Positions 1 to 64,000 of a stretch of DNA of 64,000 bases are shown here, piece by piece. The position numbers were made by a program, and so were the translations under genes. Source of the stretch: a virus. The notes under the pieces were generated by a model. It made no database searches and had not been told where the DNA came from. It saw nothing but the letters and a program-made list of their open reading frames with translations. Where the stretch lies: IMG/VR virus record IMGVR_UViG_3300042934_001067, positions 1-64,000 of that record; one strand, written 5' to 3'. The first letter of the stretch is position 1; each line of letters begins with the position of its first letter.

Positions 1-1493
1 TCAACCGCCCCGGTTGAGGACGCCGCGTACATCACGCCGAGGGAGAACCGGAGCCAGCGCTGCTTCGCCTGGTGGACCTTCGCATCGATCCCGACCAGCC
101 GCCACCGGTTGACCGCGTCCTGGACCGAGGCAGGGACCTCGTTGTACGTGTAGTCGCCCGCGTTGCCCACCGCCAGCGGCGAGCCGTCGGCAGGCAGGTA
201 GGTGCGGTGCCACTCCAGACCGAACCGGCTCGTCGGCGTCCAGCCCTCGACCGTGTCCTCGTGGACGATCTCGTAGGCGTACGTCACCCCGTTGGCGACC
301 GTCCCCAGCGGGTGGTCCTTCGTCGCCAGCCCGTACGTTGTGGCCCCGACCACCAGCGTGGTCGGCACCGTCAGGATCGGTCCGAACGGCAGCGGCACGA
401 AGACGTTGTTCGCGGTCGGCCGCGTCTGGTCCGCGCGCAGCCAGTCCCCGGTGTACAGGTCCAGCGTGGACACCGTCTGGAACTTTTTCTCCGTCTGGAA
501 CACCAGGCTCGCCTGCGCGCCCTGGGCCCGGACGCCGCCGGTGAAGATGTCGATCCGGTTGGTGATGTTCAGGGCCGGGTCGTTCCGGCTCACCACCGGC
601 AGGTACTGGTAGCCGACCGTGAGCAGCTCACCGGCCGCCGGGAACGAGGACGACAGGCCACGGACCTGCGGCGGGTTCGCCGGGATCCACTCGTAGTCGT
701 AGTCCTTGATCAGCGGGACGCCGTCCGCCTTCGTCACCTGCACCGGCGACGAGTAGACATACCGGGCATCCTCGATCTCGCAGACCACGTCACCGCTGAC
801 CGGAACCTGGAGGATCTCCGACCGGGTCCGTGACGAGCCGACCACGGACACCGCGTAGCAGTCCGTGTCGTCCAGGGCCACACCCCGGTACATCTGCTCG
901 GTCCCGGCCAGCGACCGGAACACCGTCGACTTCCACCGGGTCCGCAGCTCGGTGTCCGTCTCCCGCGAGGTACCCCCGGTGAAGGCGGCCGTGTTGACCA
1001 CCGAGTTGACCCCCTGGATCGGCGACGTGATCAGCGTCGCCGTCCCCGCCCCCAGGTTGCCCTCCGGCCCGGCCGTGACCGCCTGGACCGGCACCGTGAC
1101 CGACGTGACCCCAGGCATGAGCGTGCCGCCAGTGACTGTGGTGACCACGATCGCCGAGTCCGCCGCCGAGGAGATCTCCGTGCCCACCGGGATGAACACC
1201 GTGGCGGTCAGGTCACCGGTACGGGAGAACGTCACCGTGCCGACCGCACGCCGCGCCGCGAGCCGCGCGATGCCGAACAGCTGGCAGAACGAGTCCAGGT
1301 CCTGGTCCACCTTGCTGTCGATGTCGTAGGCGTACGACAGCAGGTGGTTCTCGACGTAGGCGTCCGCCAGACTGGCCGCGACCGCGTCCAGGATCTTCCG
1401 CGCCGGAGTACCGATGGACGTGTCCAGCTCCGGATCGGAGACCAGCAGCGCGTCACGCATCTGCGTGACGATGTCCTCCCGTGAAACACCCAT
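1..1493 (-). CDS. Baseplate J/gp47-like wedge protein (truncated by window edge)
   Basis: Hand translation from ATG 1493: MGVSREDIVTQMRDALLVSDPELDTSIGTPARKILDAV...AVTAGPEGNLGAG...FTGGTSRETDTELRTR, typical baseplate J motifs; GGAGGG RBS and late promoter upstream; missing from ORF track because it runs off the edge. Confidence 0.85.
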   Translation of the reverse strand, partial: MGVSREDIVTQMRDALLVSDPELDTSIGTPARKILDAVAASLADAYVENHLLSYAYDIDSKVDQDLDSFCQLFGIARLAARRAVGTVTFSRTGDLTATVFIPVGTEISSAADSAIVVTTVTGGTLMPGVTSVTVPVQAVTAGPEGNLGAGTATLITSPIQGVNSVVNTAAFTGGTSRETDTELRTRWKSTVFRSLAGTEQMYRGVALDDTDCYAVSVVGSSRTRSEILQVPVSGDVVCEIEDARYVYSSPVQVTKADGVPLIKDYDYEWIPANPPQVRGLSSSFPAAGELLTVGYQYLPVVSRNDPALNITNRIDIFTGGVRAQGAQASLVFQTEKKFQTVSTLDLYTGDWLRADQTRPTANNVFVPLPFGPILTVPTTLVVGATTYGLATKDHPLGTVANGVTYAYEIVHEDTVEGWTPTSRFGLEWHRTYLPADGSPLAVGNAGDYTYNEVPASVQDAVNRWRLVGIDAKVHQAKQRWLRFSLGVMYAASSTGAV

Positions 1494-1513
1494 GCGCGGC
1501 GCCCTCCCTCTCG

Positions 1514-1548
1514 TCACCCCTTGAGGACGAGCGGGAGGTTCCTCACAG
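1514..1548 (-). promoter_or_regulatory. Late promoter motif 1 (baseplate J)
   Basis: CTGT-N22-AAGGGGTGA on minus strand. Confidence 0.75.
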
Positions 1549-1601
1549 CAAGTTCGTGACCACGCGACCGATGCCGAGTACGTTGATCGTGGGTCGCCTG
1601 C

Positions 1602-1676
1602 GGGTCGCCACCGTGGGGTCTGGAGATACGGGCGATGGCATCAAACCAAGCTGGGGTTCGAGTCCCCGCCGACCCC
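1602..1676 (+). ncRNA. tRNA-like RNA / degenerate tRNA (loop CATCAAA, anticodon position UCA)
   Basis: T-arm TGGGG-TTCGAGT-CCCCG (1652-1668), acceptor GGGTCG/CGACCC, D-like stem CCGTG/TACGG, weak anticodon stem; upstream GTGACC-N17-TACGTT promoter-like site (1556-1584). Confidence 0.4.
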
Positions 1677-1679
1677 CTC

Positions 1680-1704
1680 AAAAGTGAGACCCACTGGGTC
1701 TCAG
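1680..1704. promoter_or_regulatory. parS-like palindrome copy 1
   Basis: AAAAGTGAGACCCACTGGGTCTCA, same as copies at 4037 and 4073. Confidence 0.75.
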
Positions 1705-2129
1705 GTCGTGACCGTCCGGAGCACCTTGACCGTCGCGCCGGACTGGGTCTTGAGCGCGATCGTCACCTTGAGCGTGTCGTACTGCAGCTCCGTCTCGATC
1801 GACGTCACCTCCTTGACCACGTCCTGGTAGCTGAACCGGGACCGTGACCGTGACAGGGCGTCGGCCGCGATCTGCGCCTGCTGCGCGTCCACGTACTGCT
1901 GGATGACCCGCACGATCTCCGACCGCACGAGCAGCTCCAGCTCGGCCGTCAGCGGCTCCCCGATGTGCGAGGCCAGCACTGAGCCGAACTCCGGGTGATA
2001 CGGGTCGTGCCCGAACGGCTCGGCGAGCGCCAGCCCCAGATCCTGCCGGATCCGAGGCGCACCGGTGACCGTCCGGTAGCCGCCCTCACCGAGGGCCAGA
2101 TCCCCGCCAACGAGCGCCAGCGTCTTCAT
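1701..2129 (-). CDS. Baseplate wedge gp25/gpW-like protein
   Basis: MKTLALVGGDLAL...RIRQDLGLAL...DPYHPEFGSVL, gp25-like motif; ATG 2129 with GAGGAGGT RBS. Confidence 0.8.
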   Translation of the reverse strand: MKTLALVGGDLALGEGGYRTVTGAPRIRQDLGLALAEPFGHDPYHPEFGSVLASHIGEPLTAELELLVRSEIVRVIQQYVDAQQAQIAADALSRSRSRFSYQDVVKEVTSIETELQYDTLKVTIALKTQSGATVKVLRTVTT

Positions 2130-2140
2130 GGGCCACCTCC

Positions 2141-2175
2141 TCACCCCTTTCTGGCGCCGATCGGGTCGGAAACAC
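2141..2175 (-). promoter_or_regulatory. Late promoter motif 2 (gp25-like)
   Basis: GTGT-N22-AAGGGGTGA. Confidence 0.65.
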
Positions 2176-2247
2176 GGCCTCCTGGGCAACACAGGGGCGA
2201 CCTTGCGGCAAGATGTGGTCCGACATCCCGCCGAAGGAAGGACTGGA

Positions 2248-3057
2248 GTGAAGACCTCGACACTCCCCAGGCAGCAACTGAGGCGCCTGCTCGCCTCTCA
2301 CGACGAGATCCGGGTCTGGATCAATCAGAACGGCTGCCTCGTCATCGGCGTCGGCATGCTCAAGGGCGGCACCGGCAAGACCACGATGACCATCTTCCTT
2401 GCCCTGTACCTTGCCGTGATGCTGGGCCTCAAGGTCCTCGTCATCGACACCGACGACAACAGCCAGACGGTGGACGAGTGGTACAAGATTCGCGAGAACC
2501 GCGAGGACCTGGAAGGAAACCCGGCCCCGGAGAAGGTCCCCTTCGACCTCGTCACCTACGACGCCAAGAACAAGGCCGAGGACGCACCCGAGCTGGACGA
2601 CGTCATCGACAGCTTCCGAGACCAGTTCGACGTCATCATCGTGGACTCGGGCGGCGCCGGGAAGGAGGCGTACTGGGAGCTGTGCCAGAAGGCCCACATG
2701 GTTCTCCTGCCGTTCGCGCCGTCCGGGTTCGAGTGGAACCGCATCGCGCCGACAGCCAAGACGGCCGCGCGAGGAGGCAAGGCCAACGACAACCGGCTGA
2801 AGGTCTTCGTGTGCATGGTGAAGTGCACCGGCCGGAACACCTTGGCGGCCGACGCCCGTCCCGTGGTTGAGGCCCTCATGGCGACGAAGATCGACGACGA
2901 AATCCGGAAGAAGATCGACGTCGCCTTCATGGACAAGGAGTTCGAGATCAGCGACTCGCCGGACTACCCCCGCGCTTGGGACGAGACTCCGAAGCGCACC
3001 CACCTGGAGGAGATGGGGCTCCTGTTCCGCCACGCCATGAAGGAGGTCATCGGCTGA
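2248..3057 (+). CDS. parA: ParA-family partition ATPase
   Basis: Deviant Walker A KGGTGKTT, VLVIDTD, DVIIVDSG Walker B; GTG 2248 after AGGAAGGA. Confidence 0.9.
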   Translation: MKTSTLPRQQLRRLLASHDEIRVWINQNGCLVIGVGMLKGGTGKTTMTIFLALYLAVMLGLKVLVIDTDDNSQTVDEWYKIRENREDLEGNPAPEKVPFDLVTYDAKNKAEDAPELDDVIDSFRDQFDVIIVDSGGAGKEAYWELCQKAHMVLLPFAPSGFEWNRIAPTAKTAARGGKANDNRLKVFVCMVKCTGRNTLAADARPVVEALMATKIDDEIRKKIDVAFMDKEFEISDSPDYPRAWDETPKRTHLEEMGLLFRHAMKEVIG

Positions 3058-4034
3058 TGGCACGCCTGGAAGCTCCTGCCACGAAGCAGGCGGCCCCGAA
3101 GAAGATGACCGCGCGAGAGAAGCGGGTGGCGCAGGCGACACGGTCGGTCTCTGCCACCGGCGTCGCACCAGCCCGTCGGGGCGAAGCGGACGACACCCTG
3201 GCCACAGCGAGCGCACCGGCCGAAGAACCGACGCAGCCCGCCGAGGCTGTCGTCCCCCGCCCGGCCGACGAGGGCGAAGTTCACGTTCCTCCCTCGGACG
3301 CCGTAGTGAAGGCATCGGAGGAGAACAACCCCTTCGAGTTCGTCAAGCCCCCCGAGGACGCCGACCCGTTCGAGCAGATCGGCATGGCCCGGCGTGGAAT
3401 CGCGCAGGCCAACCGGGGGCTGGCCAACGGCCTCGGCAAGCTGCAGAGGGACTACGTCGCCTCGGCAGGCGAGTACCTCTGGTGGGCCACCCAGGGCACC
3501 CGGCTGAAGGACGCGGGCTTCAAGTCCATCGAGAAGTTCGCCGAGCCGCTCGGCCTCACCAAGCAGGACGTCTACCGGCTGCGTCGCGCCGTCCCTGTCT
3601 ACCGGATCATCGGGGACATGGTGGAGGAGCCGCTGAACGAGCGCACCATCCGTGAGCTGTTCTCGACGATCGTGGACGAGAAGGGCGAGATCGGCGTCAC
3701 CCCGGACGGCGAGCCGGATGTCTCCCCGGAGCGCCAGAAGAACCTTCGGGACCAGTTCACCGAGATGAAGAAGATGGGCCGGGTCAACTCCGGCGGCGCT
3801 GTGGCGGCCCGCCGACTCCTCATGCTCGGCGAGGCAACCGACGTCATCACGCCCGAGCCTGGCTCGTCAGTGACCTCGAAGGCGGTCGAGCAGCTCGCCA
3901 AGGCCCGCCGCACGAACCGCATCATCGACCTGGAAGTTCTCCGTGAAGCCAAGGAGGAGGACCCGGACGAGGCCAAGCAGTACGTTGAGGACCTGCGGCG
4001 CCGGTATGAGGCTGCAGCTGAGATCGTCGGCTGA
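3057..4034 (+). CDS. Atypical ParB / centromere-binding protein (HTH)
   Basis: Coupled to parA (TGATG); basic flexible N-terminus; HTH-like SIEKFAEPLGLTKQDVYRLRRA; followed directly by two palindromes; no GxxRxxA CTPase motif seen. Confidence 0.65.
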   Translation: MARLEAPATKQAAPKKMTAREKRVAQATRSVSATGVAPARRGEADDTLATASAPAEEPTQPAEAVVPRPADEGEVHVPPSDAVVKASEENNPFEFVKPPEDADPFEQIGMARRGIAQANRGLANGLGKLQRDYVASAGEYLWWATQGTRLKDAGFKSIEKFAEPLGLTKQDVYRLRRAVPVYRIIGDMVEEPLNERTIRELFSTIVDEKGEIGVTPDGEPDVSPERQKNLRDQFTEMKKMGRVNSGGAVAARRLLMLGEATDVITPEPGSSVTSKAVEQLAKARRTNRIIDLEVLREAKEEDPDEAKQYVEDLRRRYEAAAEIVG

Positions 4035-4036
4035 GC

Positions 4037-4103
4037 AAAAGTGAGACCCACTGGGTCTCACTCTGGTACCAGAAAAAGTGAGACCCACTGGGTCTCACTT
4101 TTT
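4037..4103. promoter_or_regulatory. parS-like palindromes copies 2 and 3
   Basis: GTGAGACCCA-C-TGGGTCTCAC at 4041-4061 and 4078-4098; the second extends to a 31-bp palindrome 4073-4103. Confidence 0.8.
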
Positions 4104-4351
4104 CATGTCCCGAAGTCGAGCCGGGCGGCGAAGGACCAGATCCCGTAGGTCCGGTCGACGACCCAGGTCTGGCCCACCTCCAGCTCGATGCCGGTGCGGT
4201 GGATGGCCGTGGTGGCCTCCAGGTACTGGCCCTCCGTGTCGATGCAGATAGCCATCCGCTTCTCGGTGAGGATCTCCTTCACCTTGACCTGCTTGATGGT
4301 CCAGCCCAGGCCGTAGGAGGCCGCGTTGCCGGGGCCGCGCATCGGCATCAT
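4103..4351 (-). CDS. Small baseplate protein (possible spike/OB-fold subunit)
   Basis: 82 aa, coupled to hub gene (TGATG), positioned between hub and gp25-like gene. Confidence 0.5.
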   Translation of the reverse strand: MMPMRGPGNAASYGLGWTIKQVKVKEILTEKRMAICIDTEGQYLEATTAIHRTGIELEVGQTWVVDRTYGIWSFAARLDFGT

Positions 4352-6831
4352 CAGCTGCCTCCCGCCATCGGCAGGCCCAGGAGCTTCTTGTCACCCGTGA
4401 GCCGGGCCGGAGCGGCCACCTGGACCGAGGTGTTGAAGTAGCCGCCCTCACCGAACTTGAAGGAGTGCGTCACCGTCGTCACGTACGCCTGGAAGTTGAA
4501 GGCGGGGAACTGCAGCAGCATCCCCGGCCACACCTCCGGCATCCACGTCAGCGGGATCGACGCGCTGTACTGGTAGGCGAACTGGCGCAGGAACAGGAAG
4601 ATGGCGGAGAAGAACTGGGCCTTCGGCCCGACCAGCCCAGGCAGCTGCTGGTAGTCCGGCCGGGCGCCGAACCGCTGCTTGATCCAGTTCGCGTACTCCT
4701 CGGCCTCCTTCTCGGACATGTCCATCCCGAACAACGCCTTCCACACGCCGGGGAAGTCGATCGTCACCACGCCGCTGGTGAGGATGGCGGCCTGGGCCAG
4801 GTAGCTCTCTCCGACGGAACTCTGCACGGTGCCGGTCGCCGGATCGAAGAGGTTGCCGCCCAGCGGGGCCGTCACGGCGAACTGGTGCGTGACCATGTAG
4901 TCGTCCGACCAGGACACCTCGAAGTCCTGCACCTCGATCGGCTCGATCACCATCTTCGCGGCCGTGCCCCACATCCCGTAGTAGTCCGGGTACCAGGCGA
5001 TCAGGTCGCCGTTCGGGGCGGAGCAGAACGACCGCATCGTCGAGTTGAAAAGGTTCTTCAGGTACGGCAGCAGCGGCTGGTCGTTGAGGAGCGCGCGCGG
5101 GCCGACGAGGGCCTGCGCGATGAAGTAGTTCGGGTCGTTCTCTGCCGTCGAGATCGGCAGCCACGCGTTGTCGCCGAACATCTTGTCGAAGGGGTCGTCC
5201 GGGTTGTAGCCGGGTGCGTCCGCACCGGTGACCAGCTCGACGCCCGGGTCGGTCGGCTCCGGGATCTCGGTGCCGCCGTCGTTCTCGCCGACGATGACCC
5301 CGCCCGCGCCCGTGGTGTAGGCGATGCGCGGGAGGAAGCCGCCGTAGTCCCAGTACGAGGCGGGCAGCGTTGGCCCGACACCGACGTTGGGGTTCGCCCG
5401 CCTGCTGTGCGCGCCGATCGTGTCCTTGCCGTTGCCCAGGCTCATCTCGACGTGGTGGATCCCGCTCGGGCTGGAGCCCTTGAAGAGGAGCGCGCCCGGC
5501 GTCTCCAGAGCCGTCTTGACCGACACCTTCTTGCAGAAGCCGTACTGGGCGGAGGCGACGCGCGGAACGTTGTACAGCGCCCCCAGCCCGCGCAGGTACA
5601 TGGCCTGCACGAAGCTGGAGCAGTCCAGGCCGGGCGGCGGCTCGGCCTTCAGGACGCCGAGCTGGGTGCCGCCGTACTGCTGGGTGTACGGGATGTTCGG
5701 GTGCTTCTTGCAGAAGTTGACCGCGAGCTGCGCGAGGGCCAGGCCGCTGATGGTGCCCTGAGGCTTCGAGTTGAGCGCGTCGGACGAGCCGCCGCCCTTC
5801 TCCAGGTCGCGGACCATCGCGGTCGCGGGCTTCTCGTGCTTCTCATACGCGCGCGGGTAGGCGGAGCGCTGGACCTTCTGGCAGACCTCCCACATCTCCA
5901 GCCGGTCCCGGCCCTTGAGCTTGAAGAGCGTCTCGTAGAACTTCCCGGCCGCGTACTCAGGGTTCATGATCTGCTCGCGGGTGCCCCAGCCCTGGCTCGG
6001 GCGCTGCTGGAACAGGCCGACGGAGTCCCGGTCGCCGTGGGTGAGGTTGTTCAGGCCCGACTCCTGCATCGCCGTCATGATCGCGATGATGCAGTCCCGG
6101 GTGGACGCTCCCCGCTGCTTGCCGACGGAATAGATCGTCGCCGCATTCGCTTTCTGCTCGGAGCTGTTGAACCCGCCGTACGTCCCCGTCAGGGCGGACG
6201 CGTCGGCACCGCCCGCGCCCACGGACGCGGTGCCCAGCGATTCGAGGAGCGTCCGTGCGACCTCGTCGGCCTCGTCCAGCTCGGCGTTGATCTGCTTGGC
6301 CAGGGCCTCGATGACCGAGTACCAGTTCCCCGGGATCCGGGCGATGTGGACCTTCGACTCCGGCCAGCCGACGACCTTCTTCAGGATCGTCAGGACGACG
6401 TTGGTCATGCCGCCGTCAGAGATGGTGCTGTCCTTGGCCGCGTCCGAGAGAGCTTGGCGGACCATGGCCTGTGAGGCCTCGGCGTGGGAGTCCCAGAACC
6501 AGTACTGCAGACGCTTGAGGCTGCACGAGGCGGTTACGTGGACGACGCGCGGCCACGCGGTCACCAGCGGGACCTTGTTGAGGTAGCCGGTGAACACCTG
6601 GACCCACTTCAGGCGCTTCATCTGCACGCTGATGCGGTCGTTCGGGGTGAGCACCCCGTCGTACTTCCGCCGCGCGTTCTGCAGGGCGAACCGGAACGTG
6701 GAGACGCCGTCGGAGCGGCGGACCAGTTCGCCGTCGACCAGGTCATCGGAGACGTCGATGATCCCGTGCTTCTCCGTCGCGATGTAGACCTTCACGCCCG
6801 GCGCACTCACGAAGTTCGGAATCAGGACCAC
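4351..6831 (-). CDS. Baseplate hub with lysozyme-like and NlpC/P60 peptidoglycan hydrolase domains
   Basis: AMQESGL...DSVGLFQQRPSQGWG (lysozyme-like) and GLDCSSFV...HHVEMSLG...IGAH (NlpC/P60) inside a hub-like protein; exact start uncertain. Confidence 0.8.
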   Translation of the reverse strand: MVLIPNFVSAPGVKVYIATEKHGIIDVSDDLVDGELVRRSDGVSTFRFALQNARRKYDGVLTPNDRISVQMKRLKWVQVFTGYLNKVPLVTAWPRVVHVTASCSLKRLQYWFWDSHAEASQAMVRQALSDAAKDSTISDGGMTNVVLTILKKVVGWPESKVHIARIPGNWYSVIEALAKQINAELDEADEVARTLLESLGTASVGAGGADASALTGTYGGFNSSEQKANAATIYSVGKQRGASTRDCIIAIMTAMQESGLNNLTHGDRDSVGLFQQRPSQGWGTREQIMNPEYAAGKFYETLFKLKGRDRLEMWEVCQKVQRSAYPRAYEKHEKPATAMVRDLEKGGGSSDALNSKPQGTISGLALAQLAVNFCKKHPNIPYTQQYGGTQLGVLKAEPPPGLDCSSFVQAMYLRGLGALYNVPRVASAQYGFCKKVSVKTALETPGALLFKGSSPSGIHHVEMSLGNGKDTIGAHSRRANPNVGVGPTLPASYWDYGGFLPRIAYTTGAGGVIVGENDGGTEIPEPTDPGVELVTGADAPGYNPDDPFDKMFGDNAWLPISTAENDPNYFIAQALVGPRALLNDQPLLPYLKNLFNSTMRSFCSAPNGDLIAWYPDYYGMWGTAAKMVIEPIEVQDFEVSWSDDYMVTHQFAVTAPLGGNLFDPATGTVQSSVGESYLAQAAILTSGVVTIDFPGVWKALFGMDMSEKEAEEYANWIKQRFGARPDYQQLPGLVGPKAQFFSAIFLFLRQFAYQYSASIPLTWMPEVWPGMLLQFPAFNFQAYVTTVTHSFKFGEGGYFNTSVQVAAPARLTGDKKLLGLPMAGGS

Positions 6832-6833
6832 CT

Positions 6834-6868
6834 CCGCCCCTTGGGGCGAATGACGGACAAGGAGACAC
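6834..6868 (-). promoter_or_regulatory. Late promoter motif 3 (hub)
   Basis: GTGT-N22-AAGGGGCGG. Confidence 0.6.
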
Positions 6869-6869
6869 G

Positions 6870-7120
6870 AGCCCCGCTACGCTGGGGCTGCTTCCCCTCT
6901 GCTGACGGGGTGGTCGGCCATTCATCCGGCTGAGCGGCCCGCCCGTGCCGAAGATCGTAGGGCGGGCCGCTATCATGAGAGCAGAGGCAGTTGCCGTGGG
7001 CGGCTGCAAGTGGGGCCAGGTGACCCGGGGCAGACCGGGAGCCTGGCCCGGCGTCGTTTGGTGCGCGTACGATGGAGCTGGCCCTGGCGGCTGGATCTCA
7101 TCGAGGGTCGCGCCAGGGCC
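6870..7120 (+). ncRNA. Candidate structured RNA A
   Basis: Dense stems: 6870-75/6884-89, 6896-6903/6980-87, 12-bp 6933-44/6960-71, 6987-95/6999-7007 (G-U pairs on +), 7013-20/7042-49, terminal 7080-89/7111-20. Confidence 0.4.
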
Positions 7121-7123
7121 TCT

Positions 7124-7774
7124 TCAATCCCCGTAGTCGTACCGCTCGCTCGGCAGGGTGCCCTCGTTCATCCCGAGGTTGGGCGGTGTCTGGCCCGGGT
7201 CCGAGCCGCCGTCGCTGCCGTCGATGATGTTCTGGTAGTTCCCGGACGGCACCGCGTTGCCGCCGAGCTGGGTGCCCATCGGCCAGAAGTACCTCATGTC
7301 GGGGTCCTCGGCCGCGACGAAGGAGCTGGCGCCCCACCGCTCGGTGTCCTGCGGCTCCCTGGTCGTCTCGAAGGTGATGGTGGGCGTCCAGAGCATCGCG
7401 CCGACCTGGTCGCCCCACTCGAAGCCCGTCAGCGGCACTCCCTCACGGTCGAAGTTCCGTGAGGGGATCAGGACCCGCATGTCGGGGAACCGCTCGCCTG
7501 CAGGCAGGCCGGGGTCCATGACGTAGTCGGCGTAGCGCTGCATCCAGTCGGCGAAGGCCTTCCGCTCGCTGTATCCCTTGAGCAGAACCCGCAGGTAGAA
7601 GCGGGAGGGGGTCGCGCGGTGAGGGTAGTAGGCGCGGGAGTTGCGGGCGCTGGAGGTGTCGGCGACCATCACCATGCCGTGGCCGACAGCGTCGACCCGG
7701 GCCCGGAAGACCTGGTTGGCGCCGCCCCGGGGGTAGGTGAGGGTGCAGTTCAGGCCCCTGCGTCCGTCTGCCAC
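7124..7774 (-). CDS. Tail/baseplate protein
   Basis: C-terminal part of ORF 7124..9394; GTG 7774 after GAGGAGGAG; MADGRRGLNCTLTYP..., globular composition. Confidence 0.6.
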   Translation of the reverse strand: MADGRRGLNCTLTYPRGGANQVFRARVDAVGHGMVMVADTSSARNSRAYYPHRATPSRFYLRVLLKGYSERKAFADWMQRYADYVMDPGLPAGERFPDMRVLIPSRNFDREGVPLTGFEWGDQVGAMLWTPTITFETTREPQDTERWGASSFVAAEDPDMRYFWPMGTQLGGNAVPSGNYQNIIDGSDGGSDPGQTPPNLGMNEGTLPSERYDYGD

Positions 7775-7998
7775 GACTCCTCCTCCTCGGGGTCGGGAAC
7801 GGTCTCCACACGCCTGTCCAGCGGGTTGAAGGGCGCGTAGGTGGGCGTGGCCAGCCGCTCGTGGTCGGCGGCCGACAGGTCCGGGAAGAGGCCGTCCAGG
7901 GTCATGGTGAAGCCGCCCATGTTCACGATGCCTTCCAGGTCGCCCGGGAGCGGCTGCGGCATGGACACGGGCACGTCGGAGCCCCACTGGTTCGCCAT
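7750..7998 (-). CDS. Small tail-region protein
   Basis: 82 aa abutting upstream stop, AGGAG RBS. Confidence 0.6.
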   Translation of the reverse strand: MANQWGSDVPVSMPQPLPGDLEGIVNMGGFTMTLDGLFPDLSAADHERLATPTYAPFNPLDRRVETVPDPEEEESWQTDAGA

Positions 7999-8652
7999 CT
8001 ACTCCTCCTGGCCCTTGTCGGTCTCCTCGCCGGGCTTCCCGTCGATGAGGCCGCCGTTGTACTCGGTCTGCTTCCAGCCGATGCCCTCGCTGATGCGGGC
8101 GATGTACGACGAGATCGCCTTCTCCTGCGCGGCGTCGACCGCGTTGTTCGACGAGCCCGCCTTGACCAGCGAGTCGCTCCCCGCCTGCACGATGAACAGC
8201 TGGAGGCGGTAGCCGTGAGAGAACTTGCCGGTGCGGTGCTCGATGCTGGCCTGGCCGTCGAGGTCGGCGACCTCGGTGAGGTAGACCTTCCAGCGCCAGT
8301 TGTGCGGCGGGTAGTTGAAGACGGCCGGGGCGTGCATCTTCCCCGGGGTCCGTGAGTCCCGCGACTGGTGGTCCATGATGGCCCGGCACTTGGCGACGAA
8401 CGCCTCGTGCAGGCGCCAGCTGGCCCCCGCGTGGTCCGCGTTGCGGTCCGGAGACGGCCCGGCCCTGCGGTTCTCGCCGAGATGGCCCGCCACCGTGATG
8501 TCCCGCAGCGTGGCGCCGGTGACGTGCACGACCCGGCCGCCGACCGTCTGCGTGACGGTGGTGTGGATGTCGAAGCCCCAGTCGATCGAGTCGGGGTTGA
8601 TCCGGAAGGTGACCTGCGGTCCTCCAGTGAAGCCCAGGGACGCCAGAGCCAT
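7999..8652 (-). CDS. Tail tube initiator / distal-tail-like protein
   Basis: FRINPDSIDWGF...TQTVGGRVV...DITVAG pattern; directly after tape measure. Confidence 0.6.
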   Translation of the reverse strand: MALASLGFTGGPQVTFRINPDSIDWGFDIHTTVTQTVGGRVVHVTGATLRDITVAGHLGENRRAGPSPDRNADHAGASWRLHEAFVAKCRAIMDHQSRDSRTPGKMHAPAVFNYPPHNWRWKVYLTEVADLDGQASIEHRTGKFSHGYRLQLFIVQAGSDSLVKAGSSNNAVDAAQEKAISSYIARISEGIGWKQTEYNGGLIDGKPGEETDKGQEE

Positions 8653-8655
8653 GTC

Positions 8656-10899
8656 CTACTCCTGGTAGCTGGGGTTCGACGGCCACGGGCTCAGCGGGGG
8701 CTGGGCGGTCGCGGCCGAGCCGCTGACACCGGTGGAGTCCATGACGGTCAGCAGACGCCGGGCCTCGGCCGACAGCGTGATCTCCAGCTTCTCCCGGCCC
8801 TTCTTGTCCTTCTCCGTGTGCTTCTTCTCCCACTGGGCGTACGACTCGCCCTCCTTCTCGGTGGCCTTGGCCTCCTTGGAGAAGTCCCGCAGCGGGTCGA
8901 CCTTGTCCTTGCCGACGATCTCCTCGACGGTCTTGCCCGCCTGGTCGCCTTCGACGACGACGGCCTTGCCGGACGCCAGCTCGTTGCGGTGCCGCTTGAT
9001 CGCGTCGGCCAGCGAGACGACCTTCTTGCCGTCCTTTGTCGACACAGCGACCTTCGAGTCGTTGTCGCCCTTGATCTTGTTGAGCAGGTGGTAGACCACC
9101 GGGTCCTCCTGCCCGCCCTCCTTGTCGTGCCAGGCCTGGTAGGCGTTGTAGGCGTCGGAGTTGTGGCCGCCGAAGCCGAGGAAGCCGCCCTCGTGCTCGC
9201 GGTCCAGGTCTCCGCCGAGCGCGCTCTTGCCCGCGCCCGGGCCCCGGTCGTTCTGCGGCGCGCGCATCAGCTCGCCGACACCGGTGACGACCTGGTTCTT
9301 CTTGCTGGTCTCCTTCTGCTTCTTCTTGTCCTCGGCCGACGTCTTCTCCGACTGCGCGGCGGCGCCCTTCTCGTTGTACTGCTGGACCAGCCACATGGCG
9401 GCCTTCACCGGGTCACTTCCCAGGTCCGGGAGGCCGGAGAGGGTCGCGACGGCCTGCGCGAGCGCCGGAGAGTCGTTCGGGTAGAACCTCCGGATCATCT
9501 CCTCGGCGATCTGCTGGACGACGTCCTCAGAGAGTTCGCCCGCGCCGCCTGCCTTGGAGATCTCCTCCTTGATCCACGCCTCGACGCCCGCCTTCAGCAC
9601 GGTCCGGGCGATCGTCTGGTCCAGCTTCGCGTCGGCCGCGAGCTTCCCCGTGACCCCGGCCGTCAGGTAGTCGGACACGCTCATCCCGGTCGTGGACGAG
9701 GCCATGTAGGCCCGGTTCAGGCCCAGGCGCTGGGAGACGTCCACGTCCTGGAAGGACCGGCCGTACCCGATCTTGATCTGCTGCTCGGCCGAGGCGACGT
9801 CTGTCGCGGAGGAGCCGTAGCCGTTCTTGATGGCCGTGTTCATCAGCTGGGTGAACTCGGCGCGCTGCATCTGGGCGTTGATCCCGGCCTTGCCCGCGCT
9901 GTCGGAGACGGCGTTCAGGGCGTCGTTGAGATCGTTGAGGCTGCCCAGGGCGTTCTTCGAGTTCACCTGGAGCTGCTGCAGGCCCTCGTCCACGCTCTGT
10001 CCGCGCCGGGTCTTGCCGTGGTACAGGAAGTTCAGCGCCTCCTGGCGGCCGATGCCGTCCTCGACCTTGGAGTTGTAGCCGAGCTTGGTCACGCCCTTGA
10101 AGGCCTTCCGGGCCTCCTCCGACGAGAACACCATCGGCGTCGACCAGCGGTACACCTCCTCGCTGAACCGCTCACCGAAGCCCGAGACGTTGTCGCCGCC
10201 CTCGATGGACTGGTAGTAGGCGTTCTTGTCCCGCTGGGAGCGGATTTCGGCCGGAATCTGGGTCGCGGCTGACAGAGCGGTGCCCGCCACGGCGCCCCAA
10301 GGGCCGAACGCCAGCCTGCCGACGGCGGGCAGCATGGCCCGCGTCCACGAGCCTGCGCCGGTCGACGAGCCACCACCGCCGCCGCCCGGGTGTGAGGGCG
10401 CGACGACCGGGCCCGGGTACGGGCCGGGCTGGGGCCCGTTGTACGGCGTCGGCCCGTAGGGAGTGCCGTACGGAGACCCATACGGCATGCCGTACGGGTA
10501 CGGGTACGGCATGCCTGGGACGTGCGGAGGGGCAGTTGTGGGCGCCGGGGTCGGTGCAGGAGTCGTCGGCCCAGCAGGGGCTGGAGGCTGAGGCGACGGG
10601 TTGCCGCTCCTGTGCTGGGGCTGGCCGAGGATGACCTGGCTCAGGAAGGACGCCGCCTGCTGCTGTAGCCACTGTCCTGTCGGCGCCACCGCAGGAGGCA
10701 CCTGGCCGCCCAGCAGCGCCTGCGGACTCAGGATGTTCTGGCGGGCCTGGCGCAGCGCACCGGTCGCGCTCGACGGCAGGTTCTGCTGGGTCTGGTTCTG
10801 GTGCATGAGCGCCTGCAGCTGCATGACCAGCCGCTGCAGCGAGCCCGTGAGCCCCTGCGGTGCGCTGCCGCCCCCAGGGGGCGGAGGAGGCGTCGCCAT
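8656..10899 (-). CDS. Tape measure protein with Pro/Tyr-rich N-terminus
   Basis: Long helical Ala/Gly-rich ORF directly after frameshifted chaperone (TAATG overlap at 10899). Confidence 0.75.
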   Translation of the reverse strand: MATPPPPPGGGSAPQGLTGSLQRLVMQLQALMHQNQTQQNLPSSATGALRQARQNILSPQALLGGQVPPAVAPTGQWLQQQAASFLSQVILGQPQHRSGNPSPQPPAPAGPTTPAPTPAPTTAPPHVPGMPYPYPYGMPYGSPYGTPYGPTPYNGPQPGPYPGPVVAPSHPGGGGGGSSTGAGSWTRAMLPAVGRLAFGPWGAVAGTALSAATQIPAEIRSQRDKNAYYQSIEGGDNVSGFGERFSEEVYRWSTPMVFSSEEARKAFKGVTKLGYNSKVEDGIGRQEALNFLYHGKTRRGQSVDEGLQQLQVNSKNALGSLNDLNDALNAVSDSAGKAGINAQMQRAEFTQLMNTAIKNGYGSSATDVASAEQQIKIGYGRSFQDVDVSQRLGLNRAYMASSTTGMSVSDYLTAGVTGKLAADAKLDQTIARTVLKAGVEAWIKEEISKAGGAGELSEDVVQQIAEEMIRRFYPNDSPALAQAVATLSGLPDLGSDPVKAAMWLVQQYNEKGAAAQSEKTSAEDKKKQKETSKKNQVVTGVGELMRAPQNDRGPGAGKSALGGDLDREHEGGFLGFGGHNSDAYNAYQAWHDKEGGQEDPVVYHLLNKIKGDNDSKVAVSTKDGKKVVSLADAIKRHRNELASGKAVVVEGDQAGKTVEEIVGKDKVDPLRDFSKEAKATEKEGESYAQWEKKHTEKDKKGREKLEITLSAEARRLLTVMDSTGVSGSAATAQPPLSPWPSNPSYQE

Positions 10900-11345
10900 T
10901 ACTGCCACTCCCGATCGAATCCGTCGGCCATGTCCGGCACCGGTGGAACATCCGCGCTCGCGCGCTCCTGGCCGGACACCGTGACCCGCGAGGAGGACAG
11001 GACCTCCTGCATGCGCTCCCAGTCGTCCGCCGACGCATCGTTCTGCCAGTCGACGGCGGAGTAGTCGAAGTCCCTGTCGTCGTCCGCCGCCGGGTCGAAG
11101 TCGTCGTCGGAGTCCGGCTCCCGCTCGATGACCTCCTGCGGATCGCGACCGGCCGCCAGGAGAGCCAGCTTCAGCCGCTCTTCCTGCTCGTCACCGGCAG
11201 CCCAGCCGTCCGCGAGGATGAGCAGCTCCAGGCCGAACTGCTGCACCCTGGACAGGCGCCGTCCCGAGAGCAGGCCCCGCCGCTCAGCGATCCGCAGATG
11301 GCGTTCCAGCCACGGGTCTACGCGGCCGGGCCGAAGGCTTTTCCC
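10899..11345 (-). CDS. Tail assembly chaperone, -1 frameshift extension (G-T-like)
   Basis: No start of its own; entered by -1 slip at G GGA AAA (11339-11345) giving ...GKSLRPGRVDPWLERHLRIAE. Confidence 0.8.
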   Translation of the reverse strand, partial: GKSLRPGRVDPWLERHLRIAERRGLLSGRRLSRVQQFGLELLILADGWAAGDEQEERLKLALLAAGRDPQEVIEREPDSDDDFDPAADDDRDFDYSAVDWQNDASADDWERMQEVLSSSRVTVSGQERASADVPPVPDMADGFDREWQ

Positions 11346-11836
11346 ATGGCCTCGACGACCTCGGCCACCTTGTCCTCCAGCTCCAGGTACTCCTGCCAGA
11401 CTCGGTTGATGGTCGGCTGGTACCAGTTGGCCTTGACGTACCCGAACCGCCGGTGCGCCCACTCGGCCAGGTCCTGGTCCTCGCCGTACGGAGACGGCAG
11501 CGCCTCGCCGTCGACCGAGTCCACGCACATCGCGACGACCGCCGTGGTGTACGCGAGCTGCTCGCCGCCGTCCTTGTACTTCGCCGCGACCTGGGCCACG
11601 GCGAGCTGGTCGTCTACGCCCAGGGTGCGGATGACGAAGGTGTGGCCGAGCCAGGAGAACTCCTTGGCCAGGGCGCCCAGGTAGGTGAGCCCCTTGAAGG
11701 GCTCGGCGTACTGCTGGTCGAAGGACGGCAGGTCCGAGCCGTCCGCGCCCTTCAGTGGTGCCGACGGCTCCGGCGTGGTGGCCTTGCGGCCCGGCCGGTC
11801 GGCGGGGTCGTAGGTGCCGTAGGTGGTGTCCGTCAT
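11318..11836 (-). CDS. Tail assembly chaperone (G-like)
   Basis: MTDTTYG...EAMGKAFGPAA; between tube and tape measure; ends over GGGAAAA slippery site. Confidence 0.8.
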   Translation of the reverse strand: MTDTTYGTYDPADRPGRKATTPEPSAPLKGADGSDLPSFDQQYAEPFKGLTYLGALAKEFSWLGHTFVIRTLGVDDQLAVAQVAAKYKDGGEQLAYTTAVVAMCVDSVDGEALPSPYGEDQDLAEWAHRRFGYVKANWYQPTINRVWQEYLELEDKVAEVVEAMGKAFGPAA

Positions 11837-11841
11837 CCCGG

Positions 11842-12345
11842 TCACCGCAGCCGGGTGGAGTGGGTGTACGCGCAGACCACGGGCTTGGCGACGTCCAGGC
11901 CGCCGACCGTCAGGGTGTCGCCGTCCATGATGTCGACGATCGTGACGTTGTGGTAGATCTTGCCGCGCCAGCGCGAGGGGTTGGACTCGGTGCCCGGCGG
12001 CTTGATGATCGTCTGCGCGGTGACGTAGTTCGCGGTCCGGGCCAGACGGTCGAAGATCTCGACGATGTTGTTCGTCCCGGCCATCCCGGCCATCTGCTCC
12101 CAGTGCGCCTGGTTCCACAGCTCCTGGATCGTGAGCTGCAGCGTGGCGCCGCCCAGGACCCGGGACGTCGCGATCTCCACCGGCGTCCGGGCACCGAGGG
12201 GCTGGATGAAGGCGTACGGCTGGCCCTTGTCCGACCAGGCGCGCTGCCCGGCGTCCTCCACCGAGTTGAGGAACGCGATCGGCTTACCGGCATAGACGAA
12301 AGTGGAGTATCCACTTCCCGTTACGCGGACCTTTCCTGCAGGCAC
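11842..12345 (-). CDS. Tail tube protein
   Basis: About 167 aa downstream of sheath; beta-rich, IQPLG..PVEI, LQLTIQELW; GTG 12345. Confidence 0.75.
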   Translation of the reverse strand: MPAGKVRVTGSGYSTFVYAGKPIAFLNSVEDAGQRAWSDKGQPYAFIQPLGARTPVEIATSRVLGGATLQLTIQELWNQAHWEQMAGMAGTNNIVEIFDRLARTANYVTAQTIIKPPGTESNPSRWRGKIYHNVTIVDIMDGDTLTVGGLDVAKPVVCAYTHSTRLR

Positions 12346-12368
12346 GCTCACCACCCCATCCGTAGGTC

Positions 12369-12403
12369 TCACCCACTGGGGCGGGATGGGCGGCGACGGA
12401 CAG
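12369..12403 (-). promoter_or_regulatory. Late promoter motif 4 (tube)
   Basis: CTGT-N22-AGTGGGTGA. Confidence 0.65.
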
Positions 12404-12445
12404 GAAGCTGCGGTGCGGGGACACTGCGGGCGCTAGATTGCGGGC

Positions 12446-12760
12446 ATGGACCAGGAATGGCAGGCAAGGGCCGTCGCTCACAACGTCACCTTCCCGAGCG
12501 GTGAGCAGTACAAGGCCCTGCACAAGCGCCTCGGAGGGGTCGTCAAGCACGAGGCCGACGACCGTCTGAGGTTGGTGTGGCGAGTCAAGGCACCGACCTT
12601 CGAACAGGCCGTCGAGATCGCCAGGGAGCAGGCGAGCTGCGCTGTGTCACTCGACCTCGGCAACCACGGAACTCTCAGGCAGCTGCACGTGATTCACGCC
12701 GACGACATCGCGGCCGACCGCAAGGAGATCCTCGCCGCTCTCGGCATCGAGGAGAGCTGA
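12446..12760 (+). CDS. Hypothetical protein (moron, probably leaderless)
   Basis: 104 aa, typical codon usage; TAGATT -10-like box just upstream of ATG; hairpin after stop. Confidence 0.65.
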   Translation: MDQEWQARAVAHNVTFPSGEQYKALHKRLGGVVKHEADDRLRLVWRVKAPTFEQAVEIAREQASCAVSLDLGNHGTLRQLHVIHADDIAADRKEILAALGIEES

Positions 12761-12765
12761 CAGCA

Positions 12766-12799
12766 GAGGACCCCCGGCGCCCTCACACCGGGGGTCCTC
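12766..12799. terminator. Hairpin terminator between convergent genes
   Basis: GAGGACCCCCGG...CCGGGGGTCCTC. Confidence 0.65.
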
Positions 12800-12843
12800 C
12801 ATAAAGCGCGGCAGGGGCCCGTCACGACGCCTGCCACGCGGGC

Positions 12844-14373
12844 TCAGGCCGTCTCCTCCGTGACCTCCGTGGTCGTGTCGCCCGTCGACAGGTCGACCGC
12901 GAACTTGATCACGATGTAGTTCATCGGGATCGGCGGCTTGTACGAGAACGTCCCCTCGATCACCGACGGGTCCGCCGACAGCTGCCGCACCTGCACGTTG
13001 GCGTACGAGACGATCACCTCGTCTGACACCGCCTGCTCCAGCAGACCGATTAGCGACGACTTCACGCTGATCGTCATCTCCGTCGTGATCGGCTCACCGA
13101 TCAGCCCCGAGTTCTGCATCCCCGTCTGCAGCATCTGCAGCAGGGTGTCGCCGACCCGGGTCATCGAGATCTCCTGCGTGAGCACCGACGTCATCAGCGT
13201 CGACACCCCGTGCCGCACGATCAGCTGCGACGCCTGGTTGATCTCCGCCACCGCCACGCCGGACTTCGACAGGTTGTTCTTGAACGTCCTGGTCATGGCC
13301 TGCGCGATCGTCGCGGGCAGGCCCGTGAACGAGGTCAGCGACTGGTTCGTCAGCCCCCGCGCCACCGGGTTGCGCGCCAGGCGCCCCGCCATTGCGGCCG
13401 CCAGGTAGAACCCGTCGACCTCCGTGGAGGCGTTGACCGCCGAGTTGAACGCCAGCAGCCGGTTCGGATAGGCCAGCACCAGCCGCTTGCTGCCCTGCTG
13501 AATCGCCAGCTGGTCGTGCCCGGTCGTGTTGTCGTACGTCGTCGCCACACCCGTGAACGCGATCCGACCGTAGCCGTCCTCCGCCGCCGTCTCGCAGTGG
13601 TTCTTCACGTCGGCCAGCAGGTTCGCCACGTTCGTCGGCGTGTGCGCGTCGTAGGCGCCGTCCACCAGCAGCGGCACCAGCATCTGGGCCCGGTAGTCCG
13701 TCTCCAGCTTCTTGTACGCCGCCTGCAGCTGCGCCCGGTAGTCCCCGGCCGTCGGGTTCGTCGCCACACACAGTACGCTCGACGCGCCGTTCTCCAGCGC
13801 GATCTTCGCCGCCAGCGTCAGCGGCGAGGCCACCTGCGAGGCCGTCGGATCCGTCGGCGCGACTGACACCAGCGACGGACCGTACGCGGCCACCACCTGG
13901 TCGAAGTCCTCGAAAAGCGTCGGCTCGTAGTACGTCGCCGACGTGAACGCGTACGTGACCCGGACCTGATCGCCGTCCTTCAGCCCGTTCGGGCTGGGCT
14001 GCGTCAGGTCGCCCTCGTCCGCCGACAGCCGTCGGATCTTCGTGATCGCGGTAGGCGCACCACCGGACCCGGCCACGACCTCGAAGGTGTAGTCGGTGTT
14101 GTACTCCATCACCACGCCCGCCAGGGACGTCACCACCGGCGCAGCAATCGCAGGCGGACCGACGACCGCCGTGATGTAGACGCCCTTCTGCGTCAGCGCG
14201 GTGGCCGAGCCGGAGTAGACCGTCACCACCTCGGAGAACGTCTCGTAGCCCAGCGCGGGCCCGATCAGCGTCACGGTCGAGGTCGACACCGAACGCGGGG
14301 TGACCGTAGGAGTCGATTCGTCGGAGACGTAGACGCCAGGCGGCGTGTACGTCGCAGAAGAGATGTCGGGCAT
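12844..14373 (-). CDS. Contractile tail sheath protein
   Basis: N-terminal YTPPGVYVSDE and C-terminal FSYKPPIPMNYIVIKF are sheath hallmarks. Confidence 0.92.
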   Translation of the reverse strand: MPDISSATYTPPGVYVSDESTPTVTPRSVSTSTVTLIGPALGYETFSEVVTVYSGSATALTQKGVYITAVVGPPAIAAPVVTSLAGVVMEYNTDYTFEVVAGSGGAPTAITKIRRLSADEGDLTQPSPNGLKDGDQVRVTYAFTSATYYEPTLFEDFDQVVAAYGPSLVSVAPTDPTASQVASPLTLAAKIALENGASSVLCVATNPTAGDYRAQLQAAYKKLETDYRAQMLVPLLVDGAYDAHTPTNVANLLADVKNHCETAAEDGYGRIAFTGVATTYDNTTGHDQLAIQQGSKRLVLAYPNRLLAFNSAVNASTEVDGFYLAAAMAGRLARNPVARGLTNQSLTSFTGLPATIAQAMTRTFKNNLSKSGVAVAEINQASQLIVRHGVSTLMTSVLTQEISMTRVGDTLLQMLQTGMQNSGLIGEPITTEMTISVKSSLIGLLEQAVSDEVIVSYANVQVRQLSADPSVIEGTFSYKPPIPMNYIVIKFAVDLSTGDTTTEVTEETA

Positions 14374-14401
14374 GCCACCCACCAGTCGCGTCGGTCATCT
14401 G

Positions 14402-14436
14402 TCACCTCTTGAGGGCGAATCAGCCGCCACGGACAG
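14402..14436 (-). promoter_or_regulatory. Late promoter motif 5 (sheath)
   Basis: CTGT-N22-AAGAGGTGA. Confidence 0.7.
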
Positions 14437-14466
14437 CAGGAGCTGTTAAGGTCGCGAGCGAAGGTG

Positions 14467-14613
14467 GTGGGGAGCCAACGGCCTCCAGAGCAGAAGGACC
14501 CCCACGATTCCGGGCTACAGGCCGTGCAGGAGCCAGGGCAGGAACTCCCGAAGAGCGGCTGCAACCGCTACTTCGCAGACGGGACGAATGCCCCCACCTC
14601 TGCACGGCCGTAG
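14467..14613 (-). ncRNA. Candidate structured RNA B (four-way junction)
   Basis: 14-bp closing stem 14600-14613/14515-14529 enclosing three contiguous hairpins, plus hairpin 14467-14505; G-U pairs favour the minus strand. Confidence 0.5.
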
Positions 14614-14732
14614 TTTCCTTGTGAATCGCTGGAGCCCCTTGGTGGGCTGCCGGGATCAGGTCGGAGCCAGGCAACTGGATCCCTCCACCCCAAGAGGTGG
14701 TTGCGGCCCCCGGAGCCCTCCAGGGGGCTCCA

Positions 14733-15368
14733 TCAGTGCCAGACATCGAAGCCCTCGCCGCGCGCCTCGTTGTCCAGGGTCAGGTCGACCGTCGGCGTGA
14801 TCTGGATCTTCGACAGCGGCACGATGACGCCGGTCTCCGGGTCGGCCGCGAAGTCCCCGATCAGGTCCACGGCCAGCGTCCGCTCGTACAGCACCTCGTC
14901 CGTGCCCCACGGCGTCCCCGGCTCGGCCGACTCACCCGTCGACTCGATCTCGTCCGTGCGCAGCGTCAGGTCGATCAGGTCGTTGGCCTCCAAGTAGGCC
15001 CGGAACCGGCTGCGCGCTGTGTCGAACCCCGAGAACGCGACCGTCGCGATCAGCTCGTCGTAAACCCGGTCCCGCTCCACGCTCGTCAGCGCGACGATGA
15101 CGAACTCCCAGGACCCCTCGAACTTGAAGCGCGTGTACGGATGCGTCCGGCCGCCGGTCACCGGGTCGACGTCCTCGGTGTGCTTCACACCGGCCTGCTT
15201 CAGCGGCCCCGTGTCTGAGTAGCGCACCCACACCTGCGGCAGCCGGATCTGCTTGACCGGGTACTCCAGCGAGCACCGCAGCCCCCGGAACTCTGCTACC
15301 GGGTACTGCTCGTCGAACACCGCCTGCAGCGCCTCGACCGCGAGCGCCTTGACCTTGGTGATGTACAC
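14733..15368 (-). CDS. Tail terminator / completion protein
   Basis: 211 aa upstream of sheath; EYP...LPQVWVRY and ALTSVERDRVYDEL pattern. Confidence 0.65.
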   Translation of the reverse strand: MYITKVKALAVEALQAVFDEQYPVAEFRGLRCSLEYPVKQIRLPQVWVRYSDTGPLKQAGVKHTEDVDPVTGGRTHPYTRFKFEGSWEFVIVALTSVERDRVYDELIATVAFSGFDTARSRFRAYLEANDLIDLTLRTDEIESTGESAEPGTPWGTDEVLYERTLAVDLIGDFAADPETGVIVPLSKIQITPTVDLTLDNEARGEGFDVWH

Positions 15369-15384
15369 GTACGCCCCTCCTCCG

Positions 15385-15419
15385 TCACCCCTTGAGGGCG
15401 CGATGGGAGGGGCGAACAG
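15385..15419 (-). promoter_or_regulatory. Late promoter motif 6
   Basis: CTGT-N22-AAGGGGTGA. Confidence 0.75.
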
Positions 15420-15426
15420 GCATGGG

Positions 15427-16134
15427 TCAGTAGTGGTCGTCCTCGTCGTGGTGACCGAGGTCCTCTTCGCCGATCACGGTGAAACCGTGCTTGGACCGGA
15501 CGTCGTCGTCGTTGTTGCCCCGGTGGTTTCCGTTGCCGTCATACTGCGGGTCCTTCTCGACCGGCCCGTTGGGATGGACCTCGTAGACGCGAGCCTGGCC
15601 GCCGTGGGTCATCGCGGCCTGGTCGGCGTAGTGCTCCGCGCTCGACCGGCTGGTGGCGTAGGCGTAGCCAGGCTCGTGGACGCCGAGGTTGTTGCCGAAG
15701 TTTCCCTTGGTCCCGTGGTTGGGGTGCACCTGCTCCAGGTCCTTGACTGTGGTGCCGTGCCAGTACCTCGGCGCGGGTTCGCCCTCGGGGTCGGATGCCT
15801 GGTCGTGGAGATGTACCGGCACCGGTCCGTGGCCCATGTTCTGCAACGCCTTCAGCAGGTGCGCATGGTGCAGGTGGTCCTCTGGATGTGTCTCCGAGCC
15901 GTCGGCGTGGTGGTAGATGTTCTCGCCGTGGTCGGTGATGTTCAGCCCGAGCTGGCCGTGCCGCTCCGGACTGTAGCCGTGCTGGCTGATCGAGTCGCTT
16001 AGCCTGCGGACGTGCTTGTCGTCCAGACGGTCGTACGCATGTCCCACATCCAGTTCCGAGGGGTCGATGTGCTCCTCGGAATCGATCGGCGCCCACTTAC
16101 CCAACTTGTTGATCTCCGACCAGACCAGCGTCAT
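15427..16134 (-). CDS. His-rich protein: degenerate ParB/Srx-like N-domain plus Arr-like ADP-ribosyltransferase
   Basis: YWHGT...YAYAT...RVYEVHPNGPVEKDP...GN...VRSK..FTVIGE matches the Arr (rifampin ART) pattern HGT..Y.T..RVY.VEP.G..E.DP..GN..RS..V.GE; 28 His in 235 aa. Confidence 0.75.
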   Translation of the reverse strand: MTLVWSEINKLGKWAPIDSEEHIDPSELDVGHAYDRLDDKHVRRLSDSISQHGYSPERHGQLGLNITDHGENIYHHADGSETHPEDHLHHAHLLKALQNMGHGPVPVHLHDQASDPEGEPAPRYWHGTTVKDLEQVHPNHGTKGNFGNNLGVHEPGYAYATSRSSAEHYADQAAMTHGGQARVYEVHPNGPVEKDPQYDGNGNHRGNNDDDVRSKHGFTVIGEEDLGHHDEDDHY

Positions 16135-16856
16135 CTGAACTCCTCACCGTGCAAGCGTACGTAGTTTCTCCACCCCTTGTCCGCCACGTAGACCCTCCCG
16201 GCCAGCAGGCCGTGCTTCTGCGCCGCCAGGGTCATGGACGTGTTCAGGAAGCTGCGCGGCTTCAGGCCGGGGTGCCGCCACCAGACACCGACGTTCCCCG
16301 GGTGGATGGCGCCAGGGCGCTTCCCAGGCCGCGTCCACGGCTGCTTCGCCTCACGCCACCCGATCCGGCCCGGAGCGCCCGGGTAGTGTGCCGGAGTGTC
16401 CGAGACGACGAGCTTCAGCCCGGTCTTCGGATCCCGTCGGTAGACCTTCTTCCGCTGCCCGATCTTCGCCGCGCGCCGGAAGATCAGCACCTGCACCTTG
16501 CCGGACTCCGTGACCCGGGTCTTCGCCTTCGGGTTGTCCCGCCGCTCCTGGCCCGTGGGGTCGTCGATCCACATCGGGATGGTCTTGCCAGCCAGGTTCT
16601 TCATGGTGAAGGCCTTCGTGCCGTGGTCCTGGTACCAGACCACCTGCGTCGCCCACGAGATCCCGAAGTAGCCCTTGCCGTAGAGCGGCTGCATTCCGCG
16701 CGCCGCCGCGCCGCTCATCTTCGGCATCCGTCGCCGGGCCTGCCGTACAGCCTCCCGGGCGGCGGCCTGGGCCCGCTTCGGGGACAGACCCTTCTCGATC
16801 ATGATCATCCGGTCGGGGGTGGCGACCAGGTGGACCTCGGGGACCTCGGCCTGCAC
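16131..16856 (-). CDS. Neck / tail-completion protein (HK97 gp10-like)
   Basis: Basic; RRMPKMSG, WYQDHGT and WRHPGLKPRSFL motifs. Confidence 0.65.
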   Translation of the reverse strand: MQAEVPEVHLVATPDRMIMIEKGLSPKRAQAAAREAVRQARRRMPKMSGAAARGMQPLYGKGYFGISWATQVVWYQDHGTKAFTMKNLAGKTIPMWIDDPTGQERRDNPKAKTRVTESGKVQVLIFRRAAKIGQRKKVYRRDPKTGLKLVVSDTPAHYPGAPGRIGWREAKQPWTRPGKRPGAIHPGNVGVWWRHPGLKPRSFLNTSMTLAAQKHGLLAGRVYVADKGWRNYVRLHGEEFR

Positions 16857-16871
16857 GCGCGCCTCCTCTGC

Positions 16872-16907
16872 TCACCCCTTGGAGGGCGACGGAGGAGGCG
16901 CGGACAG
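16872..16907 (-). promoter_or_regulatory. Late promoter motif 7
   Basis: CTGT-N23-AAGGGGTGA. Confidence 0.75.
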
Positions 16908-16909
16908 CG

Positions 16910-17635
16910 CTACGGCGCCACCCGACCGTTCATGTTGAAGGCGCCCCACGTGAGCGGCATCTGCTCCGCCCACAACTCCTCCATCTTCTCGCCGACCATC
17001 TCAATTTCCCGCTGCGGGAAGGAGGGCACCTTCGCCAGCTCGTGCTGAGTGCGCAGACCCAGGAAGTGCATCAGCGAGCGGGCGTTGCAGGTGGCGTACA
17101 TCGACGAGTAGATGTTCAGCGGCAGAGCCGCCCGCGCGACCTCCCGAGCCACCCCGGCGTCCAGGAGCGTCTTGTACATCCAGTAGCACTCGTTGGAGTT
17201 CTCCATGAGCAGGTCGCGGACTTCGGTCGCCTGCTCCTTCGTTCCCTCGACGAAGGTGTAGGCGCCAGGCTTGCCCTGCTGGACCAGCTTGCGGTCCGGG
17301 CCGGGGATGTAGAACACGGGGTCCAGCTCCTTGTACCGGCCGGACTCCTCGTTGTAGGACCAGCCGACGCGGTGCCGCATGAACTCGCGGAAGACGAAGA
17401 TCGGAGCGCTGATGAAGAAGGTCATCGAGGTGTGCTCGAAGGGGCTGCCATGACGGTCCCTCATCAGGTAGCCGATGAGGCCCGCATCCTTCGCGGTGGC
17501 CTCATTGAAGCGGGTCTCGCCGCCCAAGGTGGAAACCCGGGCGGCGAAGGTGACGTCGGTGTCCTCGGCGGCGTGCTTGACCAGCTCGACGGTGACGTCC
17601 GAGCGGTAGGTGGGCTGTACGAGTTCCTCGGGCAT
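16910..17635 (-). CDS. thyX: Flavin-dependent thymidylate synthase
   Basis: HGSPFEH, RHRVGWSYNEESGRY ThyX signature, REVARAALP, NARSLMHF, QREI. Confidence 0.97.
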   Translation of the reverse strand: MPEELVQPTYRSDVTVELVKHAAEDTDVTFAARVSTLGGETRFNEATAKDAGLIGYLMRDRHGSPFEHTSMTFFISAPIFVFREFMRHRVGWSYNEESGRYKELDPVFYIPGPDRKLVQQGKPGAYTFVEGTKEQATEVRDLLMENSNECYWMYKTLLDAGVAREVARAALPLNIYSSMYATCNARSLMHFLGLRTQHELAKVPSFPQREIEMVGEKMEELWAEQMPLTWGAFNMNGRVAP

Positions 17636-17670
17636 GGCGGTACCCCTTGGTGGTGGTCTTGGCGGGCAGC

Positions 17671-18336
17671 TCAGTCTTGCTCGTACAGCGGGATCAGCGG
17701 AGCGCGAATTACTTCAATGTCGTCGAACGACGGCGGCGTGTGCCCGGCCCGGGACAGGATCTCGATCAGCGGATCCGTGGCCGGGGGGATCAGGTACGCC
17801 ACCGAGTCTTCGTCCTCGACGGCCGCGCGCGCCAGGTTGTACGCCGTACCGGTCTCGCGCTGGTACGGCGTGCCGAAGCCGGTGCGCAGCGTGGTGCGCT
17901 GCGGCACGCGCAACTGCAGGCGCTCGCCGGTGGCGCGCATGGCGTAGTCGCCGCTGTGCACCCGGAAGTCGCTGGTGGTTTCCAGGTGGACTTCCTGTGG
18001 AGTGACGACGCCGCGCGCGGTGAAGCTCTGGCTGTCGTCGGCGTCGGTGAAGATGGCCGGGCGCACGATCAGGGCCCGGTAGCCGCCCTCGAAGCGGGTG
18101 CCGAAGCAGGAGGGGCACTTGTTCCGTGATGCCTGCCCGTAAGCCTTCGAGATGCGGTCGCTGGCGCACACCGTGCACAGGCCGACCAGCTGGTTCTCGT
18201 AGTCCTTCGCCGTCCAGAGCAGGCAGAACATGACGTTCTCGCCGAGCATGTGCAGCGCCTGGCTGTGCCTGAGCCGCTCCTGGTCGACGGCCCACGCCTG
18301 CTTCGAGCGGACGTACTCGCCCCGGACGGTGCTCAC
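17671..18336 (-). CDS. Head closure / neck protein with Zn finger
   Basis: CTVC...CPSCFGTRFEGGY; position after adaptor. Confidence 0.6.
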   Translation of the reverse strand: MSTVRGEYVRSKQAWAVDQERLRHSQALHMLGENVMFCLLWTAKDYENQLVGLCTVCASDRISKAYGQASRNKCPSCFGTRFEGGYRALIVRPAIFTDADDSQSFTARGVVTPQEVHLETTSDFRVHSGDYAMRATGERLQLRVPQRTTLRTGFGTPYQRETGTAYNLARAAVEDEDSVAYLIPPATDPLIEILSRAGHTPPSFDDIEVIRAPLIPLYEQD

Positions 18337-18893
18337 GGCGTCAGGTACCCGGCGGTGCGCAGGGAGGCCAGCAGCGTGTTGACGCCGGTCACGATCGCCG
18401 CTGCGTCGGCGTCGGCGGCGAGATCCGCGACGGCAGCCGCCTTCGGCAGCCGGTCGGCTGCGAAGGTGCCCGAGCCGACCTGCGAGGCTGGGAGGGAGGG
18501 GATCCGCGCGACGGCGAGCGTTCCTGAGCCGATCTGCGAGGCGGGCAGCGAGGGGATCCGTGCCGCCGCGAAGGTGCCCGAGGTGACGTCACCGGCCGCG
18601 TGCGTGTGCGTCGCCGCAGCGGCCCCCACGGCGGCGGCCGTGTGCGTGTGTCCCTCCGGCGCTGCATCGACATCCTCGGCGTCCAGGATGACGACGCCCG
18701 TCTGGGCGTTGACCGACTCCACTCCACCGCCGCCAGTCGGCGTCACCGAGGAGAAGAAGGCCACCAGGTTCGCCGACGGGATGACGGCGAACTGCTCGTC
18801 GGAGAGCGTGACTTCGTCACCGCCGTCGTAGATACCCCCGTTGGGCAGGGCGATCTGGGAGAGGCCCACCTTGAGGACCACTTTGTACGGCAT
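18333..18893 (-). CDS. Head fibre-like protein with 15-aa repeats
   Basis: VESVNAQTGVV, HTH repeats, tandem RIPSLPASQ(I/V)GSGT, C-terminal NTLLASLRTAGYL. Confidence 0.65.
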   Translation of the reverse strand: MPYKVVLKVGLSQIALPNGGIYDGGDEVTLSDEQFAVIPSANLVAFFSSVTPTGGGGVESVNAQTGVVILDAEDVDAAPEGHTHTAAAVGAAAATHTHAAGDVTSGTFAAARIPSLPASQIGSGTLAVARIPSLPASQVGSGTFAADRLPKAAAVADLAADADAAAIVTGVNTLLASLRTAGYLTP

Positions 18894-18903
18894 AAGTTAC
18901 CTC

Positions 18904-19779
18904 TTAGTAGAATCGGGTCAACCAGCGCGGCCGGGCCGCCTCGGACAGCGGCAGCCGCGTCGGGCCCCAGCGGCCGTACGCGCCGCCGGACACCAGCACC
19001 CGCGCGGTCCCGAGACCCATGTGCGAGATCTTGAAGACGTCGAGCTGCTGCTTCAGCACCGGCTCCTCGACCGCCAGAACCTCCTCCCACCGGTCCTTGT
19101 AGTCCCGGCGGTCCAGCCGCGAGACCCCCGAGCCGGACTGCACCTCCGGCTGCTCGACGTACGAGCGGACCAGGTGCCGCAGGCACTCCACGTACAGCGC
19201 CGACTCCAGCAGCGACCCCCACTTGGCCACCGGGAACGAGGCCCCGCCGTCACCGTCGATCGTGTAGGTCTGGTACGGCTGCGCCATCGTGTTCAGACGG
19301 CCCACAGCGATCCTGAGCAGCTGCGCGAGCCGGTTCCGGCCGAAGTTCGACTGGATGTAGGTCTGTAGGTGAGGGCCCTCGGTGGCGTAGTCGAACAGGT
19401 CGCTGAAGCGGTTCCAGGTGGTCTCGATGATCCCCTTCATCGGATCCGCCAGGACGTCGTACTCCGGCGCGGTCTTGCCGACCTCCAGCCAGACCCGCCA
19501 CTCCTCGTCCGACCCGCCCACCGCGTACGTCCACACCAGCACGTACGGGCCCGGAGTGGCCGTCTCCTTCGACGTCAGCCGCACCGAGTACTTCCCGGCC
19601 CCCGGATGGTCCGCAGCCCGCGAGAACACCTCTGTGGCCGCGTCGTCGTCATGCAGCAGCGCCACCATGACCGGCCCGTCCGCGTCCCCCGGCAGCCCCT
19701 GCCGCATGACCTGCAGCCCGAACTCCGCAGCCCCGTACCGTGAGACGTACGCCCGGTCCGTGTACTCGTCGGCCGCCAT
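18904..19779 (-). CDS. Head-tail adaptor-like virion protein
   Basis: Start MAADEY coupled to upstream stop (TGATG at 19779); position in neck cluster. Confidence 0.6.
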   Translation of the reverse strand: MAADEYTDRAYVSRYGAAEFGLQVMRQGLPGDADGPVMVALLHDDDAATEVFSRAADHPGAGKYSVRLTSKETATPGPYVLVWTYAVGGSDEEWRVWLEVGKTAPEYDVLADPMKGIIETTWNRFSDLFDYATEGPHLQTYIQSNFGRNRLAQLLRIAVGRLNTMAQPYQTYTIDGDGGASFPVAKWGSLLESALYVECLRHLVRSYVEQPEVQSGSGVSRLDRRDYKDRWEEVLAVEEPVLKQQLDVFKISHMGLGTARVLVSGGAYGRWGPTRLPLSEAARPRWLTRFY

Positions 19780-20438
19780 CAGGTGTCCGTCGAGTTCACG
19801 AGCTGCGCCGTACCACGCGCCGTCACCAGGCGGGCCGAGCCCGTCTTCGTCGTCGACCCCAGCTGGGTCCACATGTGGATGCCGAAGTTGTGACTGCCCG
19901 CGCTGACCGAGCGCATGCCCATCACCGGCACCATGTACGTCCGCTGCCAGCCGGATCCGGACGTGTGCACCTGCTCCACGCGGATGTAGGAGCCGCCGTC
20001 GCCCAGCAGCGCGTCCGCGCCGTCGATCTGCGTCCGGAAGTAGATGTTCATCGTGTACAGCGACTGGACCGCGACCTCGACCGCCAGGTTCACCAGCAGC
20101 GACCCCGGCCGGTTCAGGCTGAACGTGCCCAGCTTGTAGTAGACGTGGGAGTCCAGGCCCAGCGTGATGTTCGGCCGCGCGTACCCGGAGAACACCGGCG
20201 GCGCCGTCAGCACCTCACGCCACTGCGTCCCCCGCCACTCCAGCTCCCGCCGCGTGTCCGTCTCGTAGATCCGCATCCCGGACTGCGCCGGGCCCCACGC
20301 GGGCCGCGACTGCGACGTGCAGATGAAGGCCCCCGGGTAGGCGTCCAGGCGCGCGCTGTTGTCGTTGAAGTCGCCACGCAGGAAGGGGTCGGACTGGTCG
20401 AACGTCTTCAGCCCCAGCCGTGGTGTCGTACCGCTCAT
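19779..20438 (-). CDS. Minor fibre-like virion protein
   Basis: TTPRLGL...DFNDNSARLD, RP...GMRIYETDT..ELEWRGTQW, typical actinophage fibre motifs. Confidence 0.65.
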   Translation of the reverse strand: MSGTTPRLGLKTFDQSDPFLRGDFNDNSARLDAYPGAFICTSQSRPAWGPAQSGMRIYETDTRRELEWRGTQWREVLTAPPVFSGYARPNITLGLDSHVYYKLGTFSLNRPGSLLVNLAVEVAVQSLYTMNIYFRTQIDGADALLGDGGSYIRVEQVHTSGSGWQRTYMVPVMGMRSVSAGSHNFGIHMWTQLGSTTKTGSARLVTARGTAQLVNSTDT

Positions 20439-20462
20439 CGGATGCCCTCTCCTCGGTCGCCT

Positions 20463-20497
20463 TCGCCCCTTGGCGGCCGATGACCGGGCACGAACAG
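20463..20497 (-). promoter_or_regulatory. Late promoter motif 8
   Basis: CTGT-N22-AAGGGGCGA. Confidence 0.7.
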
Positions 20498-20548
20498 CAA
20501 GCAGCCCCGTCCCACAGTCGCGGGACGGGGCTGCTGGACCAGCTGAAC

Positions 20549-21559
20549 TCAGACCACGGTGTACGCGTCAGACGCGGACGAAGTGGCGTTCTGCAGCTGG
20601 CCGATCGCGGTGACCGTGAACGTGACCTCGTCGTCCACCGTCAGACCGGCCACGTTGGCCGTCAGCACCGCCGGGCCGACGTGCACGGTCTGGCCTGAGG
20701 ATGCCTTCACGTCGTAGCCGCCCGACGGCTGGCCGCTGGAGGGAGCCGTCCACGTCACCGTGGCCGTCCCCGCCGTCCCCTGCGCGGTCACGGTCGGCTT
20801 GCCCGGCGCCGACGGCGCACCGTACGAGCCCGGCACGATCGTCCCGTCCTGCCGGTAGATCGGGTTCACCGCGTTGTCCGGGGCCAGCGACGTCGGACGG
20901 ATCAGGTCCTCGTTCGACGGTGCCACCGAAGCCGCCGACCAGGCCGAGTACGGGCCCGTGCCGTTGCGGTTGCCCGCACGCACACGGAACTTCTGCGCCC
21001 GGCCGCCGGTGACGTTCTCGAACCGCAGCGTCGTCTTGTCAGCACCCGCGTAGAAGTGCCCGCCGGAGTCCGACTCCACGACGTACTGCAGCACCGGCGC
21101 GTCGGCGGCCGGGTCGGCCACGGCTGCCCACGACACCTGCACGTAGCGGTCGCCGGAGACAGCCGACGGCGCGTTCGGCGCCACCGGGACGGCCGTCGAA
21201 CCCACCGGCACCGCGCCGAGGTTCGACGTGTCCAGCGTGCCGTCCATCCACAGGTCTGGGTTGATCAGCTCTTCCAGGCCGTTGCCGACCGGAGAGTCCG
21301 TCAGCGTCGTGTCTTTGTTGCTCGCCGGAGGCGGCCCCGACGGCGGCTTGTACGCGGGGTACACGTCGTTGACGGTGCCCGCCAGCGTGTCCCTCGTCCC
21401 CAGGATCGGCGTCGGTGTCGGCTCCCACCCCTGAGCGTCCACCAGGCCCGCACCGCTGGTGTCGGGCTGCGTGACCGCCACGGGTCCCGAACCCGGCTCA
21501 CCCTTGGTGCCGACCGCCGCGTCGGTCTCGTACGTGCCGGTCACATCCGTAGCGGCCAT
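20549..21559 (-). CDS. Virion protein with two fibronectin type III domains
   Basis: PNAPSAVSGDRYVQVSW...FRVRAGNRNGTGPYS and PSAPGKPTVTA...VTWTAP...FTVTA. Confidence 0.85.
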   Translation of the reverse strand: MAATDVTGTYETDAAVGTKGEPGSGPVAVTQPDTSGAGLVDAQGWEPTPTPILGTRDTLAGTVNDVYPAYKPPSGPPPASNKDTTLTDSPVGNGLEELINPDLWMDGTLDTSNLGAVPVGSTAVPVAPNAPSAVSGDRYVQVSWAAVADPAADAPVLQYVVESDSGGHFYAGADKTTLRFENVTGGRAQKFRVRAGNRNGTGPYSAWSAASVAPSNEDLIRPTSLAPDNAVNPIYRQDGTIVPGSYGAPSAPGKPTVTAQGTAGTATVTWTAPSSGQPSGGYDVKASSGQTVHVGPAVLTANVAGLTVDDEVTFTVTAIGQLQNATSSASDAYTVV

Positions 21560-21573
21560 CGCAGCCCGTCTCC

Positions 21574-21855
21574 CTACTTCTCGGCAGGCGCGGACGCCTG
21601 CGTCTTCTTCGCCACGCGCTTACGCGGGGCTGCCTTCTCCTCGGCCGCCTGTTCGGCCACCGAGGGAACGGTTTCGGCCACCTTCTCCGGCTCCGGCTCG
21701 GGCTCGGGCTCCGGCTCGGGCTCGGGCTCGACGGCCTCCGTCACCGGCGCCCCGAAGGCCACCGCCACGTTGTGGAGGCTCTCGTACGGACTCCCGCCGA
21801 CACCCGAGGTGTCGAGAGTCCCGGTGAGCAGCAGACGCCGCTCGTGCTCGCTCAT
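21574..21855 (-). CDS. Small protein with (EP)n repeat
   Basis: MSEHERR...EPEPEPEPEPEPE...RKRVAKK. Confidence 0.6.
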   Translation of the reverse strand: MSEHERRLLLTGTLDTSGVGGSPYESLHNVAVAFGAPVTEAVEPEPEPEPEPEPEPEKVAETVPSVAEQAAEEKAAPRKRVAKKTQASAPAEK

Positions 21856-21868
21856 GGACACGGAAGAA

Positions 21869-22252
21869 TCAGCCCTTCTGCAGCGGGTCGATGACCACGC
21901 GCACGTCGCGGTCCACCTTGTTGTAGGAGTTCGACTCCTCGTCGTACACGTAGTCCACACGCACCGCCGTCAGCGGCTTGTTGCCCACCGGCTCGCGCGG
22001 CTGTACAGCACCCAGGACCCGCTGCAGCTCCTCGTCACCCGAGATGTTGTCGTCGACCACCAGCACGCCGCGCTTGACCGCCTTGACCAGCGGAGCCTGG
22101 AACGCGGTGTCCCGAGAGACGATCTTGACGTCCTCGCCGGACGGGTCGCCCTTCGCCTCGAAGCGCAGGTACGACTTCGGACGGTCGGCGTCCGGGGTCA
22201 CGACCACGACACCGTTCGACGGGTTGGAGATCTGGAGCTGCTGGACCGGCAT
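21869..22252 (-). CDS. Hypothetical head-region protein
   Basis: 127 aa, GAGGAGG RBS, late promoter upstream. Confidence 0.7.
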   Translation of the reverse strand: MPVQQLQISNPSNGVVVVTPDADRPKSYLRFEAKGDPSGEDVKIVSRDTAFQAPLVKAVKRGVLVVDDNISGDEELQRVLGAVQPREPVGNKPLTAVRVDYVYDEESNSYNKVDRDVRVVIDPLQKG

Positions 22253-22284
22253 GGTGCCTCCTCAGACAAGGGACGGAGCTTCCG

Positions 22285-22319
22285 TCACCCCTTGAGGAGG
22301 CCAGGTGCACCCCAGACAG
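22285..22319 (-). promoter_or_regulatory. Late promoter motif 9
   Basis: CTGT-N22-AAGGGGTGA. Confidence 0.75.
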
Positions 22320-22401
22320 CACTCGACCCCCGGGAAGGGGGAACCCGGGGGTCGAGCTGGCGGCCGGAGAACGGAGCCGCACGAGGGCCCACCACAAACC
22401 C

Positions 22402-22436
22402 TCACCCCCTACAGGCGGGTGGGAGGCAGGGGACAG
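22402..22436 (-). promoter_or_regulatory. Late promoter motif 10 (no ORF directly downstream)
   Basis: CTGT-N22-AGGGGGTGA followed by about 80 nt ending in hairpin 22322-22356. Confidence 0.6.
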
Positions 22437-22521
22437 CACCGGTGGCTGAATTTACTCTCCGCACTCAGAAAATCACCGAACCGGCTTCACAGCGGGCTGA
22501 GACTCTGCCAAGGTGAGAATA

Positions 22522-22710
22522 TGTCACCCGCCAAGATGACCCGAGACCGCCAGCGGTGACCCTCACTCCCCTTCGGGGGTGAGGGCTCACGGGGCCCCGG
22601 TCGCCAGCCCACGCGACCGCGCGAGGCCATGAGCACACCGTGGCGGCGGCCGACCCCTGAAGCGTGGGCAACGCGAAGGCCCTCCCCAGACGACATGGGG
22701 AGGGCCTTCG
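22522..22710 (+). ncRNA. Candidate structured RNA C
   Basis: GAGAAT -10-like box 22515-20; long c(UUCG)g hairpin 22556-22590; two more hairpins; terminator-like stem 22674-22710; two CCGCCA motifs. Confidence 0.4.
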
Positions 22711-22755
22711 ACGATCATGCCAGAAGGGAAGAGCTGGGGATTCCCCAGCCGCGCC

Positions 22756-23745
22756 CTACGACTTGTCGATCCGCGCGAGCCCGCGCGGGTTGAGGATGAG
22801 CATCGAGATCATCTCGTCGAAGACCCAGCCCTTCCAGAAGCTCTCGACCCGGTGGTTCTCTTCCACGTCGAGGCTGTACAGGACGGGGAAGACGCCCAGG
22901 AACTGCGGGTCCGGCGTCAGGAACGTCTGCCCCTGCGGGATGACGATGGACCGCTGGATCTGGAACTCGCCGAACGAGGTGATCGTCTCGCCCGCGACGA
23001 CCCTGTCCTTGAACGCCCAACCGGTCTGGTTGATGTCCCACCGGTACATGTCCCGGTAGTCCATCGGGTTGATGAGGATCCGGCTGGACTGCAGCTCGTG
23101 CATGTCGGTCATGGAGACCGCGCTGTAGAGCGAGCCCGGGGTCAGGTAGCCGGAGGCCTCGGTGATGACGTGGTTCGGGGTGACCGTGTGGTCGGCCCGG
23201 CCCGCGTAGTCGGAGATGGCGGCCTGCAGGATGGTGACGAGGCGGCTGTCCTCCTGCTTGAGGATGGCCTGCTTGGTCTCGTCCTGGGCCTGCTCGACGG
23301 CGTTGATCCGCAGGTAGAGCAGGTCTTCCTTGCGGATGGCCGGGCGGGAGGCGATGCGGAAGAACCGCACCTGGATCCGCTTGCCCTCGAAGGGGGTGAT
23401 GCGGACCTCGCCGTCGGTCCCGGACATGATGTACGCCTGCCCGAGGTCGTCCCAGACGTCGTACTCGACCGGCGTACCGGGAGTGCAGGGGTCCTCGACG
23501 AGGACGTTGCGGGTGATGCCCTGGTAGCGCAGCTTGAGCTGGATCGGGCCGATCATGCCGACGCCGAGGCGCTTGATGCCGTTGACCTGGTCGGAGGCGA
23601 CGGCCTGGAGGCGCTGCTGCTTGGCTTCGAAGGTCAGCGGCTGGCCGCCTCGGGCCTCGCGGCGGGCGAGGATCTCGGAGACGTAGTCGTCCGACTTCTT
23701 CGCGGTGACGCCGCCCTTGTGCCCGGTGGTGAGCGTTGCGGTCAT
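22756..23745 (-). CDS. Major capsid protein (HK97 fold)
   Basis: 329 aa after decoration gene; IGPIQLKLRYQGITRNVL, QAILKQEDSRL, GWVFDEMISMLILNPRGLA. Confidence 0.88.
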   Translation of the reverse strand: MTATLTTGHKGGVTAKKSDDYVSEILARREARGGQPLTFEAKQQRLQAVASDQVNGIKRLGVGMIGPIQLKLRYQGITRNVLVEDPCTPGTPVEYDVWDDLGQAYIMSGTDGEVRITPFEGKRIQVRFFRIASRPAIRKEDLLYLRINAVEQAQDETKQAILKQEDSRLVTILQAAISDYAGRADHTVTPNHVITEASGYLTPGSLYSAVSMTDMHELQSSRILINPMDYRDMYRWDINQTGWAFKDRVVAGETITSFGEFQIQRSIVIPQGQTFLTPDPQFLGVFPVLYSLDVEENHRVESFWKGWVFDEMISMLILNPRGLARIDKS

Positions 23746-23784
23746 GGTGTGTGTCCTTGTTCCTCTCGCTCGGCTCGGGCGCGG

Positions 23785-24297
23785 TTAGCGCAGGCCGCCG
23801 ACGGTGATCTTGGAGGCGCTGTTGACCTTGAGCAGGCGGCCGACAGCCTGGGCGGAGATGGCGGTGGCGACAGAGCCGTTGGTGGCGAGGGCGAGCTTGC
23901 CCCGGCCGGTCCCGGCGGTGATCGCGTAGACGAGCTTCTCGGTGCCGTCGGCGGGGTCGACCCAGGCCTGGGTGTCGTCGAAGGCCGGGGCGAGGACCTC
24001 GAACTCAGCGTCGGCGCCGGGGACCCAGACGGCGGTGGCGTTGACGCCGACGTCCAGGAGCGGGTCGAAGCCGTCTCCGCCGACGTAGTCGGCCGCGAAA
24101 CCGTAGGGGACCTGGTTCGGGCCGATGAGGGTGACCAGCTCGCCGCTGGTGCGGGCGAGGACCATGCCCGGGTAGATCGGGACGCTGCGGTTCCAGGCCG
24201 GGTCGAGGAAGACGGACTTGGGAGTCGCCTGCGTCCACGCGTACAGCGGTCGCAGGGTCCTCTTGATGTGGGCAAGGTTGGCCCTCACGCGGATCAT
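23785..24297 (-). CDS. Capsid decoration / cement protein
   Basis: 170 aa directly upstream of MCP; IYPGMVL motif, beta-rich. Confidence 0.65.
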   Translation of the reverse strand: MIRVRANLAHIKRTLRPLYAWTQATPKSVFLDPAWNRSVPIYPGMVLARTSGELVTLIGPNQVPYGFAADYVGGDGFDPLLDVGVNATAVWVPGADAEFEVLAPAFDDTQAWVDPADGTEKLVYAITAGTGRGKLALATNGSVATAISAQAVGRLLKVNSASKITVGGLR

Positions 24298-24314
24298 GAC
24301 GTACAGTCCTCTCT

Positions 24315-25112
24315 ATGAATGGACGGTGTCGCTGTTCCCCGGACTGCACGGTTGAGTTCGGGAAGTGTCATTGCGGGTGCGGTAGATCCACCCGCATCGC
24401 TCCTCAAACGGCCACCGACAGAGGGTGGGTAAAAGGGGAGCCGATTCCCTTCTGCAAGGGGCATTCGGGGCGCGTACTCCGAAAGAAGCACGTGCTCAGC
24501 GAAATCGACCTGAGAAGCAGAGTCGCTACCTGTGAGGTGTGTGGCCCCACCGCGATCAAGAAGAACGGAACTGACCCGACCACTGGCGAGCAGCGATGGA
24601 AGTGCCACGGGGGGCTTTCCTCCATGCACCGCCTCTCCGAAGTCGACGAGGCCAACAGAACTGCTTGGTGCAGTGCGTGTCGAACCCGAGTCGCCTTCAA
24701 CAGGAGCGGGGCCCGAATCCTCTGCAACGTGGCTGCCAGGCGGCGTGACAGTGCCTACCGAGAGGCCAACAAGCAGAGAATCAAGGACGTCAGTGATGTG
24801 TGGCGCGAGGCCAACCGGGAGCGTCTCAGGGAGCAGTACCGGAAGCGCAAGTACGGACTCACCAATGCCGAGTTCGCGGCCCTCGTTGAAGAACAGGGCG
24901 GAGTCTGCGCAATCTGCGGCAGGCCGCCCTCCGGTGAGGGGCGCGAAAAGGAACTCCACATCGACCACTGCCACAGCAGCGGCGCTGTCAGAGGTCTTCT
25001 CTGCGAGCACTGCAACCGAGGCATAGGACTGTTCCGAGACGACCCGGAGATCCTGAAGAAGGCTGCCATCTACGTTGGTCGAGACCATCCTGTGGTGGCA
25101 CCTCCTTCCTGA
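24315..25112 (+). CDS. Endonuclease VII-family (HNH) free-standing homing endonuclease
   Basis: YGLT..EF...QGGVCAIC...LHIDHCHSSGAVRGLLCEHCNRGIGLFRDDPEIL; N-terminal CHCGCG and two repeated H.LSE.D...R.A.C..C units; lower GC. Confidence 0.88.
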   Translation: MNGRCRCSPDCTVEFGKCHCGCGRSTRIAPQTATDRGWVKGEPIPFCKGHSGRVLRKKHVLSEIDLRSRVATCEVCGPTAIKKNGTDPTTGEQRWKCHGGLSSMHRLSEVDEANRTAWCSACRTRVAFNRSGARILCNVAARRRDSAYREANKQRIKDVSDVWREANRERLREQYRKRKYGLTNAEFAALVEEQGGVCAICGRPPSGEGREKELHIDHCHSSGAVRGLLCEHCNRGIGLFRDDPEILKKAAIYVGRDHPVVAPPS

Positions 25113-25124
25113 ATCTGCGGGTCT

Positions 25125-25160
25125 TCACCCCCTAGGGGCGGGCAACTGCTAGTGGGACAG
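25125..25160 (-). promoter_or_regulatory. Late promoter motif 11 (decoration/MCP operon)
   Basis: CTGT-N23-AGGGGGTGA. Confidence 0.65.
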
Positions 25161-25193
25161 GGACTGGTGGCAAGGAATTTTTGGGGCGGGTAT

Positions 25194-25229
25194 GACGAAG
25201 GGCCCGGGCTCCCCGCCGGGCCCTTCGTC
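25194..25229 (-). terminator. Terminator after scaffold gene
   Basis: GACGAAGGGCCCGG...CCGGGCCCTTCGTC. Confidence 0.7.
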
Positions 25230-25241
25230 TGCAGGGGTGTG

Positions 25242-26141
25242 TCAGTCGACGAACAGGTCGGTCAGTTCCTGCTCGCTGCCTGCCGGTGCGGCGGAGGCGG
25301 CTGAGGCGGTGACCTGGGAGGCCAGGGACGGCGCGACGCGCTCGGTGCCGCGCGAGGCGACGCGGGCGCTGCCGGTGGGGGTGGTGGCGCGGGAGGCGGT
25401 CTTGACGCGCTCCAGGACACCGATCTCGTAGTTGATCATGGTGTCGCTGAGGTTGGTGTTGGCCTCCAGGCTGGCCGCGACAGTGAGGTCGTCGCCCTTG
25501 GCCAGTCCGGCCTGGACCTGGAGGCGGGCCAGACGCAGGCAGGCGTGGGTGCGGCTGGGGCTGGGAGCGGAGCCGCCGCCGGTCTGGGACATCTCGCCGT
25601 CCTTCGGCGGGGCCGAGTTGGACTGGTTCTCGCTGATGGTCCAGGGGAAGGCGACCTCGGGCTGCATCGGGTCGCCGACGCGGACGTCGGTCTCGATGCG
25701 GAGGGACTCCGGCGGGGTGTGGGCCTCGTCGAGGTGGCCGGAGACCGGCGCGGTGACGTCGGCGAGGTTGTTGTAGGGCGGGGTGGGGATGGTGGCGCCC
25801 GGGGTGAGGGCGGTGTCGGTGGCGGCGGCCGGGACTCCGGCGGTGGAGTTGCCGGTCTGGCCCGGGGCGCGGGGGTCGTCGTTGGTCTCGGGGGTGGCGG
25901 CCTGCTCGGTCGTCTCGGACGGGGCCTGCGGGGCGGGGTCCGGGATGGGCTGGGCCGGGTTGGCGATGTCGGCGGTCTTGGCGAGGGCGTCGACCTCGTC
26001 GGTGACTCCGGCCAGGCGGGCGATGAGGGCGATCTGCTCGCCCTGCACCTTCAGCAGGGTGGCCTGCTTGGCGAGCTGCTGGCGCTGGTCGTTGATGACG
26101 GCCTGCTGCGCGGTCACGGCGGTCATGAGCGGTCGGCTCAT
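25242..26141 (-). CDS. Scaffolding protein
   Basis: Between protease and capsid genes; coiled-coil N-terminus, low complexity, C-terminal ELTDLFVD. Confidence 0.65.
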   Translation of the reverse strand: MSRPLMTAVTAQQAVINDQRQQLAKQATLLKVQGEQIALIARLAGVTDEVDALAKTADIANPAQPIPDPAPQAPSETTEQAATPETNDDPRAPGQTGNSTAGVPAAATDTALTPGATIPTPPYNNLADVTAPVSGHLDEAHTPPESLRIETDVRVGDPMQPEVAFPWTISENQSNSAPPKDGEMSQTGGGSAPSPSRTHACLRLARLQVQAGLAKGDDLTVAASLEANTNLSDTMINYEIGVLERVKTASRATTPTGSARVASRGTERVAPSLASQVTASAASAAPAGSEQELTDLFVD

Positions 26142-26204
26142 ACTGGGTGCTCCTTCAAAGCCTCGGTGCTCACGACGGTTGCCGTGGGCGGTCTTCGTCT
26201 CTTG

Positions 26205-29200
26205 TCAGCTCCAGGCGGGCTTTTCGACAGCAGGTGCCTTGGAGTAGTTCGAGTTGATCTCGCCCGGGGTGAGGAGCTGGGCGCGCTGGCAGCTGGGGCA
26301 GACGTCGCCGGAGACGATGCCGTCGCTGGCGCCGCCTGGGTTGCCCATGTCCTGGGTCTGGGGCGGGGTGGCGTCGGCGCCGAAGCCGCAGCTCGGGCAG
26401 AACAGGTCGGGGAGGCCGTCGCCGGGCTGGCCCTGCATGGGGGCGGGGGCCATGCCGTAGGGGGAGTCGGCGTCGTCCTGGTCGAGCTTCTCGTCGGGGT
26501 TGCCCGGCTCGTCCGGCCGGTAGGGCATGTCGGGGCCGGGGGTGAACGGGTCGCCGGTACGGTCCTTGCCCCAGCCGGGCAGCTCGCGGGGGCCGACCTG
26601 GCCTCCCTGCTCCGGGTCGGCCATGTCCTGCTGCTGGACGGGGACGTTGCCCTCGGGGTCGATCTCGTTGGGCTGGATCATGCCGTCGCCGTTGCGGTCG
26701 GACACGGCGGGGCCGTCGGTCTGGGTGCCGTCGAGGGCCTGGTCGCCGTACGGGGACGGTGGGAGGCCGTTGTCGTCGAGCTGGTCGGGGTCGATCATCT
26801 GCTGCGACGGGTCCTGCGGGGCGTTCGGGTCCTGCGCCGGGTCGCCGGGCTGGCCGTCCTGCGGCATGGCGGTGCCGTCCCGGTCGACGCGCTGGAGTTC
26901 GCCGTTGTTGTCGACGAGGGCGGGGTCGACGATCTGCTTGCGCAGGTCGTTGGTCTTGGCCTTGTCGAGGTCGGGGTCTCGGAACTGCTCGGGCGGGGAG
27001 ATGAAGCCGCAGACCTGGCAGGCGAGTCCGTCGAAGGTGTCCATGTCGCCGCAGACGGGGCAGTTGGGCTCGCGCAGGGTGTCGACGTCGGCCGGGGCCT
27101 TGATCTCCCCGTATGCCACGGCGCTGATCGTGCCGTCGGCGTTGATGGACGCGGCGTCGGCGAGGCGGGCGACGTGGGAGTTGTTGTCGTCCTTCAGGTG
27201 GGGGGTGTGCTCGCCTGCGAGGTCCCTCCACTGGGTGCGCTGGTTGCGCTGTACGGTCTGGCGGCCCTTGCCGCCCGGCGACTGCTCGTCCTCGGCGGCG
27301 TTCAGGCGCTGGCGGGTCAGCCAGGTGACGGCCTGGACCTCGTGGGGCGGCACGGTGCGGCCTTCCCGGTCGGAGATGACGGCGGCGGCAGTGCGGAAGT
27401 GCTGGGCGGCGTGCTCGTAGTAGTGCCGGTTGCCGGAGGGAAAGCCCCTGGAGGCGTCGGCGTTCAGGCGGCGCCCGGCCGCGACGGACAGTGCGTGCCG
27501 GTCGATGACGACCTTGTCGGAGTGCTCGGGGGGCTTCCCGGCCTGGACGTCCTCGTCGGACTGCGGCTTGTAGCCTGCGTGTTCGATCAGGTGGGCGAAG
27601 TCGGCGGTCTTGGGGCCCTTGAGGACCGTCTGGTGGTCCTCTCCGTTGAGGATGCGCTGGGCGGCGCTGGCGTGGCTGCCCATGACCATCAGGCCCTCGC
27701 CCTTGCCGACGGCCTTCTTCTGGAGGAAGCTCCGGGCCGCGTTGTGCTGGTTGGCCCACCAGTTCTGCTGGGGGCTGTAGGCGGACAGGACACCGGCGCC
27801 CTTGTGCGCGGCCTCCTTGTCGTCCTTGATGTCGGGGTTCAGCTTGGCGATTGCCTTGGCGACGTGGTGCGCGTCCGGGTACCAGCGGGCTCCCTGGGCC
27901 TTCTCCTCCGGCGTGGCCTGGTTCCAGTGGCTCACGATGTGCTCGTGGGACAGCCCGGCCTCTTTGAACCACGGGTGGTCGCCCGGGTTCTCGTACTGCG
28001 GCTTGGCCGCTTCGGCCTGCAGGGCAGCCGCGCGCGGGGGCTGCGCGGTGCTGGGCGTCGGGTACTGAGGCGTCCACATGGCCGCCTCGTCCTGGCGGTG
28101 GGCCTCCTGGTTGAAGGTGCGGCCGTCGTGCGGGACGGGCTCGTGGCCGGTGACGGTGCCGCCCGCGTGCTGCCAGGCCGCGCTGTGGCCGTTGCGGACC
28201 AGCTCCAGGTCCTGGTTGCAGGTACGGCAGAACGGGCTGCCCACGGGCAGGCTGGCGGTCGTGCGGCTGCCGGTTGACTCGATCTTGTCCACTACGGACT
28301 GCGGGATCTTCTCCGGGGTGTCGTAGGAGCCGGAGCGGGCCCGGTGGGTGGTGACGTACCAGCCGTCGTCGTCCTGCTTCAGGCCGACGCCCTCGAAGCG
28401 GGGGTCCTTGCCCGCCGTCTTGTCCTCGTGCTCGTACGACGTTGAGGCCGTCGCCTGGCGGGCGTTGAGGCTGGGCTTGAGCGGCGTGTAGGGCTTGGTC
28501 TTGGTGACGGCGTCCTGGCGGCGCTGGCGGTCGGCGGGGGCGCCGTCCTTGGGGACGGCGGGCGCGGCCGGGGCCGGGTGCTGTGCGGGCTCGGCGAGCT
28601 TGGGGGCGGAGGTGTCCTTGCCGTCCTCGTCGTCGTCCGTCTCCGGGTCGTCGGAGTCGAAGTCGGCCGGGTTGAACTCGGCGGTCTTCGCGGCGGCCAC
28701 GTTCAGGAGGTCGCTGGCGCTGGGGGTGAGGTCGACGGTCACCCTCTGCTGGGCGGCGGCCTTGCCGATGCCGGAGGCGTCCACGCCGAGGAAGTGGGCA
28801 GTCGGGTCGGCCGGGGGTTCGACGAGGACGCTGTTCTCGAAGAAGGACAGGCCGTAGCAGGTCTCGCGGACCAGCTCGCCGATCTTCTTCCCGGAGGCGG
28901 TGCGCCGGTAGATGCGCTTGCCCTTGAGGGCGGGGATGTGGGCGCAGTACTCGGCGGGGGTGCGGGCCTCGTTGCCGCAGGCGGAGCAGACGGAGCGCTC
29001 GACGTCGCAGCCCATGGAGGTCCGGTCGACTTCGCCTGCGAGGATGGCCTTGGCCAGCTTCGGGAAGCGGACGGCGTCGATCTCCATGAGGACCTCGGCC
29101 CAGGTGTCCGGGGTGCCGTCGGGGTTCTTGTCCTGGTGGAGCGCGGCGTCGATGATGACGCCGCGCGCGCGCCGGTGGTTGTCGTTGACGTGGTTCACGA

Positions 29201-29423
29201 AGACGGGCTTGCCGATGAAGGTCCGGTAGGCGGCGGCGATCTCGTCGGCGGGGAATTCGTCGTGGTTGTCGTTCGTGCGTGAACTGATGGCCCTGCTGCG
29301 TACGTACAGGTATCCGGGGCGCGCGTCGTACTGGAAGACCGCGCGGTGGGCCGCCTTGGAGAAGCGCTGCTGCTGGTCGCCGAGCGACGCGGCGATGATC
29401 TGGGCCGTGGCGAACTTCAGCAC
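26205..29423 (-). CDS. Capsid maturation protease polyprotein with inserted HhH DNA-glycosylase-like domain and Zn ribbons
   Basis: N-terminal protease: TNDNHDEF, TFIGKPVFVNH, RTSMGC...CSACG, FFENSVLVEPPADPTA; internal WYPDA...SAYSPQ...GPKTADF...VVIDRHA...QAVTW; C-terminal CxxC motifs. Confidence 0.82.
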   Translation of the reverse strand: MLKFATAQIIAASLGDQQQRFSKAAHRAVFQYDARPGYLYVRSRAISSRTNDNHDEFPADEIAAAYRTFIGKPVFVNHVNDNHRRARGVIIDAALHQDKNPDGTPDTWAEVLMEIDAVRFPKLAKAILAGEVDRTSMGCDVERSVCSACGNEARTPAEYCAHIPALKGKRIYRRTASGKKIGELVRETCYGLSFFENSVLVEPPADPTAHFLGVDASGIGKAAAQQRVTVDLTPSASDLLNVAAAKTAEFNPADFDSDDPETDDDEDGKDTSAPKLAEPAQHPAPAAPAVPKDGAPADRQRRQDAVTKTKPYTPLKPSLNARQATASTSYEHEDKTAGKDPRFEGVGLKQDDDGWYVTTHRARSGSYDTPEKIPQSVVDKIESTGSRTTASLPVGSPFCRTCNQDLELVRNGHSAAWQHAGGTVTGHEPVPHDGRTFNQEAHRQDEAAMWTPQYPTPSTAQPPRAAALQAEAAKPQYENPGDHPWFKEAGLSHEHIVSHWNQATPEEKAQGARWYPDAHHVAKAIAKLNPDIKDDKEAAHKGAGVLSAYSPQQNWWANQHNAARSFLQKKAVGKGEGLMVMGSHASAAQRILNGEDHQTVLKGPKTADFAHLIEHAGYKPQSDEDVQAGKPPEHSDKVVIDRHALSVAAGRRLNADASRGFPSGNRHYYEHAAQHFRTAAAVISDREGRTVPPHEVQAVTWLTRQRLNAAEDEQSPGGKGRQTVQRNQRTQWRDLAGEHTPHLKDDNNSHVARLADAASINADGTISAVAYGEIKAPADVDTLREPNCPVCGDMDTFDGLACQVCGFISPPEQFRDPDLDKAKTNDLRKQIVDPALVDNNGELQRVDRDGTAMPQDGQPGDPAQDPNAPQDPSQQMIDPDQLDDNGLPPSPYGDQALDGTQTDGPAVSDRNGDGMIQPNEIDPEGNVPVQQQDMADPEQGGQVGPRELPGWGKDRTGDPFTPGPDMPYRPDEPGNPDEKLDQDDADSPYGMAPAPMQGQPGDGLPDLFCPSCGFGADATPPQTQDMGNPGGASDGIVSGDVCPSCQRAQLLTPGEINSNYSKAPAVEKPAWS

Positions 29424-29462
29424 ACCGGGTCCTCCTGTCGGGCGGCGGCGCGTGGTGCGCCC

Positions 29463-29497
29463 TCGCCTCTTGAGGCAGGAAGGGAAGCGGGGAACAG
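29463..29497 (-). promoter_or_regulatory. Late promoter motif 12 (protease)
   Basis: CTGT-N22-AAGAGGCGA. Confidence 0.7.
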
Positions 29498-29822
29498 GAA
29501 GGGTGGCCGGGCGGCAACCTTTCAGGGGGCGGCGGCAACAGTTGGGTGTCTGGGAGGTGTGGAGCTGATGAAGGAGGGCAGCAGGGTGGCGAAGGTAAGG
29601 CAGAATCCCGGCAGCGGTGGCACTGCAAACCGGAGTGCCTTTCTCCCTTTGCCGACAAATAGACTTGAAAAGATTTTGCCGCTACCGTTCAGGCAGAACG
29701 TCGTTGTAGGGGCGGGGGCGTTCCTGAGACCGCATAACACAGAGACCCCGGCCGACCTTCCTGTGGTAGGGAAGTGGGTCGGCCGGGGTCTGCTCCGGTC
29801 TACGTCAGCTGCAGTTGGCGGC

Positions 29823-30233
29823 CTACAGCCGGTCCTCCGGAGGAGAGTCCGACGTGGCGGTCGTCGGACCGGGGATGGCCTTCTTGCGATGCCGACCTTC
29901 GTAGGTCGGGACGGCGGTGGAACCGAGGAGGACTCCTGCCAGCGGCCAGCGCGACTGCACGGCCGTGACGGTGATGTAGTACGCACCACCGAGGATGCCG
30001 GTGAGGCCAGCGGTCAGAAGATTCTCTGCCGTGCCGTCCACCTGGACGCCGTGCGACGCGAGCGTCGCGAGGATGTAACCGACGACGGCCGGGACGACCG
30101 TACGGGGAAGAGCGGGACTGGGCACCTGGACTCCTAGGGCCGGGGACTTCTCGTCCCTTGCCGCCGGAACCCCGAGCCCAGACAGCGACTTTGCGCGGGC
30201 CGACAGTGTCACGGCCGTCTGGGCTGCAGTCAT
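29823..30233 (-). CDS. Holin-like two-TM membrane protein
   Basis: RTVVPAVVGYILATLA...GAYY...RWPLAGVLLGS..PTY resembles actinophage holins; long hairpin ~29743-29791 downstream. Confidence 0.6.
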   Translation of the reverse strand: MTAAQTAVTLSARAKSLSGLGVPAARDEKSPALGVQVPSPALPRTVVPAVVGYILATLASHGVQVDGTAENLLTAGLTGILGGAYYITVTAVQSRWPLAGVLLGSTAVPTYEGRHRKKAIPGPTTATSDSPPEDRL

Positions 30234-30425
30234 GTCGGTCACCTCCCGTCGTCGCCCTGGTTACGTTGCTACGCCGATCGTATGACGCTCAGTACCCATG
30301 GTGTCAACTTAATCGACGCTTGAGACCGATTTAAGGTTCCGGGCGTCCACAATGTCGACGCTCGCGTTAGGATGCCCTGCATGAGTGAAGATTTTTCAAC
30401 ATCACGCCCAAGAGGAGGTGACCCC

Positions 30426-30941
30426 ATGCCGCTCGCCACCAAGATCCGGCGGCTGATCGACCTGAAGCGCCAGCCCGACGGGAGTGAGTACCCCCTAGCT
30501 GAGATCGCTCGGGAGGCCTCAAGGTTGTACCGGACCAAGAAGAATCTTCTGGTGAACGATGAGGGCGGCGAGGAGGAGAAGGACGTCCTCAACCGCCAGT
30601 TCCTCAGCGAGCTGCTGAGCGGGAAGAGGGCGAACCCTCCCTTCGACAAGATCGAGGCGCTGAGTCTCTTCTTCGAGGTGAGCCCCGCGTACTTCGCCAT
30701 CGGCGCCGAGGTGACGGAAGAGACCCGTGCGGCGGAGAACGAAGTCCAACTCATCGCTGATTTGCGGGAGTTGAAGGAAAAACTAGACACAGAGGGTGAC
30801 GAAGCAAGCGAGGAGGGTACCGAGCTGCTCGCCGCCATCTTTCGAGGGGCGAAGGAGGAAGACCCCCAGGCAGTGATGGGTGTGTTCCGTATGACCCTGG
30901 CCGCGATGAAGATGAACTCCAGGAAAGACCGGTCCTCGTAG
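30426..30941 (+). CDS. EspR-like XRE-family transcription regulator
   Basis: LATKIRRL...LSELLSGKRANPPFDKIEALSLFFEVSPAYF parallels EspR LSQLRSGNRTNPS...ALANFFRIKAAYF; AGGAGGT RBS. Confidence 0.85.
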   Translation: MPLATKIRRLIDLKRQPDGSEYPLAEIAREASRLYRTKKNLLVNDEGGEEEKDVLNRQFLSELLSGKRANPPFDKIEALSLFFEVSPAYFAIGAEVTEETRAAENEVQLIADLRELKEKLDTEGDEASEEGTELLAAIFRGAKEEDPQAVMGVFRMTLAAMKMNSRKDRSS

Positions 30942-31012
30942 TCCGGTTGTCAGCCCCTTGCATTACGCTGAGTGGCGTACTTGACCAGGTTAGTGATCAC
31001 AGGGGGCAGTAG

Positions 31013-31552
31013 ATGAGAATGAGGCTGCGCCAGGGCGGTCTGAAGGACGTGTGGAGTCAGGCCCTGTCGGCCCTGGTGCTCCCCGTGTCCCCTTGGACCG
31101 GGGAAGCGCTGCTGCGGGCCTACGTGGAGCAGGTCAGGGGAAATGAACTCGTCCTGAGCCGGGAGTCCTTCATGGCCTCACCGGAGGGACCGAGCGGAGC
31201 ATGGATCCCCCTCGACAGTCTCAAAACGGACATCGTCTGGGCTCATCCCGCCGCGACGGGTGTCCAGCTCGACCACGTTCTGAGGCATGAACTCGGGCAC
31301 ATGGTGAACGGAGACGTGCCCGAGAAGCGCAACCTCCGCGACGCTGTGCGCCTCCTTCAGCTGAGCCACACGTCCGGCCTCGCCCGGGCCGCTCTCGGTG
31401 GCTGGAGGTGCCGTGCCGACAGCACCAGCACCGACAAGCGCGAGCAGAAGGCCGAGGACTTCGGCTACTTCACCGAACGCTGGGTAGCCCGCCACAGCCC
31501 GCGCGGAGCCACGCTGCTCGTATCGAACATGAGGCAGAGCCTCGAACCCTGA
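31013..31552 (+). CDS. ImmA/IrrE-like HEXXH metallopeptidase-fold protein
   Basis: PSGAW...DIVW...HVLRHELGH...REQKAEDF. Confidence 0.75.
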   Translation: MRMRLRQGGLKDVWSQALSALVLPVSPWTGEALLRAYVEQVRGNELVLSRESFMASPEGPSGAWIPLDSLKTDIVWAHPAATGVQLDHVLRHELGHMVNGDVPEKRNLRDAVRLLQLSHTSGLARAALGGWRCRADSTSTDKREQKAEDFGYFTERWVARHSPRGATLLVSNMRQSLEP

Positions 31553-31564
31553 CCTGGAGTACCG

Positions 31565-32848
31565 GTGACCGCCACACCTGATCTGTTCGCCTGGGCCATC
31601 GTGACAGCCCTCACGCTGGAGGTCCTGCGAAGGACCCCCGCCGCGATCCGCAACCCGCGCGGGCGGACCCTGTGGCTGGTCTTCTTCGCCCTCGACGTGT
31701 CCATGGCCCAGAAGATCCAGGGGGTCGGCGACTTCCTCCACCACCTCACCGGCTGGAACGACATCGCCACCCTCGTCAAGCACCTCCTCGGCGTGGCCGC
31801 CGTCGCCGGACTCCTGCACTGGGTCACCAGCGTCGTTCCCGGCCGCGAGGACGGAAGACGCGAACCCCGCTACCGGCGCGCCATCAGCAGCAGGCCACGG
31901 CGCATCGTCACCTGGGCAGCCGTCGCCGTCATCTTCTTCACCTTCTGGCAGTCCCAGCGCCGCCAGGGCAGCGCAGAGGACGGCGACTTCATCTTCGTCC
32001 AGGCGGGCCACTTCTGGGGAAGCCTCCACCTGCTTCTCTTCTACGCTTACTTGATCTTCGGCCTGCTCTGCGCCTCCATGATGTGCGCGGCGGCCTCCCG
32101 CGAGCCCTCCTCCCACGGCGCCTTCAAGTACGGCATGCAGGTCCTGTCCCTCGGATGCATCGTCGGCTCGATGTACGGCTTCGTCCGCTCTGGCTACCTG
32201 ATCGCCCGCCTCTTCAAGAAGCCCTTCCTCGGCGGCGAAGTCTTCGTGGACACCGCGTCCAACTTCTGCCTCGCCGGATGCATCCTCCTCGTCCTGGCAG
32301 GCGCGAACGCACCGAAGTGGGAACGCATGGACCAGCGGGTGAGAGCCCACGGTGCCGTCAACGACCTCTGGCCCATGTGGAACCGGCTGACCACCGCCGT
32401 CCCCTCGGTCATCTACGAGGACGCCGACGCAAAGCCCCGCCAGCGCACGCTCCCCGCACCCCTCGTCCCTCTGGCCGGGCGCCTGCACGACTTCTGGAAC
32501 TGGAAGCGCCTCGACGTCCGCCTCAGCAGGCGGATCACCGAAATCTGCGACGTCTCCATGCACCTGAGCCCGTACGTCCCTCCGCACCTTTACGAGCGCG
32601 TCGGGACAGTCGTCCAGGACCTCGGCCTGCCCCGGCACACGGTGCCCGCCTACCTCCTGCGGACCGCCATGAAGCGCAAGGCGGCCGGAGAGCCGCCGTT
32701 CGCCGAGCGACCGGACGCGGCCATCCTCGTGGCCGACACGGAACTCCTCGGCACCACGGCGAAGTTCCTCCCCGTCGGCAAGGCCATGAGCGACAACGAC
32801 CTGATGGACCGACTGGACCGCAGCATCAAGGCCGGAGTGAACGCGTGA
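31565..32848 (+). CDS. MAB_1171c-like multi-TM membrane protein with cytoplasmic C-domain
   Basis: About seven hydrophobic helices followed by LWPMWNRLTTAVPSV...RRITEICD motif; usual neighbour of XRE plus HEXXH genes in actinomycetes (from memory). Confidence 0.75.
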   Translation: MTATPDLFAWAIVTALTLEVLRRTPAAIRNPRGRTLWLVFFALDVSMAQKIQGVGDFLHHLTGWNDIATLVKHLLGVAAVAGLLHWVTSVVPGREDGRREPRYRRAISSRPRRIVTWAAVAVIFFTFWQSQRRQGSAEDGDFIFVQAGHFWGSLHLLLFYAYLIFGLLCASMMCAAASREPSSHGAFKYGMQVLSLGCIVGSMYGFVRSGYLIARLFKKPFLGGEVFVDTASNFCLAGCILLVLAGANAPKWERMDQRVRAHGAVNDLWPMWNRLTTAVPSVIYEDADAKPRQRTLPAPLVPLAGRLHDFWNWKRLDVRLSRRITEICDVSMHLSPYVPPHLYERVGTVVQDLGLPRHTVPAYLLRTAMKRKAAGEPPFAERPDAAILVADTELLGTTAKFLPVGKAMSDNDLMDRLDRSIKAGVNA

Positions 32849-33417
32849 CCCGCATCAAGGCCGCACGACTCCTCACGGACCTCGTCGACCCCAAGAACGT
32901 CATCATCGTCCTGTGCCTGCTCATAGGCGCGCACTACGGCTGGAGCGGCATCGGCTGGAGCACGGCCGCAATCTTCTTCTGCGCGGTCGTCCCGATCGTT
33001 TTCATCGTCCTCACCAGTGACACCCGGACCTTCGCCGACCGGCACGTCCCCGAGCGTGCCCGCCGGATGGTCGTCATCCCTGTCATCGTGCTGTCGGTGC
33101 TGACCTGCCTGACCCTCATGGTCGTCGGCGGCGCCCCGGCGCCGATCCTGTCCATGGTCGGCGCCATGCTGGCCACGCTGGCCGTCCTGTGGCCCGTCAC
33201 CAAGTACACCAAGATCAGCTTCCACACGGCCGTCCTCACCGGCGCCCTGGCTATGCTCGGACTGCTCTACGGCCCCTGGTGGATACTCTCCGCAGCCCTC
33301 GTGCCGCTGGTCGCCTGGTCCCGCGCCCAGCTCCAGGACCACACCCCGGTCCAGACCGTAGCCGGAGCAGTCCTCGGCGCCGTCGTCGCCGGACCCGTCT
33401 TCCTCCTCGGCCTGTAA
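32845..33417 (+). CDS. PAP2-like membrane phosphatase
   Basis: GTGA overlap; KISFHTA and WSRAQLQDHTPVQTVAG correspond to PAP2 C2/C3 motifs; multiple TMs. Confidence 0.75.
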   Translation: MTRIKAARLLTDLVDPKNVIIVLCLLIGAHYGWSGIGWSTAAIFFCAVVPIVFIVLTSDTRTFADRHVPERARRMVVIPVIVLSVLTCLTLMVVGGAPAPILSMVGAMLATLAVLWPVTKYTKISFHTAVLTGALAMLGLLYGPWWILSAALVPLVAWSRAQLQDHTPVQTVAGAVLGAVVAGPVFLLGL

Positions 33418-33421
33418 CGAC

Positions 33422-33448
33422 GCCGGGCCCCTCAAAAAGGGGCCCGGC
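33422..33448. terminator. Bidirectional terminator
   Basis: GCCGGGCCCCT-CAAAA-AGGGGCCCGGC between convergent genes. Confidence 0.7.
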
Positions 33449-33470
33449 ACTTCAACAGTTCGATGCTTTT

Positions 33471-33896
33471 TCAGACGACCAGCATACGCAGCGCCATCTG
33501 CATCTCGCCCGGCGTCAGCTCACCGCCCGCCGCGATCTTCTCCCGCAACTGCGCCTGCTCCCGCTCCTCGTCCGTCATCCCGTAGTACGGGTCCGGCCGG
33601 TGCTCGGCCAGCACCCGGCGCACCGCCGCCAGGTCGACCGACGACGGCGTGACGTAGAAGATGACCGGGTCCTGCGCGCTCACCGGCCCCGGCAGGCCGT
33701 CCTCGTCGATGGGAATGACAGCAGCCACCTGGACGGACGGACCGAGCGCCTCGGTCACCTCCACCTGCAGCTGGCCGACCGCGACCTCGCGGTTCCAGGT
33801 GAAACGGTGGCTGTCCCCCCGGAAGGGGTCCACCGGGTCGCCGCTGCCGTTCTCCTCCGGCGTCGGCTCCACGTCGTGCTTGTTCAGGCCAGCCAT
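33471..33896 (-). CDS. Hypothetical late protein
   Basis: 141 aa overlapping upstream gene end, GGAGG RBS. Confidence 0.65.
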   Translation of the reverse strand: MAGLNKHDVEPTPEENGSGDPVDPFRGDSHRFTWNREVAVGQLQVEVTEALGPSVQVAAVIPIDEDGLPGPVSAQDPVIFYVTPSSVDLAAVRRVLAEHRPDPYYGMTDEEREQAQLREKIAAGGELTPGEMQMALRMLVV

Positions 33897-36004
33897 GTGA
33901 TGTCGTCCTCCTGCCCTGCCAGAACCTGCTCCAGGTCGGCGTAGTGAGTCCCCTTGATGTCCAGACGGTCCAGGTTGGCCGCCCGCACCCCCTCACCCTC
34001 ATTGATCAGCGCCTGCTGCTCCGCGAGGGTGAAGTCCTTCAGCGCCTGCCTGCGCAGGCCCGCCGTCATGTACGTCGGCGACAGATCCGCGTCCGCCGAC
34101 GGCACCTGCACCCCGTCCGTGGACGGCAAGGCGGCCTCCGGCTCGTCGTGCAGCAGCGCCTCCGTCCCGCCGGGCTCGAACAGCGAGTGCTCCGCCGCTG
34201 CCGTGTACGACTGCAGCGGCAGCTGCCGGTTCCAGCCCACCGGGTCGGCGCCCGCGAGGGGCCCGGCCGACGCGGGGTTCTCCCACGGCCGCTTCGGCGA
34301 CGTCGACCCCGGCGCCTTCGGCAGCTGGTACGAGGTCCCCGACGGCTCACCGAACGGCGCGTTGGCGTTCGCGGTGTGCTGCAGCGGCTTCTCGAAGTCG
34401 TGCCGCGTCCACTCGTGCTTGTGCGGCTCTTTCCACGACACACCGGCGATGTGCACCGGCTCACCCTCGGAGACCGGCACCTCCGCGTCTTCGTGGTGGT
34501 CGTAGCCGATGACCTCACGGTCGCGCAGGGTGTCGTCGTCGGTTTCGATCGACGCCCGGTCTGGGGTCTTGGCGTGCAGGATCACGTGCGTACCCGTGCG
34601 ACCCGAATCGCTGCTCGTGGGCGTGGGGTGGGAGATGTGTGCGTAGTGGTTGGCCTGCTCCGGGCTGCCCGACCAGTGCATGCCGAGGCCCCTGTCGCCG
34701 CCGGTGACCTCCTTTACCAGGGCGTGCGCACGCTCGGCCGTCGGCTTGGCGGGGTCGTGGACGTGGGAGTGGACATCGTCCGGCAGCGCAACGTTCATAC
34801 CCCGGTGCACGCCGTTGAGGTGCGGGTAGACGCGGTCCCAGTCCGTGCGGTGGGTGTCGTCCTCTTCCTCGTCGTCCCCCAAGGAGTCCCAGGATGCGTT
34901 GACCGTGCGGAGCGCCAGCACGACCTCGGCGCGGTCCTCACCGGCGGCCACGGCCGCGCGAGCGACGATGGAGAGCGGGGAGCTGGGGCTGGTCTGTCGA
35001 GCGGCGGCGGTCGCCGGTGCGAGCCGGTGCTGGTCGGCGTCGATGTCGTAGCGGACGACGACCTTGCGCGGCACCCAGGAGGGCTTGTGCTCGTCCACGT
35101 GGACGTCGCGGCCGAACATGCCCCGGGACTGGGCCTCGTACTGCAGGGCCAGCGCGTGTGAGCACATGCGCCCGGCGAACCGGCTGAAGTCGTCGCTGGC
35201 GCCCCAGTGGTAGGCGCCCCACTTGCAGCCGCAGGACCAGGCGTGTGCGGCCATCTTGCCGGGCATGCGCTGCAGACCGGTCTCGTAGACCTCGTGGTCG
35301 CCCTTGACCTCGGCGTAGACCAGGCCGTCGGAGGCCATGGTGACGCGCAGGCGGCCCTCGGTGCGGATCCGCTTCGCCTTGGCGACGACGTCGCGCCAGG
35401 CGGCCGTGACGTGGAAGCGGAAGTCAGCGTTGGTCGCGGCCGTCACGACCAGGTCGGAGAACAGCTTCGAGGCGTTCTTGGCCCACGGCGGCGCGTCGTC
35501 GTCGCTGTCCGAGTCGTCGTCGCTGTCGTCGGAGTCTGTGGAGTCGTCCCCGTCGTCATGAGAGTCGTCGTCCTCGTCATGCGAGTCGTCAGGGGCGTCG
35601 TCTTGCGAGTCGTCCTCGTCGTCGTTGTCGGCGAAGGGGTTGTCCTTCTTCGCCGCGAACACCTGCTGCATCGCCGGGTCGGGCCGGTCGACGAGGACCT
35701 GGGCCAGCTCGGGGTAGTCGGCCGCCGCCGTCTGCTCCATGGCCTCGGTGGTGATCGGCGCCGGGCGGAGCTGGGACGCCGTGTACCGGCCGCCGCCCAT
35801 GCCCCGGTCCAGGACGACGTGGTACTCCTCGGAGCCCGGGAAGGGGCCGTCCTCGACGTGGCTGACCACGCCGGGCAGGCCGTCCGTGGTGTGCACACGC
35901 TGCTCGGGCTTGTACTCCCAGTAGTCCTCGGAGCGCACGGCCAGCTTCTGCGCGCCCAGTGTCTGGTGCTCCAGGCGCTCGACGCGCTCAAACCTGCCGC
36001 TCAC
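33884..36004 (-). CDS. Internal-head polyprotein: acidic tract, SWIM Zn finger, His-rich ART-like domain
   Basis: GTG 36004; WSCGC...MCSHALA (SWIM); VHRGM...GMHWS...EDAEV (R-S-E ART-like); many x-T-A motifs. Confidence 0.7.
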   Translation of the reverse strand: MSGRFERVERLEHQTLGAQKLAVRSEDYWEYKPEQRVHTTDGLPGVVSHVEDGPFPGSEEYHVVLDRGMGGGRYTASQLRPAPITTEAMEQTAAADYPELAQVLVDRPDPAMQQVFAAKKDNPFADNDDEDDSQDDAPDDSHDEDDDSHDDGDDSTDSDDSDDDSDSDDDAPPWAKNASKLFSDLVVTAATNADFRFHVTAAWRDVVAKAKRIRTEGRLRVTMASDGLVYAEVKGDHEVYETGLQRMPGKMAAHAWSCGCKWGAYHWGASDDFSRFAGRMCSHALALQYEAQSRGMFGRDVHVDEHKPSWVPRKVVVRYDIDADQHRLAPATAAARQTSPSSPLSIVARAAVAAGEDRAEVVLALRTVNASWDSLGDDEEEDDTHRTDWDRVYPHLNGVHRGMNVALPDDVHSHVHDPAKPTAERAHALVKEVTGGDRGLGMHWSGSPEQANHYAHISHPTPTSSDSGRTGTHVILHAKTPDRASIETDDDTLRDREVIGYDHHEDAEVPVSEGEPVHIAGVSWKEPHKHEWTRHDFEKPLQHTANANAPFGEPSGTSYQLPKAPGSTSPKRPWENPASAGPLAGADPVGWNRQLPLQSYTAAAEHSLFEPGGTEALLHDEPEAALPSTDGVQVPSADADLSPTYMTAGLRRQALKDFTLAEQQALINEGEGVRAANLDRLDIKGTHYADLEQVLAGQEDDITWLA

Positions 36005-36032
36005 CGGCGCCTCCCTCAACGACCGTGCCTTC

Positions 36033-36067
36033 TCAGCCCTTGGGGGTGACCGCCGGTGCGGCGACAG
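36033..36067 (-). promoter_or_regulatory. Late promoter motif 13
   Basis: CTGT-N22-AAGGGCTGA. Confidence 0.7.
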
Positions 36068-36075
36068 CAAGGGGG

Positions 36076-36372
36076 TCAGCGGGAGGCGAGGAAGATGGAC
36101 GCCACGGCGACGATCAGGGCGAGGGTCGGGATGATGCCCTTGTAGATGAACTCGCGCAGACCCTGGGCCCGGGAGGAACGATCCTCCCGGGCTGCGCGGC
36201 CCAGTTCGTCCAGCTTCTCCTCGGCCGTACGGATCCGGGCCTCCAGGAGACGCTTCTCCGCGTCGAACTGGTCCTTGGTGACGTAGCTGTCGAGGCGGCT
36301 CTTCACGTCGGTGAGTTCGCGCTCAATCAGGCGCCACAGCTGCCCGACGTTCTCGGGGCTCTCACTGGCCAT
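36076..36372 (-). CDS. Coiled-coil protein with C-terminal TM (lysis accessory)
   Basis: 98 aa, heptad pattern then one TM; downstream of endolysin. Confidence 0.6.
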   Translation of the reverse strand: MASESPENVGQLWRLIERELTDVKSRLDSYVTKDQFDAEKRLLEARIRTAEEKLDELGRAAREDRSSRAQGLREFIYKGIIPTLALIVAVASIFLASR

Positions 36373-36400
36373 GCGCGTAACTCCTAGGTGGGGGTGGTCT

Positions 36401-36436
36401 TCACCCCTTGGCGGTGGCCGCGCACATGCCAGACAG
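36401..36436 (-). promoter_or_regulatory. Late promoter motif 14
   Basis: CTGT-N23-AAGGGGTGA. Confidence 0.7.
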
Positions 36437-36486
36437 GGCGAGGGCCCGGATCGTGGAGATCACAATCCGGGCCCTCACTGAGGGTG

Positions 36487-37596
36487 CTACTTCTTGCGCA
36501 GACCGTTGGCGACCTCGAAGGCGTACTGCCAGGTCTTCGGGCCGGTGAGGCCGTCGGCCGGGCCGAGCGCCGAGAGGTAGTGCTTCTGCAGGGCCTTGAC
36601 CTTGTCGAGGTCCTTCTGCGTCATGGTGTTGGACGGGCCGACGGTGTACTTCGGGCCCCAGTCGCCCTCGTCGAGCCAGGTCTGCAGCTGGCGGGCGTGG
36701 GTGTTCTTCGCACCGAGCTTGAAGTACTGGCGGCCGGGGAACGCCGGGCACTTCGGCTTGGCCTTGGAGGGGAGCGAGCCCAGCAGGTTCTTCAGGCTAC
36801 CCTCGCCGGGCACGCCGTCGGCGGCCTTGCCGGTGTGGCCGAGGCTCTTCTGGTAGTCGGCGTAGTTCAGGGTGTCGGCGTCGGACCACTCGGGGCCGGG
36901 GCCCTCCTGGTAGTGCTTGCCGAAGCCGCGCTTGACGAGGGCCTTGCCGACGGCCGTGACGTGCGCGCCCTCGGCGCCGTAGCCGTACTCCAGGCCGCTG
37001 ATGGTGACCCGGTAACGGGCGGGCGTGGACGGCTTGCCGCCGTCGGTGGACGGCTTGTCCGTCGAGGGCTTCTCGGCGTCCTTGCCCGGCTCCTTCCAGC
37101 CCGGGTCGGCGGAGTCCATGGCGTGGTCGTACTTCGGGTAGCCGTAGCCGTACACGTACGAGTTGTCCCGGCGGTACGACTTCTCGTACACCCCGTCGCC
37201 CTCGGCCGACCCGGAGGTGTTCGTGTTGCCCTCGATTGTCCATATGTGAGTGGAGTTGTACCGGGTGACGAGGCCGGTGTGCGAGCCGCCGTTCTTCCCG
37301 AAGAAGACCTGCGCGCCGACGGCCGGGTACCAGGAGAACCGGCCCCACTGGCGGTAGGTGTTGACGGCGTTGATGCAGCTCGCCGTGACGGGGACGCGCT
37401 TGCGGTCGCCGTTCTTGTGGAAGCCCCAGACGACGAAGGTGCAGCACCACGCCATCCAGTCCGACCACTCCAGGGTCGGCGTCTCGTCGCTGTACTTCTG
37501 GTCGTTGTTCCAGTGGCCGCCTGACCGGCCCTCGTGGTAGCCCTTCTCACCGACGAGCGTCGCTATGACCTTGCTCGCCTTGACCTCGACAGGCAT
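36487..37596 (-). CDS. Endolysin (CHAP domain plus peptidoglycan-binding domains)
   Basis: AWCCTFV...SHTGLV...TIEGNT (CHAP); YQKSLG...ADGVPG and ADGLTGPKTW (PG-binding). Confidence 0.9.
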   Translation of the reverse strand: MPVEVKASKVIATLVGEKGYHEGRSGGHWNNDQKYSDETPTLEWSDWMAWCCTFVVWGFHKNGDRKRVPVTASCINAVNTYRQWGRFSWYPAVGAQVFFGKNGGSHTGLVTRYNSTHIWTIEGNTNTSGSAEGDGVYEKSYRRDNSYVYGYGYPKYDHAMDSADPGWKEPGKDAEKPSTDKPSTDGGKPSTPARYRVTISGLEYGYGAEGAHVTAVGKALVKRGFGKHYQEGPGPEWSDADTLNYADYQKSLGHTGKAADGVPGEGSLKNLLGSLPSKAKPKCPAFPGRQYFKLGAKNTHARQLQTWLDEGDWGPKYTVGPSNTMTQKDLDKVKALQKHYLSALGPADGLTGPKTWQYAFEVANGLRKK

Positions 37597-37622
37597 CTGG
37601 CCCTCCCCAGGGATCGGTTTTC

Positions 37623-37658
37623 TCACCCCTTGGGGAGGGCCCAGACGCTGTGCAACAG
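37623..37658 (-). promoter_or_regulatory. Late promoter motif 15 (endolysin)
   Basis: CTGT-N23-AAGGGGTGA. Confidence 0.7.
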
Positions 37659-37664
37659 GAGAGG

Positions 37665-39506
37665 TCAGGCCGCCAGCTGGGTGACCGGGGCATACGCGCG
37701 CACCGGCGCCGTGGTGTCGCCGGTCGCCACCATCACGTTGGTCCCCACGCTCAGCGCGCCGCCGCCGTCGTCGTTGATGCCCGCCTGTGCGGCGTGCAGG
37801 TAGCAGTCGCCGATCTGGACCACGGAGGCCCCGGCGACGGAGACCCCGTACTGCGGAGAAGAGACACCAACGCCGTCGTCGTCCACGCCCGGGTAGCAGC
37901 TGACGGCAGAGGCGATGACGGGCATGGTGGCGCCCGCGACGGCCAAGCCCGCGTAGCCGCCGCCGCCGGAGCCACCGTTGCGGCCGTCACGGCGCGTCAT
38001 GAGGTTGGTGATGGTGATCGGCGCGTTGCCGGTGGCGTCGATGAGGACGCCGTGGCCGCCGTTGCGGTCGGTCGAACAGGCCGCCATCTGCAGGCCGCCG
38101 GAGCCGGTGCCGTTGCCCCAGGCGCCCGTCAGGGTGTAGCCGTGGCTGCCGTTCCACTCGGACCGGCAGGCCACGATCTGGCTGTTGGCGATGTTGCTGA
38201 GGACGTAACCCTGCCCCCAGCAGCCGATGACCTGGCAGTCGAGCATCGTCAGGTCCGTCATCCGGGTCAGCAGCGCGCCGTTGGCCCGGCAGTTGTCGAT
38301 CATGACGTTGGTCATGCGCCACGAGTACGGGAAGACGTTGTCCCGGCCGCCGGTGACGATGCCGTTGTTCGACATGCGGCGGATCGTCACGTCGGACATC
38401 CGGACGTTCTGAATGTTGCCCTCGGCGTAGATCCCGTCGACCGGCTTGGTGCCGTCCAGCACAGAGCCGTCCAGCATCAGGCTCTCGATACGGTGCTCGG
38501 CGGACAGCGCCGGGTAGCCCCCGGTCACCTGGTCCCGCAGGATCATCAGCGCGTTGCCCGTGAAGGACGGCAGCGGCACGATGCGGCACTGAGGGTCGGT
38601 CAGGTCCTCCGCGCTCATCATGTCCGCGCGAGGCCCGCGCACCGTGATCCCCGGCTTGGGCGTGATGGTGGCGGAGACGGCGTACACGCCCTCGGGGAGG
38701 TACACCGTGCCGCCGACCGGGCACGCCTCGATCGCCTCGGTGATGGCGAAGTAGTCGTCCGTGACGCCGTCCGCCTTCGCCCCGTACAGGGGGTCCTGGA
38801 CGTTGAGCCAGCCGAACACGGACTGGCTGAGCTGGCCCACGGTCGCTGCGTCCGTCGGCTGCACGCCCGGGGCGAGGTTGACGAAGCGCTGGGCGCCTGC
38901 GTCCACAGCGGCCGTCGGCTTGAACAGCTGATGCAGCGCGGGCATGGCGTGCACGTGCCGGGCGTCGGCCGCCTTGCCGCTGGCACCGGCCGCCCGGGTG
39001 CCCAGCGCCTGGATGTCCGTGTCATCGCCGCTGATCGGCGTGGTGCCCCCACCGCCACCCGAGCCGATGTCGGCAGGCAGATGCTCGTAGGGGACACGGC
39101 CGGAGCCGTCCAGGCCCGCGTAGCCGTTGGGCAGGTTCCGCTGATTGACCGGCTGGAAGAACACGCCGGGCGCGACCGCCTCGGCCAGCCGGGGCACGGT
39201 GGCCAGATCGACCGGACCGGCATCGAAGGGCACCGCGATGAAGTACGTCTCGGTCGCCAGGCCCGACAGGGTCTCCGTCACCTCGTACGTGCCGCCTCCC
39301 ACGGGCAGCGTGTCCGGGTCGTTGGTGGCGGGGACGGTCAGCGAGATCGCCCCTTGGGCGTCCAGCGTCGCGGTGTACGGCTTGCGGTCGGCCGTCTCGC
39401 CGCCGTTGAACAGCACACCGACGAGCTGCAGACGGACCGTCCCGGTACGGGGCAGGTCCGCGTCGTCGAGGTAGGTCCGCGTGACCGGGACCAGGGTGAA
39501 CGTCAT
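37665..39506 (-). CDS. Tailspike / depolymerase with right-handed beta-helix
   Basis: NVQDPLYGAKADGVTDD...GTVYLPEGVY (pectate-lyase-3-like start) and N/G-rich beta-helix repeats. Confidence 0.85.
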   Translation of the reverse strand: MTFTLVPVTRTYLDDADLPRTGTVRLQLVGVLFNGGETADRKPYTATLDAQGAISLTVPATNDPDTLPVGGGTYEVTETLSGLATETYFIAVPFDAGPVDLATVPRLAEAVAPGVFFQPVNQRNLPNGYAGLDGSGRVPYEHLPADIGSGGGGGTTPISGDDTDIQALGTRAAGASGKAADARHVHAMPALHQLFKPTAAVDAGAQRFVNLAPGVQPTDAATVGQLSQSVFGWLNVQDPLYGAKADGVTDDYFAITEAIEACPVGGTVYLPEGVYAVSATITPKPGITVRGPRADMMSAEDLTDPQCRIVPLPSFTGNALMILRDQVTGGYPALSAEHRIESLMLDGSVLDGTKPVDGIYAEGNIQNVRMSDVTIRRMSNNGIVTGGRDNVFPYSWRMTNVMIDNCRANGALLTRMTDLTMLDCQVIGCWGQGYVLSNIANSQIVACRSEWNGSHGYTLTGAWGNGTGSGGLQMAACSTDRNGGHGVLIDATGNAPITITNLMTRRDGRNGGSGGGGYAGLAVAGATMPVIASAVSCYPGVDDDGVGVSSPQYGVSVAGASVVQIGDCYLHAAQAGINDDGGGALSVGTNVMVATGDTTAPVRAYAPVTQLAA

Positions 39507-41662
39507 ACCTGCAGCTCCTCGTTGATCGTGTCCTCCTTGAGGTGACGGCGCATGCCGAGGTGACGCGGCCCCTGGTAGAGGCCGACGGCCTCCTTGCGCT
39601 GGATCGCCACCGGGATCTCCTCGACGTCGGTCGCGGCAGGCACCAGGACCTTCGGCTTGTGCACGTTGGCCAGCGACCGGATCCGCTCGTGGTTCTGGAA
39701 CAGCTGCGTCGGCTCGTTCGGCGCGGGCCGCTGGGCGTACGGCGACAGCGAGGACTGCTTGGGCATGTCCCCGCGCTGCTCGTCGGACTCCGGCGGCCGG
39801 GAGCCCTGGTCGGCGTCGACCGGCTCCGGCACGCTGCCCGGCTCGACGACACCGCCGTCGGCCGGGGTGGTCTGCAGGTCCTGCATCGTCGGCGCGATCG
39901 TCGGCTGAGAGGTGACCGGGTCCATGCCCAGCAGCGGAATCCGCAGCGGCGCGGTCGGCACCTGGTTCGGGTCCTGGGCCTCCGGCAGCGCGCGCGCCTC
40001 GAAGTCCTTCTTCAGGTCGTCCGGGATCGGCAGGCCCTTGTCCCTGAGGGCGACGTAGATGGCCTTGCGTGTCTCCTGCTCCTGGACCGCCAGTTCGACG
40101 GCCTCCTCGCGCGACTTCTCGATCTCGTCGTCGAAGTCGATCGACACGTTGTGCAGCCGCGTCTTCATCGAGATCGGCACCCCGGCCTCGCGCAGCGCCT
40201 CGAAGAACTCGTTCTGCGCGGCCTCGTCCTGCAGCGACATGGTCCGGAACTTCAGGTCCGGAATGAGCAGCTTGGGCTGCTCGACGATCCGGCCCTCGCC
40301 CGACTCTTCGTCGATCTCGTAGACCTCCTCCATCTTCACGTACCGCTTGCCGCCGCGCTCCTCGTAGTCGAAGTGCTCCTGCGCCTCGGCGACGACCAGC
40401 GCCCGCTCCCGGTAGTGGGCGGCCACCATGTCCTGGTAGTTCGTCAGCATCTGCGTGACCAGGTCGCGGTTGAGGGCGTCGGCCGCGTACGTCTCACCCG
40501 AGGACGCACCGGCGAGCATCGTCTTGGACAGGCCGAACGTCTGCAGGACCCGGCCCTCGATCCGTTCGAAGTCGGGGCTGAGGTCGGGGATGTCCTCCTT
40601 GCCCAGCACGGACTCCATCTCGACCGCGAAGTGCGTCATGATGATCCGGAAGTCACCCGCGAGGGCCGCGTCCACCGCCTCCTCGAAGTCCGCGAGGTCG
40701 TCCAGCGTCGGAATCCACGGCACCTGCGTGCCCAGGTCCGACGCCGACGCGCCGAGCTTGGCGTGGATCAGCGGCGTGTACAGGCGGTCCGCAATCGAGT
40801 CGACGGCCGCATTCAACATTTCTTCCTGCATGAGCGAACGCATCGCCCTATACAGGAGCGGAACGCCCCGCTTGTTGAATGTGTCGGCCTCGAATTTCAT
40901 CTGCCGCAACAGAATGTTCGACACCGGCATCAGCGCATTGTCGTCGGCGTAATACGTCAGCTCCGGGTACGCCTCGACGAGCTTCTCGTACTCCCAGGCG
41001 GGCTGCCGGGTGCGGATCAGCTCCCGCATCGTCTGCGGCAGCCGGATCAGGAACCGGGGCTCGCGCAGGAACGGCGACGGCTGCACCTCGACGTCGTCGG
41101 GATTCAGCAGCTCCTCGTCGTCCCATACGCCCAGGTCCTCGTTGAACGTGCCCAGTGGCCACGCCTCGCCGACCGTCCAGTACTCCCGGCCCAGGTCGAT
41201 GAGGAACTTCCGGTAGTCCAGGCCGTCCTTCGAGAGGAAATGGTCGGTGTAGAACTCCGTGAGCCGCTCGTCCTTGCATGACATCTTGAGCCCGAGCAGC
41301 GGGTATTTCGAGTAAATGTCGACGCATGATCCGACGATCGGATGGCTGATGTACAGCAGGCGGCAGTACGCCCGCATCTTCGCCATCTGCGCCGGGTCGT
41401 CGAACTGAAACGGGAGATTGTTCTGCCTCCAATAAAAAAGCGGATCCCGGGGCCGCACCGTCGCGAACGACACCGACGGATTCGAGCCCACCCCGCCCCC
41501 GCCACCGGCCGCCACCTTCCGGGTGACCCGGCGGTTCTTCCGCATCTCGGACTCCTCGCCCGACTCCCCGGGGCTGGAGGAGAAGCGCCGGAACAACCGG
41601 TCGATCCGGGACTGCTCGGCGTCGAAGTTCTTCGGCTGCTCCGGGCGGGGCTTCTGGGCCAT
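39503..41662 (-). CDS. Portal protein
   Basis: 719 aa; YISHPIVGSCVDIYSKYP, EYWTVGEAW, RGVPLLYRAMRSL, IADRLYTPLIHAKLG. Confidence 0.85.
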   Translation of the reverse strand: MAQKPRPEQPKNFDAEQSRIDRLFRRFSSSPGESGEESEMRKNRRVTRKVAAGGGGGVGSNPSVSFATVRPRDPLFYWRQNNLPFQFDDPAQMAKMRAYCRLLYISHPIVGSCVDIYSKYPLLGLKMSCKDERLTEFYTDHFLSKDGLDYRKFLIDLGREYWTVGEAWPLGTFNEDLGVWDDEELLNPDDVEVQPSPFLREPRFLIRLPQTMRELIRTRQPAWEYEKLVEAYPELTYYADDNALMPVSNILLRQMKFEADTFNKRGVPLLYRAMRSLMQEEMLNAAVDSIADRLYTPLIHAKLGASASDLGTQVPWIPTLDDLADFEEAVDAALAGDFRIIMTHFAVEMESVLGKEDIPDLSPDFERIEGRVLQTFGLSKTMLAGASSGETYAADALNRDLVTQMLTNYQDMVAAHYRERALVVAEAQEHFDYEERGGKRYVKMEEVYEIDEESGEGRIVEQPKLLIPDLKFRTMSLQDEAAQNEFFEALREAGVPISMKTRLHNVSIDFDDEIEKSREEAVELAVQEQETRKAIYVALRDKGLPIPDDLKKDFEARALPEAQDPNQVPTAPLRIPLLGMDPVTSQPTIAPTMQDLQTTPADGGVVEPGSVPEPVDADQGSRPPESDEQRGDMPKQSSLSPYAQRPAPNEPTQLFQNHERIRSLANVHKPKVLVPAATDVEEIPVAIQRKEAVGLYQGPRHLGMRRHLKEDTINEELQV

Positions 41663-41680
41663 GGATCCTCCTGTGGTGGC

Positions 41681-41715
41681 TCACCCCTTGGGCCCGGGGA
41701 AGCCGCCACAGACAG
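41681..41715 (-). promoter_or_regulatory. Late promoter motif 16 (portal)
   Basis: CTGT-N22-AAGGGGTGA. Confidence 0.75.
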
Positions 41716-41740
41716 GGCGCGGACGTGGAACGATGCGCCC

Positions 41741-42115
41741 ATGAGCGAACCCACACACGAGCAGATCGTCCAGGCGCTGCGGGACGGAGCCCGGGGCCAC
41801 ATGCCGCAGGAGGCCGCCGTGGAACTCCTGATCGAGGAGGAGTGGTGGCTGCGGCGCCTGACGGCGGAGGGCCTGGTCGAGTACACGGACGACCCGGACA
41901 TGCTGGCGGCGGACGGGAAGCCCATGGCGTTCATCGACTGGGTCAAGGCGGCCAAGCACCCCTGGCGAGCGTCCGGCGGTGAACGCGCCCTCCTGCAGGC
42001 CGCCTGCTCCATCGGATCCAGTCAGGTGGAGCTGAGCCTGTCCGACGTCTTCACCAGCATGGACAAGCACAACGCCGGACTGGTCCTCAAGTGGCTCCCC
42101 TGGATCAAGAGGTAG
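41741..42115 (+). CDS. Hypothetical protein (moron, probably leaderless)
   Basis: MSEPTHEQIV...EAAVELLI...IDW...ASGGERALLQAACSIG; 3' part of ORF 41342..42115. Confidence 0.65.
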   Translation: MSEPTHEQIVQALRDGARGHMPQEAAVELLIEEEWWLRRLTAEGLVEYTDDPDMLAADGKPMAFIDWVKAAKHPWRASGGERALLQAACSIGSSQVELSLSDVFTSMDKHNAGLVLKWLPWIKR

Positions 42116-42293
42116 AGCCCTTGCGCCGCCGAGGAGCCTTCACCGGCGCGGCCGGGGCCTCCTCGGCCATTCCGTAGGCGACCAGCGTCCGCGCCCGCTC
42201 CCGCTGCCCGTCGGGCAGCGTCACCCACTCACCCGGCTGGTGCGTCTTCCCGTCCAGCGACAGCTGCACGAGCGCCTTCACGGAGCAGCTCAC
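42105..42293 (-). CDS. Small head-associated protein
   Basis: 62 aa, DGKTHQPGEWVTLP...LVAYGMAE. Confidence 0.55.
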   Translation of the reverse strand: MSCSVKALVQLSLDGKTHQPGEWVTLPDGQRERARTLVAYGMAEEAPAAPVKAPRRRKGSTS

Positions 42294-42793
42294 CGCGCAC
42301 CTCCCAGGAGCCCGGCCAGGTAGTCGACGTACGCGTCCCGGGCCAGCTGTCGGCCGCCCGCGCGGTAGGAGGACTCCTTCTTCCCGAACGGCGGCCCACC
42401 GCCGGAGTCGTCGTCACCCCCGCCGGAGTCCGGCGGGCCGTCCCCGGAACCCGAGTCGCTTGAGTCGCTGTCCTGGCCGAACGGCGGCGCCCCGCCGTCC
42501 TCCTGGCTCTCCGCGCCGGGCGGCATCGCGTTCGGGTCGTTCGGGTCACCGCCGGGCGGCATACCCGGCATCGACGGGGGCGGCATCCCGGGGATCTGCA
42601 CCGGCATCCCGTCGACCGACTGCGGGAACGCCGAGAACATCGGCTGCACCCGCACGAGGAACGCCTGATTGCAGAACGAGCACTCCGTGTTGCCGTCCGA
42701 GCGGCCGATGACCTGCCCCGAGCCGCAGAACGGGCAGTGCGCGATGGTGACCCCATCGCCGGACTGATGCGCCACCACGGGCCGCAGCGTCAT
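42290..42793 (-). CDS. Zn-ribbon late protein
   Basis: HCPFCGSG...ECSFCNQAF then Pro/Gly/Asp-rich tail. Confidence 0.7.
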   Translation of the reverse strand: MTLRPVVAHQSGDGVTIAHCPFCGSGQVIGRSDGNTECSFCNQAFLVRVQPMFSAFPQSVDGMPVQIPGMPPPSMPGMPPGGDPNDPNAMPPGAESQEDGGAPPFGQDSDSSDSGSGDGPPDSGGGDDDSGGGPPFGKKESSYRAGGRQLARDAYVDYLAGLLGGAR

Positions 42794-42804
42794 ACCGCTC
42801 ACCT

Positions 42805-42839
42805 CCACCCCCTACAGGCGAAGGACCGGCCTCGGACAG
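42805..42839 (-). promoter_or_regulatory. Late promoter motif 17
   Basis: CTGT-N22-AGGGGGTGG. Confidence 0.65.
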
Positions 42840-42903
42840 CACAACGCCCCTCCCATATAGCCGATGGGAGGGGCGTCGCGGTGCAATGCAGGGGCCCAGT
42901 CTA

Positions 42904-43119
42904 TCAGCCGCCGTTGATGATGTGGGGGATGAACCAGGCCGTCAGTCCGAGCCAGGCCGCCGTGAAGACGACCTTGCCCGGTGTGGACTTCGTGCGGAAC
43001 CAGTCCCGGGTGCGCTCGGAGAGGGTGTCGCCCTCGACCTTGTTGAACACCCCGTACATCTCGTAGGCGAACGCGGCGCCCAGGATGGCGCCCCAGCCGA
43101 CGTTCGGGTCCAGGTCCAT
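42904..43119 (-). CDS. Small two-TM membrane protein
   Basis: MDLDPNVGWGAILG...DTLSERTRDWF...AWFIPHI; hairpin ~42845-42876 follows. Confidence 0.65.
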   Translation of the reverse strand: MDLDPNVGWGAILGAAFAYEMYGVFNKVEGDTLSERTRDWFRTKSTPGKVVFTAAWLGLTAWFIPHIINGG

Positions 43120-43127
43120 GACTGCTC

Positions 43128-44300
43128 CTACTCGAACAGGCTCGCGCCGTGCTGGAAGTGGGTCGGGATGTTCCAGTCCCGCCGCTCGGGCGAGGTGTGG
43201 GCGGGCTCGGCGTGGGAGAAGCCGTGCCCGGCCGGGTCGGTCGGCAGCGGCGCCTGGCCGGTGCCGTGGCCGGTGTCGGCGTGGGAGAACCCGGAGGGCA
43301 CCGGCGGCCGGTAGTGCTCGGAGGCGCCCGGCCCGGCCAGGTTCGCGTCCCACTTCTCGCTCATCTCGCCCCTTGCCTTGTCGAAGCCGGACAGCAGGTC
43401 GTCCGACGCGTGCTGGGTGGTGTACTCGGGGGACGCGCCCGGAGCGGCGGCGTTCGCGTCCCACTTCTTGTCCATCTCGTGCTTCGCGTCGTCGAAGCCG
43501 TGGAGCAGCTCGTGCGACGCTGCCGGGGGCTCCGGGTGCGTCGCGGGCGCGAAGGTGCTCGGGGCCGCGTCGGGTCCGTGCCGCCACCAGTCCTTCAGGC
43601 GCTGGTAGAAGCCCGCCACGGTGGGCTCCAGCGACGCCGTGGCGGTCGTGGCCGCCGCCGGGTTCGTCCGCCCCTCCAGGTCGTCCAGACGCCGGTTGAC
43701 CTCGTCGAAGGTGCCCGTGCCACCAGCGGCGCCCGGGTCAGCCGCCGGACGTCCTGCACTCTCGGGAAGCGCCTTCGGCATCCCGCCCGGCCTCCAGTGC
43801 TTGGCCCGGTCCGTGATCGGGCCGTCGGCCGCGCCGCCCCACGACTCGTACGCCAGCGGATAGGCATCCGCGTGCTTGCGCACGGCCTCGGTGGCCAGCT
43901 TCAGGCAGGTGGCCATCGGCACGCTGGGGTTCTCCCGGGCGGCCGTCGCCGCCAGATGCGCCACGGCCGCGTCCATGCCCCGCTCCTGAGCGGCCGTCAC
44001 CGCCCGTCGCGCGGCCGTCTTCTGCGCGGCCTCCTTCTTCGCGGTGGACAGCAGCTGCCAGCGGCGGGTCAGGTCGGCGGTCAGCTCGGCGACCGGGTAG
44101 CCACGCAGGCTGGCCACCGCCTGCAGCTGGGACTCGGCCAGCGCCAGACGGTTGGCCAGGTCGATGTCGTTGGCCGCCAGGTAGACGAACTGGCCTACCA
44201 GGCGCTCGGTGTCGGCCAGCGCGGCCGTACGGGCCAGCTCGCGCCGTTCCGCGTTGAGGTCGGCGCTTGCGCCGTCCCACATCAGGTCGGAAGTGTCCAT
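43128..44300 (-). CDS. Internal-head protein with tandem repeat
   Basis: 390 aa; RTA/KTA/VTA motifs; duplicated LLxGFDxAxxEMxxKWDANxAxPGAS. Confidence 0.65.
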   Translation of the reverse strand: MDTSDLMWDGASADLNAERRELARTAALADTERLVGQFVYLAANDIDLANRLALAESQLQAVASLRGYPVAELTADLTRRWQLLSTAKKEAAQKTAARRAVTAAQERGMDAAVAHLAATAARENPSVPMATCLKLATEAVRKHADAYPLAYESWGGAADGPITDRAKHWRPGGMPKALPESAGRPAADPGAAGGTGTFDEVNRRLDDLEGRTNPAAATTATASLEPTVAGFYQRLKDWWRHGPDAAPSTFAPATHPEPPAASHELLHGFDDAKHEMDKKWDANAAAPGASPEYTTQHASDDLLSGFDKARGEMSEKWDANLAGPGASEHYRPPVPSGFSHADTGHGTGQAPLPTDPAGHGFSHAEPAHTSPERRDWNIPTHFQHGASLFE

Positions 44301-44303
44301 GGG

Positions 44304-46517
44304 TCAGGCGCCCTTCTTCTCTTCGAGCAGGCCCGCCTGCACGCGGCGGCGGAACGCGGACGCCGTCGGCGAGAGGCCGGAGCCGGTGTTGGTCGCGGAC
44401 GCCATGCCGGTGTCGGGGATGGTCACCGGCGTGCCCTGCGGGACGGACGGCGCGGGCGGCACGACCGGCTGCCCGAACGGCTCGGCCCCGTTGTAGGGGG
44501 CGGCACCGGCGGGGGCCGCCGCGTTCTGCTGGCCGTCGAGCGGGCCGGGACGGCCGGGGCCGTTGATCGGGGTGTCACCGGTCGGCGACGGCGACGTGGA
44601 CGGGTTCGTCGTGTCCAGGTCGATGCCGGTGGCGGCCTCGACGCGCAGGTACGTCCCGTCCGTCGGCAGGACCTGGGCGGCGGCGACCTTGTGGGTCAGC
44701 TCCCGGTGCCGGGTGATCCGCTCGCCCAGGCCCGGCTCCACTTCAGCCAGCGAGGCGTGCACGGACAGCCACGCCAGCCGCTGGCTGGGCAGGTCGGTGA
44801 GCGCCGCGTAGATCCCGGCCTCCAGCTCCGGCGAGCCCGGCCGCACGACCGGCACGCCCGGCTTCCAGCGGGCCGCGTACTTGTAGCCGCGCTGGAAGTC
44901 CGGGTGGGCCATCTCCTGCTTCGAGGCGACCTTCCGGGACGCGAACGCCGGGTGCATCCGGCCGGTGCCGTTGTCGCCGCCCATCGACACCGGCACGTTC
45001 TGCGCGGGCGCGGACGGCGCCGCGTTGGTGTAGGACTGGGTGTAGGCGGGAGCGGCGTGGGCGTCACCGAAGGACGGCGCAGCGTCCGGGTTGGCGGCAT
45101 CCGCCGCGCCGCTCCCGGCCTCCTGGACGTTGCGCGGCGGCGTGGTCGCCGGGGAGTTCGCGATGTTCGGCTGCGGGAACTGGTGGGGCTGGGTCCACTG
45201 GTCGGCCTGCACCCGCCGCGAGGCGTGCGCCTGGTGGCCGCCGGAGACCTCCCCGCCCTGGTCGTAGTGGGCCTGGCCGGTCATGCCGTCGGCCTGCTCG
45301 CCCTCGTCGAGGAGCCACGGGAACGCCACGGTGGTCGGAAGCGGCGTCGTGTGCGCCTGGTTGTTGACGTCGGTGGTCTGCTGGACCTGCTGCAGCCCGG
45401 ACGCGGCCTCCTTCTTCCGGCCGGGGAACGCCGGGCCCGCCTGCTGGGTCTGCTCGGTCTCCTCCTGCGCGGGCTCGGCCTCCGGCTGCTGGGCAGGACC
45501 GCCCTGGACCGGGATGTCGGCGTAGTCGGAGTGCCCGCCCGCCCGTTCCGGCGTGGAGTTCCCCCCGGCCGGGCCCTCACCGGCGAGCGAGGAGCCGCCC
45601 TCACCCCCGCCGCCGCTTCCGCCCAGCGACGGCTCCGCGCCCGGGCCGGTCATGTTCCCGGTCTCCGAGTGCCCGCCGGGCACCTCGGGGCTGGAGTTCC
45701 CGCCGCCGTTGACGGCCTGCTGGATCGCCGGGGCCCGGCTGGAGGTCTCCGTCCCGACGACGCCCTCGTTCATGTCGTTGACCGGCGGCGCGAAGTTGTC
45801 GAAGACGTCCGGAGGCAGCGGCGTCGCCTTCTCCGTCACCCCGTCCGGGGCCGTGGTCTGCTGGATCTGGTCCAGCCCGGACGCCGCCTCGTGCACGACC
45901 GCCCGGGACCGCAGGAACGCCGCGTAGTCCACGAACACCGACTCCGCCGTGGCAGCCTGCGTGCCCAGGCTCGCCGCGACGTGCCGCGCCATGCCCTTGG
46001 CCTGCTCGGTGAACTCCTGCTCGTCCCGCACGACGTTCTCCGGCACGTTGCCGTACCACAGGGCGGCCTGCGCGACCATGCGGCCGTGGTCGAACTCGTC
46101 GTCGGCGACCTCGCTCCCCAGCCAGTCCGACTCGGTCGTCCCGCGCGCGGTCCGGGAGATGACCGGCGTCATCGCCTCCCGGATCGCGGTGTCGGCCAGG
46201 TCCGCCTCACGGTCCAGGGCGGCGGTCCGCTGGGCAGCCCGGTCGAGGTCGTCGAGCTGCTTGACGAGCTGCAGCTGCTCGTCGAACGTGGCGGCGCTCT
46301 CGATCCGCTTCAGCAGCTCGGAGCGTTGGGTGCTGGGCGACATGCTGTTCTCCTCCTGCGCGCCCGCGCGGCGCATCCGGCGGCGTACGGACTTGTCTTC
46401 GCGGGAGGGGTTGCGGCGCGCACCACGCACAGCAGGACGCATCGGCTCACGAACGGACTCGTCATCGGTCCACAGGTCGTCCAGCGCATCCCGGTCTGTG
46501 TCGTACACGCGAATCAC
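44304..46517 (-). CDS. Large internal-head / core protein (second in-frame start at 46343)
   Basis: Low-complexity 737 aa; repeated EAASGLxQxQQTT units; strong GGAGGAG RBS before MSPSTQR. Confidence 0.65.
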   Translation of the reverse strand: MIRVYDTDRDALDDLWTDDESVREPMRPAVRGARRNPSREDKSVRRRMRRAGAQEENSMSPSTQRSELLKRIESAATFDEQLQLVKQLDDLDRAAQRTAALDREADLADTAIREAMTPVISRTARGTTESDWLGSEVADDEFDHGRMVAQAALWYGNVPENVVRDEQEFTEQAKGMARHVAASLGTQAATAESVFVDYAAFLRSRAVVHEAASGLDQIQQTTAPDGVTEKATPLPPDVFDNFAPPVNDMNEGVVGTETSSRAPAIQQAVNGGGNSSPEVPGGHSETGNMTGPGAEPSLGGSGGGGEGGSSLAGEGPAGGNSTPERAGGHSDYADIPVQGGPAQQPEAEPAQEETEQTQQAGPAFPGRKKEAASGLQQVQQTTDVNNQAHTTPLPTTVAFPWLLDEGEQADGMTGQAHYDQGGEVSGGHQAHASRRVQADQWTQPHQFPQPNIANSPATTPPRNVQEAGSGAADAANPDAAPSFGDAHAAPAYTQSYTNAAPSAPAQNVPVSMGGDNGTGRMHPAFASRKVASKQEMAHPDFQRGYKYAARWKPGVPVVRPGSPELEAGIYAALTDLPSQRLAWLSVHASLAEVEPGLGERITRHRELTHKVAAAQVLPTDGTYLRVEAATGIDLDTTNPSTSPSPTGDTPINGPGRPGPLDGQQNAAAPAGAAPYNGAEPFGQPVVPPAPSVPQGTPVTIPDTGMASATNTGSGLSPTASAFRRRVQAGLLEEKKGA

Positions 46518-46525
46518 CCCTCCTT

Positions 46526-46560
46526 CCGCCCCTTGGAGGGCCGAAGGAGGGGTGAGACAG
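46526..46560 (-). promoter_or_regulatory. Late promoter motif 18
   Basis: CTGT-N22-AAGGGGCGG. Confidence 0.7.
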
Positions 46561-46580
46561 GAAGAGGGAGAGGGAGGCTG

Positions 46581-48353
46581 TCAGCGACCGCCCTTGTTCG
46601 GCAGGTGCGGTCCGATGTACCCGATCTGCACCCTGCCCGTGGGACCGGCCGTGTCGTCGTAGAAGTGCAGGCGCGGCGCCGGAGGGCCGCCGAGCCCGAT
46701 CCGCATGTGCGCGTCCATGCACACCTCGCCCAGCCCGGGCACCGCGAACATCCGCGTCCTGCGCACCCGGTGGTCGGACCCGCCGTTCTTCACCGACGTG
46801 TCCGACGCCTCATGCATCGTCTTCGGGATCAGCGCCGTGGCCTGCGGCCACTCCAGGTACGCCGTGAAGTGCGGGAGTACATCCGGCCCGTGCTCGGCCT
46901 TCGCCTGCCCGTACGCCTCCAGCGCCTCCAGCGCCTCCCATGTCCGCCGCAGCCACGTCCGGGTCTTCGTGTGCCCGTACAGCTTCTGCAGCGGCCCGTG
47001 CACGCTGTCGAGGACGACCACATGCTGCAGCAGCCCGCTGGCCAGCTCCAGCAGCTCCTGCCAGCTCTTCGGCCCCTCCGGCCGATCCGGCGCCGGATCG
47101 GCGTACGACTGGCCCGGCACCTGGGCCCGCTCCCGCCGCAGCCACGCCACCTCGCTGGTCAGCCGCTCCACCTCGGCCTCGGCTGCCTCGTGCGCAGCCC
47201 ACGCCTCCTCGGCCTGCTCCATGGCCCGCCGGGTCTCACTGGACTGCGCCTCCTCCAGGAGCCGCTTCACGGCACTCTCAGCCGCCTCCTTGAGCTGCAG
47301 CAGCTTCTGGCCGTGCTGCTGCTCGGCCGTCAGCTCACCCCGCAGCTCGGTGAGCATCAGGTTCAGCCGCTCGTTCTCCTCTTCCGCGCGCCGCTTTTCC
47401 TCCAGCAGCCGCGAGGGTGCCGGGGCGATCTGGGGCAGCGCCCAGTTCTCGTGGAAGTCCTCGATCTCGGAGCGGACCTCCCGTTCGTAGTGCACCGGCA
47501 GCCGGGAGTACCGGACGACCGCCTCGGCGATCTCCTTCCGCAGCTGCTCCACCCCGCCGCCCGGCGGCCGACGGATACTGCAGTCGGCGACCGACCATCC
47601 CTCGGGACGGGGCCGGTTCGGCACGATCACCGCGCCACCCCACGGCACCTGGACCTTCAGGTCTCCCAGCTCCGTGTTGGCCTCCTGGTCCTGGTCGCCC
47701 CACAGCAGCGTTTCCACGACCCTTCCGGTCAGGCTCGGCGGCAGCAGCTTCGCCAGCCCCGGACTGTCCTCCTCCCTGACGTCGTCGATGTGCCGCCAGT
47801 CGTGCGTCAGCACCGTGATGTACGGCGCGTACGCCGTCAGCTCGGTCAGAACGCTCTGGGTCGGAACGTTCGCGCCGAAGCTGGTGGAGTCGAGGAGCGT
47901 CATCTGCCCGGAGGCCCAGTCGCAGGTCAGAAAGGGGTCCTTCGACAGGTCGAAGAACATCTCCAGGGGCGAGGGCCACTGTTCCTGCCACGGCTGGTCG
48001 GCCTCGGCCGTCAGCATCCATTCCATGCCGATACGCACGGCGCCGGGCTGGGAGAGGGCCTTCCTCGTCAGGCTCCTGTCCGTGGCCTCGCTCTTGCTGG
48101 GACGGATCTGCAGCCGGGCCCGGATGCAGGCGCCGTCACCAGTCCTCCAGGCAGCGTCGAATCCCCACCACCAGTCGCGGCACGCTCCAGCATCGTCAGG
48201 GTTGAACTCACGCAATTGCAGGATCCGCGACTGCTGGTGCAGGTCCTCGGTCCGTGCCTGGATGGACCGGAGGAAGTTCGGAACCCGGGAGTACCCCCGG
48301 GTCGACCACACCGTGTCCGGGCGGGGCAGAAACTGGTCCTTGCGCTTCGCCAT
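46581..48353 (-). CDS. Coiled-coil protein with C-terminal RelE/ParE-like nuclease domain
   Basis: Central EEKRRAEEENERL...EAEVERLTSE coiled coil; C-terminal AHMRIG...PRLHFYDD...QIGYIGPHLPN. Confidence 0.6.
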   Translation of the reverse strand: MAKRKDQFLPRPDTVWSTRGYSRVPNFLRSIQARTEDLHQQSRILQLREFNPDDAGACRDWWWGFDAAWRTGDGACIRARLQIRPSKSEATDRSLTRKALSQPGAVRIGMEWMLTAEADQPWQEQWPSPLEMFFDLSKDPFLTCDWASGQMTLLDSTSFGANVPTQSVLTELTAYAPYITVLTHDWRHIDDVREEDSPGLAKLLPPSLTGRVVETLLWGDQDQEANTELGDLKVQVPWGGAVIVPNRPRPEGWSVADCSIRRPPGGGVEQLRKEIAEAVVRYSRLPVHYEREVRSEIEDFHENWALPQIAPAPSRLLEEKRRAEEENERLNLMLTELRGELTAEQQHGQKLLQLKEAAESAVKRLLEEAQSSETRRAMEQAEEAWAAHEAAEAEVERLTSEVAWLRRERAQVPGQSYADPAPDRPEGPKSWQELLELASGLLQHVVVLDSVHGPLQKLYGHTKTRTWLRRTWEALEALEAYGQAKAEHGPDVLPHFTAYLEWPQATALIPKTMHEASDTSVKNGGSDHRVRRTRMFAVPGLGEVCMDAHMRIGLGGPPAPRLHFYDDTAGPTGRVQIGYIGPHLPNKGGR

Positions 48354-48426
48354 GGCGATCTCCCTTTGCTGTGGCGGTAGTCAGATTGTGTCGAGAGGCA
48401 CCGACAACCACCGCCAAAGCACAGAA

Positions 48427-48972
48427 TCAGCGCATCTGGTAGCGAGATTCCGTCGGGCCGTACTGGCCCTGATAGTGGTTGCCCGCGCTCCCGTACGGCC
48501 GCTCGGGGGCGGCCGACATCGGGATCAGGCACAGCTGGGCGATCGGCATCATGCGGCGCAGCCGGATCGGGCGGCCCGACAGGTTGGCGATCTCCAGCGT
48601 GATCTGTCCGGTGAACCCGGGGTCGATGAAGCCCGCCGTCACGTGCACGGTCAGGCCCAACCGGCCCAGGGAACTCTTGCCTTCGACCCTGGCCGCCAGG
48701 TCCGGCGGCAGGGTCACGCGCTCGACGGTGCAGGCCAGGAGGAAGTCCCCCGGGTCCAGCAGCCAGCCGTCCTCGCCGATCTGGTCGAGTGCGGTGTGCC
48801 GGGGCTGGATGTCCGCGACGTCGATCTCGGCCCACTTCGGTCCGGCGAGGGTGCGCACGTACTGGTCGAGGAGCAGGTCGACCGAGGCGGGCTGTACCCG
48901 CTCGGGGTCGAACGGAGAGACGTCCAGGTCCCCTTGGGTGATGCGGTCGGTGATCTGCCAGTCGGCGAGCAT
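48427..48972 (-). CDS. dcd: dCTP deaminase
   Basis: VQPASVDLLL, EGKSSLGRLGLTVHVTAGFIDPGFTGQITLE, YQGQYGPTESR. Confidence 0.96.
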   Translation of the reverse strand: MLADWQITDRITQGDLDVSPFDPERVQPASVDLLLDQYVRTLAGPKWAEIDVADIQPRHTALDQIGEDGWLLDPGDFLLACTVERVTLPPDLAARVEGKSSLGRLGLTVHVTAGFIDPGFTGQITLEIANLSGRPIRLRRMMPIAQLCLIPMSAAPERPYGSAGNHYQGQYGPTESRYQMR

Positions 48973-48988
48973 GTGGTGGCCCCTTTCT

Positions 48989-49023
48989 CCACCCCATAGG
49001 CCCGCCGACCGGCGGAGCGACAG
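48989..49023 (-). promoter_or_regulatory. Late promoter motif 19 (dcd)
   Basis: CTGT-N22-ATGGGGTGG. Confidence 0.55.
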
Positions 49024-49034
49024 CTACCCCCGCT

Positions 49035-49517
49035 TCACGCCGCACTCCGCAGCGGCCGGGCGTGGCCGGACGCCTTCTGGTCTGCGACACCGAGGACGAC
49101 GGCGGAAGCGCACGGCCACCTCACCGTGCTGATGCCTGTCATCGTCCACAGGTCACCATCGAGGCTGATTGTGGTGCTGCGGTGCACGATCTGGCACCGC
49201 CTGCAGATCAGGCCGATGGCCCGCCCGTCGATGAACCCGGACACCGGCCGGTGTCCGAAGTCGGCGGCCGACGCGAACGGCACACCCCGGCCCGGCAGGC
49301 ACGCCAGACACGGCCGCTTCCCGGACAGGTAGTACGCGTAGTGCTCAGGCGCCCGCCGGACGGCGTAGCCGCCGAACCACGGCGCGCCGAGCGGGTAGTC
49401 GTCGGGACTGTCGCCGTCCCACAGGGCCTGCGCCGACTCCAGCGCGTGGCAGTCCTGTGTTCCGTGGTACTTCCTGCCGCCCTGCGAGTAGAACACCATG
49501 GTCAGCTCGTCAGCCAC
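49035..49517 (-). CDS. Hypothetical Cys/His protein
   Basis: KYH..DC, PCLAC, CRRC, WPC motifs. Confidence 0.6.
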   Translation of the reverse strand: MADELTMVFYSQGGRKYHGTQDCHALESAQALWDGDSPDDYPLGAPWFGGYAVRRAPEHYAYYLSGKRPCLACLPGRGVPFASAADFGHRPVSGFIDGRAIGLICRRCQIVHRSTTISLDGDLWTMTGISTVRWPCASAVVLGVADQKASGHARPLRSAA

Positions 49518-49686
49518 GGCGCTCTCCCGCCTGCGCGAGGCGCGCAGGCAGCCCCCACGGCCAGAACCACACGGTGATGGCGACGAGCCAGCCGACGAAG
49601 ATCGCCACGTCGAGGAATCCCGTGAACCAGTCTGCGGCGGCGCCAGCGGCGACTCCGGCCGCCGCGCCCCCTACAGTGCGCCACAT
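49510..49686 (-). CDS. Small Gly/Ala-rich membrane protein
   Basis: MWRTVGGAAAG..., coupled to upstream paralog-like gene. Confidence 0.55.
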   Translation of the reverse strand: MWRTVGGAAAGVAAGAAADWFTGFLDVAIFVGWLVAITVWFWPWGLPARLAQAGERRG

Positions 49687-49883
49687 CAGTCGGACCTCCC
49701 GCCGTTCATCAGCCAGATCATGGCCGCACCCAGGCCGTAGGCGATGACGTCGAAGAGCCGGGCCCATACCGCGAGCACCACTGCGGCGCCGACGAGGACG
49801 GCAACCTCGGTGCTGTCCGTGGCGGCCTGGGCGATGCCTCCACAGGCGGCACCGGCGACGAGACCTATCGGGAACCGCTTCAT
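49686..49883 (-). CDS. Small Gly/Ala-rich membrane protein
   Basis: MKRFPIGLVAGAACGG..., AAGGAG RBS. Confidence 0.6.
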   Translation of the reverse strand: MKRFPIGLVAGAACGGIAQAATDSTEVAVLVGAAVVLAVWARLFDVIAYGLGAAMIWLMNGGRSD

Positions 49884-50467
49884 GCCACGGTCTCCTTCAC
49901 CAGCGCGACGACCGGGTGCTCGGGGCAGTGCGGGACGTCCTCGACACCCACGGTCCAGCCCTCGGGCAGCGGCTCGCCGAGGAGCACGGCCGCCGTGCAC
50001 GTCGAGGTAGGAGTACCACCGCAGCGGACCCGGGGCCCGTTCTCCGGCGCCGAGCGGACCCGCCGCGAGACGAGCGGAGCACCCCCGCTGGCACGGGCGG
50101 CCTCACCGTGCAGAGCGACCAACTCGTCGGTCCACACGGTCGTGAGGTCACGAAGGTAGTCCATCTGCGCCTGCACAATCCGCACCCGGACCCGCATCGG
50201 CAGCAGCCGCCGCCAGCCACCGAGCCCGTCGTACAGGGCCTCGATCATCCGGTCGGCGTACCAGGCGATCTGACCCTGCCGGGTCTTCTTCAGCTGCTGC
50301 AGGTCCTGGCGCTGCCGGGTACGCATCCGGCGGGCGTACAGTCCCGCGATGAGGAACGCCAGATCGTCGTCGGTCATCGCGTCGAAGACCCGCTCCTGCG
50401 GGAAGAACTGCCCGTGCGGGTAGTAGACGAGCGACACGCGCCCCACGTTCTCGTTGCTGCTGTTCAT
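49880..50467 (-). CDS. Hypothetical early protein
   Basis: MNSSNENVG..., ATGA overlap. Confidence 0.6.
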   Translation of the reverse strand: MNSSNENVGRVSLVYYPHGQFFPQERVFDAMTDDDLAFLIAGLYARRMRTRQRQDLQQLKKTRQGQIAWYADRMIEALYDGLGGWRRLLPMRVRVRIVQAQMDYLRDLTTVWTDELVALHGEAARASGGAPLVSRRVRSAPENGPRVRCGGTPTSTCTAAVLLGEPLPEGWTVGVEDVPHCPEHPVVALVKETVA

Positions 50468-50988
50468 GCGACCTTCTCCTCGGTCACGGCGGTGGGGGCC
50501 TGCGCGCGCAGCTGCCGCTGGTAGGTGTTGACGACGGTCTCCCAGGGCATCCCGCACGCGCGGCTGAGGAGCTTCTCAGCCGCTGCGGCGGTGTCCGGGT
50601 CGACGCGGATCTTGCGGTGGAGGGCCTCCCGCAGGACGGCGCCCATCTGCTCGGTGCGGTCCCCACTGGTGTTCAGGTTCAGCAGGTCCAGCGGCATGTT
50701 GTCCTCGAACAGGAACAACTGGGCTCCCTGCGCGCCCCACACGCGGATCCCGCGTGCGGACAGACCGATGGCGCGCTGAGAGCGCCGGTAGTCGAGGTAG
50801 TTCGTCACCAGCGCCGTGAACGCGGGCGCCACGCCGAGCGTCCTGGCCACCTTCTGGTGGGTCCACTGCAGGCGGGTGTGACGACGGCTGGAGAAGTCGT
50901 CCAGGGCCAGACATGCCACGAACCGGTGGGCCTCCATGTCGCGGAGGCCGACGTTGTCGCGTACGGCGTGAAGGTCCGGGTGGGGCAT
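50464..50988 (-). CDS. Hypothetical early protein
   Basis: 174 aa, RBS present. Confidence 0.6.
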   Translation of the reverse strand: MPHPDLHAVRDNVGLRDMEAHRFVACLALDDFSSRRHTRLQWTHQKVARTLGVAPAFTALVTNYLDYRRSQRAIGLSARGIRVWGAQGAQLFLFEDNMPLDLLNLNTSGDRTEQMGAVLREALHRKIRVDPDTAAAAEKLLSRACGMPWETVVNTYQRQLRAQAPTAVTEEKVA

Positions 50989-51013
50989 GGCGGGTTGCCC
51001 CCCTTTCGTTCAG

Positions 51014-51268
51014 TCAGAGGGTGGAGGCCGTCAGACGGCGGCGGTAGGCGAACAGCGACGTCAGGGTGATGTTCGGCGTCCCGGGAATCAGCTCCAGCGG
51101 GCCGTCGATGCCGCGTGCGGCGTTCTTCCGGGACTTCTCCACCAGGTCGTCCATCTTCTCGGTGCTCCATCCCAGCCACTGCGCTGCCTGGTCGGGCAGC
51201 ATCGTGAAGGTTCCGATGTCGACTCCGGATGCGGAGGCGCGCTCGGAAGCAGGGCGTGGTCCAGACAT
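51014..51268 (-). CDS. Small putative DNA-binding (excisionase-like HTH) protein
   Basis: MLPDQAAQWLGWSTEKMDDLV; CCCGCCAGGAG upstream. Confidence 0.5.
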   Translation of the reverse strand: MSGPRPASERASASGVDIGTFTMLPDQAAQWLGWSTEKMDDLVEKSRKNAARGIDGPLELIPGTPNITLTSLFAYRRRLTASTL

Positions 51269-51470
51269 GGTGGATCTCCTGGCGGGTGGAGACAGACGTA
51301 ACTGATGAGCAGATGCACAGACTTGGCGGGATCTGTTCGCCTCACTCTACACGCGCCGAACACCTGGTTGAGGCATATGCAAAAAACTGACACGGCGTGT
51401 CATCCGCTGGCCAGAGGGCTGCGTGACGACGCCCCGCCCCAGAACGGGACGGGGCGTCAGCGGCATCGGA

Positions 51471-51884
51471 CTACGACGGCGCGTGCACCAGCAAGGGGGG
51501 CCCGACGCTGTCGATCCGCGCTCCGGTCCCGGTCAGGTCCGCGTCGGCCAGCAGGTCCCGCACCGTCACCGACGCATGCTGGCCGTTCGTCGGGCCCACG
51601 TCCCTCCGCCACGCCGTCAGGTCAATGAGCACCACCACGATCGTTGTCCAACCGGTGTAGTGCGAGCCGGACGGCGGCAGCATGCTCTCCACCTGATGGA
51701 CCACCGCACTCCCCGCCTCACCCGGGTACGACTCCGCCACGGCGCGCCGCAGGGGCGCCTCCAGGGCCTCGGCCGCCGCCGGAATCTGGTCCGGCCTGTC
51801 CACCTCCACCCTCACGTGGTACGCCGCCGACAACTTCCCTGTCGTCTCCTCCATGGGAGACACGCCCTTCGCCATGCCGGTCAT
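51471..51884 (-). CDS. Hypothetical early protein
   Basis: 137 aa, followed by hairpin ~51428-51458. Confidence 0.55.
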   Translation of the reverse strand: MTGMAKGVSPMEETTGKLSAAYHVRVEVDRPDQIPAAAEALEAPLRRAVAESYPGEAGSAVVHQVESMLPPSGSHYTGWTTIVVVLIDLTAWRRDVGPTNGQHASVTVRDLLADADLTGTGARIDSVGPPLLVHAPS

Positions 51885-51888
51885 CCTC

Positions 51889-52326
51889 TCAGGCCGCCGT
51901 CGCCATGTCGGCGGCCGTCAGCGGCTTGTACTGGTTGCGGATCCGGCCGCCGTACAGGTGGGCGATCTCCCCGAGCCGGGTGACATGGAACGTCCCGGGC
52001 TGGCGCCGGAGCAGGACCTGCAGCGCCTTGCCCTCCATGTGCGGCTGCTCGTGGAACTTCTGGCCGTTGCCCGGCGCCGTCCAGTGCTTGTACGAGTCGG
52101 CCAGCTGCCGCAGGTCCTGCTCCGGGGCCAGCGGCGTGTACTGGATGACGGTCCAGTCGTCGGCGGTGACAACGAACCCGCCGCCGGGCTGCTGCCGGAC
52201 CTGCTGGTCCTCGTAGACCTCGGTGAGGACGAAGTTCACCTGGGCGCCGTGGACGACCTCGGCGTGCTTGGTGCGGTGGTTGACGCGAAGGTAGGCGGAG
52301 GCCTTCGCGAGGGGGTACGTGGACAT
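51889..52326 (-). CDS. Hypothetical early protein
   Basis: 145 aa, GAGGAG RBS. Confidence 0.65.
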   Translation of the reverse strand: MSTYPLAKASAYLRVNHRTKHAEVVHGAQVNFVLTEVYEDQQVRQQPGGGFVVTADDWTVIQYTPLAPEQDLRQLADSYKHWTAPGNGQKFHEQPHMEGKALQVLLRRQPGTFHVTRLGEIAHLYGGRIRNQYKPLTAADMATAA

Positions 52327-52395
52327 GGGTGTTCTCCTCGTTGGCGGTCGAGGTGATGGATGTGGTGGCGGCCGGTTGGCGGTCCGGCCGGTGAA

Positions 52396-52809
52396 TCAGG
52401 ATTCCACGGGCTCGTAGCGGACGGTCTGGCGGCGGCCGTCAATGAGGACCATGGTGCCGCTGGCCAGGTACCAGAGGTGCGCCCAGCCCCGGCTGACCTG
52501 CCGGGCGCAGAAGCGACCAGCAGCGCTGGAGGACACGATGCCGATGCTCTCCCAGACCAGCCCGTCTGCGTCGTTCTGGGCGTACAGCTCGCGGAACCTC
52601 GCACTTGCGGACGGCTCCGTGACGACCGGCTCGTACCGGCGGGTGCGGCCGTCCTCGGTGGACGTCAGCTCGAAGGAGCCCCCGTCGAGGTCGCGACGGG
52701 TGGAGAACCCACGCGAGACGCTGAACGAGGTCTGCTCCTCGACGTCGGCTCCGTCCTGCACGACCGTGTGGCCGTTGGCGTAGGTGATCAGGTAGGCGAC
52801 GGGACTCAC
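52396..52809 (-). CDS. Hypothetical early protein (internal duplication ending RYEPV)
   Basis: 137 aa, GTGA overlap. Confidence 0.6.
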   Translation of the reverse strand: MSPVAYLITYANGHTVVQDGADVEEQTSFSVSRGFSTRRDLDGGSFELTSTEDGRTRRYEPVVTEPSASARFRELYAQNDADGLVWESIGIVSSSAAGRFCARQVSRGWAHLWYLASGTMVLIDGRRQTVRYEPVES

Positions 52810-53192
52810 AGCTCTCCTTGACGGGACAACGAACCTGCGAGCACCCCACGGAACTCCAGCGCGGCCAGGACGGCCTTGTCCGACGCCCTGGTGCGCTGAG
52901 TGATCTCCTGGATGCTCTTGCCGCTCAGGTACAGCTCGGTGATGTGGTCGATCACCCGGAACGGCAGGCCCTCGACGATGACCTCCCGGCGCGCGGCGAG
53001 TATACGGTTGCGCACCCGGCGGCCGGTGCTGGTGAGGTAGTAGCCCGAGCCCTTCCGGGTCACGTACTTCCTGGACACCATCGCGGGGAACTGGGCGCTC
53101 GTGCCGCTGACCAGTCCGGAGACCGGGTCGGCGTGGATCAGCATCTGGCGGATCGGAGCGGGCACGGACGGGGGTGCGGTGCGAGTGGCCAT
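52806..53192 (-). CDS. Putative HTH DNA-binding protein
   Basis: ITELYLSGKSIQEITQRTRASDKAVLAALEFRGV. Confidence 0.6.
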   Translation of the reverse strand: MATRTAPPSVPAPIRQMLIHADPVSGLVSGTSAQFPAMVSRKYVTRKGSGYYLTSTGRRVRNRILAARREVIVEGLPFRVIDHITELYLSGKSIQEITQRTRASDKAVLAALEFRGVLAGSLSRQGEL

Positions 53193-53241
53193 GAGCGGCG
53201 GCCTCCTTGGCGGCGAGGCGGACTGGCGGAACGTTCTGAGG

Positions 53242-53520
53242 CTAGCGCGCGGACGCCTCGGTGAGGCCCTTTCGGGCGATGTCGAGTGCCGCCCGCGTAA
53301 CGGCGACCGCCTCCGGCTCGGGCCCGGCCAGCGGCCAGGAACGAACGGAGGCGGAGACGAGACGGCCGTCGGCGTCGGTGACGGCCCGGGTCGTGCTGCC
53401 CCGCTCCGCCCCCTCGGTCAGGGAGATCTCGACGGTGCAGCCGTCGCTGCGCCGGGCGGTCAGGCGGATCGTGCCGCCCAGCGTGACGAGCTTCAGGTCG
53501 TGCGCGGTCATCTCCGGCAT
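53242..53520 (-). CDS. Hypothetical early protein
   Basis: 92 aa, GGAGG RBS. Confidence 0.55.
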   Translation of the reverse strand: MPEMTAHDLKLVTLGGTIRLTARRSDGCTVEISLTEGAERGSTTRAVTDADGRLVSASVRSWPLAGPEPEAVAVTRAALDIARKGLTEASAR

Positions 53521-53646
53521 GGCGTCCTCCCGTGGCGGTCAAGAGGTGAACGAGAAAAGCCGCGTCCTGTTGGCGGTCAGGAAGGTGCGGCCACACCGGA
53601 GATCATGCCAGAAGGAATGACACCGCTTCAGCATTTCGATTCTTTT

Positions 53647-53988
53647 TTACTCTTGCTTTGCTTTCTCGGGCTGCTCGTGCTCGAACGCACGGGGCTGGTC
53701 TTCCTCGTGCAGCAGCCGGTAGCAGCGCCCGCACAGCTGGCCATCATGGAAGCGGTCCGTGAACCGGTGCTTCGTCTCCCCGGCCGGGTACGTGCGCTGT
53801 CCGCACAGCACCACCACCGGCGTCTCCAAGAGCGCCTGGAGGACCCGCCCGGTGCCGTCGCCCATCCTGATCGTCTCTGCAGGCTCCGGCCTGGCCCACA
53901 CGGGCACCCGCACCTCAATGTGCACGGTGCCCGAGTAGAGCGTCTCCACGAAGTACAGCTCGGCGTGCTCCGGCAGCCGCTCAGGCAC
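53647..53988 (-). CDS. Hypothetical Zn-binding protein
   Basis: VH...LCG...LCGRC. Confidence 0.55.
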   Translation of the reverse strand: MPERLPEHAELYFVETLYSGTVHIEVRVPVWARPEPAETIRMGDGTGRVLQALLETPVVVLCGQRTYPAGETKHRFTDRFHDGQLCGRCYRLLHEEDQPRAFEHEQPEKAKQE

Positions 53989-54334
53989 CGGGCACCTCCC
54001 CGTACCCGGGCTTGCCTCGGTCGACGATGTCCGTGGGGATCACTCGGTCGCGGAGGAGCGCGGCCCGGCCGAGCAGCTCATCGACCGACGGCCGGACGTA
54101 CGCGGGCTGCGTCATGTACGACGCCCACTGCGTCCGGCGGTCCATCGGATTGTCCGGCCCCGGCCGCCGCGAGAACTCCTGACAGGCGTCCACCACGTAC
54201 TCGTACGCGCCGTCGCGGTACGGACCGGCCACCTCCACGATGACCGCCGTGCCACCGTCCAGCCCCCTGGCCCACAACTGGCCCACGTGGTAGACCCGCG
54301 CGCCGACCGGCAGCGGGTGGACCGACTCAGCCAT
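53981..54334 (-). CDS. Hypothetical early protein
   Basis: MAESVHPLPVGARVYH..., GGAGGAG RBS. Confidence 0.6.
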   Translation of the reverse strand: MAESVHPLPVGARVYHVGQLWARGLDGGTAVIVEVAGPYRDGAYEYVVDACQEFSRRPGPDNPMDRRTQWASYMTQPAYVRPSVDELLGRAALLRDRVIPTDIVDRGKPGYGEVPGA

Positions 54335-55061
54335 GGTCGGGCTCCTCCGCCTCGGCGCCGCAGCGACGGCACTCGTTGCCCTCGCCCTGCGGCGGGTAGT
54401 CGTGCTCGGGGTACTCGTTGCCGTCGGCGTCGAGGCATGCGTCCTCGGCGGGCTCATCGCCCGTGCCCCCGACGATGCCGTCCACGGTCTCCTGGTAGCC
54501 CGACAGCAAGTGCTCCAGCGCATCGTCGGTGACCCCGTCCGGGTGGTCCGGTCCGCCCAGCGCGTCGACCAGCTCGTGCTTGCGCACGACGACGTCGGCG
54601 TACAGCGCGTAGGCGTCGTCCCACACGTCGAGCCGGACCGGCTCCCCGGTGTTCTCGTCCCGGGAGACGTACAGCACCGGGCTGTCACTCGGGCCGTCCA
54701 GCAGCTTCTTCAGATCAGCGATGGTCACGTTCAGCATGTCCTCGAACTCCTCTTCCAGTACGTCCCACGTGGTCCCGTCCACATCCTCGTGGCTGCCGCT
54801 CCGGTGCGGAGGGCGAACGCAGAACACTTCCTGCGCATCCATGACGATGTCCATGCTGTTGCACAGCGGCCCGCCGGGAATCCGGGCCTCGATCCACGCC
54901 TCGGCCCGCTGCAGCTCCTCCAGCCGGGCCCTGCGCGTCTCGGCGGCCTTCGCCGACCGGGCGGAGCGGGCGGCCTTCGCCTCCGGCGAGTTGTAGCGCC
55001 GGTTCTTCTCGGCCGTGTCGAGGATGGCCCTCAGGAGCCCGTCCAGCCTGATCTCAGCCAT
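54327..55061 (-). CDS. Hypothetical early protein
   Basis: 244 aa, C-terminal ECRRCG. Confidence 0.6.
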   Translation of the reverse strand: MAEIRLDGLLRAILDTAEKNRRYNSPEAKAARSARSAKAAETRRARLEELQRAEAWIEARIPGGPLCNSMDIVMDAQEVFCVRPPHRSGSHEDVDGTTWDVLEEEFEDMLNVTIADLKKLLDGPSDSPVLYVSRDENTGEPVRLDVWDDAYALYADVVVRKHELVDALGGPDHPDGVTDDALEHLLSGYQETVDGIVGGTGDEPAEDACLDADGNEYPEHDYPPQGEGNECRRCGAEAEEPDHG

Positions 55062-55368
55062 GACGCATCGCCTCGTAGACCTCGCTGGCAGGGTCGATGA
55101 CGATGTCGCCGTACAGATCAGGGTGCGCGGCCAACGGCACGTTCACCAGCTCGCTCATGGTCCACTGCGAGCCGATCGCCAACGGCCGCCCCTCGGAGTC
55201 CTGACGCAGAGGGATGCCGTCCTCGCAGACGACGTGCCACACCCATGCGCCCTGCGTGCGGTTGTCGCCTCGGTACGATCCCGCCGACCGCTCCAGCCGG
55301 GCGCCCTCCGGGATGTCCAGCTCCAGCTCGCTGCGCAGGCGCTGCAGGAGCTTCTCGGAGGTCTTCAC
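55054..55368 (-). CDS. Hypothetical early protein
   Basis: 104 aa; GAWVW and IGSQW motifs. Confidence 0.6.
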   Translation of the reverse strand: MKTSEKLLQRLRSELELDIPEGARLERSAGSYRGDNRTQGAWVWHVVCEDGIPLRQDSEGRPLAIGSQWTMSELVNVPLAAHPDLYGDIVIDPASEVYEAMRHG

Positions 55369-55781
55369 GATCCCTCCGGCCCGTACATGACGTCGTCCGC
55401 CCGGGGCCGCAGTTCCTTCGGGTCCTCGCCCTTCACGACGGTCAGGAGCTGGCGGAGCTGCTCGGTGGTGATGTCACTGCGGAACTCGTGTCGGACGTCG
55501 ATCCCGGCCTCGCGCAGGGAGTGGAACAGGGCGCGGCGCTGCGCCGCCTCGTCGTACTGCTCCTGGGTCTGCAGCGCGTCCTTGGCCCCGGTGGAGGTGT
55601 CCTCCAAGCCGGTCTCCCTGGAGAACCGGGCGTTCTTCTCGGTACCCCGGTCGTTCATGACGTACAGCCACTTCCGGCCGACACGACACACGGTGACGCG
55701 TTCGTCGGACTGGTAGCGGCTCGACGTGACCAGGATCAGCGGGTCGCCGACCTTGACGGCGGGGAACGTGCTCCAGCTCAT
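55365..55781 (-). CDS. Hypothetical protein (KOW/SH3-like barrel)
   Basis: VKVGD...VTVCRVGRKWLYV. Confidence 0.6.
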   Translation of the reverse strand: MSWSTFPAVKVGDPLILVTSSRYQSDERVTVCRVGRKWLYVMNDRGTEKNARFSRETGLEDTSTGAKDALQTQEQYDEAAQRRALFHSLREAGIDVRHEFRSDITTEQLRQLLTVVKGEDPKELRPRADDVMYGPEGS

Positions 55782-55783
55782 GA

Positions 55784-56455
55784 TCAGTTCCCCTCGGGTG
55801 CGGACTTGCCGTGCTTGTTCACCCAGGCGCGGGCGGCGTCGCTGTCGGCGAACTCGGTCTCGACCTCGACCTTGCCGACGGTGTCGTACACCGTGCCGCC
55901 GTTGATGCGGTACCGGCGTGCCCGGTACATCTCGGCGCCCTTCCCGGCGTCCATCTGCCGGACGGCCTCGATCACACCCCAGGGGTCCTCGACGTTGCGG
56001 TCGTACTCCTCCAGGTGTCCGTCGATGATGCCCGCGACAATCTTGGCCACCCTGCGCGGCATCTGCACGGTGACGAGGTCCTCGTCGTCCTGGTCACACA
56101 GGTCAGCGAGGACGCAGGCCGTCCCCCAGGTCACCTGGGCCTTCTCGTATCCGTGCTGGGCGCTGAACCGGGTCCACAGGTCCGGGAACGGCGCTTCGCA
56201 TCCCTGCACGGGGTCGTCCATCAGGCCGATCAGGGTGTCGACGCTGGCCGGGACGAGCGGCAGGTGCTCGACGTCCGGGTCGTACTGGCAGATCTCCACG
56301 GCGGCGTCGGCGGCCCCGGCCGTGTGCACCCGCGCCTCGCCGGTGAAGTACCGGTGCATGTCCTCGGCGATGTGCAGGAAGGGGATCGGTCCGATCCGGG
56401 TGACGGACTCGTCGGCCCGGGTCACGGTGATGGCGTACTCGTTTTCGCTGGTCAT
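55784..56455 (-). CDS. Hypothetical early protein
   Basis: MTSENEY after CCCGCCAAGGAG. Confidence 0.6.
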   Translation of the reverse strand: MTSENEYAITVTRADESVTRIGPIPFLHIAEDMHRYFTGEARVHTAGAADAAVEICQYDPDVEHLPLVPASVDTLIGLMDDPVQGCEAPFPDLWTRFSAQHGYEKAQVTWGTACVLADLCDQDDEDLVTVQMPRRVAKIVAGIIDGHLEEYDRNVEDPWGVIEAVRQMDAGKGAEMYRARRYRINGGTVYDTVGKVEVETEFADSDAARAWVNKHGKSAPEGN

Positions 56456-56533
56456 GCTGCTCCTTGGCGGGATCAGGAAGGAGGGCGGCGGCGCCGAGCG
56501 GCCCACAGGCGCCGCCACCGGTTCAGCGACGGG

Positions 56534-56983
56534 TCAGCAGGACTCGTCGAGCTTCACGGAGTTGATCGTGACGCGCAGGACGTCCGTGGCGCCGGGCTGC
56601 GGGTCCTGGCTGCACACGTGCCAGTTGCTGTTGTTGAGGATGAAGGTGTTCCCGGGGCTGACGGACTCCTCGTCGACCAGGAACCCGGCCGTGTGCAGGA
56701 CGGTCATCGCGTCGGCGTGGTTCATGCCGACGACGTCCGGCACCGGCTCCGACGCCTCCTCGGCGGCCGGGGTGTCCTCCTCGACCGGCTCCTCGGCCGG
56801 GGCGGACTCCTCCTCCTCGGCGGGCGTCGCGGGCGTGGCCGGGGCGGCCGTCTCGGTGACGGTGACGGCGGGCTCCGGCTTCGCGTCGGTGCCGCTGCCG
56901 TCCTCGCAGGCGGCTGCCGTCAGCAGGACGGCCGCCACGGCGGCGGCGGGGAACAGAGTGCGGTTGAAACGGGTGACCTTCAC
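56534..56983 (-). CDS. PASTA-domain lipoprotein
   Basis: Signal peptide with lipobox TAAAC; VPDVVGMNHADAMTVLHTAGF...VCSQDPQPG. Confidence 0.8.
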   Translation of the reverse strand: MKVTRFNRTLFPAAAVAAVLLTAAACEDGSGTDAKPEPAVTVTETAAPATPATPAEEEESAPAEEPVEEDTPAAEEASEPVPDVVGMNHADAMTVLHTAGFLVDEESVSPGNTFILNNSNWHVCSQDPQPGATDVLRVTINSVKLDESC

Positions 56984-57104
56984 GGTCGTATCCCCCCTGG
57001 GATGAGAGTGGTGTGGCGACTGCGCACAGTAGTCGTGTGCGCATGGTGTCCGCCCCCGGTTCGACCCCGGGGCCCCAGACAACAGGCAGGGGCGGACGGA
57101 TGGT

Positions 57105-57611
57105 TCAGACCTGGCCGATCCCGTGGCGGTAGATGTCCTGCAGCGCCTCATGGATGTCCTGCAAGACCTCGACGAGGGCTCCCATGTCGGAGGACAGAGG
57201 CCCGGCCTGCGGCAGCGGCCCGTTCTCCCGGACCTTGAGGATCACATCCCGGGCGGAGGCCGCGTCCCGTCCGGTGAGCGCGAAGCCCGTCGGCCTCAGC
57301 CCCCTGAACTGACGGAAGCTGGGAAGCTGGAAGTCCCCGACAAAAAGGTCCACCTTCCCCTCGTCCTCGTCGAAGTCGGCGTGCACGCTGTAGTACTTCT
57401 TCTCCAGGCTGGCCTCGGTCAGCTGCGCCGCGACCACGTTGCCCTTGCCGTCGGTCGTGGCCGGGGTCAGCGGCGTGATCCCCAGCGTGGCCAGGAGGGT
57501 GTTGACCTCGTCCGCAAGGCTGTCGGCGAGGAGATCCGCCTCCATCTCCCTGACGCCCCTCTCCTCCTCGGCCAGCTCCAGCCAGGACTGCGTGGTGGCT
57601 TCCGTGCTCAT
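57105..57611 (-). CDS. Hypothetical early protein
   Basis: MSTEATTQ, GGAGG RBS. Confidence 0.6.
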   Translation of the reverse strand: MSTEATTQSWLELAEEERGVREMEADLLADSLADEVNTLLATLGITPLTPATTDGKGNVVAAQLTEASLEKKYYSVHADFDEDEGKVDLFVGDFQLPSFRQFRGLRPTGFALTGRDAASARDVILKVRENGPLPQAGPLSSDMGALVEVLQDIHEALQDIYRHGIGQV

Positions 57612-57664
57612 GATGTCCTCCGGGACAGCGGGGCGCTGTCGAGCGCCCCGCGCGGTAGGGATGG

Positions 57665-57850
57665 TCAGCCGGACGGCTGCGGCTCCCACGGTGCAGGGCC
57701 GAGCTTCGATTCGGCTTCCTTACAGAAAGTGACGGGGACCAGACGACCGGACTCCAAGTCGCTGCAGCCCAGGCAGATCTCCGACGGCGGTGCGATGTGC
57801 TCCGGGTCGGCCGTGTCGTACACGACTCCCGGCTCGTGCTCTTCAGCCAC
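57665..57850 (-). CDS. Small hypothetical protein
   Basis: 61 aa, CLGCS...PVTFC. Confidence 0.5.
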   Translation of the reverse strand: MAEEHEPGVVYDTADPEHIAPPSEICLGCSDLESGRLVPVTFCKEAESKLGPAPWEPQPSG

Positions 57851-57859
57851 GACGCCCTC

Positions 57860-58201
57860 TCAGAACGGCGGCGGGCAGGACTCGGACGGCACGTGCAGGT
57901 CCCAGCAGCCGCCCTCATGCGCACGCCAGCGCCCGGGCAGGCCGAGGAACTCGAACGTCCGCGCCGGGCCCTGGCACGGCTCCGGCTCGCGCACCCACTC
58001 CGGGTCGGGCTCCTCAGACCAGCCGGGCGGCTCGGTCGGCTCGTCGTCGTACAGGTAGGAGGCGTCGGAGCCCCAGTCCGGCTCGACAGGGCCCGCGTAC
58101 GGCGGCAGCCCACCGGTGCGCTCCAGGAACGCGTACTCCTCGGAGAAGCACTCCGGCGCGCCCATCTCCCGGGCCTCCTGCATGGTGATCGGAGTACTCA
58201 C
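57860..58201 (-). CDS. Hypothetical Pro/Glu-rich protein
   Basis: GTGA overlap; ends PPF. Confidence 0.5.
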   Translation of the reverse strand: MSTPITMQEAREMGAPECFSEEYAFLERTGGLPPYAGPVEPDWGSDASYLYDDEPTEPPGWSEEPDPEWVREPEPCQGPARTFEFLGLPGRWRAHEGGCWDLHVPSESCPPPF

Positions 58202-58413
58202 CGGCCAGCCCCGTCCTGCGCGCCCCGGGCCGGGACGAAGGTGCTGATCGCCCGGATCACGACGAACGTGCCGAGGAAGTACGCGATGGTGAGCTGGTCG
58301 CGCAGCACGCCGTCCTGCGGGGTGTCCGGCAACAGCCGGTCCAGCAGGTAGTAGACGGCCGGGGTGGCGAGCAACAGGACGAGAATCGCCCACTTGAACA
58401 TACGACGGATCAT
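58198..58413 (-). CDS. Small two-TM membrane protein
   Basis: MIRRMFKWAILVLLL..., GAGGAG RBS. Confidence 0.6.
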   Translation of the reverse strand: MIRRMFKWAILVLLLATPAVYYLLDRLLPDTPQDGVLRDQLTIAYFLGTFVVIRAISTFVPARGAQDGAGR

Positions 58414-58492
58414 GAAGTGCTCCTCGTGGCGGGTCGAGGCGGAAAGACGGGGTCCCCGGTCTCCGTGGCGGCCGGAGTGCGTGGGGATCCCC

Positions 58493-58521
58493 ACCCTAAT
58501 GCACATCGATATGCGTGTCTA
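58493..58521 (-). promoter_or_regulatory. Housekeeping (HrdB-like) promoter
   Basis: TAGACA-N17-TAGGGT on minus strand. Confidence 0.55.
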
Positions 58522-58920
58522 GCCGGTGGCAGCACTCTTCCCGGCCATCACGTCCCACGCCTGGACACCCACCCGCAGACGCACCCGCTGGAACCCCTTC
58601 GCCCCCACCCGGGCCTCGTCCCGCAGCCACGCCGCAGACCGCGCCGTCAACTGAGCCAGCGTCACCACCCCCGACCGCAAAAGGCAGTTCGCCACCCGGT
58701 GCCCCGTCGCGTCGTGCCCCAGCAGGTCATACAGCTCACCCCCGCCGCACCGCCCGCACCAGACCCGCTCCCGCGCCGCAGGCCCGTCAGCCACCAGCGG
58801 CAGCGGACCGGCCGGAAACGCCCGCACCAGAGCAGCGAACGCCTCCACCTCCTCCAGCGGCGCCCCCCGCTCCAGCAGACGGCCCGCCGCCGCCTGCAAC
58901 TCCTCCACCGGCCCGCTCAC
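58519..58920 (-). CDS. RNA polymerase alpha-CTD-like protein
   Basis: RVANCLLRSGVVTLAQLTARSAAWLRDEARVGAKGFQRVR aligns by eye with RpoA [40 protein letters not shown]. Confidence 0.7.
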   Translation of the reverse strand: MSGPVEELQAAAGRLLERGAPLEEVEAFAALVRAFPAGPLPLVADGPAARERVWCGRCGGGELYDLLGHDATGHRVANCLLRSGVVTLAQLTARSAAWLRDEARVGAKGFQRVRLRVGVQAWDVMAGKSAATG

Positions 58921-59330
58921 GACCGGCCCTCCGCCGCACGGGCCCGAGCCTCGGCCGCCCAGATCCGGCCCAGCTCCGCCAACTGCTCCTCGTGCGCCAG
59001 AAACATCACGTACGGCAACGGCGGCCGGGTGCGCGGGACGGTGGTGGACAGCCGCATGGACTCCTCGCGGTGCGCGTACACGTCCATGCCGACCCACTCC
59101 TGGTTGCCCGGGATTGCGTAGGCGACACTCCAGTCCGCATGCGGCCGGAACGCGGTCAGCAGCCCTGCGTCCACGGCCGCCAGCACCCACCGGCGAGCTG
59201 TCGCCGGAGACACCCCCCGCTCCTCGGCGATCACGGCCCTCGCCAGGTCGACGGTCACCAGCCGCAGAGGCTTCTCGACGCCCAGCCGCCGGACAGTCTT
59301 GGCGGCCTCGGCCGCCCGCTCGTCGGACAT
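58917..59330 (-). CDS. Putative winged-HTH protein
   Basis: IAEERGVSPATARRWVLAAVDAGLL. Confidence 0.55.
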   Translation of the reverse strand: MSDERAAEAAKTVRRLGVEKPLRLVTVDLARAVIAEERGVSPATARRWVLAAVDAGLLTAFRPHADWSVAYAIPGNQEWVGMDVYAHREESMRLSTTVPRTRPPLPYVMFLAHEEQLAELGRIWAAEARARAAEGRS

Positions 59331-59767
59331 CAGGACTCCTTCAGGGTCAGGTCGTGGCGGACGCGTTCGATCTTGTCCATGGCGGCGAGGGCCTCGGGCG
59401 ACGGATTGTGGATCTCCCGCATGCCGTGCACGGCGGCCTCGGCACCCGACGCGAACAGCGGCACGGGCGACTCGTAGTGACAGATGTCCCGGGCCGTCTC
59501 CACGGTGATCTCGCCGGAGGCGACCGCGATGCGCACGGCCGTGCTCTCGTCCATGTCGTGACACCCGGCCCACCCCGCGCACACCCGGGCACGCTCATCG
59601 TCACGGTCGTGTAGGTGGCACTGGAACAGCCGGGGTGTCTGCTGCCAGGTCGGCCCGTCGAACCCGGGCAGCTTCGCATAGTCCTCGGGCGACCAGACCC
59701 CCGACGGAACATCCTGACGGTACGGACACGCCCCGCACGGGCGCGGCGCGGGCGGCAGCGTCGTCAC
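59330..59767 (-). CDS. Cys-rich protein (DUF6283-like)
   Basis: PRPCGACPYRQDVPSGVW...YAKL...FQCH...CAGWAGCH. Confidence 0.65.
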   Translation of the reverse strand: MTTLPPAPRPCGACPYRQDVPSGVWSPEDYAKLPGFDGPTWQQTPRLFQCHLHDRDDERARVCAGWAGCHDMDESTAVRIAVASGEITVETARDICHYESPVPLFASGAEAAVHGMREIHNPSPEALAAMDKIERVRHDLTLKES

Positions 59768-60357
59768 GACTGCTCCCCCACTTCGGTGCGGCGCAGAGCG
59801 CACAGGATGCACTCGCAGGTGTCCGGGTCGTGCCCGGCCGCCTCCGTCGCGTCCACGATGGCATCCCAGGCGGCGGCGACCGCCTCGGAGTTGCCAGGGG
59901 CGTCCGGCCGGGCCCGGTGCTCGGTCTGGGCGTCGCGGTAGCGGGCGGCGAGCCGCTGGGGGGCCTGCGGGTAGTCCACCCGCTCGAACAGCCTCCACCG
60001 GCCGTCCTCCCACTGCTCCACCACGGCGGCCACCTCATCGGTGACACCCGCCTCCGCTCCCCGGCGGCCGAGCGTCACGGCCTCGTACGCCGCGCGCTGC
60101 GACCGGAACGCAGTGGTGGGCAGCACACCCCGGGAGGTGTGCTTGGTGACGCACCACGGCTTGGACGGCTTGTTCATCGGCGTGAACTCCTGATCCTGCT
60201 TCGGGCAGTGCCGGGCATCGAAGTAGGCGGCGGCTCCCCGCCAGTCGGTGGGCATGTCGCCGGACGGCTGCGTCTCCCCGGGGAAGCGCTCCTCGGCGGG
60301 AGCCTGCCTGCGGGAGAGGCCCGCGAGCGCGGCGGCCCGCCGGTCGGCGAGCGTCAC
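59764..60357 (-). CDS. Hypothetical early protein
   Basis: 197 aa, GTGA overlaps at both ends. Confidence 0.55.
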   Translation of the reverse strand: MTLADRRAAALAGLSRRQAPAEERFPGETQPSGDMPTDWRGAAAYFDARHCPKQDQEFTPMNKPSKPWCVTKHTSRGVLPTTAFRSQRAAYEAVTLGRRGAEAGVTDEVAAVVEQWEDGRWRLFERVDYPQAPQRLAARYRDAQTEHRARPDAPGNSEAVAAAWDAIVDATEAAGHDPDTCECILCALRRTEVGEQS

Positions 60358-60686
60358 TGCTGCTCCTGGGCGTGGAGGGCGGCGCGGGCGGTGATGAGGC
60401 GCAGCCGCGCGCGGATGGCGGCCTCGCGGGTGTTGTGGCCGGTGGCCTTGCGGCCGAGGTTGACGCAGTCGACGGCGAGGGCGGTGAGCGTTTCCATCAC
60501 GGGCGCGGTGGCGTCGAGGGTGAGGAAGTAGCCGATCCGGCGTTCGGTGCGCCGGGCGCGGTGCAGGGCGGCCCGGACGTCGTCCAGGGACGGGGAGGGG
60601 CCGAGTCCGGCGAGGGTGGCGGAGAGCCAGTCGGCGAAGCTGCCGGGGAGCTTCACGGTCGCGGTGGGCGCGGTCGGGGTGCTCAC
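60354..60686 (-). CDS. Hypothetical early protein
   Basis: MSTPTAPTATVKLPGSFADWL. Confidence 0.55.
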   Translation of the reverse strand: MSTPTAPTATVKLPGSFADWLSATLAGLGPSPSLDDVRAALHRARRTERRIGYFLTLDATAPVMETLTALAVDCVNLGRKATGHNTREAAIRARLRLITARAALHAQEQQ

Positions 60687-60943
60687 TGGTGCTCCCGGGG
60701 CTCGGAGAGAACGACCAGGGTGCGGGTGAGGGCGTAGCCGTCGGTGCGGGGCGTGCCGTCGTCGTGGACGGGGCTGGCGTGGAGGTCGGCGACGAGGACG
60801 ACGCACCCGGCGCCGCTGTCGCGGTCGGCGGCGTCGGCGGTCGCTGCGCCGGGTTCGTACGCGGTGATGCGGATGCGGGCCGGGCCGAGCGGGTAGCGGG
60901 CGCACGTTCGGTAGGTCTGTCCGGCGGCGATGGTGTGGGGCAT
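60683..60943 (-). CDS. Hypothetical early protein
   Basis: MPHTIAAGQTYR...RTDGYAL. Confidence 0.6.
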   Translation of the reverse strand: MPHTIAAGQTYRTCARYPLGPARIRITAYEPGAATADAADRDSGAGCVVLVADLHASPVHDDGTPRTDGYALTRTLVVLSEPREHQ

Positions 60944-61024
60944 CAGGTGCTCCTCTTGTGGTCCTCGTGGCGGGTCGAGGGGCCGCACCCCGGCATCGGC
61001 GGGCGGGGCGCGGCCGTGGGCAGG

Positions 61025-61960
61025 CTACTGGTAGGGGGCGGGGCGGTCGGTGGCGGGGGCGTGGCCGTCGTCGAGGATGATGCGCCCGGCGAGGCTGGTG
61101 ACGATCCATGCGGTCTGGTCGGTGGGCCAGCCGTCGGTGCTCCAGCGGCCTGCGCTGTCCTTGTGTGCGGCGGCGGCGATGCCTTCCAGCTCCCGGGCGC
61201 GGCGGCGGGCGGTGGCCTGGTCGAGGCCTGGGCCACGGGCGGGCAGGCTGGCGAGGTACGCGGTGGAGGCACGCTCCTGGGGGTCGGGGTCCGGCTCGGG
61301 GATGTTGGCGGGCATCCGCCGGTACGTGCCGTCAAGGCCGAGCACCAGGGCCTCACCGCCGTGCTCGGCGACCAGGTAGCCGTGCTCGGTGCGCTCCTGC
61401 GGGCCCTCGGCCCATGCGACGTACGTGCCGAGGGGCGTGGCGGGCTGCTCCTGGGCGTCGTCGGTCTCGTCATCGTCGTGGATGCCGGGGGCGTTGTCGG
61501 CCGGAGCGGTGTACCGGGCGGCGGGCGACTCGAAGGGGGGCGGGATGTCGGCGGGGTCGATCGACTCGCCGTAGCCGGGCGAGTCACCGAGCGGGCGGTA
61601 CGGGGCGGGGTCGGTCGCGGGGCGCTCCTGGTCGGCGGTCGAGGGTGGTTCGGCTTCGAACGCGATGCGGTCGAGGGGGTAGACGGTCCATCCGGCGGCG
61701 GTGAGCTGCTCGCGGGCGGTGTCGACTGCGGCGGGGTCGTCGGTGATCTGGACGGTGGAGACGTACAGGCGACCGTGAGAGACCTGGGCGCGCACGGTGG
61801 GGGTGATCTCCAGGTATCGGCCGTCGGCGGTCGGCTGCACGCCGAGGAGGGGCGCGGCGGCGGTGATCAGGGTGCGAGTGCGCTCCTGGCGCTCCTCCTC
61901 GGTGAGGGCGCGCCAGGCGTCGAGGTCGGGCCAGTGGGCGGGGCGGCGAGGGGCGGGCAT
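61025..61960 (-). CDS. Hypothetical early protein
   Basis: 311 aa, CAGGAG RBS. Confidence 0.6.
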   Translation of the reverse strand: MPAPRRPAHWPDLDAWRALTEEERQERTRTLITAAAPLLGVQPTADGRYLEITPTVRAQVSHGRLYVSTVQITDDPAAVDTAREQLTAAGWTVYPLDRIAFEAEPPSTADQERPATDPAPYRPLGDSPGYGESIDPADIPPPFESPAARYTAPADNAPGIHDDDETDDAQEQPATPLGTYVAWAEGPQERTEHGYLVAEHGGEALVLGLDGTYRRMPANIPEPDPDPQERASTAYLASLPARGPGLDQATARRRARELEGIAAAAHKDSAGRWSTDGWPTDQTAWIVTSLAGRIILDDGHAPATDRPAPYQ

Positions 61961-62048
61961 GTCGGGCTTCTCCTGGGCATGTGGCGAGCTGTCAGGGGCG
62001 GGGAGCGCCCGGCGGTCGGCGGGGGACTGCCGGGCGCTCCTGCGGGCG

Positions 62049-62468
62049 TCAGGCGGCCGGGATGGTGTGCTCGGCGAGCCGGGCGACGTACTGCCGTCCG
62101 GTCTCGCGCATGGTGTTGGCGTGCGGGGTGACGGGAACGTCCGCCTTGCAGCCGGGGCAGGGGACGCGCTCGCCCTCGGTGTACGGGCCGGGGTCGGTGA
62201 CGTCGTCGGGGGCGGTGTGCGCCCAGCCGTGCGGGGCGTACCAGCGGGACACGGTGCCGCCGCTCTTGGGGCAGGGTGCGGCGGGCGCGGTGCTGATCAT
62301 GTAACCCTCCAGCGCCCACTGCTGCGCGGCGGCCATGATCGCTTCCGCTGCCGTGTAGGGGTCGGTGGTGTGGTCGTGGGCGTTCAGCAGGTTGTCGATG
62401 ACAACGGCGCGCAGGCGCTCGCGGGATGCGGCGCGGGCGTCGGCCTCGGTGTCGGTGATCGTGCTCAT
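62049..62468 (-). CDS. Hypothetical Zn-binding protein
   Basis: CPKSG...CPGC...LAEH. Confidence 0.6.
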   Translation of the reverse strand: MSTITDTEADARAASRERLRAVVIDNLLNAHDHTTDPYTAAEAIMAAAQQWALEGYMISTAPAAPCPKSGGTVSRWYAPHGWAHTAPDDVTDPGPYTEGERVPCPGCKADVPVTPHANTMRETGRQYVARLAEHTIPAA

Positions 62469-62507
62469 GTCGGGCGCTCCTGGGGTCTGTGACGGATCGG
62501 TGGGCGG

Positions 62508-62873
62508 TCAGTCGTCGGGCCAGCCGTCCCAGGCGGGGCGGTTGAGCTGGACGGAGAAGGTGTACGCGCTCTCGTTGGCGCTGACCTGGCGGACGATCGG
62601 GGCGTATTCCAGGGCGGCGAGGAACTCACAGACGGTGAGGCTGGCGTGCGTGCTGTCGTCGGCGGTGTGGTCCAGGGGCACGAGGGGCTCGCCGGGGTGC
62701 CGGGGCCACTGGAAGGCGCCGAGCACCTCGGCGCGCACCCATGTTCCCGGGCGCTTGGGCATGGTCGGCTGGGCGCGGACGCGGATGACGTCGGCGGTGT
62801 CGGGGGCCAGGGCGCGCAGCGTGTCGACTTCGGGGGTGCGGCGGGGCTGGTCGGGGTGGGCGTGCGGTCCCAT
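62508..62873 (-). CDS. Hypothetical early protein
   Basis: 121 aa, GAGGAG RBS. Confidence 0.55.
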   Translation of the reverse strand: MGPHAHPDQPRRTPEVDTLRALAPDTADVIRVRAQPTMPKRPGTWVRAEVLGAFQWPRHPGEPLVPLDHTADDSTHASLTVCEFLAALEYAPIVRQVSANESAYTFSVQLNRPAWDGWPDD

Positions 62874-62964
62874 GGGCGGCTGCTCCTCGGGTCTTTGGCG
62901 GGCGGTGAGGGGGTCGGAGCGCCCCGGGGGCCGGGCTGGCCGTGCGGGGCGCTCCTGGGGGCGT

Positions 62965-63159
62965 CTAGCGGCCGAGGGGGGCGCCGTGGTGGAGGCGGGC
63001 GGCGGCCCCGGCGCGGTGGGCGCCGATGGACTCGCCGTAGGTGCCGACTCCCCCGGCGGGGTACAGGCGGCGCTGGACGGGGCCGACGCGGCGGGGGTCG
63101 TATCCGGCGGCGTAGGGGCGGAGGGTGTGTGCGCGGGCGGCCTTGATGGTCTGTCGCAT
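62965..63159 (-). CDS. Small basic protein
   Basis: MRQTIKAAR, CAGGAG RBS. Confidence 0.5.
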   Translation of the reverse strand: MRQTIKAARAHTLRPYAAGYDPRRVGPVQRRLYPAGGVGTYGESIGAHRAGAAARLHHGAPLGR

Positions 63160-63197
63160 GGCGGTGTGCTCCTGGGGTGTGGTCGGTGGGTGGGTGT

Positions 63198-63545
63198 TCA
63201 GGCGCTGTCGCGCCACTCGTGGACGGTGACGACGTTGACGGGGCGGCCGGTGTAGCCGAGCCAGTTAGCGGCGAGTCGCGCGGCCATGGCTTCGGTGGAG
63301 CGGGTGATCGTGTGGGTGTCGGCGGTGTCGTAGTCGTTGACCGCGTCGAGGGTGGCGCGGCGGGTGCCGCCGGTGATGTGCCACTGGGGCTCGCGGTCGC
63401 GGGCGGGGGCGCGGTCGGCCGGGGTGATGACGTTCATGAGTCCGGTGAGGCGGGTGCCGTCGCGGCGGGTCCAGACGATCTCGACGCGGACGGGCGCGGG
63501 GGTGGTGTCGGTGGCAGGGGCGGGCTGGCCGAACGTGACGGTCAC
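63198..63545 (-). CDS. Hypothetical early protein
   Basis: 115 aa, GGAG RBS. Confidence 0.55.
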   Translation of the reverse strand: MTVTFGQPAPATDTTPAPVRVEIVWTRRDGTRLTGLMNVITPADRAPARDREPQWHITGGTRRATLDAVNDYDTADTHTITRSTEAMAARLAANWLGYTGRPVNVVTVHEWRDSA

Positions 63546-63633
63546 CGGGGCTCCAGTGGGTCTAGGGCGGGCTGGCGGGCGGTCGGTGGGCAGCCGGGGC
63601 CGGTGGGGTCGGCCCCGGCGCTCCTGGGGGTGT

Positions 63634-63849
63634 TCAGGCGGGGGTGGCGGTGGGGCGCTGCTCCTCGTGGTGGTGGCACGGGGTGCGGTCGTCGTTGTGG
63701 TGCCAGGTGCCGGACGCGTGGGGGATGTCGGGGCGGCTGTAGGTGACGTCGCGGGCGGCGCGGCAGATGCCCCGGGCTCCGTTGGCGGGGCGGGCGGGGG
63801 TTTCGGGGAAGCTGCGGGGCTCGGGCATGTGGGTGAGGGGCTGGGCCAT
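63634..63849 (-). CDS. Small His/Cys protein
   Basis: 71 aa, CAGGAG RBS. Confidence 0.5.
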   Translation of the reverse strand: MAQPLTHMPEPRSFPETPARPANGARGICRAARDVTYSRPDIPHASGTWHHNDDRTPCHHHEEQRPTATPA

Positions 63850-64000
63850 GGCGGGCGCTCCTGGAGGCTGTGTGCGGGCGTGTGGCGGGTTATGGGGGCC
63901 CGGCCGGGGTGACGGTCCGGCCGGGCCCGTGCGGGGCGGTCTAGCGGAGGGTGAGTCGCTGGCGGCCGGTCTGCTCGATGGTGACGGGGCCGGTGTATCC

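Follow-up and report, generated by a model that had tools for sequence, protein, structure and literature searches.

The late region of a Streptomyces phage encodes two head-module polyproteins that appear, with moderate probability, to carry interchangeable enzyme cassettes whose junctions would be cut and whose modules would be ejected with the DNA. The modules are identified at the level of fold and motif, are present in some phages and absent from others, and are bracketed by junctions ending in alanine. The window (the whole stretch of 64,000 nucleotides analysed) corresponds to the late region of a genome of 156 kb with 69% GC, belonging to a myovirus distantly related to the Cluster C mycobacteriophages; the same moderate probability, a joint one, covers the reading of the region as head-morphogenesis genes of a Cluster C-like Streptomyces myovirus. 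The open reading frames named in an earlier note on this DNA are present at the positions it gave, all on the minus strand and with GC3 of 0.88–0.96. The features are as follows.

15427..16134, minus strand: P0001, predicted ParB/Srx-like N-terminal domain and Arr-type ADP-ribosyltransferase (ART); its start overlaps the stop of the upstream gene (ATGA)
22756..23745, minus strand: major capsid protein (MCP; phrog_2522, E 2e-105)
23785..24297, minus strand: cement (decoration) protein (Pfam Phage_cement_3, E 1e-28)
25242..26141, minus strand: putative scaffold, from its position between the protease and cement/MCP genes and a coiled-coil-like N-terminus only
26205..29423, minus strand: P0002, 1072-aa prohead-protease fusion polyprotein, carrier 1 (PHROG matches; synteny with I3 gp103)
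26208..27167, minus strand: C-terminal Zn-ribbon, Pro/Asp-rich region of P0002 (aa 753–1072; 0 His), conserved
27171..28026, minus strand: DUF7178 cassette of P0002, HhH-GPD glycosylase-like (aa ~467–752)
28252..28445, minus strand: 65-aa small cassette of P0002, phrog_3666-like
28740..29423, minus strand: protease domain of P0002 (aa 1–228), kept in all orthologues
33884..36004, minus strand: P0004, SWIM-finger head-module protein, carrier 2 (phrog_2940/30974)
34370..34909, minus strand: ART-like cassette of P0004 (aa 388–567; 11.1% His)
35051..35458, minus strand: SWIM zinc-finger-like backbone segment of P0004 (CGCKW...CSH), conserved
39503..41662, minus strand: portal protein (phrog_2833, E 7e-136)
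43128..46517, minus strand: P0005 (390 aa) and P0006 (737 aa), low-complexity candidate head proteins upstream of the portal gene

Among the five late head proteins proposed earlier, the protease fusion and the SWIM protein hold their place, as their genes lie between portal and MCP in synteny with I3 gp103 and gp102, whereas the scaffold, which has no match in family searches, is placed by position, and P0005 and P0006 have neither a family match nor an I3 counterpart. P0006 is collinear across four siblings and is thus not a cassette carrier among them. A late-type leader motif lies at 46529–46560; it occurs 11 times against 0.39 expected, 5' of the portal, endolysin, P0004, P0006 and P0001 units, a distribution suggesting their late co-expression. 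ThyX and other nucleotide-metabolism genes are scattered through the late region, where indels are frequent among sibling phages.

P0002 matches a head maturation protease family at its N-terminus (phrog_18299, E 8.7e-23; phrog_2774, E 3e-62) and contains the invariant residues H78 (VNH) and S136 (TSMG), but its protease domain has no sequence match in PDB, Pfam or NCBIfam, and the assignment as a putative protease is based on the PHROG match and position. The DUF7178 cassette (profile match 113.7 bits; junctions PRAA↓ALQAEAAKPQ... and ...NNSHVA↓RLA, the arrow marking the junction) includes the 280-aa unit proposed earlier (AEA↓AKP...SHVA; residues 473–752, 21 His). It has no detectable sequence similarity to solved glycosylases; its AF2 model (pLDDT 92.1), however, gives a Z of 10.3 to the Tm1821 OGG over 179 residues in the VIA fold search, and the top 22 matches are all HhH-GPD glycosylases, with QNG1 and PUGT in the match list. 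As K605 (GPK) and D641 (IDRH) are invariant and lie in the expected glycosylase motifs, DUF7178 is identified, at the level of fold and motif, as an HhH-GPD glycosylase-like module retaining the catalytic-type Lys and Asp. The C-terminal region is conserved in I3 gp103 and in every orthologue, even where DUF7178 is missing, and may be a capsid-targeting or scaffold-like anchor. Orthologous protease fusions range from 610 to 1717 aa, with or without DUF7178, NUDIX, GNAT or ParB, and several with an intact head module lack DUF7178.

P0004 has a database start at a GTG at position 36004 (706 aa, equal to P0054), but its frame is open to 36070, and residues are numbered here from the longest ORF of 728 aa. 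The SWIM segment and the C-terminus are common to I3 gp102 and E3 gp76; towards Cluster C, Gordonia and Rhodococcus phages, conservation is limited to the SWIM segment. The insert (junctions LRTVNA↓SWDS and LQHTA↓NANAPFGEP) contains the 175-aa unit described earlier (VNA↓SWD...QHTA; residues 393–567, 20 His). Its AF2 model (pLDDT 88.5) retrieves predominantly the ART superfamily in both fold searches (pertussis S1, Z 5.6; TreX, 5.4; scabin, LT, Arr and PARPs), with modest Z-scores (<6), and R36, G76, E143 and P145 are invariant in a family of 214 cluster representatives with no Pfam match. It is thus, by fold and conserved residues, an R-S-E-type ART-like module, so that both inserts are enzyme-like, as the earlier note had claimed. 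The same module occurs at a second site in P0105/P0107/P0117, and in one to five copies in proteins of 1000–3700 aa of the polyvalent type.

The inserts also proved swappable, as proposed, since all three cassettes show clean in-frame presence or absence among sibling phages. The closest sibling, MH60 (93–95% nucleotide identity), lacks DUF7178 and the 65-aa module through clean in-frame indels: an 856-nt indel leaves QPPHTA↓SLID at the former, and the site of the latter (RQATA↓STS... and ...RTTA↓SLP) reads LQTTA↓NGDLPVGSPFC. Orthologues of P0004 range from 460 to 1262 aa; those of 480–540 aa lack exactly residues 388–566, and others carry GNAT, NUDIX or Arr instead. Each cassette is flanked by [T/V/N/A]-A↓[S/N/R/A] junctions, with a single copy at the empty site. 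The six cassette ends and three empty sites all end in Ala preceded by T, V, N or A, despite differing codons (ACG GCC, ACC GCC, GTC GCC, AAC GCC), which points to a constraint at the protein level, and the AF2 models place three of the four ends of the large cassettes in coil or in stretches of low confidence. In the MCP, as compared with six relatives, the first 15 aa (23701–23745) form a variable leader ending in GGVTA, followed by the invariant KKSDDYV; the junctions read GGVTA↓KK, GGATS↓KK, GRVA↓KK and PRTA↓KK, and GRFA↓KA in I3. Distant orthologues do not keep the Ala where DUF7178 ends (NIHVR, NMHLR), while HTA is the end of the last beta-strand of the ART-like module and is conserved family-wide, also in stand-alone proteins, so its conservation may be structural. 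A noisy bulk automated junction test gave 130/640 left ends against 95 ± 9 at random, and 89/640 right ends, which is not an enrichment.

The recurring x-[TVEN]-A motif, by which the five proteins were said to be punctuated, does not survive counting: 103 occurrences compare with 96 expected from their own composition (observed/expected 1.07; per-protein shuffles, p 0.14–0.79), and the ratio in the rest of the proteome is 0.97, so that there is no head enrichment. As a generic motif at chance frequency, [TVEN]A falling about once per 33 residues, it makes most of the listed sites meaningless; the 13 tripeptides of the list do seem 2.6-fold over-represented in the five proteins, but this is circular, because the list was taken from these same proteins. 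H[TV]A is not enriched genome-wide (18 against 15.8), nor is [TVN]A[SNKR] outside the head set (123 against 120), only P0004 standing out for the latter (7 against 2.4; p 0.011, uncorrected). The location of the motif at domain boundaries therefore stands for the indel ends at listed Ala-ending junctions (VNA, HTA, HVA, TTA), but not for the broad definition, most occurrences of which are at chance frequency.

These counts bear on a rather unlikely reading, in which the cassettes are real and swappable but not excised, the Ala junctions being flexible-linker or illegitimate-recombination scars in an Ala/Thr-rich, high-GC proteome, and the polyproteins acting or being degraded whole. It is favoured by the lack of enrichment of any motif version, the structural place of HTA, the indels throughout the siblings' late region, and the N4 vRNAP-type polyvalent proteins, which are packaged unprocessed (PMC5512222). 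It is weakened by the nine uniformly Ala-ending junctions and empty sites, by the same kind of ending on the MCP leader, a sequence with no relation to the cassettes, in seven phages, and by the fact that one carrier is itself the maturation protease. Least probable of all is that the modules, rather than being injected effectors, target DNA or proteins of the phage itself in the producer cell or in the capsid, the glycosylase-like module policing or processing packaged DNA, for example, and the ART modifying capsid contents. HhH-GPD enzymes do act on DNA, the module sits on a prohead-resident protease where DNA enters, its relatives QNG1 and PUGT act on modified nucleosides or bases, and ThyX and similar genes lie nearby; yet near-identical phages can do without the modules or have others in their place, which is not what a core role in DNA processing would suggest, DUF7178 is missing from several orthologues whose head module is intact, and ART, GNAT, NUDIX, 2H and ParB make up a repertoire of conflict effectors aimed at the host (PMC5512222).

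In the preferred explanation, involving cassette excision, both carriers would host cassettes from the "polyvalent protein" module pool, carrier 1 as an N-terminal prohead protease, a variable middle and the conserved Zn-ribbon C-terminal region, and carrier 2 as a SWIM-finger protein. The Streptomyces phage holds DUF7178 HhH-GPD glycosylase-like, 65-aa and R-S-E-type ART-like modules, where siblings have GNAT, NUDIX, ParB, Arr or nothing at the same sites. The junctions ([T/V/N]-A then S/N/R/K) would be prohead-protease sites with Ala at P1, like those of herpesvirus assemblin (V/L-x-A↓S), and the same type of site would strip the MCP of its ~15-aa leader. Once freed, the modules would be too large to escape from the shell; they would remain inside the capsid, be ejected with the DNA and act early on the host. 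Cleavage, packaging and injection are thus predicted; the literature on this phage and its Cluster C relatives yielded no experiment that shows cleavage, presence in virions or injection.

The earlier note also suggested that histidine enrichment may be a packaging or ejection signature, which would mark proteins bound for the capsid interior and tail passage. The enrichment is real, as computed over all ORFs (proteome mean 2.64%), and is confined to the modules: DUF7178 has 7.3% His against 0.0% in the last 320 aa of P0002, the P0004 insert 11.1% against 1.9–3.8% in its flanks, and head backbones 0–3.8%; insert-less orthologues have 2.0–2.1% and I3 gp102/gp103 2.6–3.1%. The free-standing ART P0001 has 28 His in 235 aa as reported, and its 11.9% is the highest of the genome. 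From sequence comparison, P0001 is predicted to be a ParB-like and Arr ART protein, as its C-terminal half matches Pfam Arr-ms (30.1 bits; cut-off 25) with invariant H126, Y159 and D195 (H-Y-D); its 47 homologues, on contigs of ~150–160 kb, conserve the His columns. A signature role is nonetheless quite improbable. It would agree with this genome's proteins of at least 200 aa and at least 6.3% His all being effector-type multi-module proteins, with the median of 7.2% His (6.5% with ART-like modules masked; Cys low, 0.7%) in 108 giant carriers, and with the virion packaging predicted for such proteins by Iyer et al. (PMC5512222). However, no such richness is seen in the proteins that are certain to lie in the prohead (3.1% in the protease domain and 0% in the C-terminal region of P0002, and likewise the MCP, the insert-less orthologues and I3 gp102/gp103), and the same His-rich modules are encoded at 104–108 kb of this genome and beside replication genes in other phages, so that head fusion is one deployment among several. 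Alignments A2, A3 and A1 have 12, 18 and 24 columns with at least 50% His, which fits structural, metal-binding or catalytic roles. Since the pool includes proteins encoded outside the head modules, and head backbones are not enriched, the high His content is a conserved trait of the module pool as a whole and not a head-targeting tag.

Herpesvirus assemblin cuts after Ala at (V/L/I)-x-A↓S, a consensus that the left ART-like junction TVNA↓S fits. Like assemblin and HK97-type prohead proteases, P0002 is a putative Ser/His protease that would co-assemble in the procapsid, often, in that group, with a scaffold-like C-terminal fusion, but assemblin precursors carry scaffold, not enzymes, and the P0002 protease lacks a sequence match to solved proteases. 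The DUF7178 model resembles OGG2/AGOG/MagIII/EndoIII HhH-GPD glycosylases in its alignment with Tm1821 OGG and its motif Lys/Asp, and P0001 resembles the Arr rifampin ADP-ribosyltransferase in its Arr-ms match and H-Y-D; unlike these, both are three to four times richer in His and are embedded in or associated with virion genes. T4 Alt is a head-packaged ART injected with the DNA, and the prohead proteases of T4 and phiKZ/SPN3US trim internal, inner-body or ejection proteins, their cargo, at short motifs during maturation (PMC9026906, PMC10052503). The Streptomyces phage would share head cargo and prohead-protease trimming with them, but there the cargo proteins have genes of their own, bear targeting sequences and are cleaved after Glu (L/I-x-E; S/A/G-x-E), whereas here the cargo is built into the protease polyprotein and into another carrier, with Ala-ending candidate sites. 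MuF/portal-fused effectors, variable toxin or enzyme domains on a conserved head protein, travel in the capsid (PMC9503650) as C-terminal add-ons to MuF; the present cassettes are internal inserts, for which one carrier has three or more sites, while the other takes them up between its two conserved ends.

The closest comparison is with the polyvalent proteins of phages and conjugative elements (Iyer, Burroughs, Anand, de Souza and Aravind 2017; PMC5512222, which cites Welch et al. 1991 on assemblin). These likewise combine several conflict-type domains per polypeptide (ART, GNAT, NUDIX, ParB, 2H, peptidase) in a virion-gene context, are predicted to be packaged and injected, and are occasionally fused to an assemblin-like peptidase. 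That peptidase is "always at the C termini", whereas the P0002 protease is N-terminal and the phage's own morphogenetic protease; their ARTs are of the H-Y-D type, and the P0004 module is R-S-E-like; glycosylases are not mentioned, and bracketing junctions and His-richness are not described. The general concept is already published, both for polyvalent proteins and for head-packaged ARTs (PMC5512222, PMC9503650), and the cassettes of the Streptomyces phage are a testable variant of a known idea, that of enzymes packed in phage heads for injection.

The window covers the initial 64 kb of one contig of 156,276 bp with 69% GC, whose relatives, as identified with the major capsid protein (MCP) and the protease by megablast and tblastn, are the Cluster C mycobacteriophages (Bixzunavirus: I3, Cali and Bxz1) and Rhodococcus phage E3, with identities of 74–75% at the nucleotide level for the MCP and about 42% at the amino acid level for the protease. 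Genes were called by third-position GC because high GC yields many spurious ORFs, and the minus strand holds nearly all real genes of the window. From high to low coordinates, the late genes are arranged as follows:

44304–46517, minus strand, P0006, a low-complexity protein, first in the late gene order
43128–44300, minus strand, P0005, a low-complexity protein, after P0006
39503–41662, minus strand, portal (phrog_2833, E 7e-136)
between the portal and a 98-aa gene, a pectate-lyase-like tail protein and then the endolysin
33884–36004/36070, minus strand, P0004, a SWIM-finger head-module protein, with the 98-aa gene after the endolysin
29823–33450, plus strand, a gene block that follows P0004, precedes the protease gene and so splits the minus-strand head module
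26205–29423, minus strand, P0002, the prohead-protease fusion, after the plus-strand insert
25242–26141, minus strand, putative scaffold, after P0002
23785–24297, minus strand, cement protein (Phage_cement_3)
22756–23745, minus strand, MCP (phrog_2522, E 2e-105)
between the MCP and P0001, several unknowns and ThyX
15427–16134, minus strand, P0001, a free-standing ParB/Srx-like and Arr-type ART protein, then the tail sheath

The gene order is identical in phage I3 (portal gp96, gp102, gp103, gp104 and MCP gp105), where gp103–gp105 correspond to the succession of protease, putative scaffold, cement protein and MCP. The earlier note counted five head proteins, two of which, P0005 and P0006, are predicted to belong to the head by position alone, because profile scans found no Pfam, NCBIfam or PHROG match for P0003, P0005 or P0006 and comparison with I3 gave no counterpart of P0005 or P0006; the count does not stand for these two beyond their placement. 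P0006 is collinear in four siblings.

Several other features of the region were observed. The product of 31565–32848 in the plus-strand block matches DUF6545. The scaffold-like and cement genes are separated by an antisense gene for an endonuclease VII-type homing endonuclease (24315–25112, plus strand; phrog_2914, E 6e-38), and the whole stretch of about 0.8 kb is missing in the closest sibling phage. At 36760–37764 (tail-spike region) and 18335–18941 (tail/neck region) the sibling MH60 has about 3 kb of unrelated DNA instead, and these replacements are host-range-type mosaicism. Sibling phages are found as 150–158 kb contigs in Streptomyces and Kitasatospora assemblies (L003–L005 and L008), one of them deposited as 'plasmid pRLB1-9.1', which points to a carrier state, pseudolysogeny or life as a phage-plasmid.

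P0002 contains a region (residues 56–203) matching phrog_18299 'head maturation protease' (E 8.7e-23), and H78, H83, H96 and S136 of the protease domain are invariant among orthologues, while sequence and profile searches with the protease gave no Pfam, NCBIfam or PDB match; the PDB matches for P0002, P0004 and the protease profile were artefacts only (an acidic tract aligned to sigma-70, and a His-tag). Orthologues of P0001, P0002 and P0004 are many, on 150–160 kb contigs of sibling phages from Streptomyces and Kitasatospora assemblies. The protease fusions, 610 to 1717 aa long, have in common the protease domain (residues 1–228) and the C-terminal Zn-ribbon region (residues 753–1072), while the middle is variable, being DUF7178, NUDIX, GNAT, ParB or almost nothing; relative to I3 only the backbone ends are kept, the I3 middles carrying LysM and L5_gp82 domains. 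Among the P0004 orthologues, of 460 to 1262 aa, the forms of 480–540 aa miss exactly residues 388–566, and others contain two ART-like copies, or GNAT, NUDIX or Arr. The ART-like module occupies a second site, near residues 140–205, in the orthologues P0105, P0107 and P0117, and a third insertion site of this carrier lies after LAP[AS]TA. The closest sibling, from Streptomyces sp. MH60 (MCP 100% identical; 93–95% nucleotide identity), lacks positions 27171–28026 (DUF7178, 285 codons) and 28252–28445 (a 65-aa small module of P0002), each as a clean in-frame indel; indels are also common elsewhere in the late region. The swappable effector inserts suggested by the earlier note are thus borne out by presence or absence and by alternative domains among siblings and orthologues, at Ala-ending junctions, and P0002 and P0004 are very likely carrier polyproteins with interchangeable cassettes of the polyvalent type.

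The glycosylase-like cassette of P0002 (AEA/AKP...SHVA, residues 473–752; the slash marks a junction) comprises 280 aa with 21 His, exactly as previously counted. Its residues 494–703 match Pfam DUF7178 (113.7 bits against a cut-off of 27), and the model of this domain (pLDDT 92.1, pTM 0.90) aligns with the Thermotoga OGG Tm1821 (Z 10.3, rmsd 3.9, 179 residues aligned). The modelled fold is the two-lobed, all-helical one of the HhH-GPD superfamily, and fold matches 1–22 are all HhH-GPD enzymes, including MagIII, QNG1, AGOG, OGG1, NTHL1, EndoIII, AlkA and MutY, after which the scores drop to Z ~4. The label 'glycosylase-like' is therefore well supported at the fold level by the model and these matches, and DUF7178 gains a fold-level assignment as HhH-GPD glycosylase-like; a literature search on DUF7178 found nothing relevant. 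The domain contains the catalytic-type motifs LKGPK605TADF ... VVID641RH, where K605 (GPKTA) and D641 (IDRH) are invariant in 24 orthologues. Bifunctional HhH glycosylases have their catalytic Lys in the HhH motif and the catalytic Asp about 20–35 residues later, and the Lys–Asp spacing is longer in DUF7178 than in EndoIII. Going by the model, the substrate need not be a DNA base, as the fold matches include the nucleoside glycosylase QNG1.

The cassette of P0004 (VNA/SWD...QHTA, residues 393–567) is a 175-aa unit containing 20 His, again in exact agreement with the first count. An exhaustive HMMER search defined its family as 214 cluster representatives, most carriers being 1000–3700 aa long with up to five or six module copies and also holding NUDIX, Arr/ART-PolyVal, GNAT and 2H phosphoesterase domains, while stand-alone forms measure 167–201 aa. 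No Pfam family matches any of 39 members, and the family defined here is thus without a Pfam entry, yet present in more than 200 protein clusters; in BFVD the fold is also seen in phages of Gordonia and, as a ParB fusion, in those of Cluster C. R36, G76, E143 and P145 are invariant in the alignment of 39 sequences and lie on predicted strands in the motif order HRG (R36) ... GxHW[S/T] (G76) ... xxE[V/I]P (E143/P145); as aligned and modelled, the module contains the R-S-E residue pattern (Arg on strand 1, Ser/Thr on strand 2 followed by a helix, and Glu on strand 5). Two independent aligners, Foldseek and VIA, matched the AlphaFold2 model (pLDDT 88.5, pTM 0.83) almost only to ADP-ribosyltransferases, with weak Foldseek matches (E 0.1–1, TM ~0.3) and a modest best VIA match to pertussis S1 (Z 5.6, rmsd 4.1, 109 residues aligned), the others being the Rhs ART TreX (Z 5.4), Tpt1, scabin, LT, CARDS, PltA, Arr, PARPs and DarT. 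Because these fold scores are modest, an ART fold with a split beta-sheet core is probable for the insert rather than proven.

P0001, with 28 His in 235 aa as the earlier note stated, is the richest protein of the genome in this residue (11.9% against a proteome mean of 2.64%). Its residues 124–223 match Pfam Arr-ms (PF12120; 30.1 bits against a gathering score of 25), while comparison with Arr sequences of the PDB reached E 0.5 only. H126 (YWHGT), Y159 (AYAT) and D195 (EKDP) show no variation among 19 homologues, and, as aligned with the PDB Arr sequence, we take them to be the H-Y-D catalytic residues of Arr-ms. The N-terminal half resembles a ParB/Srx domain, and because of this extra domain and the phage context a macromolecule may be at least as likely a target as rifamycin. 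P0001 has no similarity to the P0004 insert, which rules out that both are the same module, and it shares only ~28% identity with the Arr modules that the P0004 orthologues P0124 and P0169 carry as fusions, so that it and they are different cassettes of one superfamily. A tblastn search of 50,697 phage records with P0001 as query found no match.

The x-[TVEN]-A sequence, previously proposed as a recurring boundary motif, failed as such: the five proteins contain 103 occurrences where their own composition predicts 96 (shuffle p 0.14–0.79), the observed/expected ratio in the remaining 35,057 proteome residues is 0.97, and the dipeptide is expected every ~33–38 residues given 11.5% Ala and 23% T+V+E+N. 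The excess of the 13 listed tripeptides in these five proteins is circular, as the proteins themselves supplied the list. H[TV]A and [TVN]A[SNKR] likewise showed no enrichment over shuffles or the rest of the proteome and are at expectation genome-wide, the enrichment tests giving a weak signal in P0004 only. An Ala-ending motif is rejected as a proteome-level feature.

At the mapped cassettes themselves, DUF7178 is bracketed by QPPRAA/ALQAEAAKPQ ... NNSHVA/RLAD (MH60 empty site QPPHTA/SLID), the 65-aa module by RQATA/STSYEH ... GSRTTA/SLPVGSPFC (MH60 empty site LQTTA/NGDLPVGSPFC), and the ART-like module by LRTVNA/SWDS ... LQHTA/NANAPFGEP, while short P0004 forms contain a single site (IRPLA/NAN, V-TA/SVD, IQPVA/SVS or MRMTA/EVA). 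Each cassette thus has two Ala-ending junctions against one at the empty site, and the codons differ between copies. The MCPs of seven phages begin with a variable leader of 14–16 aa that ends in GGVTA, GGATS, GRVA, PRTA or GRFA and is directly followed by the invariant K[KA]SDDYV, the pattern that would be expected of a propeptide cut by the prohead protease. Modelling places the left ART junction (pLDDT 54–64) and both DUF7178 ends in segments of low confidence or coil. HTA forms the last three residues of the final beta-strand of the ART-like module and is conserved family-wide, stand-alone proteins included, and in distant DUF7178 modules the end lacks the Ala and reads NIHVR or NLHAR. An automated test of 640 alignment-derived insertions found left ends enriched and right ends not, and is too noisy to lend support because the global aligner cut modules internally.

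The junctions can be read as probable protease sites that would have Ala at P1. Herpesvirus assemblin cuts (V/L/I)-x-A/S. Cargo sites of the T4 gp21 and phiKZ gp175 type end in Glu (L/I-x-E or S/A/G-x-E), whereas no mapped junction, whether of a cassette or of the MCP leader, ends in Glu; all have Ala or, rarely, Ser there, so that processing here may work like these systems without sharing their site. A literature search for Cluster C virion proteomes and MCP N-terminal data found nothing relevant.

The leader element CTGT-N20-24-AAGGGG is present in 11 copies in the window against 0.39 expected, including the following matches:

1517–1548, minus strand, leader element
15388–15419, minus strand, leader element
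16875–16907, minus strand, leader element
20466–20497, minus strand, leader element
22288–22319, minus strand, leader element
36404–36436, minus strand, leader element
37626–37658, minus strand, leader element
41684–41715, minus strand, leader element
46529–46560, minus strand, leader element

Minus-strand copies precede the portal, the endolysin, the 98-aa/P0004 unit and P0006/P0005, and another precedes a 241-aa gene upstream of P0001, while no copy in the window lies directly upstream of the protease or MCP genes. As the copies precede virion and lysis transcription units, the element is a candidate late promoter or leader class, consistent with co-expression of the P0004, P0001 and P0006/P0005 units with virion genes. 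Translational coupling is suggested by the ATGA overlap (16131–16137) between the stop codon of the 241-aa gene and the start codon of P0001. Gene position by itself does not show P0001 to be a virion protein, because ThyX shares the region. For P0002 and P0004, packaging in the virion and delivery are plausible predictions from gene position, the prohead-protease fusion and the late-type leader motif.

Histidine enrichment, which the earlier note proposed as a possible packaging or ejection signature, is real and confined to the cassettes within the carriers (DUF7178 7.3%, ART-like 11.1%), the backbones containing 3.1% (protease domain), 0% (P0002 C-terminal region) and 1.9–3.8% (P0004 flanks), insert-less orthologues 2.0–2.1% and I3 gp102/gp103 2.6–3.1%. 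The I3 ParB protein gp88, of the type carrying the ART-like fold in sibling Cluster C phages, has 7.3% His. The genome's other two His extremes lie outside the window, far from the head module:

104474–108639 of the genome (L002), minus strand, ParB_N and 2H/LigT phosphoesterase, 647 aa, 7.9% His
104474–108639 of the genome (L002), minus strand, GNAT-GNAT, 741 aa, 6.3% His

Their modules are 40–70% identical to segments of giant ART-like carriers. In 108 carriers of at least 800 aa the median His content is 7.2% (6.5% with ART-like modules masked) and Cys 0.7%, and three family alignments contain 12, 18 and 24 columns with at least 50% His; a threefold His excess is thereby documented across more than 100 polyvalent-type proteins. 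As a tag of head cargo the enrichment did not hold up: backbones and insert-less orthologues are poor in His and rich modules also occur outside head modules. A high His content is therefore a feature of the module pool that residence in the head does not require; it may serve ejection, metal binding or another purpose. A literature search on His-rich virion proteins found nothing relevant.

In other phage-like contigs (L017, 10001–23994; L018, 5979–13028) the same pool of ART-like, Arr, GNAT, 2H and NUDIX modules, with proteins of up to 3000 aa, has a locus of its own outside a head module, downstream of a conserved ~710-aa gene and in the neighbourhood of RecA, UDG and an intein-containing DNA pol III alpha.

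MuF/portal fusions and prohead-protease processing in T4, phiKZ and SPN3US have already been published. The concept of multi-domain effectors, especially ARTs, being loaded into the phage head for injection is likewise in the literature (PMC5512222; PMC9503650). A polyvalent protein, encoded by a phage or conjugative element, joins at least two effector-type domains of unrelated kinds in a single chain (Iyer et al. 2017, PMC5512222), and the ART-like carriers share the domain repertoire of such proteins. P0002 is of this kind, with protease, small module, Zn ribbon and DUF7178/HhH-GPD, as is P0004, with SWIM and ART-like domains; orthologues of the two carriers add GNAT, NUDIX, ParB or Arr. 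In polyvalent proteins, assemblin-like peptidases are reported at C-termini only (Iyer et al., PMC5512222), whereas this phage uses its own morphogenetic protease as a carrier, in which the protease domain is N-terminal. Further differences are the SWIM protein as a second carrier with at least three insertion sites, the bracketing Ala-ending junctions, MCP leader included, the His excess through the whole class and, as modelled, an R-S-E-like ART module without a Pfam family and an HhH-GPD glycosylase-like module as cargo.

The full mechanism, in which interchangeable cassettes in head polyproteins would be cleaved at Ala-ending junctions, packaged and injected, is slightly favoured. An actinophage cargo grammar, in which His-rich (~7%, low Cys) cassettes would be spliced at Ala/Ser or Ala/Asn sites of the protease polyprotein and a second head carrier, freed at maturation and ejected, with conserved surface His serving packaging or ejection (for example by letting the cargo condense in the DNA-filled capsid in a metal- or pH-dependent way, or unfold reversibly for tail passage), is improbable as a whole; if true, injected proteins would be predictable from sequence alone by their His content and junction motif. 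Injected phage proteins and their loading into the head are known for few model phages only, and the near-identical phages described here, differing by single cassettes inside a maturation protease polyprotein, are a natural experiment in which loading, processing and the benefit of each effector are open to direct test by virion proteomics and by plating across host defence systems.

Follow-up and report, generated by a model that had tools for sequence, protein, structure and literature searches.

What is an operon encoding a regulator, a HEXXH protein and two membrane proteins doing inside the head module of a large virus? The window analysed here (64,000 nucleotides) covers the opening 64 kb of a virus record 156,276 bp long. 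The plus-strand operon (30426-33417, four genes) has its own terminator, and what the first-pass annotation stated about its layout at the sequence level proved correct throughout. The answer which we favour, with a probability of roughly 45%, is that positions 29744-33450 form a self-contained accessory cassette ("moron") of five genes, in which a repressor-protease switch would be gated by a seven-helix (7TM) protein. The core of three genes, which is found repeatedly in actinobacteria, is most likely a membrane-gated genetic switch, hitherto unstudied. The block and its flanking genes are as follows.

26205-29423: head-protease fusion, flanking gene (phrog_18299, DUF7178)
29744..29792, minus strand: terminator-type hairpin 3' of the small membrane-protein gene, left edge of the block (minus-strand RNA fold of -41.5 kcal/mol, GC stem of about 15 bp)
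29823..30242, minus strand: small protein, 139 aa, two moderately hydrophobic helices, matching only the function-unassigned phrog_10742
30243..30425: divergent control region between the small gene and the operon
30426..30941, plus strand: EspR-family HTH regulator, 171 aa, presumed repressor
31013..31552, plus strand: HEXXH protein, 179 aa, ImmA/IrrE/CapP-like zinc peptidase domain with no appended GAF sensor
31565..32848, plus strand: MAB_1171c-family protein, 427 aa, N-out/C-in
32845..33417, plus strand: PAP2-like polytopic membrane protein, 190 aa, variable fourth gene
33422..33448: bidirectional terminator hairpin, right edge of the block (11-bp GC stem; -27.1 kcal/mol for one strand, -28.7 for the other)
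33884-36070: SWIM-finger head protein, flanking gene

The operon is thus enclosed by two strong terminator hairpins and is divergent from the small minus-strand membrane-protein gene. Its genes are spaced by 71 nt, then 12 nt, and the PAP2-like gene is translationally coupled to the MAB_1171c gene through a GTGA overlap. The right-hand hairpin separates it from the convergent late genes for a 141-aa protein and the SWIM protein. A consensus terminator scan detected neither the 29744-29792 nor the 33422-33448 hairpin because a T-run is absent from each. In the cluster C mycobacteriophage RoMag, the homologous SWIM and protease-fusion genes are only 36 bp apart and, judged from this gene order, the block is an insertion relative to cluster C mycobacteriophages.

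The record represents a large Streptomyces virus, probably with a plasmid lifestyle. One relative, NZ_CP041653, was deposited as a circular plasmid of 154,158 bp, another, NZ_CP191269 (151,251 bp), is titled "plasmid, complete sequence", and contigs of about 150 kb of the same lineage are present in many Streptomyces assemblies. Genes for a ParA-like ATPase and a single tyrosine recombinase are present in the record itself. A search by backbone protein found the small gene together with the regulator/HEXXH/MAB_1171c triad in all seven IMG/VR relatives with full flanks. Copies across the lineage have diverged down to 42% identity, and the cassette is fixed in these ~150-kb Streptomyces myovirus-like phage-plasmids.

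The triad was also followed in 22 non-phage actinomycete loci (20 contigs sampled from 301 Actinomycetes genomes and two Streptomyces plasmids). The HEXXH gene is immediately 5' of the MAB_1171c gene in all 22. In 13 an EspR-like gene of the same orientation immediately precedes this pair; in one it lies further upstream and in three nearby on the opposite strand, while none was found within 6 kb in the other five. The cassette is chromosomal in many genomes and there is no common theme among the neighbours of the 22 loci. The first-pass statement that such triads occur in actinomycetes is confirmed, and they are widespread there; a literature search found no published explanation of them.

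The gap between the small gene and the operon contains two host-type divergent promoters flanking a palindrome, composed of the following elements.

30277-30282, minus strand (reverse complement): P_small -10, TACGAT
30302-30307, minus strand (reverse complement): P_small -35, TTGACA, with a spacer of 19 to the -10
30313-30319 and 30343-30349: inverted repeat, TCGACGC, N23, GCGTCCA
30346-30351: P_operon -35-like, TCCACA
30368-30373: P_operon -10, TAGGAT
30388-30392: T-run
30414-30421: regulator RBS, GGAGGTGA

A consensus promoter scan called no promoter in 30243-30425. In an alignment of seven phages GATCGTATGACGC, GTGTCAACTT, TAGGAT and the T-run are invariant, and in related phages the distance from TAGGAT to TGTCAA is constant at 60 nt. 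Translation of the regulator starts at the ATG at 30426, 3' of the RBS and aligned with the family start codons; a longer ORF from 30372 was rejected, its start falling within the -10 box. The right arm of the inverted repeat lies over the operon -35 and the left arm abuts the -35 of the small gene. In four relatives the arms are perfect (10-12 bp) and of different sequence in each: the position is kept, the arms change in step and the palindrome is retained. Because the arms differ between relatives yet stay palindromic, the sequence comparison suggests that the repeat is a candidate operator. The window's own copy, just 7 bp with one mismatch, counts against our preferred explanation, as does the negative promoter scan. 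Three GACGCT copies, which had drawn attention to the gap, are indeed present at 30284, 30315 and 30357, and the motif occurs 14 times on that strand in 64 kb (about 0.14 expected per 183 bp, both strands). Their reading as a repeat set is not supported, since they fall in three different elements: the conserved -10 flank of P_small, the left arm of the inverted repeat and the operon promoter spacer. A control region common to the operon and the small gene is plausible.

Such common control would bear on the model of the first-pass annotation, in which the PAP2 enzyme makes or removes a lipid or isoprenoid signal, sensed by the membrane protein and relayed through the HEXXH protein to the regulator, and the circuit so times lysis or lysogeny via a holin, the small divergent gene. 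As that model noted, the late-promoter motif is absent in front of the small gene. The motif, CTGT-N20-24-AAGGGGTGA, occurs in seven minus-strand copies against 0.01 expected, two of which precede the endolysin gene (36487-37626) and its 98-aa neighbour (36076-36372). The two hydrophobic helices of the small protein would also suit a holin, and a PF23778-type holin is absent from this phage and present in one relative. However, the small protein matches no holin family. Its sole family match is phrog_10742, of unknown function (E 1.4e-14), with no Pfam match even at E<=1 and no tblastn match among deposited phages, and its holin identity is not sustained. The endolysin, moreover, is 6 kb away and has a membrane-anchored neighbour of its own behind late promoters. 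Homologues of the small gene, with a conserved tail (GRHRK...SD.PPEDRL), adjoin the triad at all loci of related phages and at no bacterial locus, and the protein is specific to this phage lineage, while the triad resides on chromosomes with neither phage nor holin nearby.

The proposed signal maker fares no better. The PAP2-like protein scores 20.6 bits against Pfam PAP2, under the 27.2 cut-off, and gives weak PDB profile matches (E 0.076-0.9) to PAP2-type phosphatases (glucose-6-phosphatase, phospholipid phosphatase 3). Phage and bacterial homologues share invariant H67-x6-R74, K123-I-S125-x-H127 and S159-R160-x5-H166-x3-Q170. In favour of the signalling model, uppS comes after the PAP2-like gene on one Streptomyces plasmid, which connects it with isoprenoid lipids. 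About half of the related phages nonetheless retain the remainder of the block without this gene, which is also absent from 18 of the 22 bacterial loci; it can therefore not be an essential or obligatory signal maker. A neighbourhood survey bore out the suspicion that the fourth gene is a variable enzyme: its place is taken by a PAP2-like gene, an amidase, an FAD oxidoreductase, a second DUF6545 paralogue, or nothing. Taken together, we regard a lysis-timing circuit of this kind as improbable.

The regulator was correctly recognised as EspR-like. Its family profile (A5) matches EspR (3r1f) with E 3.3e-24 over residues 5-132 of 135, and also CapH (7t5u, 1.4e-4), SinR and DdrO (5e-3). Alone, the window protein gives HTH_3/HTH_19 at E 0.02-0.03 (weak and sub-threshold in Pfam), phrog_8 at 7e-6, PADLOC capH at 0.005 and, weakly, RmrA. 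A lineage-specific acidic insert separates HTH helices 2 and 3. CapH and DdrO are known protease-cleaved repressors.

The assignment of the HEXXH protein to the ImmA/IrrE kind is likewise upheld, by its predicted fold and by transitive profile links. No Pfam family matches the window's own protein, although 41 of 51 relatives match Peptidase_M78 at E<=1 (best 2.3e-8). Among the 51 distant relatives the residues H92, E93 and H96 do not vary, and E144, A147 and E148 are almost constant. VIA-align of the AF2 model (pLDDT 77.8) retrieves IrrE (3dti, Z 8.3), PprI (8sln, 8.1), CapP (7t5t, 7.5) and Mtb PrpR (6d2s, 7.1) ahead of the next unrelated zincin (4.8), a Z of 8 being in the range where the program warns of common arrangements. 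With just 179 aa, the protein is too short to include the GAF sensor found in IrrE and CapP. The ImmA of ICEBs1 is likewise small and functions without a known membrane partner, which counts against our explanation.

The EspR-like/HEXXH pair might instead be the master immunity switch of the phage-plasmid, of the ImmR/ImmA type, with cleavage releasing the lytic programme. ICEs and temperate phages are governed by such switches, the pair is fixed in the lineage, and neither a further XRE plus M78-like pair nor a canonical Peptidase_M78 was detected elsewhere in the 156-kb record. But its location is a late head block, away from replication and early genes, and the one gene divergent from it encodes a small membrane protein. 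Across the 156 kb no further operator-like site was found, arm-N21-25-arm patterns elsewhere being GC-rich coding DNA at chance level, and the triad also occurs at the 22 non-phage loci, whose neighbours have no theme in common. We therefore give this possibility little weight.

Still less probable is an anti-phage or addiction module (XRE-COG2856 TA-like or abortive-infection) with the membrane protein or proteins as toxic effector, which would protect the carrier from other phages or stabilise the plasmid. XRE-COG2856 pairs have reportedly been grouped with mobile stress-response and TA-like systems in one paper, a mobile element carries the cassette, and the weak capH and RmrA matches of the regulator point the same way. 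Against this, the five proteins gave nothing better in PADLOC than E 0.004-0.005 (HTH), the partner enzymes (amidase, FAD oxidoreductase, PAP2) resemble metabolic enzymes more than toxins, and the cassette is chromosomal in many genomes.

The MAB_1171c protein is central to the preferred reading. It scores 108.4 bits against NCBIfam NF042915 (cut-off 100) and 61.4 against Pfam PF20182 (cut-off 24.4), and consists of a seven-helix bundle (residues ~1-260) followed by a cytoplasmic helical DUF6545 domain (~260-427). Arg-rich loops at 23-34 and 91-113, read from the sequence, fit a cytoplasmic placement. The top 50 VIA-align matches of its AF2 model (pLDDT 83.1) are all GPCR-fold chains (best Z 15.2, rmsd 4.6 A, 239 residues), Z 15 for an all-helical bundle also being in the range of that warning. 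The modelled GPCR-like 7TM fold and its cytoplasmic C-terminal domain are more in keeping with a receptor than with a transporter. Complex prediction, an approach already proposed for the pairs, gave 0.60 for protease and 7TM protein against 0.03 for the best control (verdict "weak support"), with at least 89% of contacts agreeing between runs and partner pLDDT of at least 69. Among solved complexes 58 of 80 attain the mark used, and among mismatched pairs 2 of 110 do, counts which are only rough here as our own alignments were used; passes at 0.60 or below comprise only 7 of the 80 together with both passing mismatches, so that a pass there is weak.

Alternatively, repressor and protease could be the entire switch, the protease itself sensing a cytoplasmic cue such as DNA damage or ssDNA, with the 7TM and PAP2-like proteins as regulated cargo: a transporter or an envelope-modifying output of use to the carrier cell, for example in antibiotic tolerance or superinfection exclusion. 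NCBIfam names the MAB_1171c family a putative transporter, and an M. abscessus MAB_1171c transposon mutant has lower cefoxitin and clarithromycin MICs and forms less biofilm (PMC8707978), a phenotype which an output or a transport role fits equally well. CapH/CapP and ImmR/ImmA pairs are located upstream of varied cargo genes (10.1101/2022.04.27.489752), and the downstream enzymes here vary as cargo does. Yet it is the gene after the 7TM gene that varies, whereas the 7TM gene is constant beside the protease in 22 of 22 loci. In addition, the protease lacks the GAF-type domain thought to sense the cue in CapP and IrrE, no transporter fold is among the top 50 matches, and the contact with the 7TM protein is weakly predicted. 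On balance, we consider this explanation rather unlikely.

The membrane-gated switch that we prefer has its demonstrated part in the gene identities, their conserved linkage, the insertion, the promoter/operator architecture and the folds. The cassette would be transcribed from its host-type sigma-70-like promoters, independently of the phage late programme. The EspR-like HTH protein would bind the inverted repeat spanning both divergent -35s and repress its own operon and the small gene. The seven-helix protein may sense a cue associated with the membrane or envelope, which would probably be hydrophobic or lipid-like, and its cytoplasmic loops and DUF6545 domain would control the sensor-less ImmA/IrrE-type zinc protease. 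Once activated, the protease would cleave the repressor, as IrrE does DdrO and CapP does CapH, and derepress both promoters. We infer these steps, from DNA binding through cleavage and gating to the nature of the cue, as we do the substrate of the PAP2-like protein. The fourth gene would supply an enzymatic output that can be exchanged; in this phage it would be a PAP2-type lipid phosphate or pyrophosphate phosphatase that changes the lipid-carrier or envelope chemistry of the carrier cell.

Several known systems resemble parts of this arrangement. DdrO/IrrE (PprI) of Deinococcus and CapH/CapP of CBASS also combine an XRE-type repressor with a COG2856/M78 zinc protease. Their repressors have a C-terminal dimerisation domain, described as EspR-like in CapH, and are inactivated by the protease; here cleavage is predicted. 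IrrE and CapP respond to cytoplasmic cues (ssDNA, DNA damage) through a C-terminal GAF-like sensor, whereas the cassette protease lacks it and is always encoded beside a 7TM membrane protein. ImmR/ImmA of Bacillus subtilis ICEBs1 and phi105 share with the cassette a small stand-alone protease right after an autoregulated HTH repressor, divergent promoters and a mobile element. They govern genes for excision and transfer and are not known to have a membrane partner; in contrast, the divergent target of the cassette is one small membrane protein within a late-gene block, and its triad also occurs at many chromosomal loci.

EspR (Rv3849) of M. tuberculosis is homologous to the regulator family over its full length (HTH and C-terminal dimerisation domain), but has been studied as a nucleoid-associated ESX-1 activator without known protease control, and the phage regulators have the additional acidic HTH insert. 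BlaR1/BlaI (MecR1/MecI) of staphylococci offer an analogy to the proposed logic, in which a membrane sensor acts through a zinc protease to remove a repressor and induce an operon for a protective enzyme. BlaR1, which appears only at rank 32 in the Foldseek list (E 0.77), unites in one polypeptide a protease (M56) and a sensor (penicillin-binding domain) from unrelated families, and the repressor BlaI is of the winged-helix type. Like the morons of temperate phages and phage-plasmids, finally, the block carries a host-type promoter and terminators of its own and is inserted where related phages have two neighbouring late genes. The majority of morons consist of one gene and vary among close relatives, whereas this block has five genes and its own regulatory circuit, and is fixed in its lineage.

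The EspR-like regulator gene, the HEXXH gene, the MAB_1171c/DUF6545 membrane-protein gene and the PAP2-like gene form a plus-strand operon which, together with a small divergent gene, lies between the genes for a head-protease fusion and a SWIM-finger head protein.

Features of the block
29744-29792, minus strand: hairpin (-41.5 kcal/mol) 3′ of the small divergent gene
29823-30242, minus strand: small divergent gene (139 aa), upstream of a terminator-type hairpin
30426-30941, plus strand: EspR-like regulator gene
31013-31552, plus strand: HEXXH gene
31565-32848, plus strand: MAB_1171c/DUF6545 membrane-protein gene
32845-33417, plus strand: PAP2-like gene
33422-33448, both strands: hairpin with an 11-bp GC stem (-27 kcal/mol on either strand), between the operon and the convergent late genes

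Along the operon the genes are separated by 71 nt and 12 nt and the last two overlap at GTGA. The regulator starts at the ATG at 30426, preceded by GGAGGTGA, a start conserved family-wide; a longer reading frame from 30372 was rejected, as its start would fall within the -10 box. Neither the promoters nor the hairpins were picked up by a consensus promoter and terminator scan; they were read instead from alignments and folds. With hairpins at both ends, the whole 3.7-kb block is bracketed by terminators. Homologues of the two flanking head genes are neighbours in the cluster C phage RoMag (gp91 and gp92, 36 bp apart), and the block is therefore an insertion. It thus carries the attributes by which morons are recognized: predicted promoters of its own (TTGACA/TACGAT and TAGGAT), terminator hairpins and insertion relative to a related phage. 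On re-reading, everything that the first-pass annotation had stated at the level of sequence (the operon, its own terminator, the GACGCT copies and the missing late motif) was borne out.

The IMG/VR record, of which the window covers the first 64 kb, is 156,276 bp long and classed as complete by CheckV; the GC content of the window is about 69%. The major capsid gene has about 74% nucleotide identity to cluster C mycobacteriophages and Rhodococcus phage E3, and tblastn with the SWIM-finger head protein leads to the same phages, which places the element among large actinophages of the myovirus type. A nucleotide search of deposited phages with 29500-33600 gave no match. The closest relatives are not among deposited phages but are contigs of about 150-157 kb in many NCBI Streptomyces assemblies, such as one from Streptomyces sp. 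MH60 whose MAB_1171c protein is 94% identical to that of the window. Two relatives are titled plasmid pRLB1-9.1: NZ_CP041653 (154,158 bp, circular) and NZ_CP191269 (151,251 bp). The record itself, classed as linear by IMG/VR, lacks a serine integrase and encodes two proteins of relevance here.

Partition and recombination genes
2128-3057 of the window, plus strand: ParA/MipZ-like ATPase (AAA_31 E 5e-10, MipZ 1e-9)
93271-93753 of the full record, plus strand: tyrosine recombinase, the only one in the record

The plasmid-deposited relatives, the ParA-like ATPase and the tyrosine recombinase thus make a P1-like phage-plasmid lifestyle in Streptomyces likely, if putative, for this record. The head-protease fusion (26205-29423, minus strand) is a protein of 1072 aa with DUF7178 and several PHROG matches; its homologue on pRLB1-9.1 bears the RefSeq name ParB/RepB/Spo0J partition protein, which is probably misleading for a virion protein.

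The small gene and the triad of regulator, HEXXH and membrane-protein genes occupy the same site in each of the eight relatives identified by way of the membrane protein. They do so also in the seven IMG/VR relatives with full flanks, which were found through an independent backbone protein, that of the adjacent 141-aa gene. The block is kept even though membrane-protein identity falls to 42% within the lineage: the cassette is fixed in this phage lineage. The PAP2-like gene is optional there, being present in the window and in the distinct relatives at loci L002, L005/L070, L006, L007, L076 and L077 and absent from those at L003, L004, L008/L075, L072/L074 and L078. A defence or addiction module is a rival reading of such a block; of six proteins tested, PADLOC recognized none significantly.

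Beyond phages, the family model of the membrane protein, NF042915, exceeded its cut-off in 31 of the 301 Actinomycetes genomes sampled, often several times per genome. We surveyed 22 loci, 20 of them drawn from these matches, with 6-kb flanks, and two on Streptomyces plasmids; one of the 31 above-threshold matches, in the unpublished genome G265 (locus L029), was excluded. The HEXXH gene lies directly upstream of the membrane-protein gene at every one of these non-phage loci. In 13 of them the gene directly upstream of the HEXXH gene is EspR-like; in one an EspR-like gene is further upstream and in three it is nearby on the other strand. What follows the membrane-protein gene varies: the phage-type PAP2-like gene in four loci, an amidase gene in two, and an FAD-dependent oxidoreductase and a second DUF6545 paralogue in one each as alternative coupled genes, while some of the remaining loci have nothing there. 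The first-pass annotation had raised the possibility of a variable small-molecule enzyme in fourth position, and the survey bears it out as PAP2-like, amidase, FAD oxidoreductase or absent. Genes divergent from the bacterial triads (LuxR, NlpC/P60, a MmyB-like ligand-binding domain, or none) show no common theme or general target, and the small gene has no homologue in these loci. What is conserved is thus the triad; the enzyme encoded in fourth position can be exchanged, and the phage lineage has added the small gene.

Alignment of the divergent intergenic gaps of seven relatives left four invariant elements: GATCGTATGACGC, GTGTCAACTT, TAGGAT and a T-run in the leader. Read on the minus strand, the first two give TTGACA-N19-TACGAT, the predicted promoter of the small gene; TAGGAT, a -10 box of the Streptomyces type, marks the predicted promoter of the operon. 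The distance from TAGGAT to TGTCAA is constant at exactly 60 nt. The T-run (ATTTTTC or TTTTTTC, at 30385-30395 and the aligned positions) is situated in the 5′ leader of the operon, about 15-20 nt past the -10 box, and stands out against a genome of 69% GC. Between both promoters lies an inverted repeat with a 21-25-nt spacer, whose arms of 10-12 bp are perfect in four relatives and phage-specific in sequence.

Arms of the inverted repeat (left / right)
Relative 1: TGAGCCACGC / GCGTGGCTCA
Relative 2: CTTCAGTGACGC / GCGTCACTGAAG
Relative 3: CTTCAGCCACAC / GTGTGGCTGAAG
Relative 4: TTTCCATACA / TGTATGGAAA

The repeat of the window is shorter (TCGACGC-N23-GCGTCCA, one mismatch). Its right arm covers the operon -35 and the left arm abuts the other -35. 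The repeat is upstream of both transcription starts and so is a DNA element, not an RNA hairpin; its architecture is that expected of an operator through which a dimeric or tetrameric protein represses both promoters, which makes it a candidate operator. The three GACGCT copies that had been proposed as a repeat set in this gap (30284, 30315 and 30357) are present, about 0.14 copies being expected there by chance, but judged by their positions relative to the promoters and the repeat they are three different things: a -10 flank, the left repeat arm and a copy in the operon-promoter spacer. A repressor acting at such a site could also be read as a master immunity switch; for a second operator, the 156-kb record offers only chance-level short matches in coding DNA.

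The regulator of the window taken alone gives only weak helix-turn-helix (HTH) matches. A profile of its phage and bacterial homologues (A5) matched M. tuberculosis EspR (3r1f) at E 3.3e-24, aligning profile positions 8-154 with residues 5-132 of 135 and spanning both the N-terminal HTH and the C-terminal dimerisation domain, as for a member of the EspR family; matches of the same profile to CapH, SinR and DdrO were weaker. The full-length match therefore justifies the name EspR-like that the regulator had been given from sequence. In regulators of the phage lineage, HTH helices 2 and 3 are separated by an acidic insert of 17-37 residues (about residues 38-55 in that of the window) which is absent from EspR and from all bacterial cassette regulators. 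Their recognition helices vary among the aligned phages, as do the repeat arms. A literature search found no paper on EspR homologues and none on Rv3848/Rv3850 as cassette relics.

The HEXXH protein matches no Pfam, PHROG, NCBIfam or PADLOC entry at family level; in Pfam its sole match, Peptidase_M48 at E 0.052, fell short of the curated threshold, and PF06114 (Peptidase_M78) was not found. A profile search of 1.84 billion cluster representatives recovered 221 clusters, mostly of 160-185 aa. Across 51 relatives (about 24% mean identity), H92, E93 and H96 never vary, and conservation of E144, A147 and E148 is at least 90%, that is, the zinc motif and the downstream Glu in an E..AE.FA-type helix that characterize ImmA/IrrE proteins. 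Forty-one of these 51 distant relatives match PF06114 at E<=1 (best 2.3e-8) while the window protein does not, and the M78 link is therefore transitive, not direct. An AlphaFold model (pLDDT 77.8) has the IrrE-type peptidase fold, aligning with IrrE (3dti, Z 8.3, rmsd 3.4 Å, 104 aligned residues), PprI (8sln, 8.1), CapP (7t5t, 7.5) and the COG2856-like domain of Mtb PrpR (7.1), against 4.8 for the best unrelated zincin, BepA; the Foldseek E value is only 0.057, so that support for the fold is moderate. Searches of PDB sequences with the profile gave nothing meaningful. The protein belongs to the ImmA/IrrE kind as a divergent, minimal form without an appended sensor domain. Its gene adjoins that of the XRE regulator, and the protein may cleave this presumed repressor.

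The membrane protein passes the curated cut-offs of NF042915 (108.4 bits, cut-off 100) and PF20182 (61.4 bits, cut-off 24.4). Residues 1-260 of its model (pLDDT 83.1) are a seven-helix bundle, whose top 50 structural matches are all GPCR-fold chains (Z 15.2-12.8), with no transporter fold among these 50; the NCBI family name implies transporter activity. The GPCR-like fold is suggestive, the Z scores being close to the range that the tool flags for helical bundles. Foldseek by itself gave this model no clear fold assignment. The predicted topology is N-out/C-in, with two Arg-rich loops (23-34 and 91-113) and the helical DUF6545 domain at the C terminus on the cytoplasmic side. The PDB sequence search with the MAB_1171c profile gave no match at all, and a Pfam scan of five C-terminal domains at E<=5 found DUF6545 and nothing else. 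Two strongly conserved patches could serve as a ligand site and a docking site: QAGHFWGSLHLLLFYAY (residues 146-166, about 32000-32062 of the window), at the outer end of helix 5 with two invariant His, and PGR.DG.REP.YRR (residues 92-104, about 31838-31876), in the second cytoplasmic loop. Our search found no paper explaining the triad or DUF6545 and a single one on the MAB_1171c family, a transposon screen of M. abscessus in which disruption of MAB_1171c lowered the MICs of cefoxitin and clarithromycin and left about half as much biofilm as in the wild type (PMC8707978).

The fourth protein scores 20.6 bits against PAP2 (PF01569, cut-off 27.2), and its bacterial and plasmid homologues, at 24-25.9 bits, are also below the cut-off. 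PAP2 enzymes have the catalytic motifs K-x6-RP, PSGH and SR-x5-H-x3-D. The invariant residues here are H67-x6-R74 (K replaced by H, no P), S125-x-H127 and S159-R160-x5-H166-x3-Q170 (D replaced by Q), so both catalytic His and both Arg are retained and two canonical residues replaced. Its PDB profile matches are weak and to PAP2-type phosphatases. One of the four surveyed loci with this gene, L010, is on a 125-kb Streptomyces zaomyceticus plasmid (NZ_CP107934, region 5239-6609); there uppS, which encodes polyprenyl diphosphate synthase, comes immediately after the same four-gene cassette, and parA comes next. On this one plasmid, the PAP2-like enzyme with uppS beside it points to the chemistry of the envelope or of isoprenoid lipid carriers.

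The first-pass annotation had seen in these genes a possible lysis-timing or lysogeny circuit, in which a signal made or removed by the PAP2 enzyme passes through the membrane sensor, HEXXH protein and regulator to a holin, the small divergent gene. This circuit is unsupported, and so is the holin label: the small protein matches no holin family, and the endolysin gene (36487-37626), 6 kb away, has another membrane-anchored neighbour of its own, which leaves the small gene outside the lysis cassette. The small protein has two moderately hydrophobic helices and a conserved tail, basic then acidic; its sole family match is a PHROG without assigned function, with no Pfam match at E<=1 and no tblastn match in deposited phages. 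It may nevertheless have a lysis-related role, since the holin family PF23778 has no match anywhere in this phage and the 98-aa endolysin neighbour is unrelated to the PF23778 holin of a related phage. That neighbour (36076-36372, minus strand) is a coiled-coil protein anchored in the membrane at its C terminus; in L003 the equivalent position is taken by the PF23778 holin (12033-12326, minus strand). BLASTP gave no alignment between the two, apparently a non-orthologous replacement in the lysis cassette.

The late motif CTGT-N20-24-AAGGGGTGA, likely a phage-specific late promoter class, occurs in seven minus-strand copies where 0.01 are expected.

Copies of the late motif (all minus strand)
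1514-1548
15385-15419
16872-16907
22285-22319
36401-36436
37623-37658
41681-41715

Two copies precede the endolysin gene and its 98-aa neighbour and none the small gene, a difference already noticed in the first reading and now confirmed by the motif scan. Upstream of the head-protease gene (about 29640-29700, minus strand), a stretch richer in AT contains CAAAGGGAGAA and might be a variant copy. With its host-type promoters and the terminators on either side, the block seems suited to being expressed in the carrier state, or else early during infection, outside the late programme.

A repressor-protease switch of the DdrO/IrrE, CapH/CapP or ImmR/ImmA kind is the best-supported reading of the triad, and one whose biochemical steps we infer throughout. 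A protease that lost, or never had, a sensor domain of its own would be paired with the seven-helix membrane protein, which would act as sensor or gate, and the fourth-gene enzymes (PAP2-like phosphatase, amidase, FAD oxidoreductase) would be outputs on small hydrophobic molecules. The membrane protein might instead be cargo. A sensor or gate is favoured because the membrane protein always adjoins the protease while the next gene varies, because of its predicted receptor-like fold with a cytoplasmic domain and because a predicted complex of the two proteins, of the sort proposed in the first-pass annotation, passed its mark. This pair scored 0.60 against 0.03 for the best control, a result that the tool grades as 'weak support', with at least 89% of contacts common to runs and a partner pLDDT of at least 69. 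Of 80 solved complexes 58 attain the mark, as do 2 of 110 mismatched pairs; with a score of 0.60 or below, only 7 of those 80 pass, along with both of these mismatches. The counts hold only roughly here because custom alignments were used.

Going beyond the switch itself, MAB_1171c/DUF6545 proteins might be true bacterial seven-helix receptors: on binding a lipid or isoprenoid-phosphate-like ligand in the membrane, they would directly activate the sensor-less ImmA-type protease, which would destroy the EspR-like repressor. Streptomyces phage-plasmids would have co-opted them, coupling envelope state to the expression of a small membrane protein with an effect on lysis, superinfection or induction. 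We give this whole proposal roughly one chance in five. If true, this signalling route would be widespread in Actinobacteria, with relatives of the tuberculosis regulator EspR among its components. The repressor-protease switch with a seven-helix partner would in itself provide a first functional frame for a family present in about one-tenth of sampled Actinomycetes genomes and annotated only as 'putative transporter', whose M. abscessus member has been tied to antibiotic tolerance and biofilm, and it may bear on the origin of EspR, which is homologous to the family of the cassette regulator. A putative host-type sensory circuit is stably kept within the head-gene block of a large Streptomyces phage-plasmid lineage, which is therefore a tractable case of carrier-state expression by such elements.

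Switches of this kind are already known; what would be new is the obligatory seven-helix partner. ImmR/ImmA, DdrO/IrrE and CapH/CapP respond to cytoplasmic cues, and a switch tied to a seven-helix protein would extend the repressor-protease principle to membrane or extracellular signals. Such a receptor-protease route, if true, would be one-step transmembrane signalling, unlike two-component systems, anti-sigma cascades and BlaR1.
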